A stretch of DNA of 64,000 nucleotides from Amoebophrya sp. A120 (Eukaryota > Protista > Dinoflagellata): contig CAJINV010000002.1 of assembly GCA_905178155.1 (NCBI GenBank), positions 10,648,709-10,712,708 of the forward strand, read 5' to 3'. Each line of letters begins with the position of its first letter. Position 1 is the first letter of the stretch. Shown piece by piece: positions 1 through 64,000 of the stretch. Under the pieces are notes generated by a model. That model saw only the letters and a list, made by a program, of their open reading frames with translations. It did not search any database and was not told the origin of the DNA. The translations under genes were made by a program, and so were the position numbers.

Positions 1-473
1 CTCAAAAAAGCGATCGGGCGGCAAAACTTCTCAAAGTGCGCACTGTTCACGAGGAAAAAGTTCTGCAGCACGGAGAGCTTTTGAGAAAAATGACTGCTGT
101 CAAAGTAGCGCTGCATTTCGGCGAGGTACACACCGTACGGCGAAATCGGCCCGTTTTCGTTCGGTCCCCCACCCAAGGCATTCTGGTACGTCGTGCCGTA
201 CTTGGTCAAGATGTCGTTGCGCAGTTCGGCATTCAGCGGGTCGCACTGCAGCGCTTGCGGCCGGCGGTGCCGCACGAACCACCTCAAGCGGGAAAGCGCG
301 TTCGTGGTGTTCAGATCGGGTCGATCCTCGAAGTGAATGATGTGCGGCACAAGTTGGGCGTGCACGTTGTCTTCGCTCCTCCAAACCAGCTGCAACTGCC
401 AAAAGCTGCTGGCGAAGAAGAGCTGCACCCAACGAAGCAAACGCATTTTTCGGGGAAAACCTCCACAAACCAT
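1..473 (-). CDS. 5' part of a hypothetical, possibly secreted protein (runs off the window edge)
   Basis: Open minus frame from ATG 473 to position 1 (MVCGGFPRKMRLLRWVQLFFASSFW...VHAQLVPHIIHFEDRPDLNTTNALSRLRWF...); hydrophobic N-terminus; missing from the ORF track because no stop lies in the window. Confidence 0.55.
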   Translation of the reverse strand, partial: MVCGGFPRKMRLLRWVQLFFASSFWQLQLVWRSEDNVHAQLVPHIIHFEDRPDLNTTNALSRLRWFVRHRRPQALQCDPLNAELRNDILTKYGTTYQNALGGGPNENGPISPYGVYLAEMQRYFDSSHFSQKLSVLQNFFLVNSAHFEKFCRPIAFL

Positions 474-899
474 CGTGCTTCCAACAGAAGCAGCAATTGA
501 CGACGAACGTTAGCGTGACATCTTGACACACGTAGCCAAGACTGACCCTGGTGCTGTTCGGCGAAGAGCGTCAGTCGTGGAGAAGATCCTCTTTCGGAAA
601 GACGCGACTTTGCACAGAAAAAAAGCATCAAACAACACCGATTGTCCTTGAACACTAATCTAGAACGCTTTGTTCTCTACTGCACGAACGACCTGGAGGT
701 CCTTCCTAGAATCAGTGCGAGTCTGACTTCATCCTTCCTTCACCGCACAGACGGTGACTGGGTGCCTGTGTAGCGAGCACTATTTCTTCAGAAACGTCGA
801 CGATCGTACACAACATCTACGGACTATTTCAACCACCACGCACACATAAAACGCGCGATCCTGTCGAAATCTACGGAAAGTGGAAGAACTAATCAGATC

Positions 900-2580
900 C
901 TACGCTCCAGAAAGCGTTGGCACGCCTAGTATTTGCACCATCACAGCCTTGTCCTCCTCGATCTGTTTTTCCTTCGCCAAGGCTTCCTGCCTCGCCAACT
1001 GGTCCCGGGCGGACTCCTGTTTGGCCGGCGAATTGTTTCGCGTCGTGTAGTATCAAATGTAAAAATGTCTGGGTCTGGAAGATTGCGAGATTTGTCATGC
1101 ATATTTCGGATCACCCAAATGGCGTCTGATGCAGGCAAAAGCATCACAGGTTTTGAGCACGCCTCATGAAGCATGTCCCGCATGAGAAACTTCCTACTTG
1201 CGTGCCAAGAAATGGACAGCTTTTGGCGCTCATGCAACACAAATTTTTGTGTGTTCCAGAGTTTGCATCACAAGTTCCAACCCTTCCAGACCCAGACATT
1301 TTTACATTTGATATGTAGGTCGACGAGGCTGCGTTCTCTGCCGTGAAGGACAATTTTCTCGTATTACAGTGAAAAATGCCCCCCACCCCTTAAATTGTAA
1401 AAATTTGTGATGCGAAGTGTCCAAATGAAGACTTTTTGTCATGCATGAAAGGAGTATGCATCTTTCTGATGCAGGGTCTAGGCGTGTATCGCATCGCTTG
1501 CATGACAAGCGCCGCTCTTGCTGGGGTCTTTTGCAATACAATACATTCTTGCTGTTCACGATTGGAAACCTGTGATGCTGATAGATGCAAGAGGGTGAAT
1601 GTTTCATTTGGAAAGGTTTGCAATACAAATTCTCCCAAGTTCGGGGGTGGGGGCATTTTTCATTGTAATATCTCGCCCGGTTCCGTGCGCTGTTTTGCTT
1701 CGACGAAGAGGCGCTGGAGGCAAATCCTGGCTTGCCGCCGCGCTCAATCTCCACTGAAGCGTCCCGGACCTTGCTCGCTAGCTCCTTCAGCAATTTCTCG
1801 GTGGCCTCGTCGTCGAGTTGGCCGCGTTTGCTGGGGCTCTTCACCGAGCGGAGTTCCAGCGCTACACGCTCGACGAAGCTACGCCCCTGGCCCGCGATGC
1901 CGCCGACTTCGTTTTTCGGCGAGCGGGCGCTGCGCTTGGAGGTGCTCGCGATCGCTCCGAGAAGTTTTTGCACGTCAGATGTCGAGCCGGTCCGGGCGCG
2001 TGATTGATTTGGAGAGGACGCGCGCGACGAGGAGAGCACGTTGCGCGCACTGCTCGCACTCAGCATCAGGCGATCCTGTTTCGGTGTCAGGGATTCAATT
2101 GGAAAATAACGGAAGCGGGATTGAGAAGAGTAAAACTTCTCAGGCTGAGCGTGCAAAACCGTCGACGGAAAAAATCATATCCTGGACGCTACGTGTACGC
2201 ACCAAGAATAATAATACCTCCTGCTTTCCCGGAGCTTTTGTCTCCGTGAAGCTGGCAAACGCGCTTGACGGATAGAAGGGCGGTGGCTTTTTCGGCTTTT
2301 CTGCGGAACCTTTCTTTTTTTGCTCACTGTCAGATGAAGTCGGTTGCTTGGTAGACAAAAGCTCCGGTCGGGGTAGTGACGCGTCTTTCCGCGGAGTCTT
2401 TGCGCGCTTCGCCGACTTGCTACGGGTACGGCGTGCGGGGGCGAATGCGCCACCGGGTCTGTCTGTGATCTTGATGTTGAGGCAAGATTCCTTCAGCTTC
2501 AAAAAGCGATCGTATCGCTTCTCCTTTCTTTGGCACCGCTGCTGCAGCACAACTTCCTTGCGGGCGACCAGAACCTGGAG
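900..2580 (-). CDS. Hypothetical Ser/Lys-rich protein with one GT-AG intron (~2076-2216) and two inverted-repeat insertions; 5' exons uncertain
   Basis: Removing 1362-1670 and 1051-1313, each with one TSD copy, gives a continuous frame ...SARNRAR|KLSFTAENAASSTY|TTRNNSPAKQESARDQLARQEALAKEKQIEEDKAVMVQILGVPTLSGA* (TAG 902-900). Confidence 0.6.
1051..1313. mobile_element. Family A inverted-repeat introner/MITE, copy A1 (263 bp)
   Basis: TIR TATCAAATGTAAAAATGTCTGGGTCTGGAAG / CTTCCAGACCCAGACATTTTTACATTTGATA; TSD TGTAG at 1046-1050 and 1314-1318. Confidence 0.95.
1362..1670. mobile_element. Family B inverted-repeat introner/MITE, copy B1 (309 bp)
   Basis: TIR TATTACAGTGAAAAATGCCCCC(C)ACCCC / GGGGTGGGGGCATTTTTCATTGTAATA; TSD TCTCG at 1357-1361 and 1671-1675; closely similar to 26704-27008. 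Confidence 0.95.
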
Positions 2581-3329
2581 TTGAATGAAAGATTGTTCTT
2601 TAATACACATCAATAACATCAATAATATGCAGTGGCACTTTTTTCTTCCCTCCACTTCAAAAAAAATTATTGCAGGTCGTGCAAGAATAGAAAGCAACTA
2701 CATCAACTACCGCACGCCGTAGCTGCATCTCCTGCTTGGTACGCATCTGGATCCTACGTTGATCCTCTAGCGATACGCTATGTTCCCCGAAACGGCAGTA
2801 CCACATGGCTTCTGTCAGGCCCGCGAAAGTCAAAGAAATTAAAACAAGAAAAAACTTCTGTATTCTCTGAAAAGTAGACGCACCTTCTAGTAAGTCGATC
2901 CTTGCAGAAATCCCTTTCGAAGCTAAGCCTCAGCAGATTGTCGTCTCCGTTGGCGTTGTGCCGAAAAAGAAAGGCGACAAGAGAACCAACTCCAAATCTG
3001 ATGCGCACGCGAGCAACCGCGACGACATCTGTAATCCGAATCGTCGTGGTAACCTTCACCCTCAGCGCCCTCTTACACGAAGCTGCATCCATTGCGCTCG
3101 CACTCTTCGATGAAACAATGCCAACGACTCAACAGTTACGTCGGTGATTATCGAAGTCCAAACTTCAGAACACCAACGCCGACTACACCCGTCAGAGAGG
3201 CTTTAAAAATGACTCCACGGAGCAACTGCATGCACTATGCACAAGCTGAGCTGAAGCAACGAAAACGCCACGGCACTGATGACTCCAGTTCTAGTGCCGC
3301 GCGAAGCCATAAAGCCGTAGGGCACGGAA

Positions 3330-3990
3330 GGGTTTGGCCCTTCACCGCGGACGCGCCCAAGGTATTCAATGGGTACAATACGGCGCCGGTGCCGGTGCCC
3401 GGAATAAAGGCTGCGAGGAAACAACAGGCCGCCCGGGCAAAGGTCCGGGCAGCCGTGAAGAGGCGCGCCAGGCGGGGCCTCCGAACCACACACACGGCGC
3501 GCAATTAATTCGCGCGGCACGCTGCCGCCCGGGGTGCGCCGGGCCTCTTGCGGCCTAGCTGCAGCACAATCGCGCCCGGCGCCCTGCCGCGTTCCCTGCT
3601 GACTTCCCGGTAGAAATCTTGTTTCAGCTGCCGGCGATTCGTGTTTCGGCCTGCTCGCAAGGCGCTCGGCCAAGTCAGCGGACTGCTGGCGCACGTTTTC
3701 GCTAAGACTCGGCTGGCTCGCGCCTGGCCCGGAGTGCGCGAACATTAAGTAGAAGCGCGCTTCTCCTGGCGCGCGCAGGTAACGGGGCGCATCGTCGCGC
3801 TCACATTCATCGGCAGCCTGCATCTGGTGCGGCGCGTGGCATAAGCCGGCCACGGGGCGAAGCCGCGCCCCAATTTAAAAGGGCACGCAGGGCGGCGCTG
3901 TGTGTATTGATAGACCAGAATAGAGCGCCCACCCACGTAACGTATTTCCCGTCGCTGTGCATCATTGCAGCGCAGCATCGCAGAGTTCGC
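3330..3990. other. GC-rich, apparently non-coding island (possible degenerate mobile element)
   Basis: GC jump over the flanks; only low-complexity Arg/Ala/Gly ORFs; GTATT-N10-AATA sites near both ends (3362-3381, 3904-3923). Confidence 0.3.
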
Positions 3991-4214
3991 TCGCTCACAC
4001 TCGTGCTGGTGCCCTCACTCTCTGATACTCCATCGTCTCAGATACAGTAGCATCTCGACTCATCCTCCTACGCTTTTCCTCCCGCTCAGTCAACGAGAAC
4101 ACCCGCAGTCGCGACAGCGCCCGACCACAAATCTTTCTGTTGATGATCATTGTGCTGAATAGATACGGATCGATCAAATCACTGATCTGCGAATAACCAC
4201 GCCCTCAAATTATA

Positions 4215-5516
4215 TCAATCGTGATAAAAGCTGAATACTCTCGTTTCCTTTCCCCTCACGAGAACCAAATGCACACCTGAAAAGTCTTCTGGAATCTTTG
4301 TGTACAGACTCACATCGGTGCAGGGCTTTTCGAAAAAGTTGTCCTGAAACATGTCGTCGAGGGTCTGGGGTACGTGCTGCGGCCGCGCGTTTCTCAGCAA
4401 CGGATCGTAATCATCCACATCGGTTGCGTAGACATGAATATTGAAGTCCTGTTCATTGACTGAAGAGGCTTCCTTGCTGAAAAAATGCAGGATCTCCCGG
4501 AACAGTGACTCTGTGTTTTCCAGCATGTACTCCTCGAGAAATCGGAGCGCCGACAGAACTTTTGTTTGGATCTTCTTCTTGTTTTTGTCTTCTCGCGAGT
4601 TGTCAGCACTTTCTCCACCTACAGGAGCATGATCTTCTGCTGCTGGAGGCGTCTTCGAAATTCGAAAATGCCTCGCGAAATCTTCCCCCGACATCGTTCC
4701 CAGGAAGCTAACCAGAAGTGACGAAACAAGGTGCACCTCGTGCAGGCTGGAGTAGATCTGCTCCACGGCAAGAATACTGTCGTAGAAAAGCGCTTGCTTG
4801 ATCGACTGATGCGTAGAGGTCTTATTTGTCGACCCTGCAGACCGTTTGCGTGGACTCTCCTCCTCGTCTTCGCGGGCAAAAAAGCGCTCCTCCGTGGTCC
4901 AGAGGCGGATAACCCCTTCTCTGTCCGACACTGAGTGCTTACACAACGCGGGAAATTCCAAGAGCGCGTCCTGAATCGTCGTCGCCGCTGCTGATGCGCT
5001 GCCTGCGGCTAGGCTGATTCCCGCTGGGGAAAGCCCAGTGACCAAGGCTGCGTGTAGCGCGTTCTGCCCATCCACGGCCAACAGCACTTTCGGCTCGAGA
5101 AAGTGGTCCGCCCGCTTGCAGACCACCTCGTGCGTAAAAGCCGTCGGCGCGGGGGGAAGCTTCTCCTTGTAGTGTCGACTGATTAGCGCAATTTCTAAAT
5201 GATTCGCCGTTTTCGCCATTTCTCGACCGGCTAGACGACACAGCGGTAGGACCTTCTTTAACACGATCTCCCCCGCGTCAGCCGCTCCCGCGCGCAAGGC
5301 GGAGTGGGCGTGCGTCGGAATGTCCTTGTGCACGTACTCCTCCAAAATTTGCACCGCTTCGCACGCCGCTGTCTCACTTGCGGCGCTGCTGCTGATTGCC
5401 GTGGAGGAGGAGCTGCTGGACTCAATCGTGCTCACAGGGGTCTCCTTCTTTTCCAAAGCCCCTACGCGCGGCTGAAACTGGGCGCGAGAGACCAGCTGCG
5501 AGACTTTCACCACCAT
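4215..5516 (-). CDS. Hypothetical protein, 433 aa, single exon
   Basis: Long ATG-initiated ORF with protein-like composition; no family recognised. Confidence 0.7.
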   Translation of the reverse strand: MVVKVSQLVSRAQFQPRVGALEKKETPVSTIESSSSSSTAISSSAASETAACEAVQILEEYVHKDIPTHAHSALRAGAADAGEIVLKKVLPLCRLAGREMAKTANHLEIALISRHYKEKLPPAPTAFTHEVVCKRADHFLEPKVLLAVDGQNALHAALVTGLSPAGISLAAGSASAAATTIQDALLEFPALCKHSVSDREGVIRLWTTEERFFAREDEEESPRKRSAGSTNKTSTHQSIKQALFYDSILAVEQIYSSLHEVHLVSSLLVSFLGTMSGEDFARHFRISKTPPAAEDHAPVGGESADNSREDKNKKKIQTKVLSALRFLEEYMLENTESLFREILHFFSKEASSVNEQDFNIHVYATDVDDYDPLLRNARPQHVPQTLDDMFQDNFFEKPCTDVSLYTKIPEDFSGVHLVLVRGKETRVFSFYHD

Positions 5517-6009
5517 CTTGATTAGTTTCGCGAAGAAGTTGCGGATCTCACAAAACTGGAAGTAAAACTAGAACGAGGATGAAAAGCAGACCGACTAAGA
5601 CCTGAAAAATCTCGAAATCTATCACATACAGAATGTCGAGACCCAAGGACACGAGCTCGCATATAGCCGCTCCCCGCAGCAATAACAAATTCCCTCATCA
5701 AACTCCTCCATCTCGAGCATACCAAACCTCATTCCTTTTGGTATCTCGACAAGTAAAAATCGCAAGCGCTCCTAGTTTGAATCAGCGCTCACACCAAACT
5801 CGCAGACTTGATTGCGCACAGAAGTGTTAGCGGCGCGCGATGCAGGCGGAACAGGGGACCAGCAATGTGAGGCTTAATGCGCAGTCGGCGCACTTGTCTC
5901 ATTCATCACATTCTTCGTCTTTGCTTTTGCTTTGTGCGCCGAGGAGTTGCAAATCGGACTTCCACGAACCGTAATCCACGCTTTTAGCTACACCGCGCAA
6001 CAAGAGAAT

Positions 6010-7201
6010 TCATCTTTGTCTTTCTTGCTGCAGTTTCGTGACGTCGTCCATGATTGCGTAGGCCGGATAGACCAGGCCCTGCACCCGTTTCGCGACGTCG
6101 ATGAACTCGGCGAAGGTGATGCGTTCCGACTTGGCCTTTTTGGCCAGCGTGAACACCTTATCCACCCGCCGGTTGATGTCCTGTGTGGAGGACTGCTGCG
6201 CCAGAAAGTTCGCCTTCAGGATCTGGCCGATTTCTTCCTTGCCCAGGTGCCCCGTGTTCTCCGTGTCGCAGATCATGAACGCGAACTTCAGCCTTTCCTC
6301 CTTCGTGGTACTGGAGCAGTAGGCAGACAGCCCGACGATGAACTCGACCATTTCTACGGTTCCGCTCCCGTCCATGTCGAAGATGTCAAACAGCGCACGA
6401 ATCATGTCGTTATCGTCTTCCTCAAGCACTAAGCAGAACTCGGAGTAAGTGATACTCCCCAGCTCGTCGCGATCAATCTCCAAGAAGCGCTCGTAGTACC
6501 GCTTCAGCTCGTTCGGCGCCACAGCAAACTGCCGCAAGATGTTGTAGTTCTTTTCGGTTGCGTCACCCGGCTTCATGTCCTTGTCCGCATTCAAAACGTT
6601 CTTCCGCGCCGCCCGGGCCTCCTTCTTCCGCAGCTCTGCGGCCTGCTGGGCGCCCGCCACGTTCTCAATACCTGTTTCAGGAGGAGGGCACTTTCCAAAA
6701 AGCGTGACTCGCATGGTTGGCCGAAAGATCGTAACCGAAAGCAAATACTTTGTTCTGCCGATAGGCACACACCACACATACACACTGTACTATATCAAAC
6801 TTACCCTGTGACGCCAGCTGCTCGAGCTCCTTTTTTGTCTTGTCGGAGGCAAACTTGACGTTCTTCATTTCGTTCACCACCGCGGCCTCGCCAAACACGC
6901 GCATCCACTCCTCTATGCCGATCTGCCCGATCCCGTCCTCATCCACCATGCGGATCATCTCGTCAATCTCCTCATCTAGTGGCTTTTCCCCTAAAACCGT
7001 GAGAAAGTGCCGTAATTCCGCAGCCCCGATGAAGCCGTTGCCGTCCACATCAAGACTGCCAAAGGCTTCCCGCAACGCCCGGTGGCCGACCCCGGGAAGT
7101 TTCTGGGGCGGAAAGGGAAGTGCGAGGAAATCGCCCTTGTTGGCGGCGGCTGAGCCCGCGGCCGGCTGCGCCGCGTTCGTCAGCGCCGGCTTGCTTTGCA
7201 T
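6010..7201 (-). CDS. Multi-EF-hand calcium-binding protein (calmodulin-like N-terminal pair plus calcineurin-B-like C-terminal region)
   Basis: EF loops [60 protein letters not shown]; ERLKFAF motif; GT-AG intron 6672-6804 joins ...SQG|IENVAG in frame. Start uncertain. Confidence 0.85.
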
Positions 7202-7758
7202 GAGTTGTTTGCTATGAACGAACGTGGAACCAAAATCTGACTTGTCGCTCCGGAGAATTCGCTCGTGGGCTGAATGAAAGAAAGGCTCTGCCCTCAACAC
7301 ACTCACGTGTAGTACTTGATGCGGGTCCTGGTCGTGTGCGAATGTAGTAAAGACAGAGAGTACAAGAACTGTCGTAATAACATGTTTACGAGTAACTCAT
7401 CCGAGAACAGTATACTTACTTCGTACTGTGTGCGTTCCCGATTCCCCGAGTACGGAGTTCATGAAAAATAACTGGCACTTATCATGCCTGTCTTTCCTGT
7501 ACCGCATTGTCAAAATCAACGGCTAATGCCGTCTCAGAATCGCATGGGAACCATCCAATGGAAATGTCGGATCGATATCTGTGCTCGACATGGCGCAAGA
7601 AACCACTTGTTCGTCGACATGCTTCTTGTCCGATGTAGAGAAATAAACGCCGCGTATTGATTCGTAGTCACGACCGCCGCAAAAGCTCCTCTCAAAACGC
7701 AACTAGCTCGCTTGCCCTTTTCAACCGGTGCAGCTTCCCGATTTGCTTCCTCGACAAG

Positions 7759-8304
7759 TCAGTCTGGCACTTGCAGAGATTCCTCGAAGCCGCAGACTAT
7801 CTCTTTCGCCTGTTGCCTGCTTACCGCCGAGTTAGTCGGGTGTCCCTCCCGCTCCAACGAGCGGCGCACACGCGTTGCGGGAAGATCCAGGTGGTCGAAC
7901 CACGCGCACTCCAAATTTTCAGCGGTCAAGCCGTACCAAAGAGCCTCTGAAACCCACTGCTTACGCTGCCACTAATCGATGTTGCACCGGGCGATGATCA
8001 GGAGAAGGTTTTCGTATTCTGAACAGTACTCTTCTTTCCTTTCGCTTTCGTCCACGACGACGCCGCCTGTGACGTCAAGATTACTGAAAGGTCTGTCTGT
8101 ATTGCCCGACAAAAAGTCTTCATTAAGCTCCCGAAATTGCTTCACACAGGCCCAGCGCCTGGTGAGGTCGTCTCGCGAAATAATGTCCACACGCGTTTCT
8201 GGTCGGCAGTTTAGCTTCAAGTTCGCAGCAAAAGTGCAATTCCCCGAACCCGGTGTGCCCATCAGCACCAAAATGAGAATGCGGTCAGTCCCAATTCTTT
8301 GCAT
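7759..8304 (-). pseudogene. Probable pseudogene of an AAA_33/polynucleotide-kinase-like P-loop protein
   Basis: ILILVLMGTPGSGNCT (Walker A with Lys replaced by Asn), ISRDDL, LIIARCNID*WQRKQW, RRSLEREGHPT; family-like sequence continues past an in-frame TAG at 7972-7974. Confidence 0.6.
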
Positions 8305-8880
8305 GGTGAGTAAGAACGTCCCACAACTCCTAAAAACCACAAACTAGATCGTTATAGGAAACAGTAACTGAAAGAGAGACAGACTGCGACTGGCGGAACG
8401 GCTCTCGGAGAAGATAAAAACAGATCTCACTAGCGACTGAAAAGATCGGTTTATATGGCACGCTTTGACATTTTAGATATATGCGCAACAGCTGCTGCCG
8501 CGAACGGAACTACCTCCAGCAAAAATTTCTTAAAACGATTTGCAGCCGCCTGGTCACTCGTGCTACGAAGCTGAATGCTAAACGTACAGACAGTCAGTAG
8601 CAAAACGATAAACGATGCTCGTTGATGTTGTTCCTACAATATCAAATGTGAACATGGACGGTCCTCGTGAAGTGATAAAGCGGGAAAGTAACTACGTAGT
8701 GTGTCACCAAGCCTCGTGCGCTTTCATGCGAGATAGAGGACTATGACGAGTGTATTCTCAAAGTAAACATGTGAAAATGTCCCACGGGGGGCAGTGGTCC
8801 TTTCTCTTACACACGCCGGTTTACATTTTGAAAAGTTTTTCTTTCGTCGTAGTTATTTTTACAGCCAACAGTTTTCTTTA

Positions 8881-10282
8881 TCACCACCCTTCGTACTCGC
8901 GCATGGAGGGTTGTGGCGCGCTGGCGGGACTGTTCAACGCACTGCCACCGCCGCCCTTACCAACGGAGGGCGCTCGCTCCGCTGCGTCCCCGCCCTTCTC
9001 CGTGCCGCCCTTCTCGGTATAGCGGTAGGGTTCCGCTCGGTGGGTCTTACCCTTCCCGTTAAAACCGTAGCCCTTGCCCTTTCCCTTGCCGTAATATTGG
9101 TCCTTGCCGCACACAACGCACGGATTTACGTTCCACACGACCGTTGAATAGCAGTTGCCGCACTTTCTGCTCACGCCCTTGCCAACTATGTATAATTTTT
9201 GGAAACCAAAATGCGTCACGATTCGATGAGCATCAGGGCGTCGCCATTTTTCGATCAGATACATTACAATCAACACAAAAAACGAGATTATGAGCGGTTG
9301 CTTGATCAAATTCCGCCTTCAGTCATAAAATCGAAGTTACCTGGCTGCGATCTTGGCCCGCTAATAATGACCACTTGTTGCGCCTTGGGCTTCGATTCGT
9401 CTGTCCAGTCCATTGTGAATCGTACCTGTTTAGAGTTTGAGAACAGTATGTGAAAACTGATCCGCCCAAAAACTACAACAGAAGAAGCATACAATTCTAG
9501 AAGCGCTCGTACTTGCGAAGGTAGCTGATCACTTACAACCCACGCAAATTTTCCACCTTCGTTTTCTCCGGGTCTCTTGTGCTGATGAGTTCTTTGGGGC
9601 CGCTTTCCACATCCTGGAACTGATTTCGGTGCAAAAACACGTCCGTGTCCAGCGTGCATGGGTTGGCAAGGATGAAGCCCCAGCCGGACTGGGGATCGTA
9701 CACTTTTATCTCGCCAGTAAGACCCTCCACTACTTCGCCCTTTACCGCAAAAACCTTTATTTCGTCCTCGGACCCGCCACTGTCATGTACCACGGCCTCG
9801 GGGTTTCCGCCACCCTCAGGGTCGCTCGATCGGTGCACCCCTTCTTGCGCCGTCGAGCTGGAGCCGCCATTCTGGTAGCTTTGCTCCTGGACGACCAGGT
9901 CCGGGCTCACGTATGTTGGGTCGCCTGCAGAGGTTAGTTCATCTTCGTCGCGTAGGCGTACAAAATCAAAAATGATCGAAAAAATAAAGCTTCTAGAACT
10001 TTCAGTGCCATTCCTTCACAATTTTTTTCTTTCCATACCACGGCGCACAAACTTGCAAGACGCACTTCTGAAAATGTAAGAGAATTTTTCACATCATTGA
10101 TAGATACCGCTATGGCTGGGAACTCCTTCGCCGGCAGGAGGCGCCAGACTCCCAACGAACTTGCTGTAACCATTCGGGGCTGCTTTGGGTACGGGAGCGC
10201 CCGTCATGATCGGCTCGCCTATGATGCCTGACTCTTCGATCACAACTTGCCCGGAAGTATGGTCCCACGCATTGTCGGCCAT
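8881..10282 (-). CDS. Cold-shock-domain nucleic-acid-binding protein with a C-terminal CxxC...CxxC motif and GK-rich tail (multi-exon)
   Basis: GEIKVYDPQSGWGFI (RNP1-like), DVFLHRNQF (RNP2-like), next exon QVRFTMDWTDESKPKAQQV, last exon KCGNC...PCVVCGKDQYYGKGKGKG. 5' exon tentative. Confidence 0.75.
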
Positions 10283-11628
10283 AAGCAATACAGTCGTTTT
10301 TGAAACCAGAAACAGGGTAAGAACTCTCAAATATCAACTTGATGTCGCTACTCAAACTGCCTGGAGGTTTATCTACTTGATATTCAACAGGAATCGATGA
10401 AAAACTGAAAATGGTCAAAAAGTAGCTCAACTTTGCTGCGGTCGCGATCGATACTTTCAATTTCAGAAAGCAAAGCTCAAGTAAAATTTTGGCTCTTACA
10501 CTACATCAAATGTGCGAAACGTATAAGTATCGAGTTACTTTCTACTCCGGCGAGGTCGACAAATTCAGGTTGTTTTTGTCATCAAATAATTTCAGAAACG
10601 TCTAGGAAACTTTACTCTTTTCTTGATCTTACTTATCTTCAAAAAGTGGTGCCTGTCCTGGCTAATATTCCCTGGAAGCGCAACTTCCAACATGATAGTC
10701 GATCCGATATGACTCTGTTTTTGTTCTTCTGGTGGATCATACGTTAGCTGCAAGTTTGATCGTCAAGACTTCACAAACCTTTCGTGCAAGCTTGTGGAAC
10801 ACTGGCACGCAAAAGCGTCACACTGTGAATTTGGCGCAGATGCAAGATAATTGGACGGCCGCCAGACGATGAATCAGTTAGCAGCCGCCGAGGTTCGTTT
10901 ACCGTTTTTTCAATATTCAGAAAACAAAAAGAACGTCCAACAAAAAAATCAATGTGCCAAAGAAATCCCGTCGCCAACTCGCGAAGGCCTGCAAGTCCAA
11001 AATGTTGTTTTCACCAGACAAATTAATATTTCACACCCGTCGAAACCCCTGCTCAACACTGAGCTAAGCGCGTTTTTTTCATGAGAATAGATATCTAGGT
11101 TTACATTTTCTTTTGTGTCGTAGCGCACACCCCCCAATTTCAGAATTCCAGTCATGCTCATCTTGTTCTCGTGCTCATCCGCGGCATGTACAATAAATGT
11201 CGTAAGAAAATCATACACCATGATTGATATGATTCTTTTTCCAAACTCGTACATACAGTTGTCGTTTGCTTGGTCATGATGCTTCTAAAAAAACAGTCTA
11301 GCATAACGCGTTTACATCGCTGTCCGCTTTGTTTCCAGTGTTCTGTCACCGCCGCGGAAATAATAAGGCCGCGAAATTACTAGTACATTGCTAGAAAATT
11401 AGTTGTATTTTTTTTGATACACGCTCATGTTTTCTTATTAGCGCTGCAGCCACAGAAGAGCATATGATATCGTACAGGTTACTGATGTTGTTAAAAAACC
11501 AACAGTCGCTACATCCCCCAGCAGGCCTAAGCTCTTTTGTGTACAGATCGTTCTTTCCTTCGTTTCGCTTGCATACATCAACCAAATGAAACATCAGAAC
11601 GAAGAGCTCGAAAAAAATAAAAAGATCT

Positions 11629-12932
11629 TCACAGATATGAGGGTATGATCTCACGGTGCTGCCCCTCGAGTTCCACTACTCGGTCCGCCGGCTGTTCCTG
11701 CGTTACTGCCGCGGTAAATTCCGAGGGACCGCCCGGCGTCGAGGAAACTGTCGAAGGTGAGCCTGGGCCGTCCGCCGGCGGAAGGACCAGAGCCGGCTGG
11801 TCTAGTCGCAGCTCCTGCAATTGCCGTGCCGCTTCGTTGATGCCAAAGTCCAGATCGGCTGGCGCTGTTGATCCCAAGCGCACACTGCAAGGCATCGAGT
11901 TCGGAGACTCTGTGCGTTGCGGTGTTTCGCACCCGCTGCTAGAACACGAGTCGTCCTCGTCCACGTCAGCGGGCTGGATTTCAGTTGCGTTGTTTTCTTC
12001 TTCTGTTTCCAAAGCTCACAAAAAAACGTGACTTTCTGTTTCTTCTTATGAAAAAAAAAAAAAAATAGAGTATTCTTCGTGGGGATCTTCTACCAAGAAG
12101 ATACTATGCGCTCCTTTCAAAAAGAACGCTCGGAGTCGAAATCGTCTATCTAATAATGTTAATATCAAAAGAAAGTTATAGATACCACAATCCCTGTATC
12201 CCTGCTGTTCCGGATTTCGAGCTCTTGCGCAACGTTGGCAAACTCGATCGCTGCCTGCTCCGGTGTGAATATCACGGCATGCCGCCTGGCGGGCAGCCTC
12301 CTGTTTTGCAGCCGAGACTGCTGTATGGATTGCAAAAATGTCTGGGTCTGGAACAAAGCAACTTGTCATGCTAAATCAGAATCATGTAAAAATCTGTGTT
12401 GCATGATTCCCAAAAGCTGTCCACTTTTGACCTAATCGAGAGGCACTTTCTCATGCAGCATAGGCATGATAGAGCTCTCACAGAATCTGTCATGCTATGT
12501 CCTATATACCAGACCTCATGGGTTATGGAAAACCTGCATGACAAACCTGCATTCTTCCAGACCCAGACATTTTTACATTTGATATGCTGCACACGCTCTT
12601 GCACCGCAGCGTCCGGGTTCGGCGCGTCCACGCCCTCGTGGCTGCTCTTCTATGGATTGCAAAAATGTCTGGATCTGGAACATTGCAACTTGTCATGCTG
12701 TCTTTGGATTCCAAAAAAATCTGTATTGCGTGACCAGCAACAGGAGTCCAGTTTGTGTATACGCGGAGAGGGAATTTCTCATGCGGAATAGGCATCAGGA
12801 AGCCCTCTAAAAATCTGTGATGCTAAATCATGCATTACATGTGTCATGGATCATACACAATATGCATCACAAACCCCGGAATCTTCCAGACCCAGACATT
12901 TTTGCAATCCATATCTTCCGGGAGCACACCAT
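11629..12932 (-). CDS. Hypothetical protein interrupted by two family A elements
   Basis: After removing A3 and A2: MVCSRK|SSHEGVDAPNPDAAVQERVQ|QSRLQNRRLPARRHAVIFTPEQAAIEFANVAQELEIRN; the join to the acidic ORF 11629-12012 is unresolved. Confidence 0.45.
12324..12584. mobile_element. Family A element, copy A2 (261 bp), internal orientation opposite to A1
   Basis: TATGGATTGCAAAAATGTCTGGGTCTGGAA ... TTCCAGACCCAGACATTTTTACATTTGATA; TSD TGCTG at 12319-12323 and 12585-12589. Confidence 0.95.
12651..12913. mobile_element. Family A element, copy A3 (263 bp)
   Basis: TATGGATTGCAAAAATGTCTGGATCTGGAA ... TTCCAGACCCAGACATTTTTGCAATCCATA; TSD TCTTC at 12646-12650 and 12914-12918. Confidence 0.95.
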
Positions 12933-14221
12933 CTAGGTGGAACAAAGGAGCTGGTAATCAATGTAGCAACGGCAGAAGACAGGGAAAACAACCCCCTCTG
13001 ATTTCACAAGTGTTAATGTAGATGTAGGTGTACACAAGAAAGACCCCAAAAAATTAAAATGCTCTCTAGTACTGTAAAAAGAACTGCGGCAGGAGCCCAA
13101 AGCTACTTGCACTTACCTTGAATTTGACGAAAAAAGCTTATAAACACAAACCCCACAAAAAAAAAACAAACTCCTGCTTTTGCTACATTTTGATAGGTGA
13201 GAAGTTTCGGCTCGCGGACGAAAAATCGATTCGCGGGTTCAATTTGACAAACCAAAGAATGGGAAAAAAGGAGAGGGAGTCCTGTCATGTTTTCGATTTT
13301 GCAAAAATGTTTTGCCACCAAAAGAAGAAGTTTTGTTTTGCCAAAAAAGGTCTTCGAACTTCTGGAGCAACAGTATCATTATTTTCACGACTCAAAATAG
13401 ACCGCGCACGAGGAACACAGATTGGACGATTTTCTCGGTTCTTTTACACGTGTAGGGTGAAAATGCACTCAAACAGTTACAGCAGCGCACGTGGAAACGG
13501 ACGGTTTAATGCTAGTACGTAACTTCTACCGCTTCCCGCAATTTTAATTTTCCCAACAGTCTCATGGAACAAGAGGTCGTCACTAGTTCAGCAAGCTCAT
13601 TGAAACATGCATATCAGGCGAGGAGGACATCAATCTGATTATACAAATTCATCAGTCAGCTCAGCGTATTTTGCATACGCTCAACTGGGACTTCTCCGCG
13701 CTTTATATTGCGAAAACGTTTTGCTCGCAGATTTGCTTTTTTACTCAAGCACCTCCGAAAAATCAAACGCTTAGAAATAGAATTGCAAAACAAGTATCAG
13801 CTTTGCTTCTTTACACTAGGCTGCACTGGTGTGACAACAGATACTAGCGCGTATCAGAGGATGGAAAAGGAAACGGAAGGTAAACCTTCCTAGATGTTGA
13901 CAAGCACCTAAAAAAAAATGAGGTACAGTGTAACTACGCCGCCCATCGGTACGGTGGAGGACTTTCTCTCAGACAAAGCCGGTCACGAGAACTCCTAGTA
14001 AAACTAAAATCGATACAACAGTGGTCCTGAACTCGACCGCCGGCCTGACTGTGAGAAGAAATGTTGCAAGAAATAAACTGGTACTGGAACAGCAGCTGCA
14101 ATTTTTTATACGATACTTTTATAAAGAGTCAAAATTCCTTCGACAGTCGCATACTTTATTTCCCTTGGCGAGGTTTAAGATCAGCATCTATTTCATCATG
14201 ACATTTTTTACTGGGCGATGT

Positions 14222-16283
14222 TCACTTCTGTGCCAGTGGCACGTTCCGGGACAGCAGGAGAAAATGGCACGGTCGTGCGGTAGAACCGGGCTCTGGATCC
14301 AGCACGTCGTCGGACGAAATCGCACCGACCTATGTTTACATTGAATTTCTGTCCGTCGTGAAACGCCCCTCTCCTGCAATACTAGCAATTAATAGGCCTT
14401 GCAGACACAGACGCAACCAAGCAACAAAAAAATTTACAATCAAAAACAGCTCACCTGGACGTAGCCCATTTTTCCGAAGAACCCCTGCCCGGGTATGGGC
14501 CTTTTCAAATCCGGGTAGCTCTTTGCGTGCGCCTCAATCTCCTTGGAGGTAATACGGCCGTTCGGATCGCGCTTGAAGGTCTCCACATCACTGGAGATGC
14601 CGTTCGCGGGGGCATTCTTGTCGTGGTTACTCGGCGACAAGACCGTCGAGCTAGCTCCATTTTTGTTGGCCCCCGGGGAAGACGATGCAGCAGAGGTCTT
14701 CATCGAGGACGGCGTCGCTCCTGCCATGTCATTAGTAGAACTTTCCGTGCCTTTCTTGTTTCCACTCGCAGCTGCCGCGCCGGTCAACGGGGGTGGCGAC
14801 GGTGCGTTGCTTCCCACCGCAGCTGTCGCACCCGCTTGCGTCCAGGGGAGCGAGGTTTTGTTCTTCTTCTGGCCATTCGCCGGCGAGGATGGAGATTGTA
14901 ACAGTGTGTTGCTCGCTGTATTTGTCGTAGCAGCGCCAGCGGTGCTGCTGCTGCTACCACCGCCAGAACTAAAATTGTTGTTCCCCAATTTGTTCTTCGG
15001 GCTGCTCAGACCCAGCCCACCGCCGCCGATGGACAAATTGTTCTGCGTCGTCGTGGATCCGGGGGAGTGGATGGCGGGCAGTTGCAACGGTTTCTTTCCG
15101 TTGGTGGGTGCCGCGGAGGACGACGGGGACGTCAAACTGCTGCGATTTGCGGTGCTCCGCGGATCCGTCACCCCGAAATTCTCGTCCTTGCTGCCGGGCC
15201 GGGCCAAAAACAGGTCGCTGCGCAGCGAGCAGACCTCGAGCACCACGCGCCGCACCGACCGCTTGAGTGCCCAGTCGTAAGACGCCTGGAGGAGCAGGCT
15301 GCCGATGCCCTGACGCTGGTAACTCGGGTGCACGCCGTAGGGACTCAGGTCAATGCACTTGTCGCCGCCGAACTTGCGCAGCATCACGCGCACGGCCCCG
15401 ACAATGGTTTCCCTGCTCCCACCGGGCGTGGTCTGCCCCGGGGAACACGTGCCTGAAAATAAGGAAAGAAAGGCGTGCTACATTTGTACAAAAGCGCCTA
15501 TCTTATTCATAAATCTAAATCCACATCTACTTCCAATAAACAGTCATATCCTATTACCTCCACTGCCACTGCCAATGGAGGTGGTGGATTCGCTGTTGAG
15601 CAGTAATCGCCCATGCACCATGGTGTCACCGGCGGCTTCGTCGGTTTTATTCGAACTCGATCCAACAGTAACTGACTTCACGACACTGCCGATCGCGTTG
15701 GAAATGGATTTTACCACCGAAGACCCATTTGCGCCAGTAGAGGCCGTGGCAGACGACGAACCTGGTGTTTTTCTTGCAACGGAAATAAGTCAAATTTTGA
15801 ATCGATTTTTTTTTGCCATTTGCTTGAAGGTCAGTCAGGTGTTAAAAAAGCAACATAAATACGCATTTTCCTCACTTCAATACCGCTTTTTCCATTCGGA
15901 TCTGATTGATCGCTCTGCCGCCTTGGTCGCTTACGCTTTTCCGCCGCAACGAAGAAAACGCCGATATTCTCCTCCTGTCTCGCCAGCAAAATGTCGGACT
16001 GAACCTGCGGTTTTTTTGGATGCGCCCTGCCCTCATGCAAAATTATTGCTTTGCCTGAAATAGGTCCATTGATTTCTTCAACGAGAAACTGCAATCCCTC
16101 ACTAATTGCCAAACTTCGGCAATAATGCCCTAGTACCTGTTCGCTATTTTGATAGCGTGGTTGCAATCGAAAGCCTCGGTCAGAGTTTCCCATCTCTACC
16201 GCGTAGGCCGCATTCAGCACACTCAGCACTGCCTCCACATCTACGACGCGGGCCCTGCGCACGTAAATACTCCGCTCCTCCAT
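14222..16283 (-). CDS. GNAT-family N-acetyltransferase with long low-complexity insertions (multi-exon)
   Basis: IYVRRARVVDVEAVLSVLNAAY; acetyl-CoA motif A GVHPSYQRQGIGSLLL; VLEVCSLRSDL...FFGKMGY; last exon ...STARPCHFLLLSRNVPLAQK* (TGA 14224-14222). Confidence 0.8.
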
Positions 16284-17240
16284 GTTGAGATCTTGTCTGC
16301 GCCCTGCAATGAGGCAGCGAGGGCTCTTCGTTTTCTCTTCTTGACGTTGATAGTGGATCACAAAATTATACCTGGACGCCAACAAAGCAAGAATCAAAAA
16401 CCAACTCAGATTGAGCAGCTCTCCGGGAGTGACTTCGCCATAAACTCTCGAAGTAGCCCACATTACTTCATGCACAAACAAGTGGCCCTGGCGCTGGCCG
16501 ACCACATCTCTACAATTCTCCTCCGCTCGGGCCATATTTTGTTGTACTGAAGCAGAAGAAGTGGAAGACACGAAGAAAAAGAAACGGGCTTGCAGAGAGA
16601 ACAAGCATTTTTCAGTGACAACATCAAAGCGAAACCACTGCGACGCGGAATGCATGCCCATCGTCGATTTTCGTATTGTAATTGTTGTTTGACATGTTGC
16701 TGTGCTCGTAGCCGTGTAGTACATTCGTTTCCTGCTACAAGCGATGTCAAAAGGTTTGTGGGCTTCTTTCACTCAAAAGGAAACGGGATCGTTTCCTCAA
16801 GAGAAAAAAGCGGGGTCGGGACGACCGGATTAGTGGGGGGACTTTCTTGATATGAGATGATCCAAGTTCTGTCGAAACTTGGGAATATCTCATATCGATA
16901 TGTATCCACCTTCAGAATACAAGAGCGAAGAACGAACGAATAAAGCTAGCTACTCTGGGTAAAACGTCGGGTGATCATCGGAAAAACCGAGCATTGCGAT
17001 CGGTTTCCCCTCTTCGTCAAGTCGATGTCCTCGAAGCTTCTGCTTCAATACTGGAAAACAAAAAACTCATGACTTGGGTCGTCGTGTGTAAAAACTGTAA
17101 ACTGGAATTCGTCAGGTGGTCAGTACACAGATATCGTCGAAGGAAGTACTTAAACCACATATCATCGATGTCAACATCTGAAGAGACTTCAAAGCAAGCA
17201 GTCGCCCATTTGTAATTGTATGTAACCCTACATCAATGCC

Positions 17241-20200
17241 TTACTGCGGCGCTTCTTCCTCGCGGTAAATCGCGAGGTCATACCCTCCTGGCTGCATGCG
17301 GTAGTGGGAGAAAACCCTCTTCTCGCTGGAAAACCAACCGCTGTAGTGCCACTCGACGCGGACGAACTTCTTCGCCAAGTCGTACTTCAAAACGGTGCCG
17401 AACGGACAGCTCCAGTGCTCGTCCTCGTACCGCCAGTGGAGGCCCGGGCGCACCTTCATCCCCTCGTGCACGTTCGCGACGGTGACGCGGCGCTCGTTAT
17501 CAAATGCAAAAGTGTCTGGGTCTGCAAGAGTGCGCGACTTGTCATGCAGCTTTTCCATGACCCATGAGGCCTCGAATGCAGGATCTAGCATGACAGATTC
17601 TGTGCGATCTCTCTCATGTCTATCCTGCATGAGAAACTCCCTTCCGACTTGGTCAAAACTGGGCGACTTTTGGTAATCATGCAACACAGATTTTTGCATG
17701 CTTCAGATTTAGCATGACAAGTTGCATTCTTCCAGACCCAGACATTTTTACATTTGATACTCGTTCTTCAGGTACGATTCCGCCCACTGCTTGTCCAACG
17801 GCGCGGCGTCCGGCTCGGTGCGGAGGTGCACGACGCCGAAGCTGTCGACCAGGGCCGTCGGGGGCAGTTGGTTCATCCCGACGTTCCCGGAGGACGGCGA
17901 CGCAGCGACGCAGCCATAATTTCCCCGGTTTTTACTACTTTCATCCAGGTCGCGTACGGTTTGCACGTCGAAGTCCATCTCGGTGACGCCGAGCGAGTTG
18001 CGCGGCTGCCACGCGGCCATGTCGTTCTCCGAGTCCTTCTCGTTTTTCGCGCTCAAACCGAAAACCGCGTTGTGCAGCATGTCATGCCGCTCCCGCTTTT
18101 CCACTTCGCTGCGACGCGACGACGCTTTTCCGTTCTTGCCGCTCGCCTTCTTGGTACTAGGAGGGTTCTTCTTGTTCCTCTCCTCGCTGAATGACGCAGC
18201 ACTCATCGTTTGCAGATGATCTTCGTGCGATAAACTTTTTTCCGCCAGATCATGCTCCGCGTCGGACAACGAGTCCACACTCTCCATTTGCGCCGGATGA
18301 TGATTTGCGCTGCTATTTTTCTTTTTGTTTGCTTCTGGGTAGGTAAATTCGTCTTGCTTTTCCTGCCGTTGCCCCGCAACCGCCCTTTTGTTCTTCACGA
18401 GCAAGCCCGCCTCCTGCGCTGCCATGCCGTGCGGGAGCTCCACCGGCACGCGGACCTTCTGCGCAATCACGAGCTTTTCGTTCATGGGGTCCTGGACGTA
18501 GACCACGGTTTCCCGGAATTTCTCCGTCGATTTCCCGCCGTCGTTGGGAAGGTCCTGGAACTGCTCACCGCCTACCGCGCCGGTGCAAACCTGGTCCTCG
18601 GGGACCGCGCTCAGCCCGGAATCCAGCCCCTGCTCCTTCAACCGGGCCTGCTGCTCTGCACGCTGCCGGGCCGCCATCTGGTCGACCTGATGTTGTAAAA
18701 GTTGAACGAGTTCATTGATATTGGATACTAGGTTGGTACTGTGGTCGCGTGAGAGAATTGATCCGATGAAAGGACGCTAGTAGATCGAAAAAAATCCTAT
18801 TATACTCACTCGTATCAGAAACTACAAACTATTTCCTACTCAAAAATCTATACCAGCACGCGCTCTAGTAATTTCCGCACACGCACCAAGTTTTCCATGG
18901 GCTCTGCGCCACTCTCTAGCCCTTCCGGAAGGTACACGTTGACCGGGCACCCCTGTTGGGGGATCTCATGCAAGATCCGCTCTTTCAAATGCGCGTACAG
19001 CGGGTCCTCCGGGTTCATGTTCCGGTCCTTGTAGACCGATGCGGCGACGATCTGCTTGCTGTTGCGGATCTGTTCGAAGATCATGAAGGCGAGGTTCCGA
19101 AAAGCGGCGTTCACCAGCCACTCGGGACAACCGCTCGAAACGTGCGGCGCCAGGTTGATCACGCACTGCAGGTAGCAGGCCTTTTTCGTGGGCGACCGCG
19201 TGTCCATCGGGGTCAGAAACATGAAGCTGTTGTCCAAGTACGCCCGCTGGCTGCCGTCGTACTCCTTTTCGTTCTCTGCGGAGTAGTCGCTGGACCGGGT
19301 CAAAATCTCCCGTTCCTCCTTCGGCCCGACGTTCTCCATGTGCAGGATGACCTGCTTTACCTCCTTTTTGGCGTCTTCCTTGTTCTCCGGAGCCGCCATC
19401 ACGTCGTAGCCCCGCACGCGAAAGCAGACCTTCCGCCAGGCGAACGGAAAGGGCAGCTTCAGCAGCATGCGAACCACGAAGTTGGATTTCGATTTTCGCT
19501 CCAAAACTTCGGATTTGACCAACCCCAACCCCATGAAGCTCGGGCACCACTCCTTCCACAGATCCGCCTCGTTTAGAAGCGACAACAGAGAGAAAAGATC
19601 CAAGTCGCACTGCCCCTCGATGGCAAAGGTGTACACCCGCGTGTCCTCCTGTTTCGGGTCCTGAAACACCATGTCGGTCCGCATGGCCGCGCGGATACCG
19701 TCGGTTTCGCGGATGATGCGCCACTTGGAGACGGGCTTGAAGTCCGGCTTCGGCTGCCGCCTTGCAACTGCGGGGGAAATCAGGTCCACGCTGGTCTTGT
19801 CGCTCATGTTGTCCAGCGTCAGTCCGTCCGAATACGCGACGGAATCGGACTGGAGGTCGTTCGCGGTCACCTCGTGGTGCCCCATGCTGCCCTGCGGCAA
19901 CACCGGCGAGAAGTCGTTGCGGTTGTGGGTTTTCCCGAAATCGATCACTTCCTCGTCGGAAAGCGAGTCGAAGATATCGGATGCATTTTCATCTGGCGCA
20001 CCATTCTCTTCTTCCGCTTCGTAGCTGCCGAGACTGCCATGATCAAGGTCCTCGTCCTCTTGTGCGAGGACCCGCTCCAAGTCACCCGGCCGCCGCACGG
20101 ATTTCCTCCCGGGCGCGTCCTCCAGCCCAATCTGCACGGACTTGCGCGTGTTGCTTTGCGGCGCGTCCTGCAGCGCGTCCGGTTTCCGCAAGGGCGGCGG

Positions 20201-21325
20201 CGGCGACTTGCGCTTCACGACCACTGCGGGTTTTGATGGCTGCTGCACCACCGGGTTTGCCGCCTCCTCCGCCTTTTTCGCCTGGCGAATACGGCCCCGC
20301 TCGATCTGCGCGAGCGTCGACCGCACCTGGGACACGAGCTGGAACCGCTGGACGATCTCCTTGATCTGTGGGTCCTTGTTGTCCCTCTCTAGATATTCGG
20401 CGTTGAAGGTGCGGTCGAGTAAATAGCCCGCCACCATCAGCTGATCGTCTTCGAAGAACAATTTCTTCGCCTCGGCGATGGCTTCCTCGGGGGTCCGTAA
20501 CCGTTCCGGCTCCGGGAAAGGCAGCTTCTCGTTCGCCTCCGCATGCTCCACGCGCTGGCTGAGACGGTTGCAGGTCGCGTCAACCTTCGCTTTCATCAAT
20601 TTTTCAGAGAGGCGCGAACAGGTCGAGGACCTCCGACGTTCGGGTATGTTGGCGTTCCTGTCTACCACAACCGGGGCTCCCGATCCGTTTTCGTGTAGTT
20701 CATCATCGTCGGTGGACATAGTACTGCTTGGGCTTTCTTCTTCGTACTCCTCATCGCTGAGATTAACAGAAACCTCTCCGGCTGTCGTGGGGGTGGTCGT
20801 TCGGGAGATCGAGTCTCGTCGCTTGATGTCACTTGAAGATATAGTTTCGCCGTGGTTCGCAATTACCTCGTCAGATTCCGAGCCGGAACCCGCGGCGGTG
20901 TTGAATCTTTGTTTGTCGCTAGCGTCGCCATCGTGGTTGTCCACACTTTCTCGAAAAGTTACCGACTTGTTCGCTGTGCTACTCTTTCGGAGCGAGGAAT
21001 GCTTTTCTGCCAGGAGATCCACCGCCATTTTCCCGGACGGTACGGATTGTTCTTTCTCCTGGGCAGTCATCGCTTCAGATGGAGATACAGCGTTGTCCTC
21101 TCTCGCAGGCTCGTGCAAATTATATTGTTCCCCGGACGGGCGGTCTTCGAGCTGCTCAACAACAACTTCGGGTTCTATGTGTGGGGGCGGCGATTCCAGC
21201 TTTACTTCTTCGTCTGGAGAGACAGATTCCTGGATTTCCAGGTCGATATTAGCCATCTTACGGGCAGTATTACGCACCCGCTTTCCACCGGAGGTGGTCG
21301 TCGGGCCCTTCCGCCTTTCCGGCAT
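17241..21325 (-). CDS. START/SRPBCC-domain protein with a C-terminal MIB/HERC2-like domain
   Basis: START-like segment AIEGQCDLDLFSLLSLLNEADLWKEWCP...LKLPFPFAWR; predicted phase-0 GT-AG intron 18687-18853 joins LERVL|VDQMAARQ; removing A4 gives LKNE|RRVTVANVHEGMKVRPGLHWRYEDE...GTV...VRVEW...YRMQPGGYDL. Confidence 0.7.
17498..17759. mobile_element. Family A element, copy A4 (262 bp)
   Basis: TATCAAATGCAAAAGTGTCTGGGTCTGCAAGA ... TCTTCCAGACCCAGACATTTTTACATTTGATA; TSD CTCGT at 17493-17497 and 17760-17764. Confidence 0.95.
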
Positions 21326-22570
21326 TCTGGTGTGGGGTTTGGGTTCTTACCGAGAAAAAAAGTAGAAGAGTAAAAGTAGTTCAAGAAGGAAAACCAAAAC
21401 ACGTAAAGTTGTAAATGTAAAGGTTTTTCGTTCGTTTTGTTTCTTCGCGATGGATTCAAAAAGGACAGATACAAATACTGAAATGGTCTTCCGAAGAGGC
21501 GTGTTAATGTATTGGATGATCTTCGAAGTAAACAATCAGATGATGAACCAGAGTAATTTTTCGACTCTTCAACCCTGATTGATAATTATTTGTGTACGGT
21601 CTAAACTAAAAACTTGTAAATCTCAAAATCAACGGGTTTTTGACTTCTTCTAGGTTCCTCGATTGTGAACTGGGAATGATTTCGAGCTTTATTTGGATCT
21701 ACTTTGACACACTTTTTTATGGGACCGAGCGCGAGCTGCGCGAAGGAAATGATCGGATATGGATGGATCTCTGCCATTTCTCATTTTTCGTGAAACCGAG
21801 GAATGCAGACTCCAGTAAGGTCGACTACTCAGGATCCAACCGATTTCTCGACTGTCGCTATTCGAATCTTGACACTAATTTTTCATGGTAGTATCATGTA
21901 AGAAGTACCCTTGTTCATCAACATACAGTGTCTGGCTAGCTTGACCGACCAGTGCTCCGATAAATCATGAAACACTCAAATTGTGCACCTCATCATGGAC
22001 CAGGCTCGCGACGATCCTTGTTCCGAAAAGTTTAGTACTTGTGTGCAAAGACCGCTTCGTGTGTGGCAAGATGGTGCAACTAACTTGAAGCGAAAGATTA
22101 AAATCTAAGTCTTTCACATGATTGGCGCGTGATAGTGTTTCAGACAGGCAATCGTGGCAATCGCGATATACATCCTAGCAACTGTATATCATTGCTCATG
22201 CGAGAATTCAATCAGCTACGAGTGTACTGCGCAACTCAGCCACAAAACCGAAATTCATTTTCAAACATCGTGGGGAGGTACGTCCCCGCACTTTGTGCTT
22301 CAAAACGCGGACGCATTGACTGTGAGAATACATAGCACTAGTCTCCTACGATCTCTAGTGCCACGTAGTGACCAGAGTCACCCCAGGAGCAACAGCATTA
22401 CTCAAAACCTTCAACTACTTAGAGAAGATCCACAACATGCGTTTGTACCCGTGAGCGGCGCGAAAAAAAATCTGTGGGTACACTATGACAGACATGGACA
22501 CAAAAATATTGGCGCAATCAAGTAAGTAGGCTGTCCTGCCTTGTAAAAAATCATGAAATTCCGAATAATA

Positions 22571-25046
22571 TCACGAGTCGTCTACTTCCAGCGGTTCCGC
22601 AAACGGTACCTTCGTAATTTCGAGGTTATTGTATCCCCCGCAACACAATATCTGCTCCGGTAGCTCGTCATCATCCTTGCCCTCGACCAGCAGAGCGTAT
22701 TCGGTTTGCGCGGCAGGAAGCTTGCCCAACACCGTTGGTATTGCGGTGCGCATATCGCAAGGAAAAATCCCCCCTCCCCATATCAAAACGAAGTTTCTGA
22801 TGCTGGATTTGCGTACACAAATGAGATTTGTCTTGCTGGCGAGGACTGCAGGCCCATACTAAGCCTGAGTCTACAGGTTTTGGCCTACGCGCTTAGCATG
22901 ACAGACGTCGACGCTGTAGCTAAAACAGCATGACAAACCTCCTGTAGAATGCGGCGGAGCTTGGGGAGTTGCGTTCATGCAACACAGAGACGATTTGTGA
23001 CCTCAAATCAGCAACGCAAATTTTCGGCAACATACCTTTTCAATATGGGGAGGGGAAATTTTTCCATTTGATATCGCAACGCGTAGCCCCAGGTTCGCAC
23101 GTCGTAGTCTATCTCGAGTATCTATCAAATGTAAAAATGTCTGGGTCTGGAAGAATGCAACTTGTAATGCTGTCTGCGATTCTAAAAGTATCTGTGTTGC
23201 ATGAGCAGCAAAAGGAGTCAGTTCTTGGCACGCGGAGAGGCAATTTCTCATGCGTAATTAGCATCAAGAAGCTCTCAAAAAATCTGTGATGCTAGCACCA
23301 GCATCACAGACCTCACGGGTCATGCAAAATGTGCATGACAAGTCCCGACTCTTCCAGACCCAGACACTTTTGCAATCCATAGTATCCGGGGCGCATGCAC
23401 CCTGTTGAACCGCGCGCTGTAGGAAAGGAGCACGGGCTTACCTGATATTGCGTAGTTCAGGTCATACACTGCAGCTCAATTGCGCTTGATATGATTGAGC
23501 ATTTCAGGACGCATGAGTAGAGAGAAAACATTCGTGAAAATCTACTAAGAGAGTATAGTACGACGAAACTCTATGCATCCGCAACACCCTTAAAAAGCCT
23601 GCGTTTGAGTTTCAACATACCGTTATAGCTCTTGAACAGGTTTGGCACGTTCATTTCGGCCACGTTCCTGACTTGCACGATTTTTTTCAGCGCCAGCCCC
23701 TTTTTCTCGCTCCGGCCCTGATCCACGATTCGTTTCCACAGCCGCAGCTGTGGCGTCCAGGTGCCAGTGGAGAGGAGTCGGATGGCCTCATCGGATAGGA
23801 TGAAGTAGCCCACGAGGTTGAACCCCAAGTCGTCTACCGGATGAGAGCTGAACAGCCCGCCAGACTTGAACGGTACCTCCCCGTGCTCCACTAAGATTTC
23901 CGGGATGCCCCACTCCTCCTTGTAGCCCGCCTTGCGTATCCCAGAGAAAAAAGCTGGCAGGGCATATTTGTAATGCAAAAATAAATACACACAAAAATTT
24001 GTCATGGGTGGCCCCATAGCATGCTGTTTCGGATATGCAATAGAGATTTTTTTGTGTATTTATTTTTGCATTACAAATGTGTCCTGCCAGCTTTTTTCTG
24101 TGTGATATTGCGCGGAAACTTGCAGTCCCAGTTGCTCACGATCTCGTGTATCCTGCCGTTTTTCGCCTGCACCACGTCCCCGCCGATCAAGTCGTACAGG
24201 GCGGGCTTCGAAAAAATCTTCTCCCCGGACTGCTTATACCCGACGTTGCGTACCTTGAACCTCGTGGCCGAGGTCTCCATGTTCAGCTCTTTCGGCAACG
24301 AGTCAAACACGGAGAACCACGGGATTTCCGCTGCGAGATGTTGAGTAGAGATGAGGTGCGCAATGCGATTTTTCACCCGTAAAAAATGGAAGCCTTCTGG
24401 TGTGTGCTGCTGCAAGAAAAAAAAATCGCAGCCATGTAGACGTGTCGTGTTCTCGTGTAGTATACGGAAGACAGATTCTCGAAAGAAAAAGCTGATCTGT
24501 GGAAGTACCTCCTGGCGGAAAAGCCCTCCCGGGACTTTGCGAGCTCCAACTCATTTGCCTTGAGAGTGTCATGCTCAGCACGGGCCGGGCTTCGGAAAAG
24601 TCGGACCGCACCGTTCTCATATCGTCCTCCGTGTCTATGGATAGCAAAATTTTCTCGTTCTGGCTCACGGCGCTCACTTCCGTTAGCGAACCGGTCAATC
24701 CGCGGGCGGCTGTATTTGGGAACCGGGTTCTTCAAGTAGAAGTTTTGTATAGTATGTGCACCGATAAAGGACCGACACAACCAACTACGTACAAAAATCG
24801 GGTAACTTTATTACGTTGGATTGTGACTTTGTCTGTGCTTGTGAACAAATCTTGTTTAGAATAAATCAGCCGGCTGAAAGAATCTTAAAAACGTTTTGCA
24901 CGACTGGGTGGGTTTTCGCTGCTGGAGACCGGTCCGCTCGCATTCGTATCCTCCTGCATTTTGCTTTCCGCCTCTAGTGGTGCCTGCTGTTTCTTCGGCG
25001 ACTTAGAACCGCTCGCAGCGCCCCAGGGCCCGCAACACACGCCCAT
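22571..25046 (-). CDS. EDR2 C-terminal (DUF1336) domain protein with a probable acylated N-terminus; three inverted-repeat insertions plus GT-AG introns
   Basis: MGVCCG start; FKVRNVGYKQSGEKIFSKPALYDLIGGD; FPR|KAGYKEEW (D removed); SYNG|KPVLL (GT-AG intron 23442-23620); PRI|LEIDYDVRTWGYALR|TAIPTVLGKL...LLVEGKDDDELPEQIL (A5 and C removed). Confidence 0.8.
22753..23073. mobile_element. Family C inverted-repeat element (321 bp)
   Basis: TIR TATCGCAAGGAAAAATCCCCCCTCCCCATAT / ATATGGGGAGGGGAAATTTTTCCATTTGATA; TSD GCGCA (22748-22752) vs TCGCA (23074-23078), one mismatch. Confidence 0.9.
23123..23381. mobile_element. Family A element, copy A5 (259 bp)
   Basis: TATCAAATGTAAAAATGTCTGGGTCTGGAAGA ... 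TCTTCCAGACCCAGACACTTTTGCAATCCATA; TSD GTATC at 23118-23122 and 23382-23386. Confidence 0.95.
23937..24107. mobile_element. Family D inverted-repeat element (171 bp, ~60-bp TIRs)
   Basis: TATCCCAGAGAAAAAAGCTGGCAGGGCATATTTGTAATGCAAAAATAAATACAC... mirrored by ...GTGTATTTATTTTTGCATTACAAATGTGTCCTGCCAGCTTTTTTCTGTGTGATA; TSD TTGCG at 23932-23936 and 24108-24112. Confidence 0.93.
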
Positions 25047-25879
25047 CTTGTAGTATTTCCGCTGCGCGGGAACTACCGAGGCAGAAGGCGTCGAGGACGA
25101 AGACGACGCTTTCGACTCTCGATTGCTCGTCAAAAGCGCACCCGGCGGCTTCTGCTCGCTCTGCCTCTCGTCGTCGCGTAAGAGTCCTTGAATTTTGTCG
25201 TCTGATGTTGAGGTGGACGACAAACCAGCGCAATGGGAAGACTGATCCTGATGTTCCCGTGCCATTTAGTAGAGGCTCCTCATACAGCTTGTGCTATACA
25301 GTCTTGACACCACCGGCCAAAGCAAAACACGAAGTAGATTCAACAACCGCAGCAATCAAGACGAGAAAGGCCTCGAAAATGTTGTTGTACAATTACCCAA
25401 CCAATTCGATGTCGTCACTACTGACATCTTCATCAGAGGACGATTCTACAGGTGTTGCGCCGCGGACTATTGTGCAGTCTCATTCTCACGTTGCTGGCCG
25501 CTTTGCGTTTACGATTGACCCTTGTTTAAAAAGTTAGAATTGACCATACCACGCTCCCAGTGACATTTCACAGCGCTCAAATTGGTACTTTCTTTGGGCA
25601 CAAAGAAATCAATGGACACAGGCCGTCTGGTCCCCTCGCGGAACAGAAAAAGTACGCATTGATTCCAAGCAGCATCGCGCTTGTCTGTCCTGTAGTAGCT
25701 CACGACCACGATGGCCCACTCCCGTCAGGGCAACATTCGTGATAGTCCAGTAGAGAAAAAGAGAAACAAATGAATCTGTGTGCATGAAAAGCAGAAAAAA
25801 CACTCATTTCTACACTCAGCAACTTTTCAGTCTTTCGTCCAGGGATCAAAGCAGGCTCTCCACCACAATTACTTACTTA

Positions 25880-28104
25880 CTACACATAACTCCCAAACAC
25901 CCCACAGTCGTACTTTTCCTTCCACGGATTGGGTGGCTCCGTTATGAACGCCCGGCGCTTTGTCAGGGCAACTTCGCCGGCAAACGAGGAGGATGGCATG
26001 TTGTCGAGTATCACGGGCCCGAAGTGTCCCTGGCGAAAAAAACGCAGGAACCAGCGCACGCCCGCCAGCAAATCGACCGACGCTCCCCGCTCCAGCATAT
26101 CCGGCTGCATGTGCTCTGCGAGATGTTTGACGCACTCGTCAATACTGTTCGTGGGCTGCTTACTCGGCAGATCCAGGGCTTTCACGTACTGGAACTGGCG
26201 CATCTTGTTCAACTTAAAGAGGCAGTAGTCCGCGAGGTACCACTCGCCAACTAAGTGGTCCGGCATGACACCAAGCAAGCACAGATTGGTTTGCTTTTCC
26301 AAATTTTCCACGTTCTTCAGAAGCATCATTCCGGGCGTGTCCACGCAGTGGATCATGGGCTTGCGCGAAATCAAAAACGTGGACTGCCCCTTGCAGTGGC
26401 GCGTGGTTTATCGATTGTAAAAATGTCTGGGTCTGGAAACTTGTGATGCTGTTTGTGCATGACACAGGAGGTCTAGCATGCAAGTCCTAGCAACACAGGT
26501 TTTGAGCAGGTTAGGCGATGCCGAATCCGCATGACAAGTTCCCTCTTTTGGTGGCAAGAAGTGAGCAACTTTTGCGGGGGTCCATGCATGACAGGTTTTT
26601 TTCTGTTCTCAAATACGCATTAGAAATTTACATGTTTCCAGACCCAGACATTTTTACATTTGATATGGTTCCGGGCAGCATGTTGGTCTTCGCCTCATTC
26701 ATCTATTACAGTGAAAAGGGCCTCCCACCCCAAGGTTGCAAAAATTTGTGATGCGAAGTTTCCAAATGAAAACTTTTTGTCATGCATGAAAGGAGTATGA
26801 AGCTTTCTGATGCATATTCTAGTCGTGGTTCGCATCGCTTACATGACAAGCACCGCTCTTGCTGGGATCTTTTGCAATACAAATTTTTGCTATTCACGAT
26901 CGGAAATCTGTGATGCTGATACATGCAAGAGGCCGAATGTTTCATTTGGAAAGGTTTGCAATACAAATACTTTCAAGTTCGGGGGTGGGGGCATTTTTCA
27001 TTGTAATATCATCTTCACGTCCTTCATGATATCCGGGTCCACCTTGTGACCGAGCGTGAACGCGTACTGCTTCAACCCGTTGATGATGGTCGATTTCCCG
27101 ACGTTCGGCAGCCCCACGACCATCATCCACAACCCCACCGTGTTGTGCTTCACGTCGCAGTTCTCCACGATGAACTCCCGGATCTTGCCGGTGTTGATTT
27201 TTTCCGACGCGGAGATCAGCAGGGCGGGCTTCCCCAGCTCCCGCATCACGCCCAGAATCCGCCGCGCGTCCTTCGCGGAAATCAGGTCGACCTTGTTGAA
27301 AATCGTCAGCTTTTTCAGGCGTTTGGGCTGCTGCACCTGCGACAGGCTGTTCCCATTGTACAGCGCGGACCCGATGTTGGACTGCGAGATGGTGCTGTCC
27401 TTAAAGCCTAACTCCTCCAACAATTCCCCCTGGCACGAGGAAAAGGGCGCGCGGGCGTCGCGGACCTCCAGGATCAAGTTGATCCCCCGCTCCACGCGCT
27501 TCTTCAAATCCACCTTCGCTTTGCTCATGTGCCCCAGCCACCAGTGCGGGTAAAAGTCGAAGGCAAACTTGTCCCGCGCAACAAACTCCGGGAACGGGTC
27601 GGGGAACGCGGAGGGACGGACAGCGGAGGACGTCGTGTTTGCCGCGTTTTGATGTGTAGTATTTTCTCGTCCTCGAGGATCAGTCGAGCTACTAGTACTC
27701 CCTCTCGACGAGGTGGACGACGATGCACTCGCATCGGCATCCCGGTGGTCCTGCGCACTTTGATCACGCTCAACGTCTCTGTGCTGTCGAGCCGAGAAGC
27801 CCTCCGCTGAGGTCGTAGTCGACTGCTGCTTTTCCCGCACCCTCGCGATCCAGTCCTCCTCTGGCATGTTGGGCTGGATCCGCTCGAACGGGTCATCCGC
27901 ATGATGTTCTTTCCTGGCATTGTTTTTTGTTCCGTTTCTATCTGCAGAGTGAGTGGAGGTGCTCGCCGCTGTTTTCAAAGTTCTGGATGGTGGCGTCAAG
28001 TGACACGTCGGATGGACAAAGGTCGCGCCGGCGCGACCTCTTTGGCACCAGTGATGCAATAGTAAATTGCTCCGGGCCCGAGCTTTTGCAGAGCTGCTGT
28101 GCAT
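25880..28104 (-). CDS. MTG1: Circularly permuted ribosome-assembly GTPase of the YlqF/RbgA/MTG1 family, probably mitochondrial
   Basis: WWLGHMSKA, LEVRDARAPFSS, G4 NKVD, G1 VVGLPNVGKSTIIN, G3 DTPG; G2 PGTTR appears only after removing B2 and A6 (VKM|NEAKTNMLPGT|TRHCKGQSTFLISRKPMIHCVDTPG); basic, acid-free N-terminus. Confidence 0.85.
26409..26665. mobile_element. Family A element, copy A6 (257 bp)
   Basis: TATCGATTGTAAAAATGTCTGGGTCTGGAAAC ... GTTTCCAGACCCAGACATTTTTACATTTGATA; TSD TGGTT at 26404-26408 and 26666-26670. Confidence 0.95.
26704..27008. mobile_element. Family B element, copy B2 (305 bp)
   Basis: TATTACAGTGAAAAGGGCCTCCCACCCC ... GGGGTGGGGGCATTTTTCATTGTAATA; TSD TCATC at 26699-26703 and 27009-27013; same orientation as B1. 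Confidence 0.95.
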
Positions 28105-28493
28105 ACTTTAACTTTTGCTTTACTTGTTCGATGGTGAGAAAAATAGCGGGATTTTCACGATCACATCTCAGAGAGACGAAGGATGGATCTTCACAAGGTG
28201 CCAGTTATTGATCATTGAAAGTGAATGCGTTTCACTTTTTCCTGGGAAGATCTGTTTTCTGTGCAGAGAGCGGAGGCGGCGCGTCAGGTTCCGATGATCC
28301 AGTCCTTGGTACCGATTGCGCCTGCACTCTCAACGCTACACCGGCGAGGCGTGAGACGACGAACAAAAGCGACCTACAGGAGGTGCTCGAAGAACGCGTA
28401 TACATGTAAGCATCCGAAGCAAACTGTGTTGATTCTTTCAAGTTACTTGGTAAGCTAAGCTCCACAAACACACGCAAGTCAATTGAAGAAATG

Positions 28494-29198
28494 TCACACG
28501 AGAATGGTTCGGCTCTGAAGGAATGCCTTGTCCCTTTCGCTTTCTCGTGCATGTGGTGTAACACCAAGCACCGACTCAAGAAAGGCACTTCCCGCCGGCG
28601 TAGGCGCCGGCGGTGCAGTAGTACTGACTTCCGCACTTGTTGACGCAGTAACGGTCGTAGTATTCTCGTCGGTCGGATTCGCTGAAAGAGCAGATGAAGC
28701 GTCGGCGTGTGACATAGGTGGGCGAGGAAGCCGCTCATTTTGTTCGCGATAAGCTCTGTCAACCCGCTCGCGATGATCTCTAATAGCCGCTGAAGGAGCA
28801 TGAGAAATCGGTTGTACGTCCACACCGGCGATTTCGCACCAGTAGAAAAAGCCGGCACAACAAATCACTAGCAAAACTATGCCGACTACCAGCTTCCAGC
28901 TACAGGTAGCTTGCGCACCAGCGGCAGAGGAATCGTCCTGCCGAGTCGGCGTTCTTGCCGCAGCTATGACCCTGGTTTTCGTCGAAACGTCGCCGCTCCC
29001 CGCGGTCTTCACAGAATTGCTGGGGGCGCTACCGCTGGCGCCCATTTGGGACGTCAAATTTTTACCTTCTGCCCGCTGCTGCGGGAACCGCTTTTCTGTG
29101 TTCATAGATCGCCGCCGTTCGGCGCTGGTCGCGGACGGCCGGAGTGACCCCGGATCCTCGCTTGGGCGGATCGCAACGTCTACTACTTCGCTGGACAT
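28494..29198 (-). CDS. Hypothetical single-pass membrane protein, 234 aa
   Basis: One hydrophobic helix (LVVGIVLLVICCAGFFYW) between low-complexity regions. Confidence 0.6.
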   Translation of the reverse strand: MSSEVVDVAIRPSEDPGSLRPSATSAERRRSMNTEKRFPQQRAEGKNLTSQMGASGSAPSNSVKTAGSGDVSTKTRVIAAARTPTRQDDSSAAGAQATCSWKLVVGIVLLVICCAGFFYWCEIAGVDVQPISHAPSAAIRDHRERVDRAYREQNERLPRPPMSHADASSALSANPTDENTTTVTASTSAEVSTTAPPAPTPAGSAFLESVLGVTPHARESERDKAFLQSRTILV

Positions 29199-29812
29199 GT
29201 TGCTGATTGCTAAAAAACCGAATCAGGAAAGAGAAACTTCATCGCTCTTCAAGAGCAACATACTTACACCCAAGAATGGCTTCTCGAATAATTATGTCCA
29301 TAACAGTTCCATCAGGCTCAAGGGAGCAAGGCAGGAAGAATTTAGCTTGATCAAATTCGGGAGCTTTTTCGTCCGCAAGGAGAGTTGCCTGGTTGGATGC
29401 AAGTTGATAGAGAACTATCAGTAATTTAGAAAGTCACTGTCAAACATTCGTGAATGACTAAAAGCGATGGGGCACGACGCTAGGAGAGGAGCGCCTTGAG
29501 CGACAAAAATCGTTGAACGATACCTAGGAACAAAGGCCTTCTGCACGATGTTGATGAGACGAACAGAGCGGTAACTGACGACTTTTCATGCACGACAAGA
29601 AGCGTAAGCCTTCACACGAAGAAAAGTGAGAACCGGCAGAGAAACATCGATGCAAGAGCGACGATCGACACGTGGAACAAAGCTTCACGGTAGAAAAAAA
29701 AGAACCCGGTGCGCTCACGTTCGCGTTCCGGAAGACAACTACAAAATCCTGAAAGAGTTCACACTGAGCTCCTGCACAGGAACTCGAGAGAATGAGGAAA
29801 AAGGTAAGCATC

Positions 29813-30754
29813 CTAAACCAAAATGATGGTGCGCTGCGGCTTCGTTCGCTTAGCGCTTGCATCTGTGCTCCTTCTGTCGGCTGCTCTACTTTCAGTGTCT
29901 GAGTCTGCCTCATCGTCGGAAGCGAATATAGTGCCCTCCAAGCGAGCCACTTCAGCCCTGTCGTCTTCAGTCCGAACACGACCTGCGTCGTCGTGAACAG
30001 AAGACGTGTCAGCAGCTTGCGCCGACCCTATTGAATTTTCATCCTCTCCCGTGGACGCCAAAAAACTTGCAGGACCCACTGGCGCAGCGGCGGCCCCCGC
30101 GACTGGTTGGCCGGCCGGCGGTTGCTGGGCGACGCCATCTGTAGTGCCTGCTTGAGATTGCGCCCGGGTCTGAACGTCGTTTGCCGTAACGCGGCCGCTC
30201 GCCTGCGACGTTTGCCCTACAACTTGTTGGTTTGGTGCACCAAGAAGAAAACCGAGGCTGCCACCGCGCATTTGCGAGTCTTGCCGAGGCTTGATGAGAA
30301 AAAAGTACACGGCTAACACGATGCCGGTAATAATCACCGGCGAAAGAAGGCAGAGCCACAAATGCCCGCTCTCCGAGAGGCCTTGTACGAACCGTACGTT
30401 GCGTGGGTCCGTTCGCGCTCTCGGCGTTGGAGAATCGGTTCGTGGCGAATCGTTTTCCCCTCTCGGTTCCTCCGGTGGAGAATTATTGCCACCACTTCGC
30501 GGTGAATTTGTGGTCTTTTCTGGGCCCTCGTCTCGCTGGTAGAACTCCGAAAATTCATCAGGAGAATTGGCCACTACACCCTCGTTCTGCTCTTTCGACG
30601 ACTTCCGCTTCGCCCTGCTCTTCGCTTTCCGCGTGGCCCGCTTGGCCTTCGATGTTTGGCCATCGCTGGCGCTGGTATTGCTCGGGCTGCCGCTGCCCTT
30701 CGTCTTCGCGGAGGCCCGCTTAGGAGCGGATTGCTCGCCGGTAATATCACTCAT
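29813..30754 (-). CDS. Hypothetical single-pass membrane protein, 313 aa
   Basis: One hydrophobic helix (LWLCLLSPVIITGIVLAVYFFLI); ends RTIILV, similar to the neighbour's RTILV. Confidence 0.6.
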   Translation of the reverse strand: MSDITGEQSAPKRASAKTKGSGSPSNTSASDGQTSKAKRATRKAKSRAKRKSSKEQNEGVVANSPDEFSEFYQRDEGPEKTTNSPRSGGNNSPPEEPRGENDSPRTDSPTPRARTDPRNVRFVQGLSESGHLWLCLLSPVIITGIVLAVYFFLIKPRQDSQMRGGSLGFLLGAPNQQVVGQTSQASGRVTANDVQTRAQSQAGTTDGVAQQPPAGQPVAGAAAAPVGPASFLASTGEDENSIGSAQAADTSSVHDDAGRVRTEDDRAEVARLEGTIFASDDEADSDTESRAADRRSTDASAKRTKPQRTIILV

Positions 30755-31624
30755 GATTCGTGTTTGACTTTATCAGTTAGTTTGCTTCAATGCACAGCAA
30801 ATGAAAATATGGGAAGGACTTGTGAGCAGAAGTTATTAATCGAGGAAAAGAAGCGACAACCGACAGTGAAAGGGACCTCACCGCGGGCGTGACAGCTTGC
30901 ATCAGAAGAAAAAAAATAAATTCACACTGTGTCTAACAACCTGATTTTGAAGACGCTGAAAAGTGACGTAAAAAGATTTCACCGACTGCGCAAGAAACGA
31001 GAGCAGCAGCTCCTGCTCGAAGTAGAACGATACAAACGGTGGCCCAACGGAAACTGCACGACAAAGCACGCACAACGACAACGATGACGATGGAAAAATA
31101 CAGCACAACGAAGGATTTGTAACAAAGCTTCTTACAACCACGACAGTAGTGAAACTGTAACTGTTTTTCTTTTTCCCTTTTCGCCTAGAGCTAGAACGGC
31201 TGGGAAAATAACACCAAGTCTTGGAAAAGTGTAGGCACCTACTGCTGCTTCATGATCCATTCGCTTTCGTGTTTCCGTTTCTAAACGATTTCGGCGTGCT
31301 GCCGTGACGTCAAGACATCAGAAACATTTGCATGCAATGAATCAAGCTGATGTTCCAACAGTGAGCTCTACATTGAGTGAATAAATTGTTACAAACGAGA
31401 AGTACATTTTAGTTGAAAATGACAAAGACAAAAGAAGATGCAAATCCAAATCCATTGCGTTGTTGTAACCTCTAATAGAAGACCTAAAACGGTGCAAGTG
31501 CAAATCCTACAAAAGATGTTCATGTCGATTGAGAAGCCAACTACAAACAAATGCGTTCAAAACACTAAAAACTGAATGAAAGACTGTTGCACGACACTGC
31601 CACTACATTCAGGCAATCCAATCT

Positions 31625-32529
31625 CTACGCACTCTTCTTCTTGGCCTTCTCGGCGTCCATTTTCAAGGGTACACCATTCATGCGAAAGAAAGAGTTCATG
31701 ACAATCGGCCGGCGGGCAAAGGCAGATGGTTCCTTTTTCAACTCCCTCACCGTCCACCCGACCTGATTTTTTCACGTTGAAATGTATGGTTGCGAAAAAA
31801 AAAACGGTGCGTTATGCGACTTAGATTTTTGCGAAACCACATGATCAGCCCACTCTACTCTCGTGCCGCGCAACAACAAGAAACAAATTCTGAATCCGTT
31901 AGTGCTACCTCCTGACTCGCCAAGAGCGGGAACCTGCTCTTCTCTTGCCAGTCAATCGCCTTTCGCTTCTTCAAATAGGCGTGCCTTCCCTCTCCCTCGC
32001 AACTGACTCCAAAGTAAAGCAGATCCTCAATGGTCATGTTTCCCGGGAGCGGGAACTCGTTCATTTTTCGGTTGGTGAAGGCCGTGCTCCCCGTGTTCGA
32101 CATGCCGCTGCCGCGCGACCGGTTGCGCTGCTTGTCAAAGGGATTATCCACGAGTCCCATCTTCTGGCACAGGTAGTGCTCGGCGGAGCTGCATCGCTTC
32201 AGCGCGCCTTCGTTCTGGGACTGGACGTTGAAGGTAGTAACCTGGCATAATTTGGGCATAATTATCCACTGTATCAACTGAAAAAACTAAAACCTCCGAG
32301 GCAGAACAGAAAGGTCTTGCTCACATAGCACAAGAAGTTCAAAGTTGCATCCGGCGATATAATCACGGTATCTTAAACGAATTCAATGTACCTCCTCTCT
32401 TGGTGCGGGTTCGGTCGACCTCGCACGCGCCAGGGTTTCCCTTAACAGTGCCTCATCTGCCCATTTGCGGTTCAGCTTGTTCTCCTTCTCGATGGACTTT
32501 CGGATCGTGTTCAGCGTTGCTGTGTCCAT
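31625..32529 (-). CDS. SPMIP1/ATP6V1FNB-like flagellar microtubule inner protein (multi-exon)
   Basis: MDTATLNTIRKSIEKENKLNRKW; LLYFGVSCEGEGRHAYLKKRK...EKSRFPLLASQE|VGW...FARRPIVMNSFFRMNGV*, matching this family's pattern as recalled; GT-AG introns. Confidence 0.65.
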
Positions 32530-33028
32530 CTTGACGAGGTAGCGTGCTATAATGAATCCCTCGCTTCGGCCAACACAAGAAGTATCAACACATCTAGTCC
32601 TGTAAGAGTCTCTGTTGAACGTTTTGTGTCTCCGTACAACGACAAACATCAAACTCAAAACCGAAGACGTCACCGAGGGAAGATAGAACCCGACAGCGCA
32701 CTGTACTCTCTCGAAATATTTGCCAAGCGGGATCGAGTGGACTGTTAGCTGTGGTCTCTTACTCTTGCAACTCGTCAGGCCACGCCAATATTAAGTATTC
32801 ACGCCACTCTTAGTAGACGACGATAGAAAAACGAAATGCACGACGAGTCCCAAGTAAAAACACCTCCGCACACGTACAGCATAAATTACGCTACTATTTT
32901 TCCTTCATGATGTGTGTTTGTTCCTGAAACTGTTATTCACGAATTACATCTTCCGGTAAGGGCGAAACGCAAAATCTTACAGGAGGATGCGCAACACGAT
33001 AGCGATCATCTCACGTGGCTTTCTTACC

Positions 33029-35647
33029 CTACTTGAACTTAGGCTTGCTCGTCCTCCGTGTGCCGGGTGAAAGACTTTCCTCCTTCTTCCGCACCCGCTC
33101 CCGGCGCAGCCAATTCTGCGCAAACGTGACGATCCGCTTGTAGTCGCCCTTGCCGTACCCCGGTTCGAGGCTTTTCCGGCACAAGACCGCGCAGAAGCAA
33201 AACTCCTTCAACAATCGCAGCTCGTAGGACTCGCGCATGGCTTCCGGCGTTTTGTAGCTCAAGAGTTCGTCCGCCCACAGGTTTTCGTAGTTCGGCACGT
33301 CCCTCTTTTGGATCAAGTCTTCCAACACGTCAATCTGCGCGTCGAGCTCGAAACAATTCAGATTGCAGTCGCCCTCCCGCTTTGCGGACTTGGGGATGTT
33401 TCCAAGGAGCTCATCCAGCTCCTGCTTGTCCGTCAGGAAGGTTTGCAGCATGGAAATCAAGTGCATGCGATGGAGAATGAGCAAATCGGTGCGTTCCATC
33501 AGGAGGACCCGGATGGCAAACCCGAGCTCCCCACCGACCGCAGACATGCTATTTTTACGATTTTGATACGATAGAAATCATTTTGAAAGGACCAGAAACA
33601 TACAGTGTGACACAGAAAATACGTCCCAATCGTCCAGCATCTACTTCGTGAACGTAAGTGAGGCCATATTTCATCCATCTGATACCTGAACTCGTAATCC
33701 CTTTCCTTGAAACGTTCCACCGCTTCCAGCACGTTTGTGTGGGCTCCGTGCGGCGTCACACTGTATGGATCCAGCCCCGCTTCCTCGATGCTGTCGATGA
33801 GTTCCATGTGCGCCTGGGCCTGCTCGGGCGTCAGATCATCCAGAGTGTGTTTCTTTTCCAGAGGTGGGGCCCCCGCCGCGTCCGAAGCGACCGACTCCCG
33901 CACGCTCTCCCGGTCCGCTTCCGTCTGCGAGTCACTGGCCATCGCAGCCGCGCCAAAGGTTTGGGACCGGCTCATGTGCTTTAGGTCTTTCTGTTTCTGG
34001 ATCTCCTCGTCGCGCTTCTTCTTTTCCCGCTCCTCAAACTCCTGCAGGAGGTTCAGCACATCCGGGTTCTGCTTCTTCCCCTCGGGAATAACTTCCACCT
34101 CGAAGGCTACTGCAGAAGATCCCGGTTTGGAGCTGGATGAGGACTTTTGCGCGGTGCTCGCGGTCGAGATCGGGCGGTTGTTCTCACCGGTTTCGTCTTT
34201 TTTGTCTCCGTTTTCGTCCGCGGAGGAGCCTTGCTCGAGCTGGAACTTGGTGTTCGCGCGGGAAAAGGATTTTTTGGGCGAGGCCCTCTTCCCGCGCGCC
34301 CCGGAGGACGCGGTGGAGGGGGTTTTCTTGCGGTCCGACCCCTGGTCCTCCTCCTCATTTTCATCTTTTTCCACGACGACCGGTTTTTTGTTGAAGACGC
34401 ACAGCGGAACTCTGTCCTCGACGTTGGGCAAGTTCCAGCTGGGGGCGATCAGGTCCAGCGCGTTCTCCACCTCGGTCAATTGCTTCTTGTTCATATCCGG
34501 GTCGAAATCCTCCAGACTCGGGTATTGGGGCACCAGGTCTCCGAAATCCGTCGAACTTGTGCTCCGGAGTTGCGAACCCGGCCGGGAACTCGCTTCCGAC
34601 GCCTGGTGGATGTGGATCATGGAAAAATTGCGTTCCGTTCGAATAGCTTATTTTCATGTGCGAAATCATCGGAAACACAAAAAATTTTCAAGCGTCGAGG
34701 CAACATTGGATTTGCAGCACCACGATCTGTACATCCTGTCCCGACTGCAGCTGACTTGAGTTTTCTTCTTGCTGGCTGGAATCCTTCTTTTCCGCAGAGG
34801 ACCCTGATCCCGGGCGCTCCTCCGAGTTGTCCGCCGCGCCTTCTGGCTTTTCCTCCGCCCCGCCTTCCGCCGACTCGGTCTTCTTCAGCCCGCCCAGCAT
34901 CGTCGCGAGGCGCACGACGCTCTTCAGCTTGAACTTCCGCACATTCGTTTCGCCGTCCTCCCCCGCCTCCTCTTCCTTCTCCTCCTCGACCTGTTCTACC
35001 AGTTCCTCCTGCGGAAACAGCGCGCGTTTTATCAGCCGCCAGTTGTCCGCCGTTGGAAATTTGTACGCCTGGATTTTCTTCGCCAGCCGTCGGGTGTCGC
35101 CGAAAAGGTAGTTCCGCACGAGGTCCCACTTGTCCGCGGTAAGTCTCTCGTGGTGCGGCATCTCGTCGAAGAGGAGATCGAAGTCCAACAAGAATTTGAG
35201 CAGGAAGCACAAGACCGGCGTCGCGGTCTCCCGCCGGGTGCTTTTCATCATTTCCACCCCCACGTCCCAGCCCCCCGGCCGCAGCCGAAACTGCACTTTG
35301 CTCTGCACCTCCAGCATCCAATTCGTGTACTGGACGCGGCTGCTGGCATCCCAGGTGGCGAAGTCGTTGAGCTGGGTGTAAAGACTGTTGTCCGTTGTCG
35401 ACTCGTCCACCTGTTTCTGTTTTTTCGTGGCGAGGGGCTTTTTCTTCTTCTGGTTCCCGTAGTCCGGCTCGCCGTAGTAGAGGGAAGCGATGTCCTTCAG
35501 AACCTGGATCCGACCGGGCAGATTGAAGTCGCCCGTCTTGGTGCGGCAGTTTTTAATCTTCGTGATCACATTGTCCATGTTCATGAAGGGGTTCGTGGGC
35601 TTTGCCGGCGAGAGGCTCGCCGTAGAGCTCTTGCGACTTGGCGGCAT
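33029..35647 (-). CDS. Hypothetical protein in three coding segments
   Basis: ORFs 34688-35647, 33499-34620 and 33029-33547 are protein-like; the last two join via a GT-AG intron (YEFS|MSAV); the first join needs an intron of 3n+1 nt. Confidence 0.6.
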
Positions 35648-35899
35648 GGTTGAAGTTTTATTGTAAAAGTTTTGCTACTAGTGCTACTCTGCGCGAAACA
35701 GCGCGCCTCTTTTCAGCTAGTTACATACTGGAGCAGGTTTAGAGAAACTGAGCTCATCAAATGATAGGCTTTCCACCATCCGAACTGCTTGCCCCGCTTT
35801 GCATCTGCACAAATGTCGCAGAGCGACAGGCCTATAGAGGCATGTAGAGGCAGGCCTACTCGAACACAGCGAGACATGTAGAGGCACTCTCTCGGAGGC

Positions 35900-37250
35900 T
35901 GCTTCGTGCCGTTGCAGGACCGGCCCGCCGCGAACATTCGCCGGAAGCTGGGGCCAAAACACACAGCGCCTAGACCAGTGAAAATGCTGGCAGCCGGACT
36001 AATGTGTCGAGCGCGCGAGGCGGCTGCCAATTGCCGGAAGGCCGCGGCGCAAAGGCCCGGGCCTTCCCCCGGCGATGCGGGCCGGGCCCAGGCGCTTCTT
36101 GCCCGGCGGGCGATACGCGGCGCAGCGCGGCCGGAAGCCCAGGATCGGGGCCGGGGGCCGGGCGCCGGCCTGCGAACGGGACGCCTTGCGGCGCGTGGCA
36201 CCAGAGCGGCCCCCGCGGCCCGGTCCCTCGTACTTTCCCGGCTGCCGCGGTTTGCTCGGCAGCGCCTTCGCCCTTAAATCACCCGCGAGAAGGCTACCGC
36301 TGGCCCAGGGGGAGGCCGCTCCCAACTGCGCAAAAAATCCCTGCTCCTGTCCTTGAACCAACCCGCGCCGTCCTTGTCCTTCCGCCACCCCGCCACGTCC
36401 AGACAGATTACCCCGCCCCTTGGAGCGTCGATCCGCAGAGCCACCCACGCGCCCCTATTGAAGGGGCGCGCAGGCTCCCGCTCCGCGCTGGTTCGCTGCC
36501 CGGCCCCCGAGGCGCGCCGGCGCCCAACAGCCAGCCGGGCGCGTAGTCGCCGACGCCGAGGGCCGCGGGCCTTGCCGCGTCCCGCCATCTCCAGCCGGCG
36601 GCCCAGCGTACATGTTCGGCGGGATTAGGGCTACGATGTGCACGCCGCCGCCGCCGAACGTTCTCAGTATGGGGCCCCGCCTTCAGCGCGGAAAGCGCGG
36701 TCTACCGCCGCGGCCTTCTTATCCGCTGCCGCAAGCCTCAGGCCGAATGCCCTCCGCCTGCCGTCCGCGAAGTTGCGCCACGCGCCTGCCGCGCGAGCTT
36801 TGCGCTCTTTGTCTTCGTCGAGGAACACGCCGGGGAGCCTCTCGCCGCACTGACCGCAGTAGGTCCGCGGCATCTCCTTTGTCGGCGTTTTCCTCGATCC
36901 GCGCCGGCTTCGCAGGATCTACGTAGATTGCGCCAGGCTCCTCGCGCTTGCCTCCGGCGCCCGCGGCTGCGCAATCGTCGAGGCGGTTCGTGTCGTCCGC
37001 GAACTCGCCTGACCATGAGGCGCACGCGGATCGGCAGCACTCGGCCCGCTAGGGCGGCGCGCTATTCTTCGTCGTTTTTGAACACGTGGCGCGTAGCTCT
37101 CATGTTTTGTTTTTCAAAGAGAACGGCAACCCGCGAACAATCTAAAAAAACACTCACCCGATCAAAATCGGAATCGCCACAGACCGCATTGCTGTGTCCG
37201 AGACAGCGCGAAACTTCTGTGCTGTCCCGCAAAAATGCAGAAGGGCTCGT
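35900..37250. other. Very GC-rich intergenic island, no credible CDS
   Basis: Overlapping Arg/Pro/Gly/Ala ORFs in all frames; composition differs from flanking genes; no TIR or TSD identified. Confidence 0.3.
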
Positions 37251-37255
37251 CGTTT

Positions 37256-40200
37256 TCATGTGTGAGCAGTAATTATTGACTCGTCTTTCAATGTCAACAC
37301 CGCCTCAGCGTCAAAAGTTGTCAAAAAGCGCGAGTGCAAAAAGCGCAAAATTCGACGATGCTGCTTCGGAAGGAAAAGAAAACTTGTCTTCTGAACCATG
37401 ATCAATGCGAGCACATGAGTCAAAAACGCAGCGCCTGACCGCTGTCCTTTGCCCAGCAGTCGCCTCCACTCGCTGCTTCTGACAATGTACGCCGCGCGCG
37501 CTGTTTTCGCGTTTGCAGCGGCCGATGGCGTGTCTGCGGAAGCCGCTTCAGAAACTGCTTCCCGGCGCGGCTTCAGCGCTGGTTTCTGTCCAACTCGCCC
37601 CCGAAACCAGCTCGCTATCCCGCCCCCAGACGACGTCTCTTCCACGTGAAGTTCGCGCGCGCACACCGGAAGCGGAATCGCGTAGGAAAGCGGTCCTCGC
37701 GGCTCGCGTGAAGAGGAGAATGACTTGCTGTGCACAGCACTTTGCTGCTCCGTCGTCGTGTCTTTTGTCGTCTGTGTTTCCTCACCCGATGACGAAGACG
37801 GGTAGACCGTCTTCGAAGAAGACGGCACGTGAAAACTATATGGACTTGTTCCTGGCTTCGCTTCTGCATCGTCGGCCGCAGCTGTGGCGACGACGACATC
37901 CTCGTCGTCGTCCTGCATGAGCGCGTTTTCGTCAAAGCTCGTACTGCTGTCGCCTCGGGTGGCGGCCTGATTACTGTTTTTGTCCACGACATCGTAGTCC
38001 AGCTTTTCCTCGCGCATGAACGGGACCAGCTCGTGCAGGATCAGGTGCACCAGCTTCTCCTGGCAGTCGTGCGCTTCGACGGTCGACGCGGTCTTCTCGG
38101 ACAGGAGCAGCTCCGATTGCTTCAGCAGCGCTTTTTGCATCTTCTCCGCGTCAAACTCCGGATCCAGTGCCCAGCTCAGTGCGCGGAACAGGGGCTCCCC
38201 GGACAGCAGCTGCTCCATGCTCTCGAATACTTGCGACTTCGCGTTGCTGTTCTCCGAGAAAGACACAATCGTTTGCCTCTTCTCGTCGAACACGTGCTGT
38301 CGCGCGTCGATCCGGTTTTTCAGGTCGACTAAATGGTCTGCGAAGACTTCGAACACGATTGCGATCCTCCTCTGGTGCTTCTGCGGGTGGAAAAAATCCT
38401 GCACCGCGCGGTCGCTTGTCAGACCGCGGTGGTTGGCGAAGTACGCCTGCAGCTTGAGCTGTGTCAGCTTTTGCGAAGAAGATTGTTGCTGCTTCCTTCC
38501 AGCAAGCATCTGCGCATTGCCATTTTTCCGGGAGGAAGGCGTAACGAGCGCGGATACGGTGCCATTTCTGTACCCACCAACGGTGTTCACGGTCAGCTCG
38601 GGGAAGTTTTTGTTCCGAAAAGTGCTTCCGCTGGGAATCCTATCGTTCAAGTTGGGAAAGGGCTGCTCCAACCTACCACCGTACTGAATCAGACCGCTGT
38701 CGTAGTCGTCGAGTAACGGGGCGTACGGCAACGCATGCTCCTTCGGCTGCACGAATTTGGTCCCCAGTTGCGTTCTCTTCGCGTAGCTCGACTTGTTGCT
38801 CCTCCGTTTCTGAAAAGCCGGGGACGCGCGACGGTTCCCAAAATCCGCAGCGGTTAGAAACACGTGGTTATTGTTCATCGTTTTACCACCTTGCAGTTCT
38901 CCGAGATTCTTGTGCCGAAACACTTCCATTGCGTTTCCCAGCACGGCCGGTGAAGAAGCTGGCTGCGGAAGTTCGTGTTCAACACCAAAAAGCGACGAAG
39001 AGGAGGAGGACGAACTCACTGCTCCTGTTGTTGTGCGCACCGCTCCACCTCCGGCGGAATGAATTCTTTCAGGACTTAATTCCTGCAGTTTGTCGGCGAC
39101 TTCCAGGAGAAAGTGCAACATGATCTCCTCATAGTACATGGCCTGGATGTCCGCGTCGCGCATCACGCGGTCGATGTCGGCGTCAAACTTTTCGCAGATT
39201 GCCAACACCTTGTACCGCTGCTGGTATAAAACGGCTTCGTGATTGGCGATCTCGTCGAAATCCTCCTCCACCTTCTGCATCTCCTCCACCTCCGCTAGAG
39301 TCCCGGTACTTGGCACCATCAGTGGCTTCTGCTGCGTCGGGCCCTTCGTCTGCTGGCTCGCCAGCGTCGCGAACCGCGCCAGCTGCGCTTTTCTCGACGG
39401 GGAGTTGGAATTTTGCTGTCTATTTTGTGAGCTCTGCGATTGAGTTGCAGTGTGGTCTGTGGCTGTCGTTCCGGTCGAGGTGTCTTGTCTTTCTGAAGCG
39501 GACCCCGAGTTGTAGTTGCTGCGAGTTCGCTTCACTGGGGAAAACTCGGTTTGAAACTCCGTACGCACCTCCATGTCAAGATCAGAGAGAAGAAGAATGA
39601 CCCTCAGAATCTGCACCAAAAATTTCTGCAAGTTGGCGGAGTCCTCCACAAGCATGCGGGAGAGGTGGTGATGTAGCGCGGATCCGAGCGGGTCGTGGTT
39701 ACTACTAGAAGAACTCAACGTAGACGCAGATCTGCTTGCTGCGTTGCTCGTGCCCGATCCAGGCGGGATTTTTCTCTCATTACCTGGCACTTTCGCGTTC
39801 GTCAAAACCTGCACTGGGTCGATCACATACCACACTTCTTTCTGATGATCCTTCGCACGATCATTTCCCGCAGCTCTACCATCCGATGCAGAATTATTCG
39901 GTGTCCGTTCTACCCGCAGCCACTGCCCCAATTTGTGTTCCACTGCGGTTTGCTTGCTTTGCTGCAGAAGCTCCTGGCTGTTCAGATTCAAATTTGCCAC
40001 GAAGAGTCCCGTGGACGGGTCGACGCGAAGATCTTCTCCGAAGAGATCCGCTTGCTCAAGCGCAAGGTAATTCTTGAGCAATGGCTCGCTTGCTGTGGCT
40101 GGTGCGAATATATTTTTTGTCTCAATCGCGCACAATTCCTCGACGAGGAGCGCTCTCGCCGCTTCGAGCACATCGTCCACGGTGACGGGTAAGTGGAATA

Positions 40201-40981
40201 TGAGGTCGGTCACCAAGCGCGGCAGCCGCATTGGATCCTCTTCCTCCAGCTCGTGTGCAGAAGTGAACATAGGTGCTTGTGCTGGCGAAAAATCAAAATC
40301 ATGTTTTGATGATGCCAGAACACCCCTACTGCTTGGCGACTGTGAGGCTTGCGCAATTTTTCTGTCGCCACTGAACAAAAACAGGTGTCCGAGGATGCGC
40401 TGCGCCAGTAAATTTGTGCTTTGGTTCGCGGCGTAGCGGGAGAAACCTTCCACCGTGCGCTGCCGTATCCTTCGCAGCCGTGCCTTGTTGTTATCCTGTT
40501 CTTGGAAGGTCTGCTTTTGCAGCAACTCCACGGCAAACACGTGAAACTCGAGCAGGGTTTCCACCGGCCAGGTCGTTGCAATTTCGGAGTCCAGAGCGAG
40601 CTGCGTGAGGCAGTTCACGATGCAGTCCGCGCAGACGATCAATTGGTCGAACGTGTGGGGATACGTGCCCTGTTGGTTTTGAAGAATCCCGCGCTGAATC
40701 GGTGTCCTTGTGTCCTCGACGCTCGACGATTCGACTTTTTCGTACTCCTCTCGCAGCAGACTGCGCACGATCTGCCGCGCGATCTGGTACAAGAGGAAGC
40801 AGCAGCTGCGGAATTCGGTCACTGGTAGGCCGCGACTGGGGTGGAACAGCTTCACCAACTGGGTGAGCAGGTTCGACTCCGGGACCGTAGACGAGGGCAC
40901 TTGCTGCAGCTTCTCCACAATTTGGACAAGCTTGCGCTGCCGACCCTCGATACCCTCCGCGGCGGAGAACGAGACCGCCAT
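37256..40981 (-). CDS. Large hypothetical protein, 1241 aa, single exon
   Basis: Uninterrupted ORF with helical Leu-rich blocks and Ser/Gln linkers; no family recognised. Confidence 0.8.
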   Translation of the reverse strand: MAVSFSAAEGIEGRQRKLVQIVEKLQQVPSSTVPESNLLTQLVKLFHPSRGLPVTEFRSCCFLLYQIARQIVRSLLREEYEKVESSSVEDTRTPIQRGILQNQQGTYPHTFDQLIVCADCIVNCLTQLALDSEIATTWPVETLLEFHVFAVELLQKQTFQEQDNNKARLRRIRQRTVEGFSRYAANQSTNLLAQRILGHLFLFSGDRKIAQASQSPSSRGVLASSKHDFDFSPAQAPMFTSAHELEEEDPMRLPRLVTDLIFHLPVTVDDVLEAARALLVEELCAIETKNIFAPATASEPLLKNYLALEQADLFGEDLRVDPSTGLFVANLNLNSQELLQQSKQTAVEHKLGQWLRVERTPNNSASDGRAAGNDRAKDHQKEVWYVIDPVQVLTNAKVPGNERKIPPGSGTSNAASRSASTLSSSSSNHDPLGSALHHHLSRMLVEDSANLQKFLVQILRVILLLSDLDMEVRTEFQTEFSPVKRTRSNYNSGSASERQDTSTGTTATDHTATQSQSSQNRQQNSNSPSRKAQLARFATLASQQTKGPTQQKPLMVPSTGTLAEVEEMQKVEEDFDEIANHEAVLYQQRYKVLAICEKFDADIDRVMRDADIQAMYYEEIMLHFLLEVADKLQELSPERIHSAGGGAVRTTTGAVSSSSSSSSLFGVEHELPQPASSPAVLGNAMEVFRHKNLGELQGGKTMNNNHVFLTAADFGNRRASPAFQKRRSNKSSYAKRTQLGTKFVQPKEHALPYAPLLDDYDSGLIQYGGRLEQPFPNLNDRIPSGSTFRNKNFPELTVNTVGGYRNGTVSALVTPSSRKNGNAQMLAGRKQQQSSSQKLTQLKLQAYFANHRGLTSDRAVQDFFHPQKHQRRIAIVFEVFADHLVDLKNRIDARQHVFDEKRQTIVSFSENSNAKSQVFESMEQLLSGEPLFRALSWALDPEFDAEKMQKALLKQSELLLSEKTASTVEAHDCQEKLVHLILHELVPFMREEKLDYDVVDKNSNQAATRGDSSTSFDENALMQDDDEDVVVATAAADDAEAKPGTSPYSFHVPSSSKTVYPSSSSGEETQTTKDTTTEQQSAVHSKSFSSSREPRGPLSYAIPLPVCARELHVEETSSGGGIASWFRGRVGQKPALKPRREAVSEAASADTPSAAANAKTARAAYIVRSSEWRRLLGKGQRSGAAFLTHVLALIMVQKTSFLFLPKQHRRILRFLHSRFLTTFDAEAVLTLKDESIITAHT

Positions 40982-41371
40982 GGTAAAGGGAATTTGTGAT
41001 CAGTCTGAGGAGCCACAAGTGGTGAAAACTTGTCTTCTATGTCGGTCGTTATTTTGTGACTACGGACCTTTTTGGCCTCCTGGGTCCTCGTACCGTCATT
41101 GTTGATGATGTTGTCAATGCAGCTACATGCGAAACGGACAACTTTTGGCAGCATCAGCCATCAGCGTGTTCAACTTCATCGTCATCGAATACACCACCGT
41201 CATATCGTTCATTACTGCACCTTCCCTCCTCTACCGCGCGCGGCGCTTCATCGTACAGCAGGAAACGAACACTCAGATAATGCAGAAGGAAACAACAGAA
41301 GTCTCGACTGAACTTGCCTCAAGCACAAGGGCGCGAATATATCTGCGCGTGGTGGAAAAAAGTTCTTCTGT

Positions 41372-43566
41372 TCATGCTAGAGCGGCCTCGGCTGGGCCTG
41401 GGGTCATATCCACAACGGTCTTCAGCTCCTGAAATGCTACGCCTGCTTGGTTTATGTACACGAAAAAAACGTTTCCCTCTGCGACTGGCACACCAACGGC
41501 GATCTTAATCGGCCGTGCCCCCGCAAATGGAATCTTATCGCACGTGTCTGTTGCCATGCTGTCGGCCTGCAGACCACAAAGCCGGGTAACGCTGCCTGTA
41601 ACGAAGTCATTAATTTATTTTTGCGACTGCGTTCCTTGTTCCAGCAAACAAAAATGGTCCCTTGCCTGACTTCTGAATGCTATGCCGTCCTACTGCTGCA
41701 GCAACACAAAACATTCCTACCTGACAGCCCGGGCTGCCCTTCCAACGGTGCGAAGTACATCAGGGTTTTTGGTGTGGTTCCCGGTGCCACGAACGGAACA
41801 GACAACTCAGTGCCCACCAGTGCCGGGCCCCGGAAGTCCGACCCCTTGGGGTTCTGAATCAGTTTCGGATACGTAGGGTCCGCGAGCTGCAGGCTGTTTC
41901 CCGTTGCGTTCACCGTGATCACAGCCTCGCGGTTAAAGTTGTCATCTGTGATGTAATTCGATTGTAGCTCTGCCTTGAGGTGGATTTCATATCATTATCA
42001 TGCAAACACTCATTACACGTACAACGCGGCGATCATGACTTTCTTTAGGTCGGAAAGAACCACAACACACCGACATCCGCTACCTGCGTCGTAGTAGCTG
42101 AGCGCCACCGTGTTTTCCGCGACCAGCGCGAGCGAATGGTAGGACAGGTCGGCACCGATGATTCCGACCTTCAACGGCTTGTAGAAGAACATGTTCCCGT
42201 CGGCGTCGACTTTTCCCACCCGCAGCACGGCCGTGTCCTCTGCGTTGGTGGCGACATCGCCGTGAAAAGCCACGACGAACTTCCCCGCGGCGGTGGCGAT
42301 CGGGACCACGTTCACGTTCGTCACTTTGCCCACGTAGAACTCAAAATTGCCGTCAAACTGCAAGTTATTTTCCGCCGGGTTGCTCGCCAACGCGACCCGC
42401 CCGACCTTGTTCTCCGGGTCCCCGAAGAAGACGAGCACGTTCGGGTCGGTCTGCGTGGGGTCGATCCGCGTGAGCAGAAGGCGCGCCTTCGCGTCCTGGT
42501 TGCGCCCGTAGGGCTTGGGCGACTTCTGCACGGGCTCGACGAGTTTCGCCAAGTTTTCCAGCGCGTTCGTGGCGGAAGTTTTCGCGACGTAACCCGCTTT
42601 CGTGCTCGACTCGACGAAGGCCACGTACACCGTGTGTGTGGTATCGTCGTACTGGATGTCCAGCGCCTCGGCCAGCACCGGTTTTTCGTGCAACAAGATT
42701 CCGGTCGTGTTTGCGGGCCAGAACACCCGCCCGAGCGTTTGTCTTCCCAGACGCAAGTGCGCGAGCTTGGTCTCTGCGTCGCGGTAGACGACGAAAATCA
42801 GGCCCCCACTGGGGGACGCCGCCATCGCAACGCCGTCAATCTTCGCGCCAACCTTCGTTTTCCCACTGGCGGCACCACTGCTGCTCCCGGCGCCGCTCCC
42901 GGAAGCAGAGGCACCACTGCTGCTCCCGGCGCCTTGGTACGCGGTGTCGTCCAGAAACATGGCGTTCACCGACATTTTGCGCAGGGTGCAAAGAAAGCCG
43001 TCGCCCTCGTAGCCCGGGTCGCACGAGCAGTGCGGGACCTCGTAGAACGCGGGCTTGTCCTTCGGCTCCGTGTCGGAGGGCGTCACTCGGCAGGTCGCGT
43101 GGTCCCCGCACTCCAGGTCGGCGCAGGACTCCGCGTTCGGGTGCGAATCCAGGATTCCGCGGATCGTCGACAAAAAGGTTCGGGATTGCTGCAAGTAGTC
43201 ATCCAATCTGCCCGCCTCCACGCGGTCGCGCTCCACGGCTTGTTGCAAAATCCCGCTGTCCAGCGCTTCGAGTCCCTGGGCCTGCGCGGTGATGTACGTG
43301 TTCTCCACCGTTTCGTTCAGCGTTTGCAAGGCGGACTTGGCGCCGTTCACCTTGTCCTGCATGGTGGTGAGCAGGCCCCCGATCCGGTACACCTGGTCCT
43401 CGGGCGTGACCGCCTGCTCGTGCTTGTTCATGACTTGGTACAGCGTCTCCTCCTCCTTCAGATCCGAAGCCGCGTTTTTTGTCTTCACCTGCACCCGCAC
43501 CCCCTGCGAAAAAAAACGCAGGGGGTGGAGGAGAAGGAAAAACAGCCGTCCTCGTCGGGAGACCAT
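41372..43566 (-). CDS. Secreted protein with coiled-coil, EGF-like domain and beta-rich C-terminal region
   Basis: Signal-like MVSRRGRLFFLLLHPLRFFSQG; EGF CADLECGDHATC...CSCDPGYEGDGFLC; probable further exons at ~41725-41965 and 41372-41570. Confidence 0.75.
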
Positions 43567-44167
43567 GATATTTTTACGGAGCCGTGTTTGCTGATTTATT
43601 TTGCATGCTACATCTTGTATGCAATCTACGAAACGAGGCCGACCCCTATGGCGCACTCCCAGGCACATTTTTTTTCGCACGAGCCCAGATGAGAACGTGA
43701 GTTGCCTTCCCTCGTGCACTCTTAAATCTCTCTGGCCCGCCGACAAACTTGTCCCTGTACACAAAGTTGCACTCGAGCGCATCGCGTCATTGGCTTGTCG
43801 CCCTTTTCTTCGCACCATGCTTCCCCGCTCGACCTCCTGCGTTTTGCTTTTTTCACCATGAGACGGCCAAAGTTTTCGTCTCTCCTGGAACTGAAACAGG
43901 GATGGCCAGGCAGCGGCTATTGTTCTTTTCCGTCTATCACTTCTTATCGCATCGGTCGCAATTCCACTTTACAGTTCCAAAACTTAATTTCTGTATTCCC
44001 ATAGTACCAAAATTTTGGTACACCGTCATCTGAATTCAACTCTTAAGTACGTTTCAACATTCTACGAGTAATGGTCAGGGACATTCGCAAACAAGAAGTG
44101 CGTAGAAAAATGTTGGTGAATCAAAATCGAACTAAAGTACACGAACGCTCCTGAATCAGGCAGGACT

Positions 44168-47100
44168 TTAAGGTTGATGCAACAAACCTCCGATCGAGGA
44201 GGCAAACCGATCCATAGACCGGAATATGTTCTTTCCAGCGGACACGATCCCGCTGGCCGCCTGTTGTGCGGCGGACGTCGGACTGTCGCCTCCACCCCGG
44301 GTGCCTTGGCTCCTCAACATTCGGTCAATGTCCAGCCCCGTCGCGACCGAGTCCACAAACCGCATGGGCGGATTCTTGAACCGGTCCATAAAGCCGGCAC
44401 TATCCACAATCTCGTTGCCCACGGTCGCGCGGGCGCGGAAGAACGCAAACCGCCAGGTCGCAAACGGGATGTCACTCAGGTAGGCGTAGGGGTCGCGGAA
44501 AATGCCCTGCAGCTCCTCCCGGAGCTCCTGGTTGGTCACGGAATCGAGATTCAGTTGCTCCTGCATAGAGAGAGCAAGCAGATCAGGATCATCGCTGCGA
44601 AGCTGGTTTTCCTCCGGGAAGAAGCTGATTTGGTCCTCTGCCGCGCTGCCACGAGGATACCCATTTTGTGCATAAGAGAAACCATTCTGTCCGTGGTCAA
44701 TTCTGCCTCCCTTGTCCGGAAACACCCACTTCGCGTAGATCAAATCGAATACTGCCATGGTGGCCGCGACGAAACTGGGCTCGTACGCGTTTTCCCGCAG
44801 AGACTCGTCGAAGATCAGCCGCACTACCGGCGCCGGAAGAAGCTGCGTGAACTGTGCGAAAAAAATTTTGGACAAGACCACGGTGAGCTGCTCCGACACC
44901 ATCGTTTTCTCGAGGTCCAACTCGTCGCCCAGGACCCCGACATTCCAGTAGCTCGCCGCGGTGTGGACAAGGTCGACGAAGATTCGGTGACGCGGAAAAA
45001 TTCTCACCCGCTGGTCCACGAGCGCCTGCATTTGGCTGCGGCTGAGGCGGGGATCGAGACTGTTAGTATCCGCCGGAGATATCTTACGGATGCTGGCATT
45101 CGAAGATCTGGGCAGCGGCACTCCTTTACTTCCTGCAAAGTTCTCGGTCGAGCGACTGGCTCGCTCTCCGCGCTGCAGCCGTTTCACCTCCTCCATCGAG
45201 GCCGGCAGGCTCGTGCTTTGGACAAAGCTCGCGATTTTGTCGTGCACGGGAAGACGCGGCGGATCTGCGGCCGGAAGGAAATCTTCTTGGTCGACTACAG
45301 CACTACGCTGGAAGATCTTGTCACTGGCACCGTTCGCGACGCCAAGCAGATCGGCGTTCTCCCCCTTGACCAACTCACGGCTCGGAAAGGCGTGCACGAG
45401 GCTGGCGAAGAACATCTTTCGGGAGTAGTCAAACGGCACCGTGAACAAAAATCGCATGTGCAGCCCGACGGTGTTGGTCCCACTGGAGGACGAGTGAACG
45501 GCAACCGCACCATTGGCCGAAGACCCTTGACTCGAAGACGAGTCGTCCACGAGCAGGAAGTCGTGCTCCGCTAAAGGTGCAGTTCCTCGAATTTTCGGGC
45601 TTCTTTCGCTATGGTCCTCCACAATCTCGTCCGCCAATAGCCATTTTTGGTCCACCAAATACTGCCCGCTGTCTCCCGCCCGGGTCAATTTCTTCGAGTG
45701 CAGGAAGTAAAGGAGCAGCCAAAAATACGCCTCCTCCTCGACGAAACTGATGGACAAAACCAGCTCGTGCAGGAGAAACGTCATGCCCTGCGTGTACGGC
45801 ACCGACGTGGCCGCGGGGAGAAACATGTAGGCGCTGAGCACGTCGCGGATGATAGTCTGCTCCCGTTCCGTCAGGTGGAACAGGTGGGACGAGGTGCTTT
45901 TTTTCGAAGATTCGTCAGAAGTGGTTGTACTGACCGAGCTACTGGACGACGTGGTTCCTGTACACGACGTTGCAGTGCCTTCTGCTGGTTTAGTGTCTGT
46001 AGCAGAGGCACTTCCAGCAGTAGAAGTGGGACCACGGCAAGTAGATGCGGAAGAATTTTCACTTCTCTTGATCTGCAACAGGTGGGTGCGCAAGATGTCG
46101 AGTTCCAGTAGGTGGATATCCTTTTTGATCCGCACTTCCTCCTCCGACAGGGACTTGTCAGGCTTATCGTTGATCGATCGCTGCCAAACCACGCTTTCCA
46201 TCAATCTGGTGTACACCTTACCGATTTCTTCCGAGGGGAAGGTAGCGAAAGACCCGTTGCGTACTCGCGTCAGCAAACTGTTCCGCCGGCTCCGCGGCAT
46301 CAGCTGCAGTGCCAGTTGCGGGCCGAACACTTTCCGCGCCAAGATCGCTTTCGCCAGCCAGCGGCGGTGCAAACTGGCTTTTTCCGCGGTCGTCGTGAGT
46401 GGGTCGTCCAGCGGCGAGTAGAGCTGTTTCAGCCGAAACAGCCGGACCTCGTCCAGCAGCGTCTGGGGCTTGTTTTCCAGAGCTGCGTTAACAAGTTCCG
46501 GCGTGCGTGCGAGCTGGTTCTGGGGCTGGTTTGCAGGTGGCAGTCCCGGATGACTCATCCTCACTTCCAGCGTTTGCTCTCTTTGCTCAGGCGGAACGCG
46601 GGTAGGGCTGACGTCGGTGCTCCGCTGGGTCGTTTTCGTCGCCGACGGCTCGGACGTAGCGGTCGAGGAAGCGTTTGTGGTTCGGTTTGCGACCAGGGAG
46701 CTGCTTTCCTTTGTATTCGTGGTGTGATACTTTTCCTCCGTCCCATTGGTCTGGGTCGCACCGACCGCGCTCGTGGTGCGAAGACCCGGGAAAAACTCTT
46801 CCGGAACTTCTGATGTACTATCCGTTGTAGTATCACAATTGTTTCCTTGCCCCTCGTCCACACGAATCGCTGCGGACTTCGTTTCCATCGAGCTAAAAGA
46901 CGTCTGCCTCGGAGGGGACGACCCGTCGCAGTCGGTCTCAGTCAGCAGCTGGAACGGGAGAGTCGGAGGAGTTGTTAAGTCGGAGCCACCTGCTCCAGCT
47001 GAACGATCGCTCCCTCTTAATGTTGCCGGATCATTCGTCGTGCTGTTTATTCCGTCGCTATCCTCTGGAAGGCTCCATTCCTGCGCCTCCTGCTCTCCTC

Positions 47101-48400
47101 CTTCTGCGCCTTGCACTCGGACTTTCTCCGCGAAGCACGCGGCTAAATCTTCTTCCGCGCTGCAATCGTGCCACTCGTATTGGTCTGCTAGAACTGGTGG
47201 AAATGATGCACGACTGGTGTCGGAGCGGATTGCGCTTGAACTCGGACTAATATCCGACGCGTCTTTTTCTATTGCAACTGGCACTCCCTCTGGCCCCTCG
47301 GCCGCAGCGGAGTGCCCTTGCGCCAAGTCCAAAAGCGAAGTGCTGCTCTGTTCCAGCAGGAAACTCTCGGCGGGCTCTGCATCTTCCTGCTGTGACGGAA
47401 GCGATGAGAATGCAGCTGCTGCTTCGGATTTCTTTTCGCCCGCATGATGTTGACCCTCGGATACCACTTCAGAGTCATGCTCCGCGGGACGACGCGACAA
47501 CATGACGTCTGGCGAGGGCAACATGTCTTCGTCTTCCGCTTTATTTCGGTGCACATGTACTATATCTTTCGGCCTGCTTTTCACCATTTGCGCACCATCG
47601 TTCGCTGCACTACCTTTCCCCATGCCCATAGTTTGCTGCCTGGGAGGTGTCGCCGCCTGCGGCCATGAGGCGTTCGCTTTCGCGATTTCCTCCTGCCCCA
47701 TTTCTACGTCGTTCGAAACTAGACGCTGTCCGACGTCGTCATCTTGTGCTTTCTCTTTCTCCTCCTGTGCCGTTGCCGCGGCGACCAGGTCGTCGATCCA
47801 CCCGCGAGCTGGGAGTCCTCGCCGCACCGCTTCTGCACCTTCGCGCTTTCCTCCTGCCGACGCTGCGCCTTCAACGACCCCACCAGTTGCGATAGGCGAC
47901 CCCGCGTCCCTTCTCGGGGACCACTGTCCACTTGGGGACGCCGGGGGTTGTGTGCTACGGTCCCCGTCATCAGAAACCGTGTCATGGTCATGATCCTTCT
48001 GCAACTGCAAGTCCTTCAGCCACCACCAGCCCTTCGGATTCGCGAGGGGCACCATCTGCTCCGCGCTGTCGGGAAGCAGTTCGAAGTCGTTGTCGGGTGA
48101 AGCTCCCGCGCCCGCTGGTGAGGGAGTGCCAGAGAAGTTGCGCACGGGCAGTACCGTCGCACCCGTGGTTCCCCCGAGGCAGAAAAAAACCACCGCGCAC
48201 ACGACGGAAAAGAGCGCACACAAACCGCTCATGGCGAGGTAGAGAAAGTATTTCTTGTTCCGCTTCAGCGGGCTGGGAAACACGGTGGCACTGCACCGGT
48301 TGGTCGGTTTTTGAACCAAATTGCTCCCGTTCAGCGAAAAAACAACGGGACTTTGCTCAGCACATGAGGACGAGTATTCGGTCGAGTTGATGTCCAGCAT
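44168..48400 (-). CDS. TBC-domain (Rab-GAP) protein, 1410 aa, with an N-terminal hydrophobic segment
   Basis: Arg finger LELDILRT, Gln finger YTQGMTFL, IIRDVLSAY, EEEAYFWLL; single long ORF. Confidence 0.8.
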   Translation of the reverse strand: MLDINSTEYSSSCAEQSPVVFSLNGSNLVQKPTNRCSATVFPSPLKRNKKYFLYLAMSGLCALFSVVCAVVFFCLGGTTGATVLPVRNFSGTPSPAGAGASPDNDFELLPDSAEQMVPLANPKGWWWLKDLQLQKDHDHDTVSDDGDRSTQPPASPSGQWSPRRDAGSPIATGGVVEGAASAGGKREGAEAVRRGLPARGWIDDLVAAATAQEEKEKAQDDDVGQRLVSNDVEMGQEEIAKANASWPQAATPPRQQTMGMGKGSAANDGAQMVKSRPKDIVHVHRNKAEDEDMLPSPDVMLSRRPAEHDSEVVSEGQHHAGEKKSEAAAAFSSLPSQQEDAEPAESFLLEQSSTSLLDLAQGHSAAAEGPEGVPVAIEKDASDISPSSSAIRSDTSRASFPPVLADQYEWHDCSAEEDLAACFAEKVRVQGAEGGEQEAQEWSLPEDSDGINSTTNDPATLRGSDRSAGAGGSDLTTPPTLPFQLLTETDCDGSSPPRQTSFSSMETKSAAIRVDEGQGNNCDTTTDSTSEVPEEFFPGLRTTSAVGATQTNGTEEKYHTTNTKESSSLVANRTTNASSTATSEPSATKTTQRSTDVSPTRVPPEQREQTLEVRMSHPGLPPANQPQNQLARTPELVNAALENKPQTLLDEVRLFRLKQLYSPLDDPLTTTAEKASLHRRWLAKAILARKVFGPQLALQLMPRSRRNSLLTRVRNGSFATFPSEEIGKVYTRLMESVVWQRSINDKPDKSLSEEEVRIKKDIHLLELDILRTHLLQIKRSENSSASTCRGPTSTAGSASATDTKPAEGTATSCTGTTSSSSSVSTTTSDESSKKSTSSHLFHLTEREQTIIRDVLSAYMFLPAATSVPYTQGMTFLLHELVLSISFVEEEAYFWLLLYFLHSKKLTRAGDSGQYLVDQKWLLADEIVEDHSERSPKIRGTAPLAEHDFLLVDDSSSSQGSSANGAVAVHSSSSGTNTVGLHMRFLFTVPFDYSRKMFFASLVHAFPSRELVKGENADLLGVANGASDKIFQRSAVVDQEDFLPAADPPRLPVHDKIASFVQSTSLPASMEEVKRLQRGERASRSTENFAGSKGVPLPRSSNASIRKISPADTNSLDPRLSRSQMQALVDQRVRIFPRHRIFVDLVHTAASYWNVGVLGDELDLEKTMVSEQLTVVLSKIFFAQFTQLLPAPVVRLIFDESLRENAYEPSFVAATMAVFDLIYAKWVFPDKGGRIDHGQNGFSYAQNGYPRGSAAEDQISFFPEENQLRSDDPDLLALSMQEQLNLDSVTNQELREELQGIFRDPYAYLSDIPFATWRFAFFRARATVGNEIVDSAGFMDRFKNPPMRFVDSVATGLDIDRMLRSQGTRGGGDSPTSAAQQAASGIVSAGKNIFRSMDRFASSIGGLLHQP

Positions 48401-49339
48401 CGCAATAGAAGGGAGTCATTTTTTTTTACAAAAGTCAAAACTAATAAATTGCTTTGTTTATGATGTTGTGTGGTCTTGTTAATGAGAAAAGAAAAGCTAC
48501 GAAAAGCAAAAGCCCGAGCGCCGCCAATCGCTGCAAGTATGAAATGTCGACAAAATTTTGGTCGTTCCAAAGCTACCTACTTGAGCAACGCAGGACGATC
48601 CAATGCTTCTTCAGTAGGCAGACGCATGACGATGATCCGACCTCGCAGAGACATCCATATATGAGACTCGCCAACCAAGGACCAACAAGAACAAAAACAC
48701 CTAGTAACCGTGAATGGTTCTTGACCCTGATTACCGCCACTTGTCCTACAATCACTTCACCGCGAAAAGTCTGAAACATGCTCGGTCCTTTTCCAAAAAA
48801 ATCATTTCGAAATTCACACTTCATTACTGCTTTACTTACCAAAACAGTGTGTTGACCTGACGTGTCGTGCGCCTGGTGCACAAAAAATATTTTACACGAT
48901 GTTGAAGATGTTGGTGGTACTACTTCATTGATATGACAGCTACAGCACATAGAGAGGCCACAGCAATTCGTTCTTCCTTCAAAAATTCGTCAATACGCAA
49001 AACCAGAGCCCGCGAAGTACGGAGCAGCGCACCAGCACGCCTGTGTAGTTACTACCGGGCAGGTGCAACTAGAACAAGTCCGCGAAGAACAAGTGGCGCA
49101 CCCGCTACAACGCGTGCAGCCACGGGTCGCAGGCGAGGTCCCGGAACCCGAAACGCTTTTGCCAATCGCGGTCGAGCAATCCGGAAATCAGCCGGGCGAA
49201 ATCGCTGCCGCAGTATGCAATTAAATCATGCTCCCCTTCCCAAATTTGTCGCATAAAGACGGCGCTCCGTTGATGCAGTTGCGGTGCTGCAAATTAATCC
49301 TGCCGGGATCGGGGGGATCTTCACAACACATAAACCATC

Positions 49340-52115
49340 TTAATACCTGCTCCCGTAGGTTGAGATTTCTACAGCACTGCTTCTGTGCATGCTTGCATCG
49401 CCATCCGCTACACGCTTCCATGCGTAAGTACAGCAGCTCTTTTCTGCAACTTGAATGCGAGGGGCGCAAAAGCATGTTAAGTGCACATGCCATACACAGT
49501 TGTGCGTGTCCAGAAACTCCTCCAGGCCGATGGTCTCCCCATTCGCGGTCTGGGAGTGGACCAAGATTCGGCTGTTTTCTCGGTGATCGACCACGATTTC
49601 CCGAAAACGGTGCTTGGTCGAAAAGCCGCCGTTGCTCCCCAGAAACTTCATCTTGAACAACACCACTCCGCACGCGAACCAGTCCACTTTCCGGACGTCG
49701 ATCTTTGTCTGCTCCCGCACCTTCTTCCAGTGCAGCTCCGGCGGTCGATACTCGCGGGTCCCGAGCGGAATGCGGTCCGACCGCACCACTGCCTCATCGC
49801 CGAAGGGCAAGCTGTATGCTACGCAAAAGTACATCGCAGTTTTGGTTCTGCATCGATTACGAGTTTTAGCGCTCAGCCTTTGTAGAGCACAGTAAATTCC
49901 AATTATTTTTCACCATGTTGATTGTCATGCATTTTGAAGTCCGTGTTTTTGTATGGGAAAAATCCTTTGGACTTGCGATACAACTTCTACCTCTGCCAAG
50001 CATAAGCTGATGCCAAAGTCGATGATCTTCAGCAAGAAGGGTGGTTTCGCCGACCGGGCGTGCGAGAATATCTTCCAGTCGTGCTCGTGTTGCTGCGCGC
50101 ACGTCGCCGCGCTCGGTACGAATTCGGAGTTGTTGTTCAGCTTGTAACTCGTTTCCGCGGTACAAGTAGTAGCGATATTGCTTTTACTCGCCGTCGTATG
50201 GCTGGCACTCGTCGATCGGGGTGGCTCAGAAAATTCGGTTTGTTGTTCCTTCGAAAACCGGATGAGCTCCTCAATCATACGATTCTTTTCCCAGTAAACC
50301 TGTGGCACCTCCGCAAGCATCAGGTTCTCGAGCTTCAGATCCAGATGCGCGCACTATCAAGAACGAGACTAGTACACTCGTGACCACCTATGTATCTCCG
50401 TCGCATATTTCCTGTCAAAAGTACTTATCATTTTGGACAGAAATTCTGCATGAGTTCTCCAACAGCAACAACATAATCACGACAAACGTTTTCAGCGACA
50501 TAAGTTCTTGCGTCTGTCTTTGCATGATCGAAAGTAGACAAGCGTTATTTTCATCTGATGAAGCATTCATAGTCACGAGCGTCCTCATCTCCCAGGATAC
50601 AACCTTCAACGCGTCGTGGAGGTGATGCACTCCCCGGACAAGCTGGTTGAACAGTTCGCGCACGATGCTTTCCCCTGGGCCGTTGTTGGTCACAAGACTG
50701 GACTCTGATTGCTTTCTTTTCAGTCCTCTCTTCTGCCGCGTTTCGTCTGCTTTCGCAACCATCCTGAAGTCACCACTACTTCCAGCAACGCCGGGCTTGC
50801 CAGAATTTTCGCTGCCGTGCAGTTGGCTCTGGAAGAAAAGTCTATCCAAGTCTCGCACCTTGCACCGCTGCAGGATCCCGTCGAAGAAGACACTCAGGTC
50901 AAACTTCAGCAAACCCAGCGCGAGGTAGCGCTGTGAGCGGTGATCGAAGCTTCCGTAAAACGTCACGACGTTGGGATGCGGCCGTTGCTGGATCTTGCGC
51001 AACCGTATCCCGGGGGAGGACAAAACCCGTCTGAGTCGTTGGACAAAGAAACTGATTCTAGCCTTAATGCGCATCTTTCGCTTTTTTTGCAGAACATAGT
51101 CGCGATATGGCAGCTTATTTGCAAGCAGCTAGGGAGACTGGCTGTGAGGATTACACTGTGGCTGCAAAGTCCATTCAGACCTTCCCATGCAGATATGTAC
51201 GCGAAGCAGTGCAAGTAGTTCGAGTTCCTTGCTCCAACGCCCCGATCTCTATTTCTTTGCTGTCGCTTGCATAAGGATCTCCAGGTTCCTCTGTTCTAGC
51301 CGCTCGCTTTGCTGGGCGCGCGCGTCTACGGCTTGGGAAATGCCGGGGCTACGACTAGGTTGCAAATTTCGCGCTCCGGGCCTTTCTGCGGCTGCCCCGG
51401 CTGTCTTGTTGTGGCGATTTTCGGTTTGCAGTGCGGAAAGGATTTGCAGAACCACTCCGAAGCACCCGTCCTCGCAACTTGCTCGTGCCGATGGCACTCC
51501 GGCGGCCGAGGCGACAACATTTTCGATTACGGCACCCGCGGGGGCCGCGCTTTGTTCTTGCGCTGGTGCGGCTCGTGCGTCGCCTGCGATCCGTGTCGAA
51601 CCGCGCTCAGCTTCTATGGGTGCATTCCTTGTGGGCGAGAGCGGCTTTTCTTCGCCGGTGATCGCTCGCTGCGTGACCTTGATCGCAACCTCTTCAAAGT
51701 ACTTGTAGAAGTTTTTGCTTTGTCCGAGTAAGCTCGCGGGGCAGCTGGCGCGACGCGAGGTTCTGGCGGTCGGGCAGGGGCTGTGGCATCGGTGTTCCGG
51801 TCGACTGCGTTCCCGATGAATTTTTCGGGGGGTAGAAGAGGGTAACTCATGCAGAGGACGGTGGAAGCTCGCGAGGTCTTGGACCCCGAGCGTCCGGGAG
51901 GTCGCGTCCGATCCGCGCCGCCGCGTTGCAAGCCGCCGAAAGCCCAACAACACCTCAGCAAAGCCTCCTTCGCCGAGCTTCTTCCGGGCCAAGTTGCAAA
52001 ACGGTGGTGTTGTTGACGTCAGCAGAAGCGCCTTCGAAACCCCCCGCGTCTCGGGGCAAATCTTCAAGGCTGCTTCGGCCTCCCGAGCGGGTGGGAGCCG
52101 AGAGAGGTGTGCCAT
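49340..52115 (-). CDS. Ser/Thr protein kinase with large inter-subdomain insertions (multi-exon)
   Basis: Ordered motifs LGEGGFAEV, VAIKV, HPNVVTFYGSF, LFNQLVRGVHHLH, AHLDLKLENLML, LKIIDFG, GTREYRPPE, KVDWFACGVVLFKM. Confidence 0.85.
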
Positions 52116-53833
52116 GTTCGCGCCCGGGTCTACCGTCCGCTCTCTCCGCGCATCCGTTTTTTGTGACCAAGCCACGAGCTGCTGCGCAAAGTGTAATTAG
52201 ATTCTGGCCGATTTGAAAAGATTGGCGCCAACGCGCCACGTGTACAATTGGCCTCGTCGAGGCAAAGATATCGCACCCTACGCACCGATATCTTGGAATC
52301 TTAACCTACGCTCGACCGGCGGCACGCGCTCGCTGTACTTTGCGGGCGTGATCGTTCGGGTAGCATGCCTCGGCTGCGCCATCCATTCTCTCTCGGAATA
52401 ACTGCGTCGAAAATGTCTCTCCGCTCATTCAGCTCCGAACGCTGATCCGCCGAGTGGCCTCGAACTAGGAATGATATCATTGCGGCTCCTTGTGCGGCTG
52501 GGGAGGGGGCACGTCGAGCGCCCACCACCCTCTCCAGTAGCAAAGCACGAAAACAACAAGGAACGAGTGCGGTTTATGCTGGTCGGGCGGCGCCGGTCTT
52601 TCCGGCGGGAAGGGGGGCGCGGTACCCACTCGATAGTCCGGGCTGACTGCAGGCTCTCGGAGTCCCATATCCCCGAGTCCTTTTCTACACCCTAGCAAAA
52701 CTGAGCGCGCCAGGCGCGGCGGCACCCGCCGGCATGGAGGCACTTAGATGCGGGCACCCGCGGTTCGCGAAACCCCGAAGCGGGGTGCATCGCGCCTTCC
52801 TTGGCGCCCCCGGTCTACTCGCGCGCATGGGGTCGGGTAGGCCTTTTTAGGATCGGGGAGATGTTCTGAAGCACTTTCTGCGGGACCGGCCGCGTGCGTC
52901 GTCGCGCGGGATATGCCGTCTCCTTGTGGCGACTCTCGTCTCCGCGCGCGGGAGGCACGCTGCGCGCCCACGCGTTCGCCTCGTGGCGACTTCGAGCGCC
53001 GCCCTGTCCGCCGGCCGGCGGGGGGAGCCTGTCCGGGGGAGGGGGGGGGAAGGGTTCTCCGCACCCCGCCCCCCTTGCGCGGTGTTCGCGGCGTTTTTGT
53101 GCCTTTTCGCGGTGGCTTCCGGTGGTTCTTCCGCACCTGGGGCTACCCTATTAGGCTACTTAATGAGCGGTGATGGACCGCGGTCCCATTCCCCGGCACA
53201 GTCTTGATCTTGGGACCCCGTTTACAGATTTTGCCACAGATTTTGCCAGATATTCTAATGGGGTCCGACGTCTGAAAGCTACCCAGTAGCTTCTCTTGCT
53301 AATAAACAAATTCTCTTCTGATCAAGTATGTTTTCCAAAGAAAACACACTTAGTGCACCACGTAGAAAGGGTTCTTTTCTCAAAAAAGGAAGAACAACCT
53401 AGCAAAGTTCTCCTAGAAAGTGCGTACAGTGTGACTTTAACCACAAGGATTGCTTGTGAATTATCAGGGGTGAAGCGGAAGACTGAAACGAATCGCCTGG
53501 AAATGAACGCGAAAACGCCAAAATCGGAATGCCCTTCTGAAACGAATAACTTTTTTCAGAAATTCGAAACGTCGGACACCATGAAGTCCGACGCTTCGCA
53601 TTTCTGAAAAAAGTTATCCGTTTCGGCCGGGCTTCCGCGGGGCGAGTCGATTTGCAGTGCAGAATCGCACTGCAAATGGACTCGCAGCGACGCGTCTTGT
53701 CGGAGATGCAAATTCGCCCAGGAGGGCAGATCTGCGTCGCGTTTTCACCTTTTTTTAGTATTGGTTCAAATGGGGCCAATACTTTTCCGCAAGTACTGCC
53801 GGAGACAGTGGCCCCTCTGAGTGCCGGATTGCG

Positions 53834-53903
53834 AGTTGTTTCCCCAAAAGAACCAGTGGCTCTGGCAGTTGCCAGAGCCACTGGTTCTTTTGGGGAAACA
53901 ACT
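53834..53903. repeat. Perfect hairpin, 34-bp arms with a 2-nt loop
   Basis: AGTTGTTTCCCCAAAAGAACCAGTGGCTCTGGCA-GT-TGCCAGAGCCACTGGTTCTTTTGGGGAAACAACT. Confidence 0.95.
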
Positions 53904-54035
53904 GCCAGTCCTTTTAGGTGCCGGATCGAACAAGGCATTTCCGAGTAAAACTCGGAAACGCCTTCGATCCGGAACCTAAAGGAGCCAGGTAATACCACGC
54001 GCCCCCCAAGTGCAAACCTAGATCCCGCGCGAACA

Positions 54036-54900
54036 TGCGCCACAAATCAGCCCGAGAGCCGATTTGCACTGCAAGTTCGCACGGGACCGCCGCCCGCCGT
54101 CTGGACTTGCGTCGCAAATTTGCAGTGCTGCATTGCAAATTTGTAATGCAGCACTGCAGTTTTGCAATGCGGGGCCGCAGGTCGGGGCTTGCATTGCAAA
54201 TTTGCCATGCTGCTTTGCAAATTTGTGATGCAGCATTGCAAATTAGTACTGATTTGAAGCAGATCAATACTCCTCCGGCAGTGCAACCGTTTCCGGCTGC
54301 GTGGCCAGTTGCCCTCCCTGCTCATGCAACACAAATCAGCCCGAGAGCCGATTTGTACTGCAAGTTCGCACGGGATCGCCGCCCCCCGTCTGGACTTGAA
54401 TTGCAAATTTGCAATGCTGCATTGCAAATTTGAACTGAAGCATTGCAAGTTTGCAATACGGGGTCGCAGGTCTGGCCTTGCATTGCAAATTTGCCACGCT
54501 GCTTTGCTAATTTGTAAAGCAGTGCCGCAGATTAGTATTGATTTAAAGTAAATCAATACTCCTTCGGCAGTGCAACCGTTTCCGGCTGCTTGGCCAGTTG
54601 CCCTCCCTGCTCATGCAACACAAATCAGCCCGAGAGCCGATTTGTACTGCAAGTTCGCACGGGATCGCCACCCGCCGTCTGGGCTTGCATTGCAAATTTG
54701 CGATGCTGCGTTGCAAATTTGTACTGCAGCATTGCAAGTTTGCGACGCGGGGGCGCAGGTCTGGCCTTGCATTGCAAATTTGCCATGCTGCTTTGCAAAT
54801 TTGTAACGCAGCGCTGCAGATTAGTAATGATTTAAAGTAAATCAATACTCATCCGACAGGGCAACAGTTTCCGACTGCGTGACCAGTTGGCCTCCCTGCT
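54036..54900. repeat. Tandem repeat, three copies of a 289-bp unit rich in TTGCAAATTTG sub-repeats
   Basis: CACAAATCAGCCCGAGAGCCGATTTG at 54041, 54330 and 54619; one 27-bp palindromic site per unit. Confidence 0.92.
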
Positions 54901-54905
54901 GTGTT

Positions 54906-56831
54906 TGCGGCTAGAAATGCACTGCAGGGGCGCCCTCCGCTGGAGTTCCAGCCGAAGGCGTCCCCTTAGTGCAATTCTAGCTGGAGGGGCGCTGAGGATG
55001 CCTGCCCAATGCCTTTCCCGCTGGACGCGCAGACGGAAACGCCGGCGAAAAGCGTGCTAGTATTGACTTGCACTAAGTCAATACTGGAACACGCTTGACA
55101 TGTGGAAGGGCACGCCGGGCCTCTGGGCTTTCCAAGCAGTGCTGGCGGTGCCAACGCGATGGGGCCCCTGTCCCAATGGGTGCCACCAAGCAAGGAGGCG
55201 CTGCGCCCCCCGCCCCGCCAGGAGGCGAGGTCTGGCTACGTCGCCGCACTTGGGGATCTTGTGGCCCGGTGTCACTCCCTTGGGGCCCCTGTTCCAATGT
55301 TTCCCCCCTCCCCGAGCGGGCGCGCCAGGAGTGCCCTGCCGTGGGGGAGCCTTCATTGGGACAGGGGCCCCGCTGCGGTGAAACCGCCTTTCCGAGTGGC
55401 TTCAGGGTTTCCCAATTGGTGCAGGCGATCCGCAATGGGTGCTCCGAGGCTGGGGCCCGCTGCGTTCCCCCGCCCGCCCGCTGCCACATTGGGACAGGGG
55501 CCCCGTGGGATTGGCACCAAGGCGGCGAAGCAGGCGCGCACGCAGAACGAGAGGAACGCAAGCCAAAGTATTAAAAAAGCGCAGAGCAGTACTAAGGGCC
55601 ACAAGGAGCGCAGGCTCAAGGCTTATCGGCGCGGGCCGTGTCTCGCGCACGTCGGGCGCCTAGAAGGCCAGGCGCCGGCAGGGAGTAAACCCGCTGAAGC
55701 GTCTTGAGGTCGCGCGCCGGCAAGGGCGGCACATCAACGCCGCACGCCCACCGTGGTTCTGCGCCCCTTTTCCCATTCATTCGCCAAGGGGGGCGGAGGC
55801 GCCGCGAGTATTCCCTTCGCCTAGTTCAATACTTTTTCGCGCTTTGCCCTTTTTTCCTCCTTGCGCTCCGTTCTTGAGCCTGGCGAAGGGTCTGGCAAAC
55901 CTCGGGGCCGCTTCAAGATTCTGCAGCAGAGAAGCGGCCAAAAAAGTCCAGCCACGAAAAGTATTGAAATGCCGCAAACCAATACTACAAAACAGCGGGG
56001 CGCTAAAAAGCGGAAAGCACACAAACCCCAAAGGGCGCAAACAGCGTCGCCCGCCCGCTGCGAAGGATGGCGGCCTGCCTCCCTCCCTCATTCTGACTCT
56101 TTTCCCTTAAAAGCAGCCAAGCGGAAGGGCTTTCCGGGTATTGGGTTCCGTTATTCCAATACCCTTCCGGCCCTTTCCGGCTTTCTTTCCTTTTCGCCCT
56201 TCAGCCTGAAGGAAAATCTGGCGGATCCCGTGGCCGTTGACAAGTTGAAGAGCGAGAGCCCGCTAGCCGGGCGCTATGCGCGCCTCCGGGATGAAAAAAT
56301 CGCGTCTGCTGACGCAGGCACGCAAAGATGCAAAAAATGGAAGCCGTAGCGCAAAAAAACAGAGCGCGCCACGGAGGTGAAGAAATCACCTCCGTGCCGT
56401 GCTGTTTCGGGCGCTTCAATTGCGCAACGTGGACCCGGTGCCACCCGGTGCCATCCGGGTGGCACCGCCAACATAGCGACGTCTTTCGCTTCTGGGTGTC
56501 ACTGGGTTTTAAAATAAAATAAGAAGTGTGTATATATACTTCTTTTTTTTTTATCGCCGAGTGGCACCGGGCTCAGTCTGAATGCAGTACACCATGCGGA
56601 TTCGGATTGATTTTCGGGCGGTGCCAAGTTATGGCACCGCCTGCAACACAATCCGAACCCGCGCAAGTATTGAAAGAACTCAAGCCAGTAGTATAGGTCT
56701 AAGCTATTTCAATACTAGCCAGCGCGTTTTTACCTTGCGACACCATCGCGCCCCCAGCTAGAATCTCACTGAGAGGGCGTCCTCAGCTGGAAATCCAGCT
56801 GAGGACGCCTCGCCAGCGCACTTCTGGCCGC
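54906..56831. mobile_element. Putative ~1.9-kb non-autonomous foldback-like element bounded by diverged inverted repeats
   Basis: 54906-54992 aligns to the reverse complement of ~56748-56831; each arm is itself a hairpin and is followed inward by a GCTAGTATTGA site; no TSD or transposase found. Confidence 0.45.
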
Positions 56832-57079
56832 ACTTACTCCATGCCGCCCGGATTTGTGGCGCGCGCGCCACAAATCTGCGCTGCGCGGCAAAGATTTGTG
56901 CTGCGAAGGAAGCAGGCCACCAAGAGCGCAAAATTGCAGCCCAAGCGCAACCGTTGCGCTTGAGCTGCAATTTTGCGAGGTCTTCTGCGGCAGAAGACCG
57001 GTTTTCTGGCGCGCACTTTTTTCAAAAAAAAAAAAACTGTCCAGGTTATCCGTTTCTGTTACCCGTTTCACCCTGTGTC

Positions 57080-57800
57080 GCGGTTTTTATAATACTCAGC
57101 ATTTTCTCTATATGCAATAGACAATCATATGTAAAATCACGGAAAATTACCAGAATTCCTAACGGTCACGCTTTAGGAAAATTCTCGAAGATCTTTCTCA
57201 TAGTATAATTTGCAAGGTTTTTGCAAAGTTTACGCAAGGAATTGAGAATAATAAAGATGCAAGGGCATTCAGTATGCGTGAAGTTTTCAGTTTCCTGAAA
57301 ATTCTTTGAGGGTCAAAATTTTTGAAATTTTTAAGATTTTTTGAATGTAAGAAAAATATATAAAAATATCTGTCGGAGCGTACGTATTAGCATAGTATGA
57401 CTATATAGATCATAACCATACTACACCTTTTGGAATTTGTATAAGAATTTCTAGAAATTTTGGAGATTATAAGTTTTTCAAAATTTTTGATTTGTGAAAT
57501 TTTGCAACGATTTTATGCATTATTGCGAGCATTAAATTAAATTATTGGGAGCATTCAATAATAATCATGGAGACTTCAATTATATAATGTTGATCTAGTA
57601 AGTCTGGAAATTTTTAGGGATATGTGCACACTTTGGATTTTTTTCGGATTTTGAACCATACTGTTTTTTTTTCATTTTCATTGGGTTGGAGCATCTGAGA
57701 GCTTGTGATTTGGGTGCAAATAGCTCCCATCTTACCACAGTTCGTAACTATGCTCCTTTTCTTTCGCAGTATTATCATAAAATTTTACTGTTAGCCTCTA
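57080..57800. other. AT-rich low-complexity island in the strand-switch region
   Basis: Abrupt shift to A/T-run-rich sequence (e.g. AAAATTTTTTGAAATTTTTAAGATTTTTTG) between GC-rich blocks; no credible ORF. Confidence 0.6.
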
Positions 57801-59912
57801 CCACCACCCCAGACCCCCCGGATCCCCCCCCCCTCCCCCTAGATCCATTACTTGACCCAGGGGTGTTCAGCCTGTGAGCCTACTTAGCTGCATCCTATTG
57901 TCCTTCTTTGCAGCGGCCTCCTGCGCGGCTTTCCAGTTGTTCTCTAGTGCCAGCGCCTTCGATTTCCGCGGAAAGGCCTGCGGTTCTTTATTCGCGTGCG
58001 AATCCGCCTCGACCGACCGCGGGCACCGCCTGCGCCCGAAAGGAGGGCGCACTTTGTGGCGCCCGGCCGGCGGAAGAGGCGCGAAAAGCGCGCCGCGGTC
58101 CGCAGAGGCCGGAGCTCCGGGGGCCGCATTCCCCCCTAAGTCCCCCCCCCTTTCCGCACGTAGACCCGCACCCTTTCCCAAACTGCACGCGAAAAGAGGG
58201 CCCTTTGACGCCCGCATGCTTTGGGGAAACCACCACAGGTATGTCTCCGCCCGCAGAAGAGCGGTTTAGTTGTGGCCTGCTAGGCTGTACGTCTTACCGT
58301 CCTTCTCCGTTGGGACGATTTTTTCGCGGGTTGGAAACCTACACGGCGGGTCAGAGGAGGCATCCATGCGGCCGGCCATCATCCATCGGATTGAGCTTGG
58401 GATCATTGTGGCGGCGACACTTCTACCTTCCCTTCTGCAAGTACACGGTTGATGGGCTTTTCAGAGCGCCAGTGAAGGCGCCGACTGGGATTGTTTGGTA
58501 TCTTATCCTGTAAACTGCTGTGGAGCAGGGACTGGACTTTTTGGCGCAGTATTCGGAGCCTCGTGCGGGCACGCCGATTGTTTCGGCGTTGCGATTTGCG
58601 AAGTCCGCGCGTTCCATACGCCTGGTTTTGCTCCTCGCGATCAGCGACGCCGCCTGTGGGTCAATCTATCACGTGTCTTGTCCGAGCCTGGGAGCCGATT
58701 CCCCTGAAATCTACGAGAGAGCGGGCGGCATTGCACCCGAAGGTGACTGTTCGTTCACGCTGGAATTATGGGAGCGGTGGAGCAAAAGCATGGAAGGTGA
58801 TGGTGGCGATCCCGCCGGGACATGCTGAGGATTCACCACCGCTTTCGCGTACTAGGGTCTCTGCATTGCTGTCCCGTGCCCGACGGACTTCACTATTCCA
58901 GGCATCATTTTGTCAGCCACAGGAAAAATAAGTATGGCACGTCTTTGCGGTATTGTCTGCATCGAGAGTGTCTAGGCACTCCCGGTGGTGAGTCGTCGAG
59001 TTGCACAATTTAGATTTTGCAAAGCCCAGTAGTCTAGTAAGGCCGACTGGCGTTTAAGTACTTACTTGAAGCTGGCGCAAATGCCTCCGATGATCGACCA
59101 GAAAAATTATTTAGAGCCGTAGTATTTTTCGACGCTGCTGCGTGCGTCTGCCTTGTGCACTGAAATAGGCAGGGTGCTGGTGTTCTTGGAGGCAAGAAGA
59201 TGCAGTAAGCGGTATTGTAGAAGCTGACACATTTCGACCGATAGTTGCCTGCTGTGCCGCATCTGCGACCCGGTGCGTGGTACGTCTTTTCTCCGTGGGT
59301 TGTACTTGTTCACCGGCAAATAAATTCTGTGATGCTGTGCGGCTCTTCCTAGTAATTCTTGTGAGAACGAAGATGATTAAGTAAATTTTCTGCCGTGCTT
59401 CGGTGCCGTAGTTGAGTTTCTGAGTGCGTGAGGTAAAAGAAACTCCGCGAATATTGCCAAGTTTTAAATGTAGAACGACCAGTAAGCCAAGAAAGAATAC
59501 TAGCGCCCTGGTACTATTACAGAGCCGATCCCACCTACCTTTGTATTGCGAAAGAGTCAAGCCATCCGTACAAAGAAGCCACATGGTCGAATGAGTGGTT
59601 GCGTTACCGATTTGCGTTCGCCTACGCGAGCAGCCGAACTCCGGCGCATGCGAACGATCGATCGGCGGGACGAGCAAGCGCAAACCCAGACGGGGGTGTG
59701 AAAGCTCAGGCGGCACCCGTCCCAGGAGGTAGGAACAGGACTTTCAAGACAGAAAGCAGACACAAACTGCGCTGCGGATCGGTTCTCGACGACTTCTGAT
59801 AAGCAGTGAGTACTCGTCCGCTAGAAGATCAACATCTACATCTGACTGCGAAGCAATCCCGGCAGCTTCACCGCTTCCTACTAGTTTTCGGATTCGAAGG
59901 TAAAGGACTGTC

Positions 59913-61788
59913 ATGTCGGAAGAGATCGACCGTCATATTCTGCGGAAGTACGACGTGGTACAGAAGCTGGGCAAGGGCGCCTACGGGATCGTATGGAAGG
60001 CCATCGACAAAAAATCGCGCGACGTGGTAGCGCTGAAAAAGTGCTACGACGCCTTCCAGAATGCCACCGACGCGCAACGAACGTTCCGCGAAATCATGTT
60101 CCTACAAGGTGAGTTGAGTTTCCTCAGAAGCTGCAGTGCTTCGGCCGTGCAACTTTGTTTCTACACTTGTCCCTTTTTCTATAATTACTTGGCTTTCAGC
60201 ACGCTTAATAGTTTCTTGGTTCGAAGTGAGCACGCGTGAACAAAAGTAACTAAAGCTCCACTTTGCAAAACCAGATTTGAGCGGACACGAAAACATCGTG
60301 CACCTGATAAATGTGCTGAAGGCGGACAATGACCGCGATATCTACATCGTAACCGACTACATGGAATCCGACCTCCACGCGGTGATAAGGGCGAACATAC
60401 TCGAGGACATACACAAGCAATACATCATGTAAGAAAGTTTTCTAGTACTACCCGTGCCTGCCAGCGCTTCTGCGGGGTTATGCAGCTTTTTTGCGCTGTC
60501 TGCTTCAATGTTTTGATCCTACAAAATTTTTACAGAAAAAAATTCCAAACGAACTACAGCTACCAGATGTTGAGGTGTTTGAAGTACATGCACACGGGTA
60601 AAATGCTGCACCGGGATATCAAGCCTTCAAACATTCTCTTGAATTCGGATTGCCTTGTGAAGGTAAGAAGCGGTATTTTCAGCAATGTAAGGAAATTGAA
60701 ATTTTTTCAGACGTGGAAGATCATTTTGAAAAAGACCGTTGGTTTCTGCGGCTGCATTTTCAGCAACAAACGATACTTTCCGTGGAAAAACCACTTCCAA
60801 CTTCTGCAGGTCTGCGACTTTGGCCTCGCGCGAACCGCCACGCAAATGTCGCAGGAGAAGGGAGACCCGGCACCGGTTTTGACCGACTACGTCGCGACCC
60901 GATGGTACCGCGCGCCAGAAATTTTGCTAGGCAGCACGTCCTACACCTACGGCGTCGACATATGGGCGGTTGGGTGCATATTAGGCGAGCTTTTGAATGG
61001 AAAGCCAATATTTCCCGGCAGCTCAACCATGAATCAGCTCGATCGGATCTTAGAGGTAATTGTGCAAACTACCCATGCGTTGAAAATTGTAAAAGTGATT
61101 TGCAGCAGCTTCACCGCAAAACTACGCTCAGTGCATGTTTTGATTCTGAAGATCATTCTGCGGTCGGCATCCAAAATGCCAATACTGATGTGCACGCAAG
61201 TGAAGTGCGCGCAAAAAATGATTTACCTGCCTGCCGTTGTCGACGCAAAAGAAAAAAACGTACACAGGTAACCGGGCGACCGTCTGCAGAGGATGTCGCA
61301 GCGTTGCAAAGCCCCTTCGCAGAAACCATGCTGGAAAGTTTGCCGAGCAACCGGCACCGAACACTGGATAACAACCGGTTTAAGGAAATGTTTCCCTCCG
61401 CGTCGAATGAAGCTCTCAGCTTTCTCCGCGAGTGTTTGAAATTCAATCCGCAAAGACGGATCTCTGCGGAGAAGAGCCTGCACCACGCGTATACTCTCGT
61501 AGCATGATGAAAGAGTCTTCTACTGTTTCTTCATGGTTGCTTGATTGTTCTTTTTGCATCGACATCACTTGTTTGCACTTACCTTTTTCATCAATGATGC
61601 ACTACTCCCACAGCTATGTCGCCCAGTTTCACAACCCGGCAGACGAGCCGTCCTGCCCAAAGCCAATCTCAATCCCGCTGGACGATAACACGAAACTTAG
61701 TGTGGCAGACTACCGGGACAAGCTGTACGCAGAGGTGGTGAAGAGAAGAAAAGACGACCGGCGACCTAGCAGCAGTTATGACGGGTAA
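59913..61788 (+). CDS. ERK7: ERK7/MAPK15-type MAP kinase with GT-AG introns; 3' end may extend further
   Basis: MSEEIDRHILRKYDVVQKLGKGAYGIVWKA, DAFQNATDAQRTFREI, HRDIKPSN, DFGLAR, LTDYVATRWYRAPE (TDY loop); introns 60109-60274, 60429-60559, 60663-60809, ~61056-61267, ~61489-61613. Confidence 0.93.
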
Positions 61789-62832
61789 AAGAAAGACTCC
61801 TAAAAATATATATGCCGAGTTGATTTTTCTTTGTCGTGTGCGGCAACTACGTTTTAGTCTTCATAGCGAGAACCTGTGCCGACTGGCCAGGCAGCGCGAG
61901 ACACGATGTATGCATCTGTGTAATCGGTTGTCGAAAAAAACCAAAACAGCAACGGCGGACAGTCGGGCTCGCAGGCACGACCCGGTAGCCAGGCTGCATC
62001 GGGACAGCGAAAATCCGCCGGCGGAAATCCCGGGGACTGGGAAAAAGTCGAGTCTCGATCGCAGCCCGGGCGATTTTACTACGTCAATAAGCGGACGGGT
62101 GCCAAGCAATGGGAAAAACCAGAAGGCGTGGCGTGAGGAGTCGATCTGGCCCGGCTTTATTTTTTTTTCTTTTGAGACAGCACTTTGTTACAATTTTACT
62201 TAAAAATTACTTATTGCGCATTGATGTCAATTTATTACGACGCGCTGCTGTCTTTGCAGCAGCGACGGCAGCAGCCCTCTGCCAAAGGATGTAGAGGCTG
62301 CTGCGCCTCCATCGCAGCTTCTCTTCGCTGTGTTGGATTATCTACCTTTTGTTAAGACATCGTCATTCGAGGAATTTGCTGTGATTTTTTCACAGCAGCT
62401 CGAGTTATGTTTATTGTTTGGTCAGCATATTGGTCCGAGACGAAAAGTGCCTTGTATGTCATTGTGGATTGCATTCTTTGGTGATTAGATTCTTTGTATG
62501 TAGACTTTTGTAACAAAGGTTCTGCTCGACTAGCAGAAAAGCCATTCAACGGCACCTGACGCACCAGCGCGTGAAGGTTTTTTTTGCGAAGATGTCGAAC
62601 GTGTTTTGAGTTCGACAGCCCTAGATTTATTCTGCGTTCGCGTTCGGTGTTGTGTCGACTCGTGCGAGAGGGAGAGTAGTTGCGAATCGCACATTTCATC
62701 TTCAAGCGAGAGAAGCGACTCGCTGAAAGGAGTATTCTAAATGAGCAGGACTTCCTCGGAAATATCCATCTCGCAGTTCTTGTTTAAAAGTGTTTGCTTT
62801 TCGCCCCCTTAGAACACGAAACCGACGAAATT

Positions 62833-63663
62833 ATGCCGCTGCAACTTGCCGTCCCTCCGCAGATTCGGGTTCTGCAACCCGTTCCCCCCGTCGGCGAAAC
62901 CGGTGGGCTGATCGACGGGTCGGCGATTCTGAACAAAAAGGTCCCCTACGGCTGCCCCTGCGCGGGACGTGGCTCCGCGGTTGCGCACAATGCCATTCAA
63001 AACGCGCTCGCAACGGCCACGAAACAGTTTTACCTTACGCGACAGGCTGCCGACGATCTCGCGGCGACGACCAAGGAGAGCGAGATAAGGCAGCTGGCGA
63101 AGCGAGCGGGGGCCTACGGTATAAATCTGTTGCCATATTAGGATCAGACATTCGAGGAGTTATTTTTGCATTGCAGTGGGAATTTGCGTGAAGTTGATTG
63201 TCTTCGAGCACTACACGTTGAAGAAAAGAACTTTAGTCTTCCGTGTTTTTAATCCCTTCGACGCGGTTGCATTTTTCATTCCAAACCGACAGCACACGAT
63301 TTGGAGTTTTTGGGGCGGAGTATGGCAATGGTACTGAAGATGCCGGTTGCGGTGAACCCTCCCTTTCTTCCCTTCGACATGAAAATGGCAAAAACCAGCA
63401 GCGACAAGCAGGTGGACGCCGCCGCGGCGGCTGACGCTGCGCCGGGGGAGGCGAAGGCCGAGGAGGATGCAGAAGTCAAGGCGGCAAGCTTTGGGGAAGC
63501 TGCGGTGGCTGCATGGGCAATAGTATCAAGGTTTGCAGCGAAGTCTGGTGATGAAAATGCACGTAGATTAGACGACGAAAAAGATAAACATCCATTTCAA
63601 AGAAAAAGAAGAAGAAAGCAAAAAAACTTTTTTCTTGCCTCCTGCGATTCTCTCTTTTTGTAA
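62833..63663 (+). CDS. Hypothetical protein, probably two or more exons
   Basis: Protein-like ORFs 62794-63141 and 63301-63663 separated by an AT-rich gap; no family recognised. Confidence 0.4.
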
Positions 63664-64000
63664 AAATCATTTTCAACTTTCTGAGATTGAGAGCATGCTG
63701 CTGAGTTTCTTCGTGTAAAATTTTCAGTCCAACCAGCTCGAGGAATTTGTCGCGAAACGTAGTCCGCAAGAGTAATGAATGAACAAAATTTTTGCGAGTG
63801 TCTCTTTTTAAGTGTAACGCATCTAGATGGAAAAGCAAATGGCAGAAGCAAAAACCGACCGGCGGTACGGGAATGGGAGTTAGCAGCCTCATCTTGTGTC
63901 CGCCGTCTCTGAAATGTCGTTGCAGTGCAGATCTTGAAGCTGCGGGACAGTTCCACTTTCGTTTGCACTACACCGTGACCACGACTCACGGAGCAAGATC

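Follow-up and report, generated by a model that had tools for sequence, protein, structure and literature searches.

How are short, transposon-like elements that interrupt exons removed from messages when none of them offers GT-AG ends? The 64-kb stretch analysed here (the window), from the genome of the parasitic marine dinoflagellate Amoebophrya sp. A120, raises this question ten times, in five genes. A first-pass annotation had described ten such elements and proposed that they behave as non-canonical introns; the analysis below considers whether they do, where the cuts fall and which kind of machinery may make them.

Anatomy of the elements and their host genes

All ten elements (E1-E10) proved real: each starts with TAT, ends with ATA and carries terminal inverted repeats (TIRs) of 28-62 nt, and a generic detector of TAT..ATA ends with TIRs and a target-site duplication (TSD) recovered precisely these ten from the 64 kb and none from any of five base shuffles. 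A 5-bp TSD had been claimed throughout; it is present at all ten, perfectly in nine, with E6 agreeing at only four of the five positions. The removed lengths, each comprising the element plus one 5-nt TSD copy, are as originally listed, at 268, 314, 266, 268, 267, 326, 264, 176, 262 and 310 nt for E1 to E10 in order, and eight of the ten are indivisible by 3. The division into four families also holds: the members of family A (E1, E3, E4, E5, E7 and E9) are 70-84% alike, the two of family B (E2 and E10) are 89% alike, and E6 and E8 stand alone as families C and D.

E1: 1051-1313 (1046..1318 with TSDs), minus strand, family A, TSD TGTAG; removal jointly with E2 restores the C-terminus of the orthologue
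E2: 1362-1670 (1357..1675), minus strand, family B, TSD TCTCG; the public model P0050 runs into it
E3: 12324-12584 (12319..12589), minus strand, family A, TSD TGCTG
E4: 12651-12913 (12646..12918), minus strand, family A, TSD TCTTC
E5: 17498-17759 (17493..17764), minus strand, family A, TSD CTCGT
E6: 22753-23073 (22748..23078), minus strand, family C, imperfect TSD GCGCA/TCGCA
E7: 23123-23381 (23118..23386), minus strand, family A, TSD GTATC; joint skips 264 nt
E8: 23937-24107 (23932..24112), minus strand, family D, 62-nt TIR, TSD TTGCG; joint skips 176 nt
E9: 26409-26665 (26404..26670), minus strand, family A, TSD TGGTT; joint skips 262 nt
E10: 26704-27008 (26699..27013), minus strand, family B, TSD TCATC; joint skips 310 nt

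With their TIRs, fixed-length TSD, short size and lack of coding capacity, the elements have the features of MITEs. Their inverted repeats follow a pattern of TAT, about seven variable bases and at least three A in all ten cases, and an A-run at positions 11-15 recurs in 260 further elements selected for TAT..ATA ends from another assembly. The loci of that assembly, which have no flank in common with the window and may not be of the same strain, include 84-97% matches to nine of the ten window elements, with none for E8. Hairpin z-scores are -6.2 and -7.6, Rfam gave no matches in the window, and summed contig depth over element bins reaches 10^4-10^5 against about 45, a figure that is not a copy number. 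Neighboring elements cluster 29-79 nt apart, with gaps seldom below 29 nt, and no nested elements emerged from the spacing analysis. A further hairpin candidate (33596-33770) was not counted, as it lacks TAT/ATA ends and overlaps coding sequence. Separately, the motif TTGYNATGC is common to the elements and an intergenic array at a divergent strand-switch region.

The five host genes are:

Gene 1: 900..2806, minus strand; hosts E1 and E2; protein conserved within Amoebophrya
Gene 2: 11629..12932, minus strand; frame of about 200 aa, kind unassigned; hosts E3 and E4, with a GT-AG intron at 11974-12185
Gene 3: 17241..21325, minus strand; 1216-aa protein P0049; hosts E5, with a GT-AG intron at 18687-18853
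Gene 4: 22571..25265, minus strand; EDR2_C (PF07059) protein P0048; hosts E6-E8, with GT-AG introns at 23442-23620, 24331-24508 and 24710-24892
Gene 5: 25880..28104, minus strand; MTG1-like mitochondrial ribosome-associated GTPase P0001; hosts E9 and E10

The window elements carry stops or frame shifts for the host ORFs, with in-frame stops inside nine of the ten. The exons of the window match four A120 proteins at 99-100% identity, and for three of the five genes the protein models in public databases are already free of the elements. In the MTG1-like GTPase, E9 splits a conserved PGxT stretch in the alignment, the exon between E9 and E10 is a mere 33 nt, and, at the level of protein alignment, the A25 protein runs contiguously across both sites. 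The earlier description of the surrounding sequence as conserved coding sequence stands for the MTG1-like GTPase and the EDR2_C gene and, within Amoebophrya only, for gene 1; it found no support in the E5 gene, whose protein search returned a single match, itself, or in the E3/E4 gene, where the one exon scanned had no Pfam match.

Loss of the elements from transcripts

The prediction that messages would lose precisely the element plus 5 nt was borne out in cDNA at all eight covered sites (E3-E10), E1 and E2 lying outside read coverage. The transcript evidence is entirely cDNA, the precise joints coming from raw reads (X7, X8) and contigs (X1, X2, X4); the latter three represent one sample, which we guess to be RNA, and together with X5 may be data underlying the assembly. 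Skips of 266 nt at E3 (357 raw X8 reads), 268 nt at E4 (467 raw X8 reads) and 267 nt at E5 (383 X7 and 215 X8 reads) each recur in an X1 contig. No X9 read mapped within 21900-28300, and hardly any from X7 or X8 fell in genes 4 and 5; the E6 joint, 22748>23075, comes from X1, X2 and X4 contigs. Cryptic GT-AG sites are unused at the eight covered sites. Canonical and non-canonical removal had been expected to coexist within a gene, and they do so in a single transcript of gene 4, which loses three elements of three families together with three GT-AG introns. The depth per bin in X8 and X7 agrees with the share of exon sequence, from which we estimate retention of the elements at a few percent at most; moreover, just 2/10,358 and 0/8,414 reads of these libraries had two possible positions, and TIRs are therefore all but missing from them.

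Removal restores the reading frame in all five genes, as had been proposed, with the qualification that the frame upstream of E4 has only four codons and hence the reads are the evidence for that element. In the other assembly, an open frame results at 136 of 168 sites when the element and 5 nt are taken out, as against 74-90 for other lengths. Where TSD copies there have diverged after insertion, the change is synonymous in 15 of 27 cases against 27% expected (p=0.0016), indicating that the host genes stayed under protein selection; measured against a model with one copy free, the excess is not significant (p=0.07).

We hold with high confidence that the removal occurs at the RNA level in vivo. 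IESs of ciliates have TA-containing ends, short direct repeats and a transposon origin, and the window elements are alike in these respects. Programmed DNA excision before expression in this style would also accord with the enrichment of insertions in coding frames, where 115 of 168 sites lie, compared with 35% of 832 randomly chosen positions. However, contigs of the DNA-like run X5 cross the listed exon-element junctions at a depth of 42-47, similar to that of unique DNA, and none of the three joined forms is among its listed joints, bearing in mind that contigs drop rare variants. This parasite is not known to separate germline from soma, and we regard DNA excision as highly improbable. An artefact of reverse transcription, through template switching as in falsitrons (PMC8240250), has more in its favor: a hairpin between short direct repeats, non-canonical apparent ends and detection in cDNA are common to both, and the outcome at E6 is what a jump predicts. 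Further, among stem mismatches those compatible with G-U pairing in the sense-strand stem are no commoner than A-C mismatches (186 versus 197), so that selection on RNA pairing is not visible; RT-PCR and template-switch control terms are absent from the main text of PMC7789003, and we found no direct-RNA data for Amoebophrya introns in the literature searched. Nevertheless, falsitron skipping is partial (up to 70% of reads) and dispensable, whereas here it is near complete and needed for conserved proteins, and nine of the ten elements contain stops even though host genes are conserved and under selection. Mismatched TSDs (40 of 260 elements) also speak against a jump, since central and double mismatches are tolerated: single mismatches are evenly distributed over the five positions (6, 7, 5, 7 and 9), two mismatches occur in 6 of 260, and this pattern fits a ruler better than homology-dependent jumping. 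An artefact is hence unlikely.

Cut position and the candidate machineries

No sliding register yields GT-AG on either strand in any of the ten window elements, in agreement with the first-pass annotation. In an oriented set from the other assembly, comprising 157 of 220 perfect-TSD elements, GT-AG is possible in 7, against 9.0 expected; the TSD bases are unbiased, and neither G at -1 nor AG, whatever the register, is favored. U12 introns have AT-AC ends and an RTATCCTT donor; at one register E1 gives AT-AC and E2 and E4 give AT-AG, but with AT-AC confined to E1 and no TCCTT present, the elements are not of the U12 type. On the sense strand A precedes TAT in eight of the ten window elements, and the 157 oriented elements have A 42, C 41, G 47 and T 27 at this position; the idea that a purine there marks the donor was therefore dismissed, the window figure being put down to chance. 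The mismatched TSD of E6 constrains the cut directly: its transcript keeps G22748 and drops T23074, so the nucleotide just ahead of TAT is removed as part of the intron and a start at TAT is excluded. The 40 mismatched TSDs of the other assembly, read at the DNA level, included none involving a stop codon and showed no directional trend along the TSD from which to obtain the cut register.

The elements probably owe their insertion to a DNA transposase supplied in trans. Such an enzyme would recognise the TAT(C/G)-N6-AAAA end shared by the elements together with the subterminal TTGYNATGC motif, and would insert them with a 5-bp stagger and without target sequence preference. For their removal we propose, at about even probability, an RNA cut-and-join reaction measured from the TIR stem and employing non-spliceosomal chemistry. 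The TIRs of the transcript are predicted to pair as a long stem, placing the two TSD copies side by side; one cut would then lie 1-5 nt upstream of the 5' UAU and the other 0-4 nt downstream of the 3' AUA, a range suggested by E6, with both TSD copies cut at the matching position, and a putative nuclease-ligase would join the exons, giving the product seen in cDNA. Either orientation would serve because both ends carry the same motif: family A elements are removed in both orientations in the window (E5 and E9 versus E3, E4 and E7), and in the other assembly the family is split 30 versus 29, with 34 ambiguous. The normal spliceosome would presumably remove the GT-AG introns of the same transcripts.

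A distinct possibility, which we place somewhat short of even, is that a modified U2-type spliceosome without U1 and with relaxed terminal bases removes the elements via a lariat intermediate, a TIR-binding adaptor or the stem setting the donor at N|TAT (TAT preceded by the final base of the TSD) and the acceptor 4 nt beyond ATA. A120 has nearly all the spliceosomal proteins, and U1 is not among the components found according to the available text of PMC7789003; E6 permits the -1 register while excluding a start at TAT; and a cut 1 nt before TAT would create a donor N-TAT resembling three of the five confirmed canonical donors here, which read GTATC, GTATA and GTATG. Every 3' end has a U-tract at a distance of 11-15 nt, inter-element gaps are seldom under 29 nt, T is second in all nine leading A120 motifs of Table S4 (possibly the aligner's choice), and in Fritillaria, according to the sources available, non-canonical introns derived from TIR elements are handled by an adapted U2 spliceosome. 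Against this, G at -1 or AG at any register brings no gain in the 157 elements, removal is independent of orientation, the predicted stem would bury both donor and U-tract, and no conserved branch motif was seen by eye across TIR variants.

Extending the cut-and-join reading, we offer more tentatively still a third mRNA-splicing system: a sequence-blind and orientation-blind nuclease-ligase, perhaps from the transposition machinery, that would read the TAT-N7-AAAA stem plus TTGYNATGC and undo the 5-bp staggered insertion at the RNA level, with the same end-binding protein steering new insertions to 30-80 nt from resident elements and also occupying the array of motifs in the divergent strand-switch region.

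Relation to known introns and implications

The elements are almost certainly introners of A120. The correspondence with Farhat et al. 2021 (PMC7789003), suggested at the outset, is exact: introner elements (IEs) are described there among the non-canonical introns of the same organism, with the same end motif (TAT, seven variable bases, A-run), flanking direct repeats (5 bp according to the Fig. S19 legend), lengths of about 150-320 nt, no internal transposase, and RNA-seq-supported removal from genes mixing canonical and non-canonical introns. On the available text there is no difference in kind, although direct repeats of 3-5 nt at variable positions and IRs of 8-20 nt are given there, as against the strict 5-bp TSD outside TAT...ATA and the 28-62-nt TIRs of the window. 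The phenomenon itself is thus already published and not discovered here; what we did not find in the available text of that paper are the orientation independence, the lack of any benefit from GT-AG, the limit that E6 sets on the cut, the clustering at 29-79 nt and the TTGYNATGC motif. The same source reports a nearly complete U2 spliceosome, absence of U11/U12 and no cognate autonomous element or transposase found in A120. The dataset of Gozashti et al. 2025 (PMC12130899), as far as available, lists A120 with TIR DNA introner families and reports integrase-like ORFs between the TIRs of A120 family 38.

The nonconventional introns of euglenids (PMC11282704; PMC11170887) share with the window elements a TIR stem pairing the ends, TSD-like junction repeats, no GT-AG, coexistence with spliceosomal introns, a likely MITE origin and cuts a few bases outside the stem. 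They differ in having a pyrimidine|purine junction consensus and CAG/CTG stems, in contrast to the unbiased junction bases and TAT/ATA ends here. They are reported to be released as circles without lariats (reviewed in PMC11282704) and so offer a precedent for introns built on a TIR stem; no full-length circle joint is among the joints listed for the window. In Fritillaria borealis (Henriet et al. 2019 via PMC11282704; Soo et al. 2026, PMC13326754), transposon-derived introns with TIRs and TSDs likewise escape GT-AG genome-wide, but the available accounts give preferred ends AG-AC and AG-AT, retention of U1 and a duplicated U2AF, whereas the window elements have no end preference and U1 was not found in A120. 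The MITE introners of Micromonas and Aureococcus are likewise non-autonomous, have TIRs and TSDs and turn into introns once inserted; however, going by the available text of PMC7789003 and PMC9860276, they carry or co-opt canonical splice motifs, and the window elements do neither.

The removal of tens of thousands of Amoebophrya introns without a splice-site consensus is an open question in the available text of PMC7789003, for which the window supplies clean substrates in gene 4, the naturally marked TSD of E6 and family A in both orientations. As mismatched TSDs are common, RNA-seq on all of them could fix the cut position genome-wide. If the removal is non-spliceosomal, the machinery behind it would be new to mRNA processing and would render a transposon innocuous wherever in an exon it lands.

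Elements in the exons of five genes

Five minus-strand genes of the window carry the following ten elements, of families A to D, in their exons:

E1: 1051-1313, family A, gene 1 (minus strand)
E2: 1362-1670, family B, gene 1 (minus strand)
E3: 12324-12584, family A, gene 2 (minus strand)
E4: 12651-12913, family A, gene 2 (minus strand)
E5: 17498-17759, family A, gene 3 (minus strand)
E6: 22753-23073, family C, gene 4 (minus strand)
E7: 23123-23381, family A, gene 4 (minus strand)
E8: 23937-24107, family D, gene 4 (minus strand)
E9: 26409-26665, family A, gene 5 (minus strand)
E10: 26704-27008, family B, gene 5 (minus strand)

All start with TAT, end with ATA, and have terminal inverted repeats (TIRs) of 28-62 nt and a 5-bp target site duplication (TSD). 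GT-AG is available at no register across the TSD of any of them on either strand, while AT-AC is possible for E1 at a TSD register. The first-pass annotation had described ten such elements, and they are present as described, with the TSD perfect in nine and imperfect only at E6 (GCGCA/TCGCA). A generic element detector run on the window returned exactly these ten and none in five of five shuffles; between 28000 and 64000 there is no TAT...ATA element, several long ORFs notwithstanding. By eye, a plus-strand MAP-kinase-like gene with GT-AG introns lies near 59914-61800.

Exons of the window are 99-100% identical to proteins of Amoebophrya sp. A120. Gene 5 codes for an MTG1-like GTPase whose conserved PGxT stretch is interrupted by E9, and its joined protein aligns with A25 and other alveolates through both element junctions; in gene 4, the EDR2_C domain spans E6-E8. 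The earlier description of the hosts as conserved coding sequence holds for these two genes and is not extended to genes 2 and 3. The public gene 3 protein P0049 already lacks E5. To the eye, the exon after E5 (17244-17495) looks like a MIB/HERC2-type repeat; a Pfam search of it gave no match. The public gene 1 model GSA120T00020208001 (P0050) is partial and runs into E2, with the orthologue-matching C-terminus lying beyond E1 (window 900-1675); this reading into E2 is likely an annotation error. When E2 and E1 are both taken out, together with 5 nt apiece, a 205-codon frame results, and its end agrees with the orthologues of A25 and Ameob2 (scores of 62 and 57, versus 29 or less when the combination is out of frame). 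A score of 61 is also reached by other combinations of equal net frame, so that nothing beyond the joint E1+E2 frame is fixed.

Excision from transcripts and the position of the cut

In raw cDNA reads, the skipped length is exactly 266 nt at E3 (357 reads), 268 nt at E4 (467 reads) and 267 nt at E5 (383 reads in run X7, 215 in X8), and contigs of X1, X2 and X4, which are one sample, by our guess RNA, skip 326, 264, 176, 262 and 310 nt at E6-E10. All eight covered elements of the ten in the window thus leave with one TSD copy, precisely the loss of element plus 5 nt that had been predicted. The transcript joints of genes 4 and 5, when translated, are identical to the public proteins P0048 and P0001, and one 2149-nt contig loses three CT..AC introns besides its elements. 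Depth in bins that contain elements agrees with their exonic fraction, from which we estimate retention at no more than a few percent. The assembly may have been built from runs X1-X5, whereas X7 and X8 stand under another study code. Two differences in gene 3, a T inserted after 19364 (373 of 415 X7 reads) and a near-fixed C>T at 18616 in X8, are either library artefacts or strain variants.

The E6 transcript keeps G22748 and drops T23074, so on the sense strand the base just before TAT is removed as part of the intron. The start of the intron therefore lies 1-5 nt before TAT and its end 0-4 nt after ATA, and E6 excludes a start at TAT.

A larger sample from another assembly

A scan of one other assembly with a family A TIR word gave at least 151 loci; those among the matches listed have no flank in common with the window, and one copy among them is 97% identical to E1. 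Requiring TAT..ATA and allowing at most two TSD mismatches, the detector found at least 260 distinct elements, with TSDs perfect in 220, differing once in 34 and twice in 6. Strand was called with a codon model based on the ORFs of the window; it was right for all 10 window elements and could orient 157 of these 220. Among the matches listed, 168 sites have sufficient flank to follow the frame: when the element and 5 nt are removed, 25 or more codons stay open on each side at 136 of them, versus 74-90 after other removal lengths and 54% at random positions. Of the 27 oriented elements among the matches listed whose TSD copies differ once, 15 have a synonymous difference (27% expected, p=0.0016).

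There are at least seven TIR classes with a common TAT(C/G)...AAAA end; among the matches listed, TAT(C/G) and an A-run at 11-15 are common to the ends outside family A, and the families have medians of about 150, 213, 262, 279 and 307-310 nt in length. One family A element, at L074 (3514-4485), is 972 nt long; its TIRs are perfect, its TSD is CGCCG, and its interior is AT-rich and unrelated, possibly captured DNA.

Spacing was assessed on 80 long loci (L001-L080) among the matches listed, overlapping loci being counted twice. Neighbour gaps of 29-79 nt number 45 of 147 versus 10.6 expected, an excess somewhat overstated by a uniform null that is not exon-limited, and gaps below 29 nt number 1 versus 7.4 under the same null. 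Among these matches, 20 of 60 gaps are still 29-79 nt when the searched element is left out, 37 of 50 close pairs join different families, and no element is nested, with 17.5% of the 80 loci covered. Window gaps are alike, at 43 (1319-1361), 61 (12590-12650), 44 (23079-23122) and 33 nt (26671-26703). This spacing suggests that resident elements steer insertion, together with a lower limit of about 30 nt on exon or footprint length.

The motif TTGYNATGC, which was defined after inspection, is present 20 times in the 2,671 nt of window elements, with 16 copies in a tandem array of 867 nt (54034-54900) and three in the remaining 60,462 nt; among the matches listed, 250 of the 260 elements from the other assembly contain it. 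The region 53531-54900, a tandem array of three 289-nt repeats in which there are palindromic TGCAAATTTGCA units and several hairpins, separates the block of minus-strand genes from the plus-strand genes that start near 59914.

Insertion and removal

Insertion would most simply be by a transposase, given the TIRs, fixed 5-bp TSD and many copies; no transposase was found as the enzyme. Removal must happen in vivo, because nine of the ten window elements have in-frame stops while the host genes stay conserved, under selection after insertion. Excision at the DNA level is unlikely: in the DNA-like run X5, the listed exon-element junctions are crossed at the unique-DNA depth of 42-47, and none of the three joined forms is among the joints listed. 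Skipping by copy choice is also improbable; the E6 outcome fits template switching as it does any cut within the repeats.

Removal is indifferent to junction bases and orientation, which points to a signal in the symmetric element ends. Among the matches listed, the 157 oriented elements have no base bias in their TSDs and no GT-AG enrichment (possible in 7 versus 9.0 expected by permutation), and family A lies in the host orientation in 30 cases, opposite in 29 and ambiguously in 34; in the window, it has both orientations, though all five hosts are on the minus strand. The ends are predicted to pair (hairpin z -6.2 and -7.6), with probability above 0.9 at positions 11-25 in eight of ten elements. 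Sense-strand stem mismatches among the matches listed comprise 186 G-U and 197 A-C. We favour, at roughly even odds, a nuclease-ligase that would measure from the paired stem; the main reason to prefer it to a modified U2 spliceosome is that neither GT nor AG confers an advantage. The spliceosome is a tentative possibility, supported by a GTAT-like donor at register -1, the near-complete A120 spliceosome and the Fritillaria case. TSD phase is biased among the 157 oriented elements of the matches listed (36, 47, 74; p=0.0007), with starts at codon position 3 (74 of 157) above expectation; with the cut placed behind TSD base 1 or 4, these would be phase-0 introns.

The first-pass reading was of a real feature, correctly interpreted, and the phenomenon is already published, not discovered here. 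The available parts of Farhat et al. 2021 (PMC7789003) report 29,850 A120 introner elements with direct repeats, inverted repeats beginning with TAT and RNA-seq support, give U1 as not found and leave the removal mechanism open; those of Gozashti et al. 2025 (PMC12130899) assign many A120 families, similar in length, to the TIR DNA introners and give mostly non-canonical ends for them. Searches of the open-access literature turned up neither a resolved Amoebophrya mechanism nor an account of the orientation, spacing or motif findings. The window loci, with the constraints added here, make the mechanism directly testable.

Follow-up and report, generated by a model that had tools for sequence, protein, structure and literature searches.

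More than 60% of the introns of Amoebophrya sp. A120 are non-canonical, and Farhat et al. (2021) left the mechanism of their removal open (PMC7789003; articles are cited here by PMC number). That paper defines introner elements by inverted repeats (8 to 20 nt) plus direct repeats of 3 to 5 nt, gives the A120 introner motif as TAT, seven variable bases and at least three A, and counts 1954 families. No transposase is reported for the A120 introners in its accessible text, and PMC12130899 credits several transposon classes; the same introner class is repeated in PMC12130899 and PMC11282704. Euglenid nonconventional introns resemble the elements described below in their non-canonical ends, end-joining terminal pairing and junction repeats, but they have a pyrimidine/purine junction consensus and leave as circles (PMC11282704), whereas the A120 elements show no junction preference. 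The MITE introners of Micromonas and Aureococcus are likewise non-autonomous inverted-repeat elements that make target duplications and become introns, and they have canonical splice motifs and insert preferentially in nucleosome linkers (PMC9860276, PMC7789003); the A120 elements, in contrast, have neither canonical sites nor a 10.5-bp gap period. The MITE-derived introns of Fritillaria borealis are similar in inverted repeats, duplications and non-canonical ends, but most read AG-AC or AG-AT and depend on an adapted spliceosome (PMC11282704), whereas the A120 elements have no dominant dinucleotide.

We analyzed a window of 64,000 nt of the A120 genome that contains an MTG1/RbgA-family GTPase gene, read on the minus strand from ATG at 28104 to TAG at 25880 and interrupted by two elements, A6 and B2. 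The features of the locus, in window coordinates, are as follows.

25750..28157, minus strand: transcript-like contig of run X1, 1836 nt, the length predicted for the spliced form
27009..28104, minus strand: coding exon 1, with ATG at 28104, G4 and G1, inside the X1 contig piece 27009-28157; one of several equivalent registers
27297-27286, minus strand: G4 motif NKVD in exon 1, residue 270
27114-27091, minus strand: G1 motif GLPNVGKS in exon 1, residue 331
26704-27008, no strand assigned: element B2, 305 nt, with TAT…ATA terminal inverted repeats; leaves as a 310-nt intron with one duplicate
26699..26703, no strand assigned: inner copy of the B2 duplication, TCATC on the plus strand; outer copy at 27009-27013
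26666..26698, minus strand: 33-nt microexon that completes NEAKTNMLPGT, at positions 655-687 of the X1 record, between both contig pieces
26409-26665, no strand assigned: element A6, 257 nt, with terminal inverted repeats of about 30 bp and five relatives in the window; leaves as a 262-nt intron with one duplicate
26404..26408, no strand assigned: outer copy of the A6 duplication, TGGTT on the plus strand and AACCA in the sense direction; inner copy at 26666-26670
25880..26403, minus strand: coding exon 3, with the G3 motif DTPG at 26341-26330 (residue 398), the C-terminal domain and the stop codon TAG at 25882-25880

Removing each element in silico together with one of its duplicates yielded a frame of 550 aa that reads KM-NEAKTNMLPGT-TRHCK across the two joints. 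The deposited A120 protein CAD7936374.1 (P0001), the only member of its cluster, is identical to this splice at all 550 residues, although it may itself derive from RNA data of the kind used below, such that independence cannot be assumed. It was also the best of the 54 protein matches to exon 1, among which there was no second A120 protein; the named matches were mitochondrial GTPase 1. The A25 ortholog, with 57% identity in the alignment, has LPGTTK at the same place. In the PDB, the best sequence match was MTG1 (mitochondrial ribosome-associated GTPase 1, E 2e-23), with PGITR aligned to PGTTR, followed by trypanosomatid-type Mtg1 entries and then RbgA. The best NCBIfam model was YlqF, at 110 bits against a cutoff of 208 that belongs to a bacterial equivalog and that three other eukaryotic proteins we scanned also failed to reach. 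By these comparisons, the closest characterized relative appears to be MTG1 and not another YlqF-family branch, and the predicted role of the protein is in mitochondrial large-subunit assembly. A mitochondrial genome was not found in A120, and 31 mitoribosomal proteins are already listed (PMC7789003); an intact, spliced MTG1 is compatible with a working mitochondrial ribosome.

Like the circularly permuted GTPases of the MTG1/RbgA (YlqF) family, the A120 protein carries G4 before G1-G2-G3, and since G2 of Bacillus subtilis RbgA is the G-x-T of Gly153-Thr155 (PMC6821245), the corresponding Gly375-Thr377 make Thr377 the G2 threonine here. PGxT is present in 32 of 52 parsable homologs, and the remaining 20 have, by eye, mostly AGxT. 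In GTPases generally, the G2 threonine is required for function. The A120 protein differs from MTG1/RbgA in a low-complexity N-terminal extension of about 170 aa and in a longer G1-G2 linker, the latter as in dinoflagellate and Babesia homologs. A preliminary description of this locus had placed A6 within PGT-TR, and the A6 duplication does cover the codons of Gly375-Thr376-Thr377 in the P-G-T-T-R of G2. Its reading of G1 (GLPNVGKS), G3 (DTPG) and G4 (NKVD) as intact also held, as did the distance of 38 nt between A6 and B2 (26665 to 26704). The segment between them does encode NEAKTNMLPGT as described, and the net exon is 33 nt (11 codons), not 38.

A6 and B2 both have the anatomy of miniature inverted-repeat transposable elements: they are short (257 and 305 nt), their terminal 20 bases are complementary at 18 positions in A6 and 16 in B2, and each is flanked by an exact target duplication of fixed length, 5 bp; the interval 26404-27013 takes in both outer duplicates. 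All four ends read TAT-N7-AAA. The window holds six A-type and two B-type copies, the relative of B2 lying at 1362-1670. With an inverted repeat of at least 15/20 plus a perfect 5-bp duplication as the criterion, the real window had 8 inverted repeats listed, of which 7 start with TAT; when it was block-shuffled five times, the counts were 0, 0, 1, 0 and 0. We rejected a composite A plus B transposon, each element having its own duplication and the middle being coding. An Rfam scan gave a single match at chance level (E 0.96), and a search of viral contigs with the A terminus pattern gave 0 matches. Retaining one element, or leaving both duplicates, brings a stop within 36 to 58 residues of G1. 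Three more element pairs lie in the window, at 1051-1670, 12324-12913 and 22753-23381, with their members 48, 66 and 49 nt apart, respectively; the first is an A plus B arrangement like A6/B2, and between the members of the other two, RNA confirms exons of 61 and 42 nt.

Joints from 26403 to 26666 (262 nt) and from 26698 to 27009 (310 nt) were present in contigs of all four RNA-like runs, which represent one sample of one study and whose RNA status was guessed, none being RNA on record. The X1 contig spans 25750-26403 and 27009-28157 with 33 letters between them, the joints falling at positions 654/688 as predicted. These runs hold about 67% of the words of the locus, which is the share expected with the elements absent. 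Over 11500-28300, the 15 joints listed of 16 comprised 8 elements and 7 CT..AC introns; all eight elements called beforehand in this interval were skipped, each as the element plus 5, with weaker candidates kept outside the count (one of 10/20 inside a canonical intron and others without a duplication). The contigs also skip ordinary GT-AG introns and thus behave as spliced mRNA, although contigs are blind to efficiency, rare isoforms and strand. No joint that skips the microexon, a form that would be in frame, was among the 15 listed of 16, in contigs that drop rare forms. The raw-read RNA runs X8 and X9 had zero depth over the MTG1 exons. Separately, 79 raw X8 reads matched only the A terminus (26636-26666) and continued into one other sequence on both sides; with X8 lacking reads on MTG1, we read them as coming from an element that RNA retains at a different locus or in a different strain. 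At position 13129, an extra A in the X1 and X4 contigs, absent from X2 and X3, is possibly a homopolymer slip.

Because transcript-like contigs lack A6 and B2, each together with exactly one of its duplicates, the two elements are likely introns. We conclude that A6 and B2 are working introns, and we put the probability of this explanation as a whole at about 0.85; the four runs and the deposited 550-aa protein thereby bear out the earlier preference for functional introns over gene-killing MITEs. Next to no weight goes to the gene being a pseudogene killed by two MITEs, with the transcript coming from an uninterrupted paralog or allele: canonical splice sites are indeed absent, but the joined contigs equal the window exons with 0 other letters in all four runs, the exon-1 search returned a single A120 match in a cluster of one, and the same removal occurs at six other elements in 11500-28300. 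The DNA-like run X5 adds flat exon depth and exons without variant letters. It bears as well on precise DNA excision in the expressing life stage, as for ciliate internal eliminated sequences, in which case RNA would copy a clean gene. X5 passes unbroken from exon into each of the two elements at a depth of 43 to 45 and shows no exon-exon joint among the 15 listed of 40, and element sequence from other loci is present in the RNA-like runs. We consider such excision very improbable, even though the DNA-transposon anatomy and the loss of exactly one duplicate would suit it and the DNA and RNA-like runs may stem from different life stages.

The working introns A6 and B2 are members of a published class, the introner elements of Farhat et al. 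(2021), so that the locus is already known in kind, with its gene model deposited. Every feature of introners that we tested was present: RNA-supported non-GT-AG ends, inverted repeat, direct repeat, TAT motif and genomic repetition. The inverted repeat of A6, at about 30 nt, exceeds the 8-to-20-nt range of PMC7789003, from whose introners the elements show no difference in kind; the legend of its supplement shows 5-bp direct repeats. The locus is thus one clean example of the class. It is also a test case for how introns without fixed boundary letters are removed, combining two different elements, a 33-nt exon, a frameshift upon error and a peptide that can be scored. The G2 position emphasized in the preliminary description contributes little: both introns are 1 mod 3 in length, and any removal error frameshifts; all eight tested elements are removed alike. 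That description took the need for single-base precision as its best internal evidence for introns, and such precision is borne out for the lengths removed (262 and 310 nt), which alone are fixed to the base; the position of the cut slides over 5 to 6 equivalent registers.

None of these registers gives A6 or B2 canonical U2 or U12 ends (GT/GC-AG or AT-AC): those of A6 are AA-TA, AC-AA, CC-AA, CA-AC, AT-CC and TA-CA, and B2 reaches AT-AG at best. A GT/GC-AG register was possible in 0 of the 8 RNA-confirmed elements and in 6 of 95 other elements, compared with 4 of 95 on the antisense reading. There was no clear base preference in the duplication among 95 oriented elements (of 224), where orientation by reading frame is noisy (minus for 9 of the 11 window elements, plus for the 12324/12651 pair). 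An A directly before TAT in the sense direction was considered as a splice signal and rejected: 8 of 10 elements in the window have it, but in the larger set the count falls to 30 of 95. At 22753-23073, the two duplicates differ in their last sense base and RNA keeps the downstream one, so that this intron starts at least 1 base before TAT, outside the inverted repeat.

A6 is oriented opposite to the elements at 12324, 12651 and 23123; all are on minus-strand transcripts and all are removed, which shows removal of a single element family in either orientation. This argument does not use the gene at 17498, the strand of which a family scan did not confirm. In the wider loci, the two orientations were counted at 18 versus 12 with one reference and 16 versus 12 with the other. 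We found no mention of the absence of any GT/GC-AG register or of a lack of base preference in the duplication in the accessible parts of the literature searched, and none of removal in both orientations in the accessible text of PMC7789003 and PMC12130899; figures, data sets, Huff 2016 or Roy 2023 may hold the latter.

We extended the analysis with a 28-letter terminus pattern, which retrieved at least 148 loci (L001-L148), all on JACKZZ01 contigs and about 80 with long flanks. At one of them, the encoded protein is 95 to 100% identical to an A120 protein in three pieces and is broken at the same two places; the sample thus comes from elsewhere in the same genome, or in one very close to it, and does not represent an independent lineage. 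In 81 A-family elements picked by their ends alone, with no duplication filter, the duplication was exactly 5 bp in 74 and 5 bp with one mismatch in 4, with 0 at 4 or 6 to 9 bp, whereas direct repeats are called variable in PMC7789003. Upon removal of the element plus 5, an open frame of at least 150 nt on both sides was obtained at 129 of 190 sites, compared with 93 to 103 of 190 for frame-shifting lengths and 128 of 190 for the in-frame lengths 2 and 8. The lengths of elements in L001-L148 cluster at about 150, 210, 260 and 310 nt, in steps of about 50 nt.

We also evaluated how the two elements might fold. The locus folds as two separate hairpins (z = -6.1); pairing of the own ends of A6 and B2 was calculated at -35.5 and -43.8 kcal/mol, compared with -4.8 kcal/mol for the pairing that would skip the exon, and the ends of A6 pair poorly with those of B2. 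Any inverted repeat would be expected to fold stably, which is no proof that the RNA adopts this fold, and covariation was nil (term +0.42; two-sided change in 6 of 49 pairs). In the same-family pair 12651/12324, the outer ends are complementary at 20/20 positions and pair at -53.1, as strongly as or more strongly than the own ends (-50.5 and -39.7), and yet the exon between them is kept in all four runs. Energy alone thus cannot be what decides the pairing; the kept exon would be explained if the RNA folds while it is being transcribed.

Combining these observations, we propose the following course of events. Each element very probably arrived by DNA transposition, a staggered cut of 5 nt giving the duplication. 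In the pre-mRNA, each would probably fold on its own ends as it is made, with the duplicates meeting at the foot of the stem and the 33-nt exon standing between two stems. Two cuts in the same register inside the duplicates, followed by joining of the exons, would then give an identical mRNA whatever the register, and we infer that the terminal hairpin, rather than GT-AG letters, positions both cuts. As for the catalyst, a remodeled spliceosome lacking U1 has about even odds. A spliceosome-independent nuclease plus ligase that reads the stem foot and cuts out the same introns, as suspected for euglenid introns, is a serious alternative that we place a little lower. It would account for the lack of a dinucleotide rule and of a base preference in the duplication, for removal in both orientations, and for YTRAY in the last 60 nt lacking a sense bias (45 of 95 sense versus 39 of 95 antisense). 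The snRNA inventory can be read both ways, U1 snRNA not having been detected in A120 but U2, U4, U5, U6 and nearly all spliceosomal proteins being reported (PMC7789003). Against a separate nuclease, the same transcripts also have ordinary GT-AG introns spliced out, and the symmetric ends provide an invariant ATA plus a 3' U-run in either orientation, which a spliceosome could use.

Finally, we looked into the spacing of the elements. In the window, 4 of the 10 gaps between 11 elements were 38 to 66 nt (P value = 1e-5 for the window and 4e-4 for 1-28300, with a threshold set after inspection of the data). Across 81 loci of at least 2 kb, 70 of 156 distinct gaps were 25 to 125 nt and 1 was under 25 nt; in a strict set, the corresponding counts were 41 of 86 and 0. 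The rate of the next element was 6.3 per kb at 50 to 75 nt, compared with 0.7 to 0.9 at 150 to 1500 nt (gaps counted from both ends), and 75 short gaps were observed where uniform placement yielded 21 on average and at most 35 (overlapping loci being double-counted in both). These figures carry caveats: very short gaps may be lost where the assembly is fragmented, non-exonic DNA is part of the null, and old elements that escape detection make gaps longer. Local self-copying of pairs was rejected, median identity being 0.51 between close and 0.50 between distant neighbors; identity of at least 0.8 was seen in 3 of 78 close and 1 of 66 distant neighbors, and close neighbors mostly belong to different families. 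Hot genes were not supported, as short gaps on the two sides of an element occur independently (24 of 50 versus 26 of 49), and helical phasing was rejected, the best period of 11.2 being equaled by 55% of jitter controls.

The excess of short gaps may reflect insertion bias or selection for spliceable exon sizes. We regard it as possible, but on balance somewhat doubtful as a joint claim, that splicing in A120 can follow a route that is indifferent to junction letters and to orientation, measures its two cuts from the stem foot and may operate without the spliceosome, and that new elements land preferentially 25 to 125 nt from an element of any family. If true, such landing would mass-produce microexons like the 33-nt exon of the G2 loop. 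Three regularities restrict the mechanisms that are possible, namely the constant 5-bp length of the duplication, the removal of elements in either orientation and the peak in spacing, and existing data would allow each to be checked across the genome. No mention of the 25-to-125-nt spacing was found in the accessible text of PMC7789003 and PMC12130899, and figures, data sets, Huff 2016 or Roy 2023 may hold it.

The elements are unevenly distributed along the window, with 10 of 11 TAT elements in the first 27.1 kb and one, plus several long uninterrupted frames, in 27300-64000. At 49815-50004, there is a more decayed TAT element (14/20, 5-bp duplication); taking it out opens a kinase-like minus-strand frame. 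The interval 53500-56900 is a different repeat region with three tandem copies of 289 nt and inverted repeats ending in AGTA(C/T)T; perfect hairpins lie at 53531-53632 and 53826-53911. A protein kinase frame (PF00069, E 3e-32) runs on the plus strand at 60333-61271 within a mostly minus-strand block, and a GNAT domain is encoded on the minus strand at 14443-15477.

What the first reader, a model, noticed from the sequence alone, without database searches (positions are those of the whole stretch)
53757..56716. Eleven fixed-length 27-bp palindromic sites punctuate a non-coding modular region at the strand switch
Seen: examples are AGTATTGACTT-GCACT-AAGTCAATACT (55059), AGTATTGATTT-AAAGT-AAATCAATACT (54534), AGTATTGAAAT-GCCGC-AAACCAATACT (55960), GGTATTGGGTT-CCGTT-ATTCCAATACC (56137) and AGTATTGGTTC-AAATG-GGGCCAATACT (53757). 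Outer arms and length are conserved while centres vary; three copies derive from the tandem repeat. Sites are mostly 150-530 bp apart and separate modules that each contain their own inverted repeats. Known: inverted arms around a variable spacer is the layout of tyrosine-recombinase core sites and dimeric DNA-binding sites. Inference: a cassette-like recombination array, or a protein-loading platform such as a bidirectional promoter, origin or centromere. Each site reads TAT...ATA internally, like a minimal version of the introner ends. I do not recognise this as a described system.
Basis: partly seen in the sequence, partly recalled or inferred. Interest (0 to 1): 0.75.

Follow-up and report, generated by a model that had tools for sequence, protein, structure and literature searches.

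The report
Hairpin-packed transposon with fixed 27-bp sites
The eleven 27-base mirror-image sites are real and lie inside a 3.6-kb gene-less, hairpin-packed repeat with transposon-type ends that occurs in many copies in a parasitic dinoflagellate; it is likely a passenger transposon, and the sites would be docking points for a DNA-binding protein rather than cut-and-swap points.

Summary
The sites are real: 10 of 11 window-wide matches (GTATT-N15-AATAC, at most 1 mismatch) lie in 53757-56716, only at length 27; an eleventh has 2 mismatches. Its ends are inverted repeats (28 of 37 alike) close to the maize Ac/Ds end, and one contig joins right end, one T, left end, the commonest intact hAT circle joint. 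The host is Amoebophrya (neighbouring MAPK = named A120 protein). The sites keep a sequence consensus, not base pairing; their centres all differ; module losses and the 289-bp triplication break away from them. That argues against a recombinase cassette array and for binding sites of a two-fold symmetric protein. Against plain hAT membership: no 8-bp target duplication here, no transposase found, sites spread through the interior. Verdict: likely a non-autonomous hAT-like transposon of an unusual modular build, inserted in a divergent strand switch. A centromere-like role (copies about as many as large scaffolds) is not excluded and is cheap to test.

The parts
53465..57075 (.). Whole multicopy non-coding element, 3611 bp
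   Evidence: Depth 528-1270 in bins wholly inside vs 44.5 on unique flanks (run X1); unique contigs stop at 53493 and resume at 57047, one word length inside the ends
53465..53501 (+). Left terminal inverted repeat, begins CAGGGGTGAAG
   Evidence: 28 of 37 alike to the right end; 9 of 11 alike to the Ac end given in PMC3260210
57040..57075 (-). Right terminal inverted repeat, begins CAGGGTGAAA on the minus strand
   Evidence: Best inverted match to the left end among 63,960 36-mers of the window (score 44, next unrelated 32); other copies leave the window sequence behind 57075 (table 7)
53485..53624 (.). Three GAAACGRAT end-proximal repeats (53485, 53539, 53616), two of them in the arms of hairpin 53525-53637; a fourth at 57048; exact AAACGG at 53618, 57050, 57063
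53757..53783 (.). 27-bp site 1
54245..54271 (.). 27-bp site 2 (tandem unit 1)
   Evidence: a variant copy changes 4 centre positions and no arm position
54534..54560 (.). 27-bp site 3 (tandem unit 2)
54823..54849 (.). 27-bp site 4 (tandem unit 3)
   Evidence: most contig depth reads the consensus letter at 54827
55059..55085 (.). 27-bp site 5
55567..55593 (.). 27-bp site 6
55807..55833 (.). 27-bp site 7
55960..55986 (.). 27-bp site 8
56137..56163 (.). 27-bp site 9 (G...C outer pair)
56666..56692 (.). 27-bp site 10, degenerate, abuts site 11
56690..56716 (.). 27-bp site 11
54034..54900 (.). Three 289-bp tandem units, each with one site and 6-8 copies of an introner-like 10-bp motif
53525..53980 (.). 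Four long hairpins (53525-53637, 53642-53685, 53826-53911, 53913-53980)
54906..54994 (.). Hairpin module with an inverted, 78% alike partner at 56744-56832
55144..55518 (.). GC-rich module with four TTGGGACAGGGGCCCC-type repeats in both orientations
56363..56999 (.). Run of further hairpins (56363-56403, 56436-56467, 56495-56568, 56596-56662, 56776-56809, 56843-56884, 56927-56977, 56979-56999)
57101..57600 (.). Single-copy AT-rich tract outside the element, lowest G+C of the window (28%)
53036..53050 (-). Single-copy C-run on the leftward-transcribed strand; the same 15-mer stands at 57825-57839 on the rightward-transcribed strand
59913..62133 (+). Spliced MAP kinase gene, first recognisable gene of the plus-strand block
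   Evidence: 424 of 425 residues of P0004, named Amoebophrya sp. A120, lie in exact 8-mers of the window frames
49340..51074 (-). Kinase-like exons, nearest recognisable gene of the minus-strand block
   Evidence: weak Pkinase hits, E 5e-4 and 1e-2

Best explanation
The eleven sites lie inside a 3611-bp multicopy, non-coding element with Ac/Ds-like inverted ends that is likely a non-autonomous hAT-type cut-and-paste transposon, and the sites likely are double-stranded binding sites for a two-fold symmetric protein. Shown: bounded multicopy unit, inverted ends, end-proximal GAAACGRAT/AAACGG repeats, one right end-T-left end joint, fixed 27-bp geometry with a sequence consensus, variable module content among copies. 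Inferred: a transposase encoded elsewhere (not found) would bind the ends, cut the element out, now and then leave an end-joined circle, and reinsert it; the 27-bp sites would hold further DNA-binding domains of that transposase (BED-type, as on hAT subterminal repeats) or a host protein along the interior; modules would be gained and lost by ordinary unequal recombination and template switching at hairpins, not by exchange at the sites; the missing target duplication would come from a later rearrangement or exchange between copies, or from a mosaic in the assembly.
For: Multicopy and sharply bounded: per-position depth 7-18 times the flank in X1 (16 positions, median 15) and 6-22 times in X2 (18 positions, median 11); single contigs at 8.2, 4.7 and 2.8 times mark three subtypes. 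Ends: 28 of 37 alike, best inverted match in the window falls exactly at 57075; left end 9 of 11 and right end 10 of 11 (one gap) alike to the Ac end C/TAGGGATGAAA; AAACGG is the Ac transposase hexamer (PMC3260210) and occurs 1 time in the left and 2 times in the right 200 bp. Two X2 contigs leave the window sequence behind 57075 into other DNA; one reads T then the left end (table 7); a single T was the commonest joint among intact hobo circles, 5 of 15 (PMC2803484). Sites: consensus without extra pairing, 4 of 10 folded sites have z above -1.3, so they are not hairpins. Unrelated 450-515-bp elements with CAGG-type ends and 8-bp target duplications (L038, L040, L049, L059) carry 2-4 AGTATTG-N13-CAATACT sites each. 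hAT BED domains bind short repeats, cooperatively on a quasi-palindrome (bioRxiv 2022.09.16.508221). hAT-type elements are reported in other dinoflagellates (PMC12130899 supplement 8).
Against: No 8-bp target duplication at this copy (flanks TGAATTAT and TGTCGCGG; best near-match 4 bp with 1 mismatch). No transposase in the element and the genome paper found putative transposases only in A25, not A120 (PMC7789003 section 16). hAT binding repeats are described within about 200 bp of the ends; these sites start 292 bp in and run through the whole interior, and the true end-proximal repeats are a different motif. The analogue elements were pulled out by a pattern that demanded 27 bp, show 15- and 21-bp spacings too, share only the outer 7 bp and have no similarity beyond the site. 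The end-to-end joint is one contig with 10 loose letters in one run. Summed contig depth is not a copy number by the tool's own caution, and X1-X3 are one sample that may be the window's source. Fewer than the three exact AAACGG that Ac needs at the 5' end.
Confidence: 0.6

Rival explanations
1. A chromosome-level functional element (centromere, segregation or replication locus), perhaps tamed from a hAT transposon: one copy per chromosome at a divergent strand switch, the 27-bp sites bound by a dedicated protein as CENP-B binds its box (CENP-B comparison recalled).
For: Rough copy number 10-15 is of the order of the large scaffolds of A120 (L50 5, L90 18, 50 in all; PMC7789003). The copy sits in a divergent switch next to the most AT-rich tract of the window. 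No target duplication and no transposase. Trypanosoma cruzi candidate centromeres lie near strand switches and hold transposable elements (PMC13508446). Arms of the sites stay constant while centres drift: of 8 listed differences inside sites, 7 are in positions 8-20 and the 1 in an arm restores the consensus (listed rows only).
Against: A120 has 516 co-oriented blocks, so a switch is not rare and 10-15 copies cannot mark them all. Intact inverted ends, several young subtypes (577 bp with 2 differences at 8 times depth) and an end-to-end joint fit mobility. Only one copy could be placed.
Confidence: 0.15
2. A tyrosine-recombinase cassette array: each 27-bp site is a core site (10-7-10) and the modules between them are excised, inserted or shuffled by site-specific recombination.
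For: Fixed length, inverted arms, conserved T and A at the borders of a 7-bp centre (14 of 18 half-sites). Copies differ in module content and carry other palindromic modules (tables 5 and 7). An end-joined form exists.
Against: Of 55 site pairs only the two tandem twins share a centre; most such recombinases need matching centres (recalled; integron and conjugative-transposon integrases are exceptions). 7 of 8 joints have both ends 12-230 bp off any site, the eighth ends on a site's last base, none in a centre; the triplication ends 211 and 51 bp off. No recombinase in the ORFs scanned.
Confidence: 0.07
3. A non-autonomous element of another class, such as a Helentron-type rolling-circle element or a TIR family that leaves no duplication.
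For: No target duplication, a T on both sides of this copy and a single T in the joint; Helentrons insert in TT, leave no duplication, may carry tandem repeats (PMC4067079); heavy single-strand folding.
Against: The inverted repeats are terminal and symmetric, not subterminal with a 3' hairpin 38-60 bp in; two contigs of other copies continue behind 57075 with a letter other than T.
Confidence: 0.08
4. The element is the working bidirectional promoter of the strand switch.
For: It lies between two divergent gene blocks and is dense in repeated motifs.
Against: The switch has its own single-copy symmetric features outside the element (same C-run on the transcribed strand of both sides, AT-rich core), and there are far more switches than copies. 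PMC7789003 found no sign of block-wide co-regulation.
Confidence: 0.05
5. The family is real but its placement here, or this copy's interior, is an assembly mosaic of several copies; the missing duplication and the position at the switch are then artefacts.
For: No listed contig spans the element; at 7 of 40 listed positions no X1 contig shows the window's letter (table 3). The published A120 scaffolds are short-read scaffolds with closed gaps.
Against: Those scaffolds were cut at chimeric joints found with long reads; both unique flanks run up to the element's two ends at equal depth, and their promoter-like C-runs mirror each other. Contigs drop rare variants.
Confidence: 0.05

Closest known systems
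Ac/Ds non-autonomous hAT elements of maize (Ds2, Ds-l4; PMC3260210, passages read)
   Same: End sequence (9 of 11 and 10 of 11 alike to C/TAGGGATGAAA), AAACGG near the ends, no transposase, filler DNA between the ends, kb size
   Different: No 8-bp duplication at this copy; imperfect 37-bp end repeat; filler is an ordered series of hairpin modules separated by eleven fixed 27-bp symmetric sites, not captured gene or retrotransposon DNA; no autonomous partner known
hobo/Hermes hAT episomes (PMC2803484, passages and tables read)
   Same: Right end and left end joined across a single T or A
   Different: Here one contig in one run; circle versus chromosomal tandem not told apart
Unnamed hAT-like miniature elements in metagenome loci L038, L040, L049, L059
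   Same: CAGG-type ends; repeated AGTATTG-N13-CAATACT
   Different: 450-515 bp, 8-bp duplications present, sites only near the ends and built from CAATAC hexamers with 15-, 21- and 27-bp spacings; no similarity beyond the site
Amoebophrya A120 introner elements (PMC7789003; PMC12130899)
   Same: Same genome; non-autonomous, inverted ends; 289-bp module carries a motif like the introners' internal repeat
   Different: Introners are 257-321 bp here, begin TAT-N7-AAAA, have 4-5-bp direct repeats and sit in genes; this element is 3.6 kb, intergenic, with other ends
Trypanosomatid centromeres at strand-switch regions (PMC13508446, passages read)
   Same: Transposon-derived DNA at a strand switch in a genome of co-oriented gene blocks
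   Different: Those are degenerate retroelements without a shared fixed site; centromere function is untested here
Tyrosine-recombinase core sites and baculovirus hr or EBV oriP palindrome arrays (recalled, no call)
   Same: Fixed-length imperfect palindromes in an array
   Different: Centres unmatched and breakpoints off the sites; no recombinase or viral gene near

Membership tests
hAT superfamily, non-autonomous | Short terminal inverted repeats of the C/TAGGG type | tested here: met
   reference end from PMC3260210
hAT superfamily, non-autonomous | 8-bp target site duplication | tested here: not met
   This copy: TGAATTAT vs TGTCGCGG, offsets -2..+2 tried. Other copies' flanks could not be paired
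hAT superfamily, non-autonomous | Short transposase-binding repeats within about 200 bp of both ends | tested here: inconclusive
   4 GAAACGRAT, exact AAACGG 1 left and 2 right; binding untested
hAT superfamily, non-autonomous | Dispersed multiple copies ending at the terminal repeats | tested here: met
   depth step and other flanks behind 57075; left flanks of other copies not seen
hAT superfamily, non-autonomous | Cognate DDE transposase with BED and dimerisation domains in the genome | not testable with these tools
   No genome held; none in the element; PMC7789003 reports none for A120
hAT superfamily, non-autonomous | End-joined circles with 0 to few extra bases | tested here: inconclusive
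   one contig, right end-T-left end vs PMC2803484
Tyrosine-recombinase cassette array | Inverted arms round a 6-8-bp centre at fixed length (recalled) | tested here: met
   10-7-10 reading possible
Tyrosine-recombinase cassette array | Matching centres between partner sites (recalled) | tested here: not met
   1 of 55 pairs, the tandem twins
Tyrosine-recombinase cassette array | Rearrangement breakpoints inside the sites | tested here: not met
   0 of 8 joints and 0 of 2 tandem ends in a centre; contigs give only part of the joints
Tyrosine-recombinase cassette array | Cognate recombinase | not testable with these tools
   none among 89 window ORFs scanned; no genome held
Helentron-type non-autonomous element | Insertion in TT without duplication | tested here: inconclusive
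   met at this copy, not at two other right flanks
Helentron-type non-autonomous element | Subterminal, asymmetric inverted repeats with a 3' hairpin | tested here: not met
   repeats are terminal on both sides vs PMC4067079
A120-type introner | TAT-N7-AAA ends, 3-5-bp direct repeat, inside a gene | tested here: not met
   neither the element ends nor the 22 half-sites fit
Centromere | One per chromosome; bound by kinetochore proteins | not testable with these tools
   no genome held; no centromere map for Amoebophrya found

The most novel reading that the evidence does not exclude
The element is the centromere or segregation locus of Amoebophrya chromosomes: a tamed hAT transposon present once per chromosome at a divergent strand switch, whose eleven 27-bp boxes load a dedicated dimeric protein and whose hairpin modules collect binding motifs of other mobile elements, introners included. 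It would be the first sequence-defined centromere candidate in a dinoflagellate.
Probability: 0.15. Interest if true: 0.88.

Novelty: new variant of a known kind. Interest (0 to 1): 0.52.

Why it matters
If it is a hAT-like passenger, a cut-and-paste transposase has recently been active in a genome reported to lack one and full of introners whose mobilising enzyme is unknown; the element's ends, its 27-bp sites and the motif its 289-bp module shares with introner interiors give concrete baits to find that protein. An interior built of hairpin modules punctuated by fixed symmetric sites was not found described for hAT elements in the ten searches made. If the copies instead fall one per chromosome, the open question of what a dinoflagellate centromere is becomes testable with one BLAST of a public assembly.

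Tried and rejected
No whole genome was held, so genome-wide counts, strand-switch enrichment and paired flanks could not be done. RNA runs X6-X8 laid 0 reads even on the MAP kinase gene: no test of expression; no RNA holder listed. Rfam: 39 matches at E up to 1, none at a gathering score, nearly all microRNA hairpin models. IMG/VR: two-site pattern gave 36 loci, the multi-site ones short coding repeats of collagen type by my reading, no similarity to the element; end pattern 0; full consensus 22 single hits. JGI metagenomes: 23 loci, no relative; 13 of the 23 were read by eye. Plasmids: no match. Selection on hairpin folding: of 40 listed differences 19 fall in the 15 hairpins folded: 9 unpaired, 2 one compensatory pair (53852/53885), 1 kept as G-T, 7 break pairs: inconclusive. 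Alignment of 9 introners to 10 modules showed no homology beyond a 14-17-bp word. Splice-motif counts did not separate strands and were dropped as an orientation test. X5 (another study, estuary) holds six listed 150-190-bp pieces of the element at depth 2-3; too thin to say more than presence. Four look-ups of earlier findings gave nothing on this locus.
Full report

2. Host and setting. The window is eukaryotic with spliced genes. The MAP kinase at 59913-62133 encodes 424 of 425 residues of a protein named Amoebophrya sp. A120, on a 13.16-Mb contig, and nine 257-321-bp introners with TAT-N7-AAAA ends lie in the first 27 kb, the end type published for A120 (PMC7789003). Genes with Pfam hits run leftwards on the left and rightwards on the right: a divergent switch. 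A120 has 516 co-oriented blocks. The switch has single-copy features of its own: the only three C or G runs of 8 or more in the window, the same 15-mer on the transcribed strand of both sides, and the most AT-rich 500 bp of the window.

3. The real unit. Laying public contigs on 50000-62000 shows depth 44.5 on long unique contigs that stop at 53493 and resume at 57047, and 528-1270 in the bins between (run X1; X2 the same pattern). That places the edges of a repeat at about 53464 and 57076. Exactly there stand CAGGGGTGAAG at 53465 and its inverted partner ending at 57075, 28 of 37 alike; the right end is the best inverted match to the left end among all 63,960 36-mers of the window. Depth at 16 (X1) and 18 (X2) listed positions that I took from outside the inner triplication is 7-18 and 6-22 times the flank (medians 15 and 11); single contigs at 8.2, 4.7 and 2.8 times mark three subtypes. 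The tool warns that summed depth is no copy number, and X1-X3 are one sample, possibly the window's source, so 'about 10-15 copies' is rough. Other copies leave the window sequence behind 57075 into other DNA (2 contigs), carry other palindromic modules, and lack some modules of this copy; one X2 contig reads right end, T, left end (tables 5 and 7; 24 of 61 loose ends shown).

4. What the ends resemble. The Ac/Ds end is C/TAGGGATGAAA with AAACGG repeats in the terminal 200 bp and an 8-bp target duplication (PMC3260210). The left end matches 9 of 11, the right end 10 of 11 with one gap; AAACGG occurs once in the left and twice in the right 200 bp, within a longer GAAACGRAT repeat found four times. 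Among intact hobo circles a single T between the ends was the commonest form, 5 of 15 (PMC2803484). But this copy has no target duplication, so a defining hAT feature was tested and not met: I call it hAT-like, not a hAT member. No transposase lies in it, and the genome paper reports putative transposases only for A25.

5. What the sites are. Over 18 half-sites of 9 non-redundant sites the first 7 positions carry 1.4-2 bits each, position 11 is T in 14, and positions 8, 12 and 13 avoid T. Pairing between the two halves at positions 8-13 is no more than the columns give (22 of 54, p = 0.52); arms never extend more than 1 bp beyond the 27; 4 of 10 folded sites are no more stable than shuffles. 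So a sequence and a distance are conserved, as for a protein with two-fold symmetry on duplex DNA, not a hairpin. Of 8 listed differences between copies that fall in sites, 7 are in the middle and the one in an arm restores the consensus (only the best-supported rows are listed, and some reflect tandem twins). For a cassette system the centres should match and breakpoints should fall in them: only the tandem twins share a centre (1 of 55 pairs), 7 of 8 joints have both ends 12-230 bp from any site, the eighth ends on a site's last base, and the triplication begins and ends 211 and 51 bp from sites. A metagenome scan for two sites about 289 bp apart found no relative among 23 loci, but 7 loci are small repeats with several AGTATTG-N13-CAATACT sites, and 4 of these 7 have CAGG-type ends with 8-bp duplications (3 exact, 1 with two mismatches). 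This shows the same outer motif and distance in hAT-like miniature elements elsewhere, with the caveats that my pattern demanded 27 bp and that those elements also show 15- and 21-bp spacings. BED domains of the Hermes transposase bind short repeats, cooperatively on a quasi-palindrome (bioRxiv 2022.09.16.508221).

6. A link to introners. The sites are not miniature introner ends. However, a 10-bp matrix built from the nine introner interiors alone (5-8 hits each) hits the three 289-bp units 7, 6 and 8 times, against at most 2 in 193 background tiles, at most 3 in 200 di- and trinucleotide shuffles of each unit, and background density in the rest of the element. I noticed the likeness by eye before building the matrix, and at a stricter threshold the units drop to 1-3 hits, so this is a lead. 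It could mean a shared binding protein or a shared chromatin-positioning signal (the units have a 21-bp period).

7. Mechanism. Most likely (0.6): a non-autonomous hAT-like element moved by a transposase encoded elsewhere, inserted in the AT-rich core of a native divergent switch; its 27-bp sites would load further DNA-binding domains along the interior, and modules would turn over by unequal recombination. Shown are the unit, ends, copy variation and site geometry; inferred are the transposase, mobility, the binding protein and the cause of the missing duplication. Rivals: centromere-like locus (0.15), other element class (0.08), recombinase cassette array (0.07), promoter (0.05), assembly mosaic (0.05).

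8. Novelty. I found no description of this element or of a hAT-like element with such an interior in ten full-text searches; most subscription papers and repeat databases are not covered. Seen of each paper: PMC7789003 abstract, passages, sections 5, 14, 16, 23 and a term search of its one text supplement, whose figures on repeats (Fig. S4) I could not see; PMC12130899 passages and supplement searches (12 of 14 files; 60 of 63 hAT places in file 8, where one A120 family has hAT terminus hits but is classed otherwise); PMC3260210, PMC2803484, PMC4751559, PMC13508446, PMC4067079 and bioRxiv 2022.09.16.508221 passages only; all others search listings. Recombinase spacer rules, CENP-B, baculovirus hr and oriP are recalled and come from no call.

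9. Verdict. Observation confirmed; interpretation partly supported. New variant of a known kind; interest 0.52, since the likeliest reading is a transposon passenger, but its build is odd, the enzyme is missing from a genome where that is an open question, and the centromere alternative is one genome search away.

Noticed in passing
window 1051-1313, 1362-1670, 12324-12584, 12651-12913, 17498-17759, 22753-23073, 23123-23381, 26409-26665, 26704-27008: Nine A120-type introners; each carries 5-8 copies of an internal motif (about YYTGT(C/G)ATGC) that is also dense in the 289-bp units of the element; candidate binding site of the unknown mobilising protein or a chromatin signal.
   Followed up: partly
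window 53036-53050, 57824-57839, 58142-58150: The only long C/G runs of the window flank the switch in mirror image, C on the transcribed strand: candidate native promoter element of divergent switches.
   Followed up: no
window 57101-57600: Single-copy tract of 28% G+C with strong G-over-C skew, the most AT-rich of the window, abutting the element's right end.
   Followed up: no
window 23937-24107: 62-bp inverted arms, 92% complementary, 47 bp apart; holds the one weak 27-bp match outside the element.
   Followed up: no
L038 1893-2407, L040 1330-1828, L049 1989-2437, L059 2958-3409: Miniature hAT-like elements with 8-bp duplications in metagenome contigs, with repeated AGTATTG...CAATACT sites near both ends.
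   Followed up: partly
L041 2737-3060, L042 742-1066, L046 717-1036, L050 852-1177: A different family of paired 27-bp palindromes about 295 bp apart, some facing each other with longer shared arms, one in a tandem repeat; not identified.
   Followed up: no
window 60827-61227: Slight depth rise and loose ends at 60880-60916 in X1, X2 and X5, probably paralogous MAP kinase exons from other genes or organisms.
   Followed up: no
window 30440-30475: Second-best inverted match to the left end (score 32 against 44); no depth data there; probably chance.
   Followed up: partly
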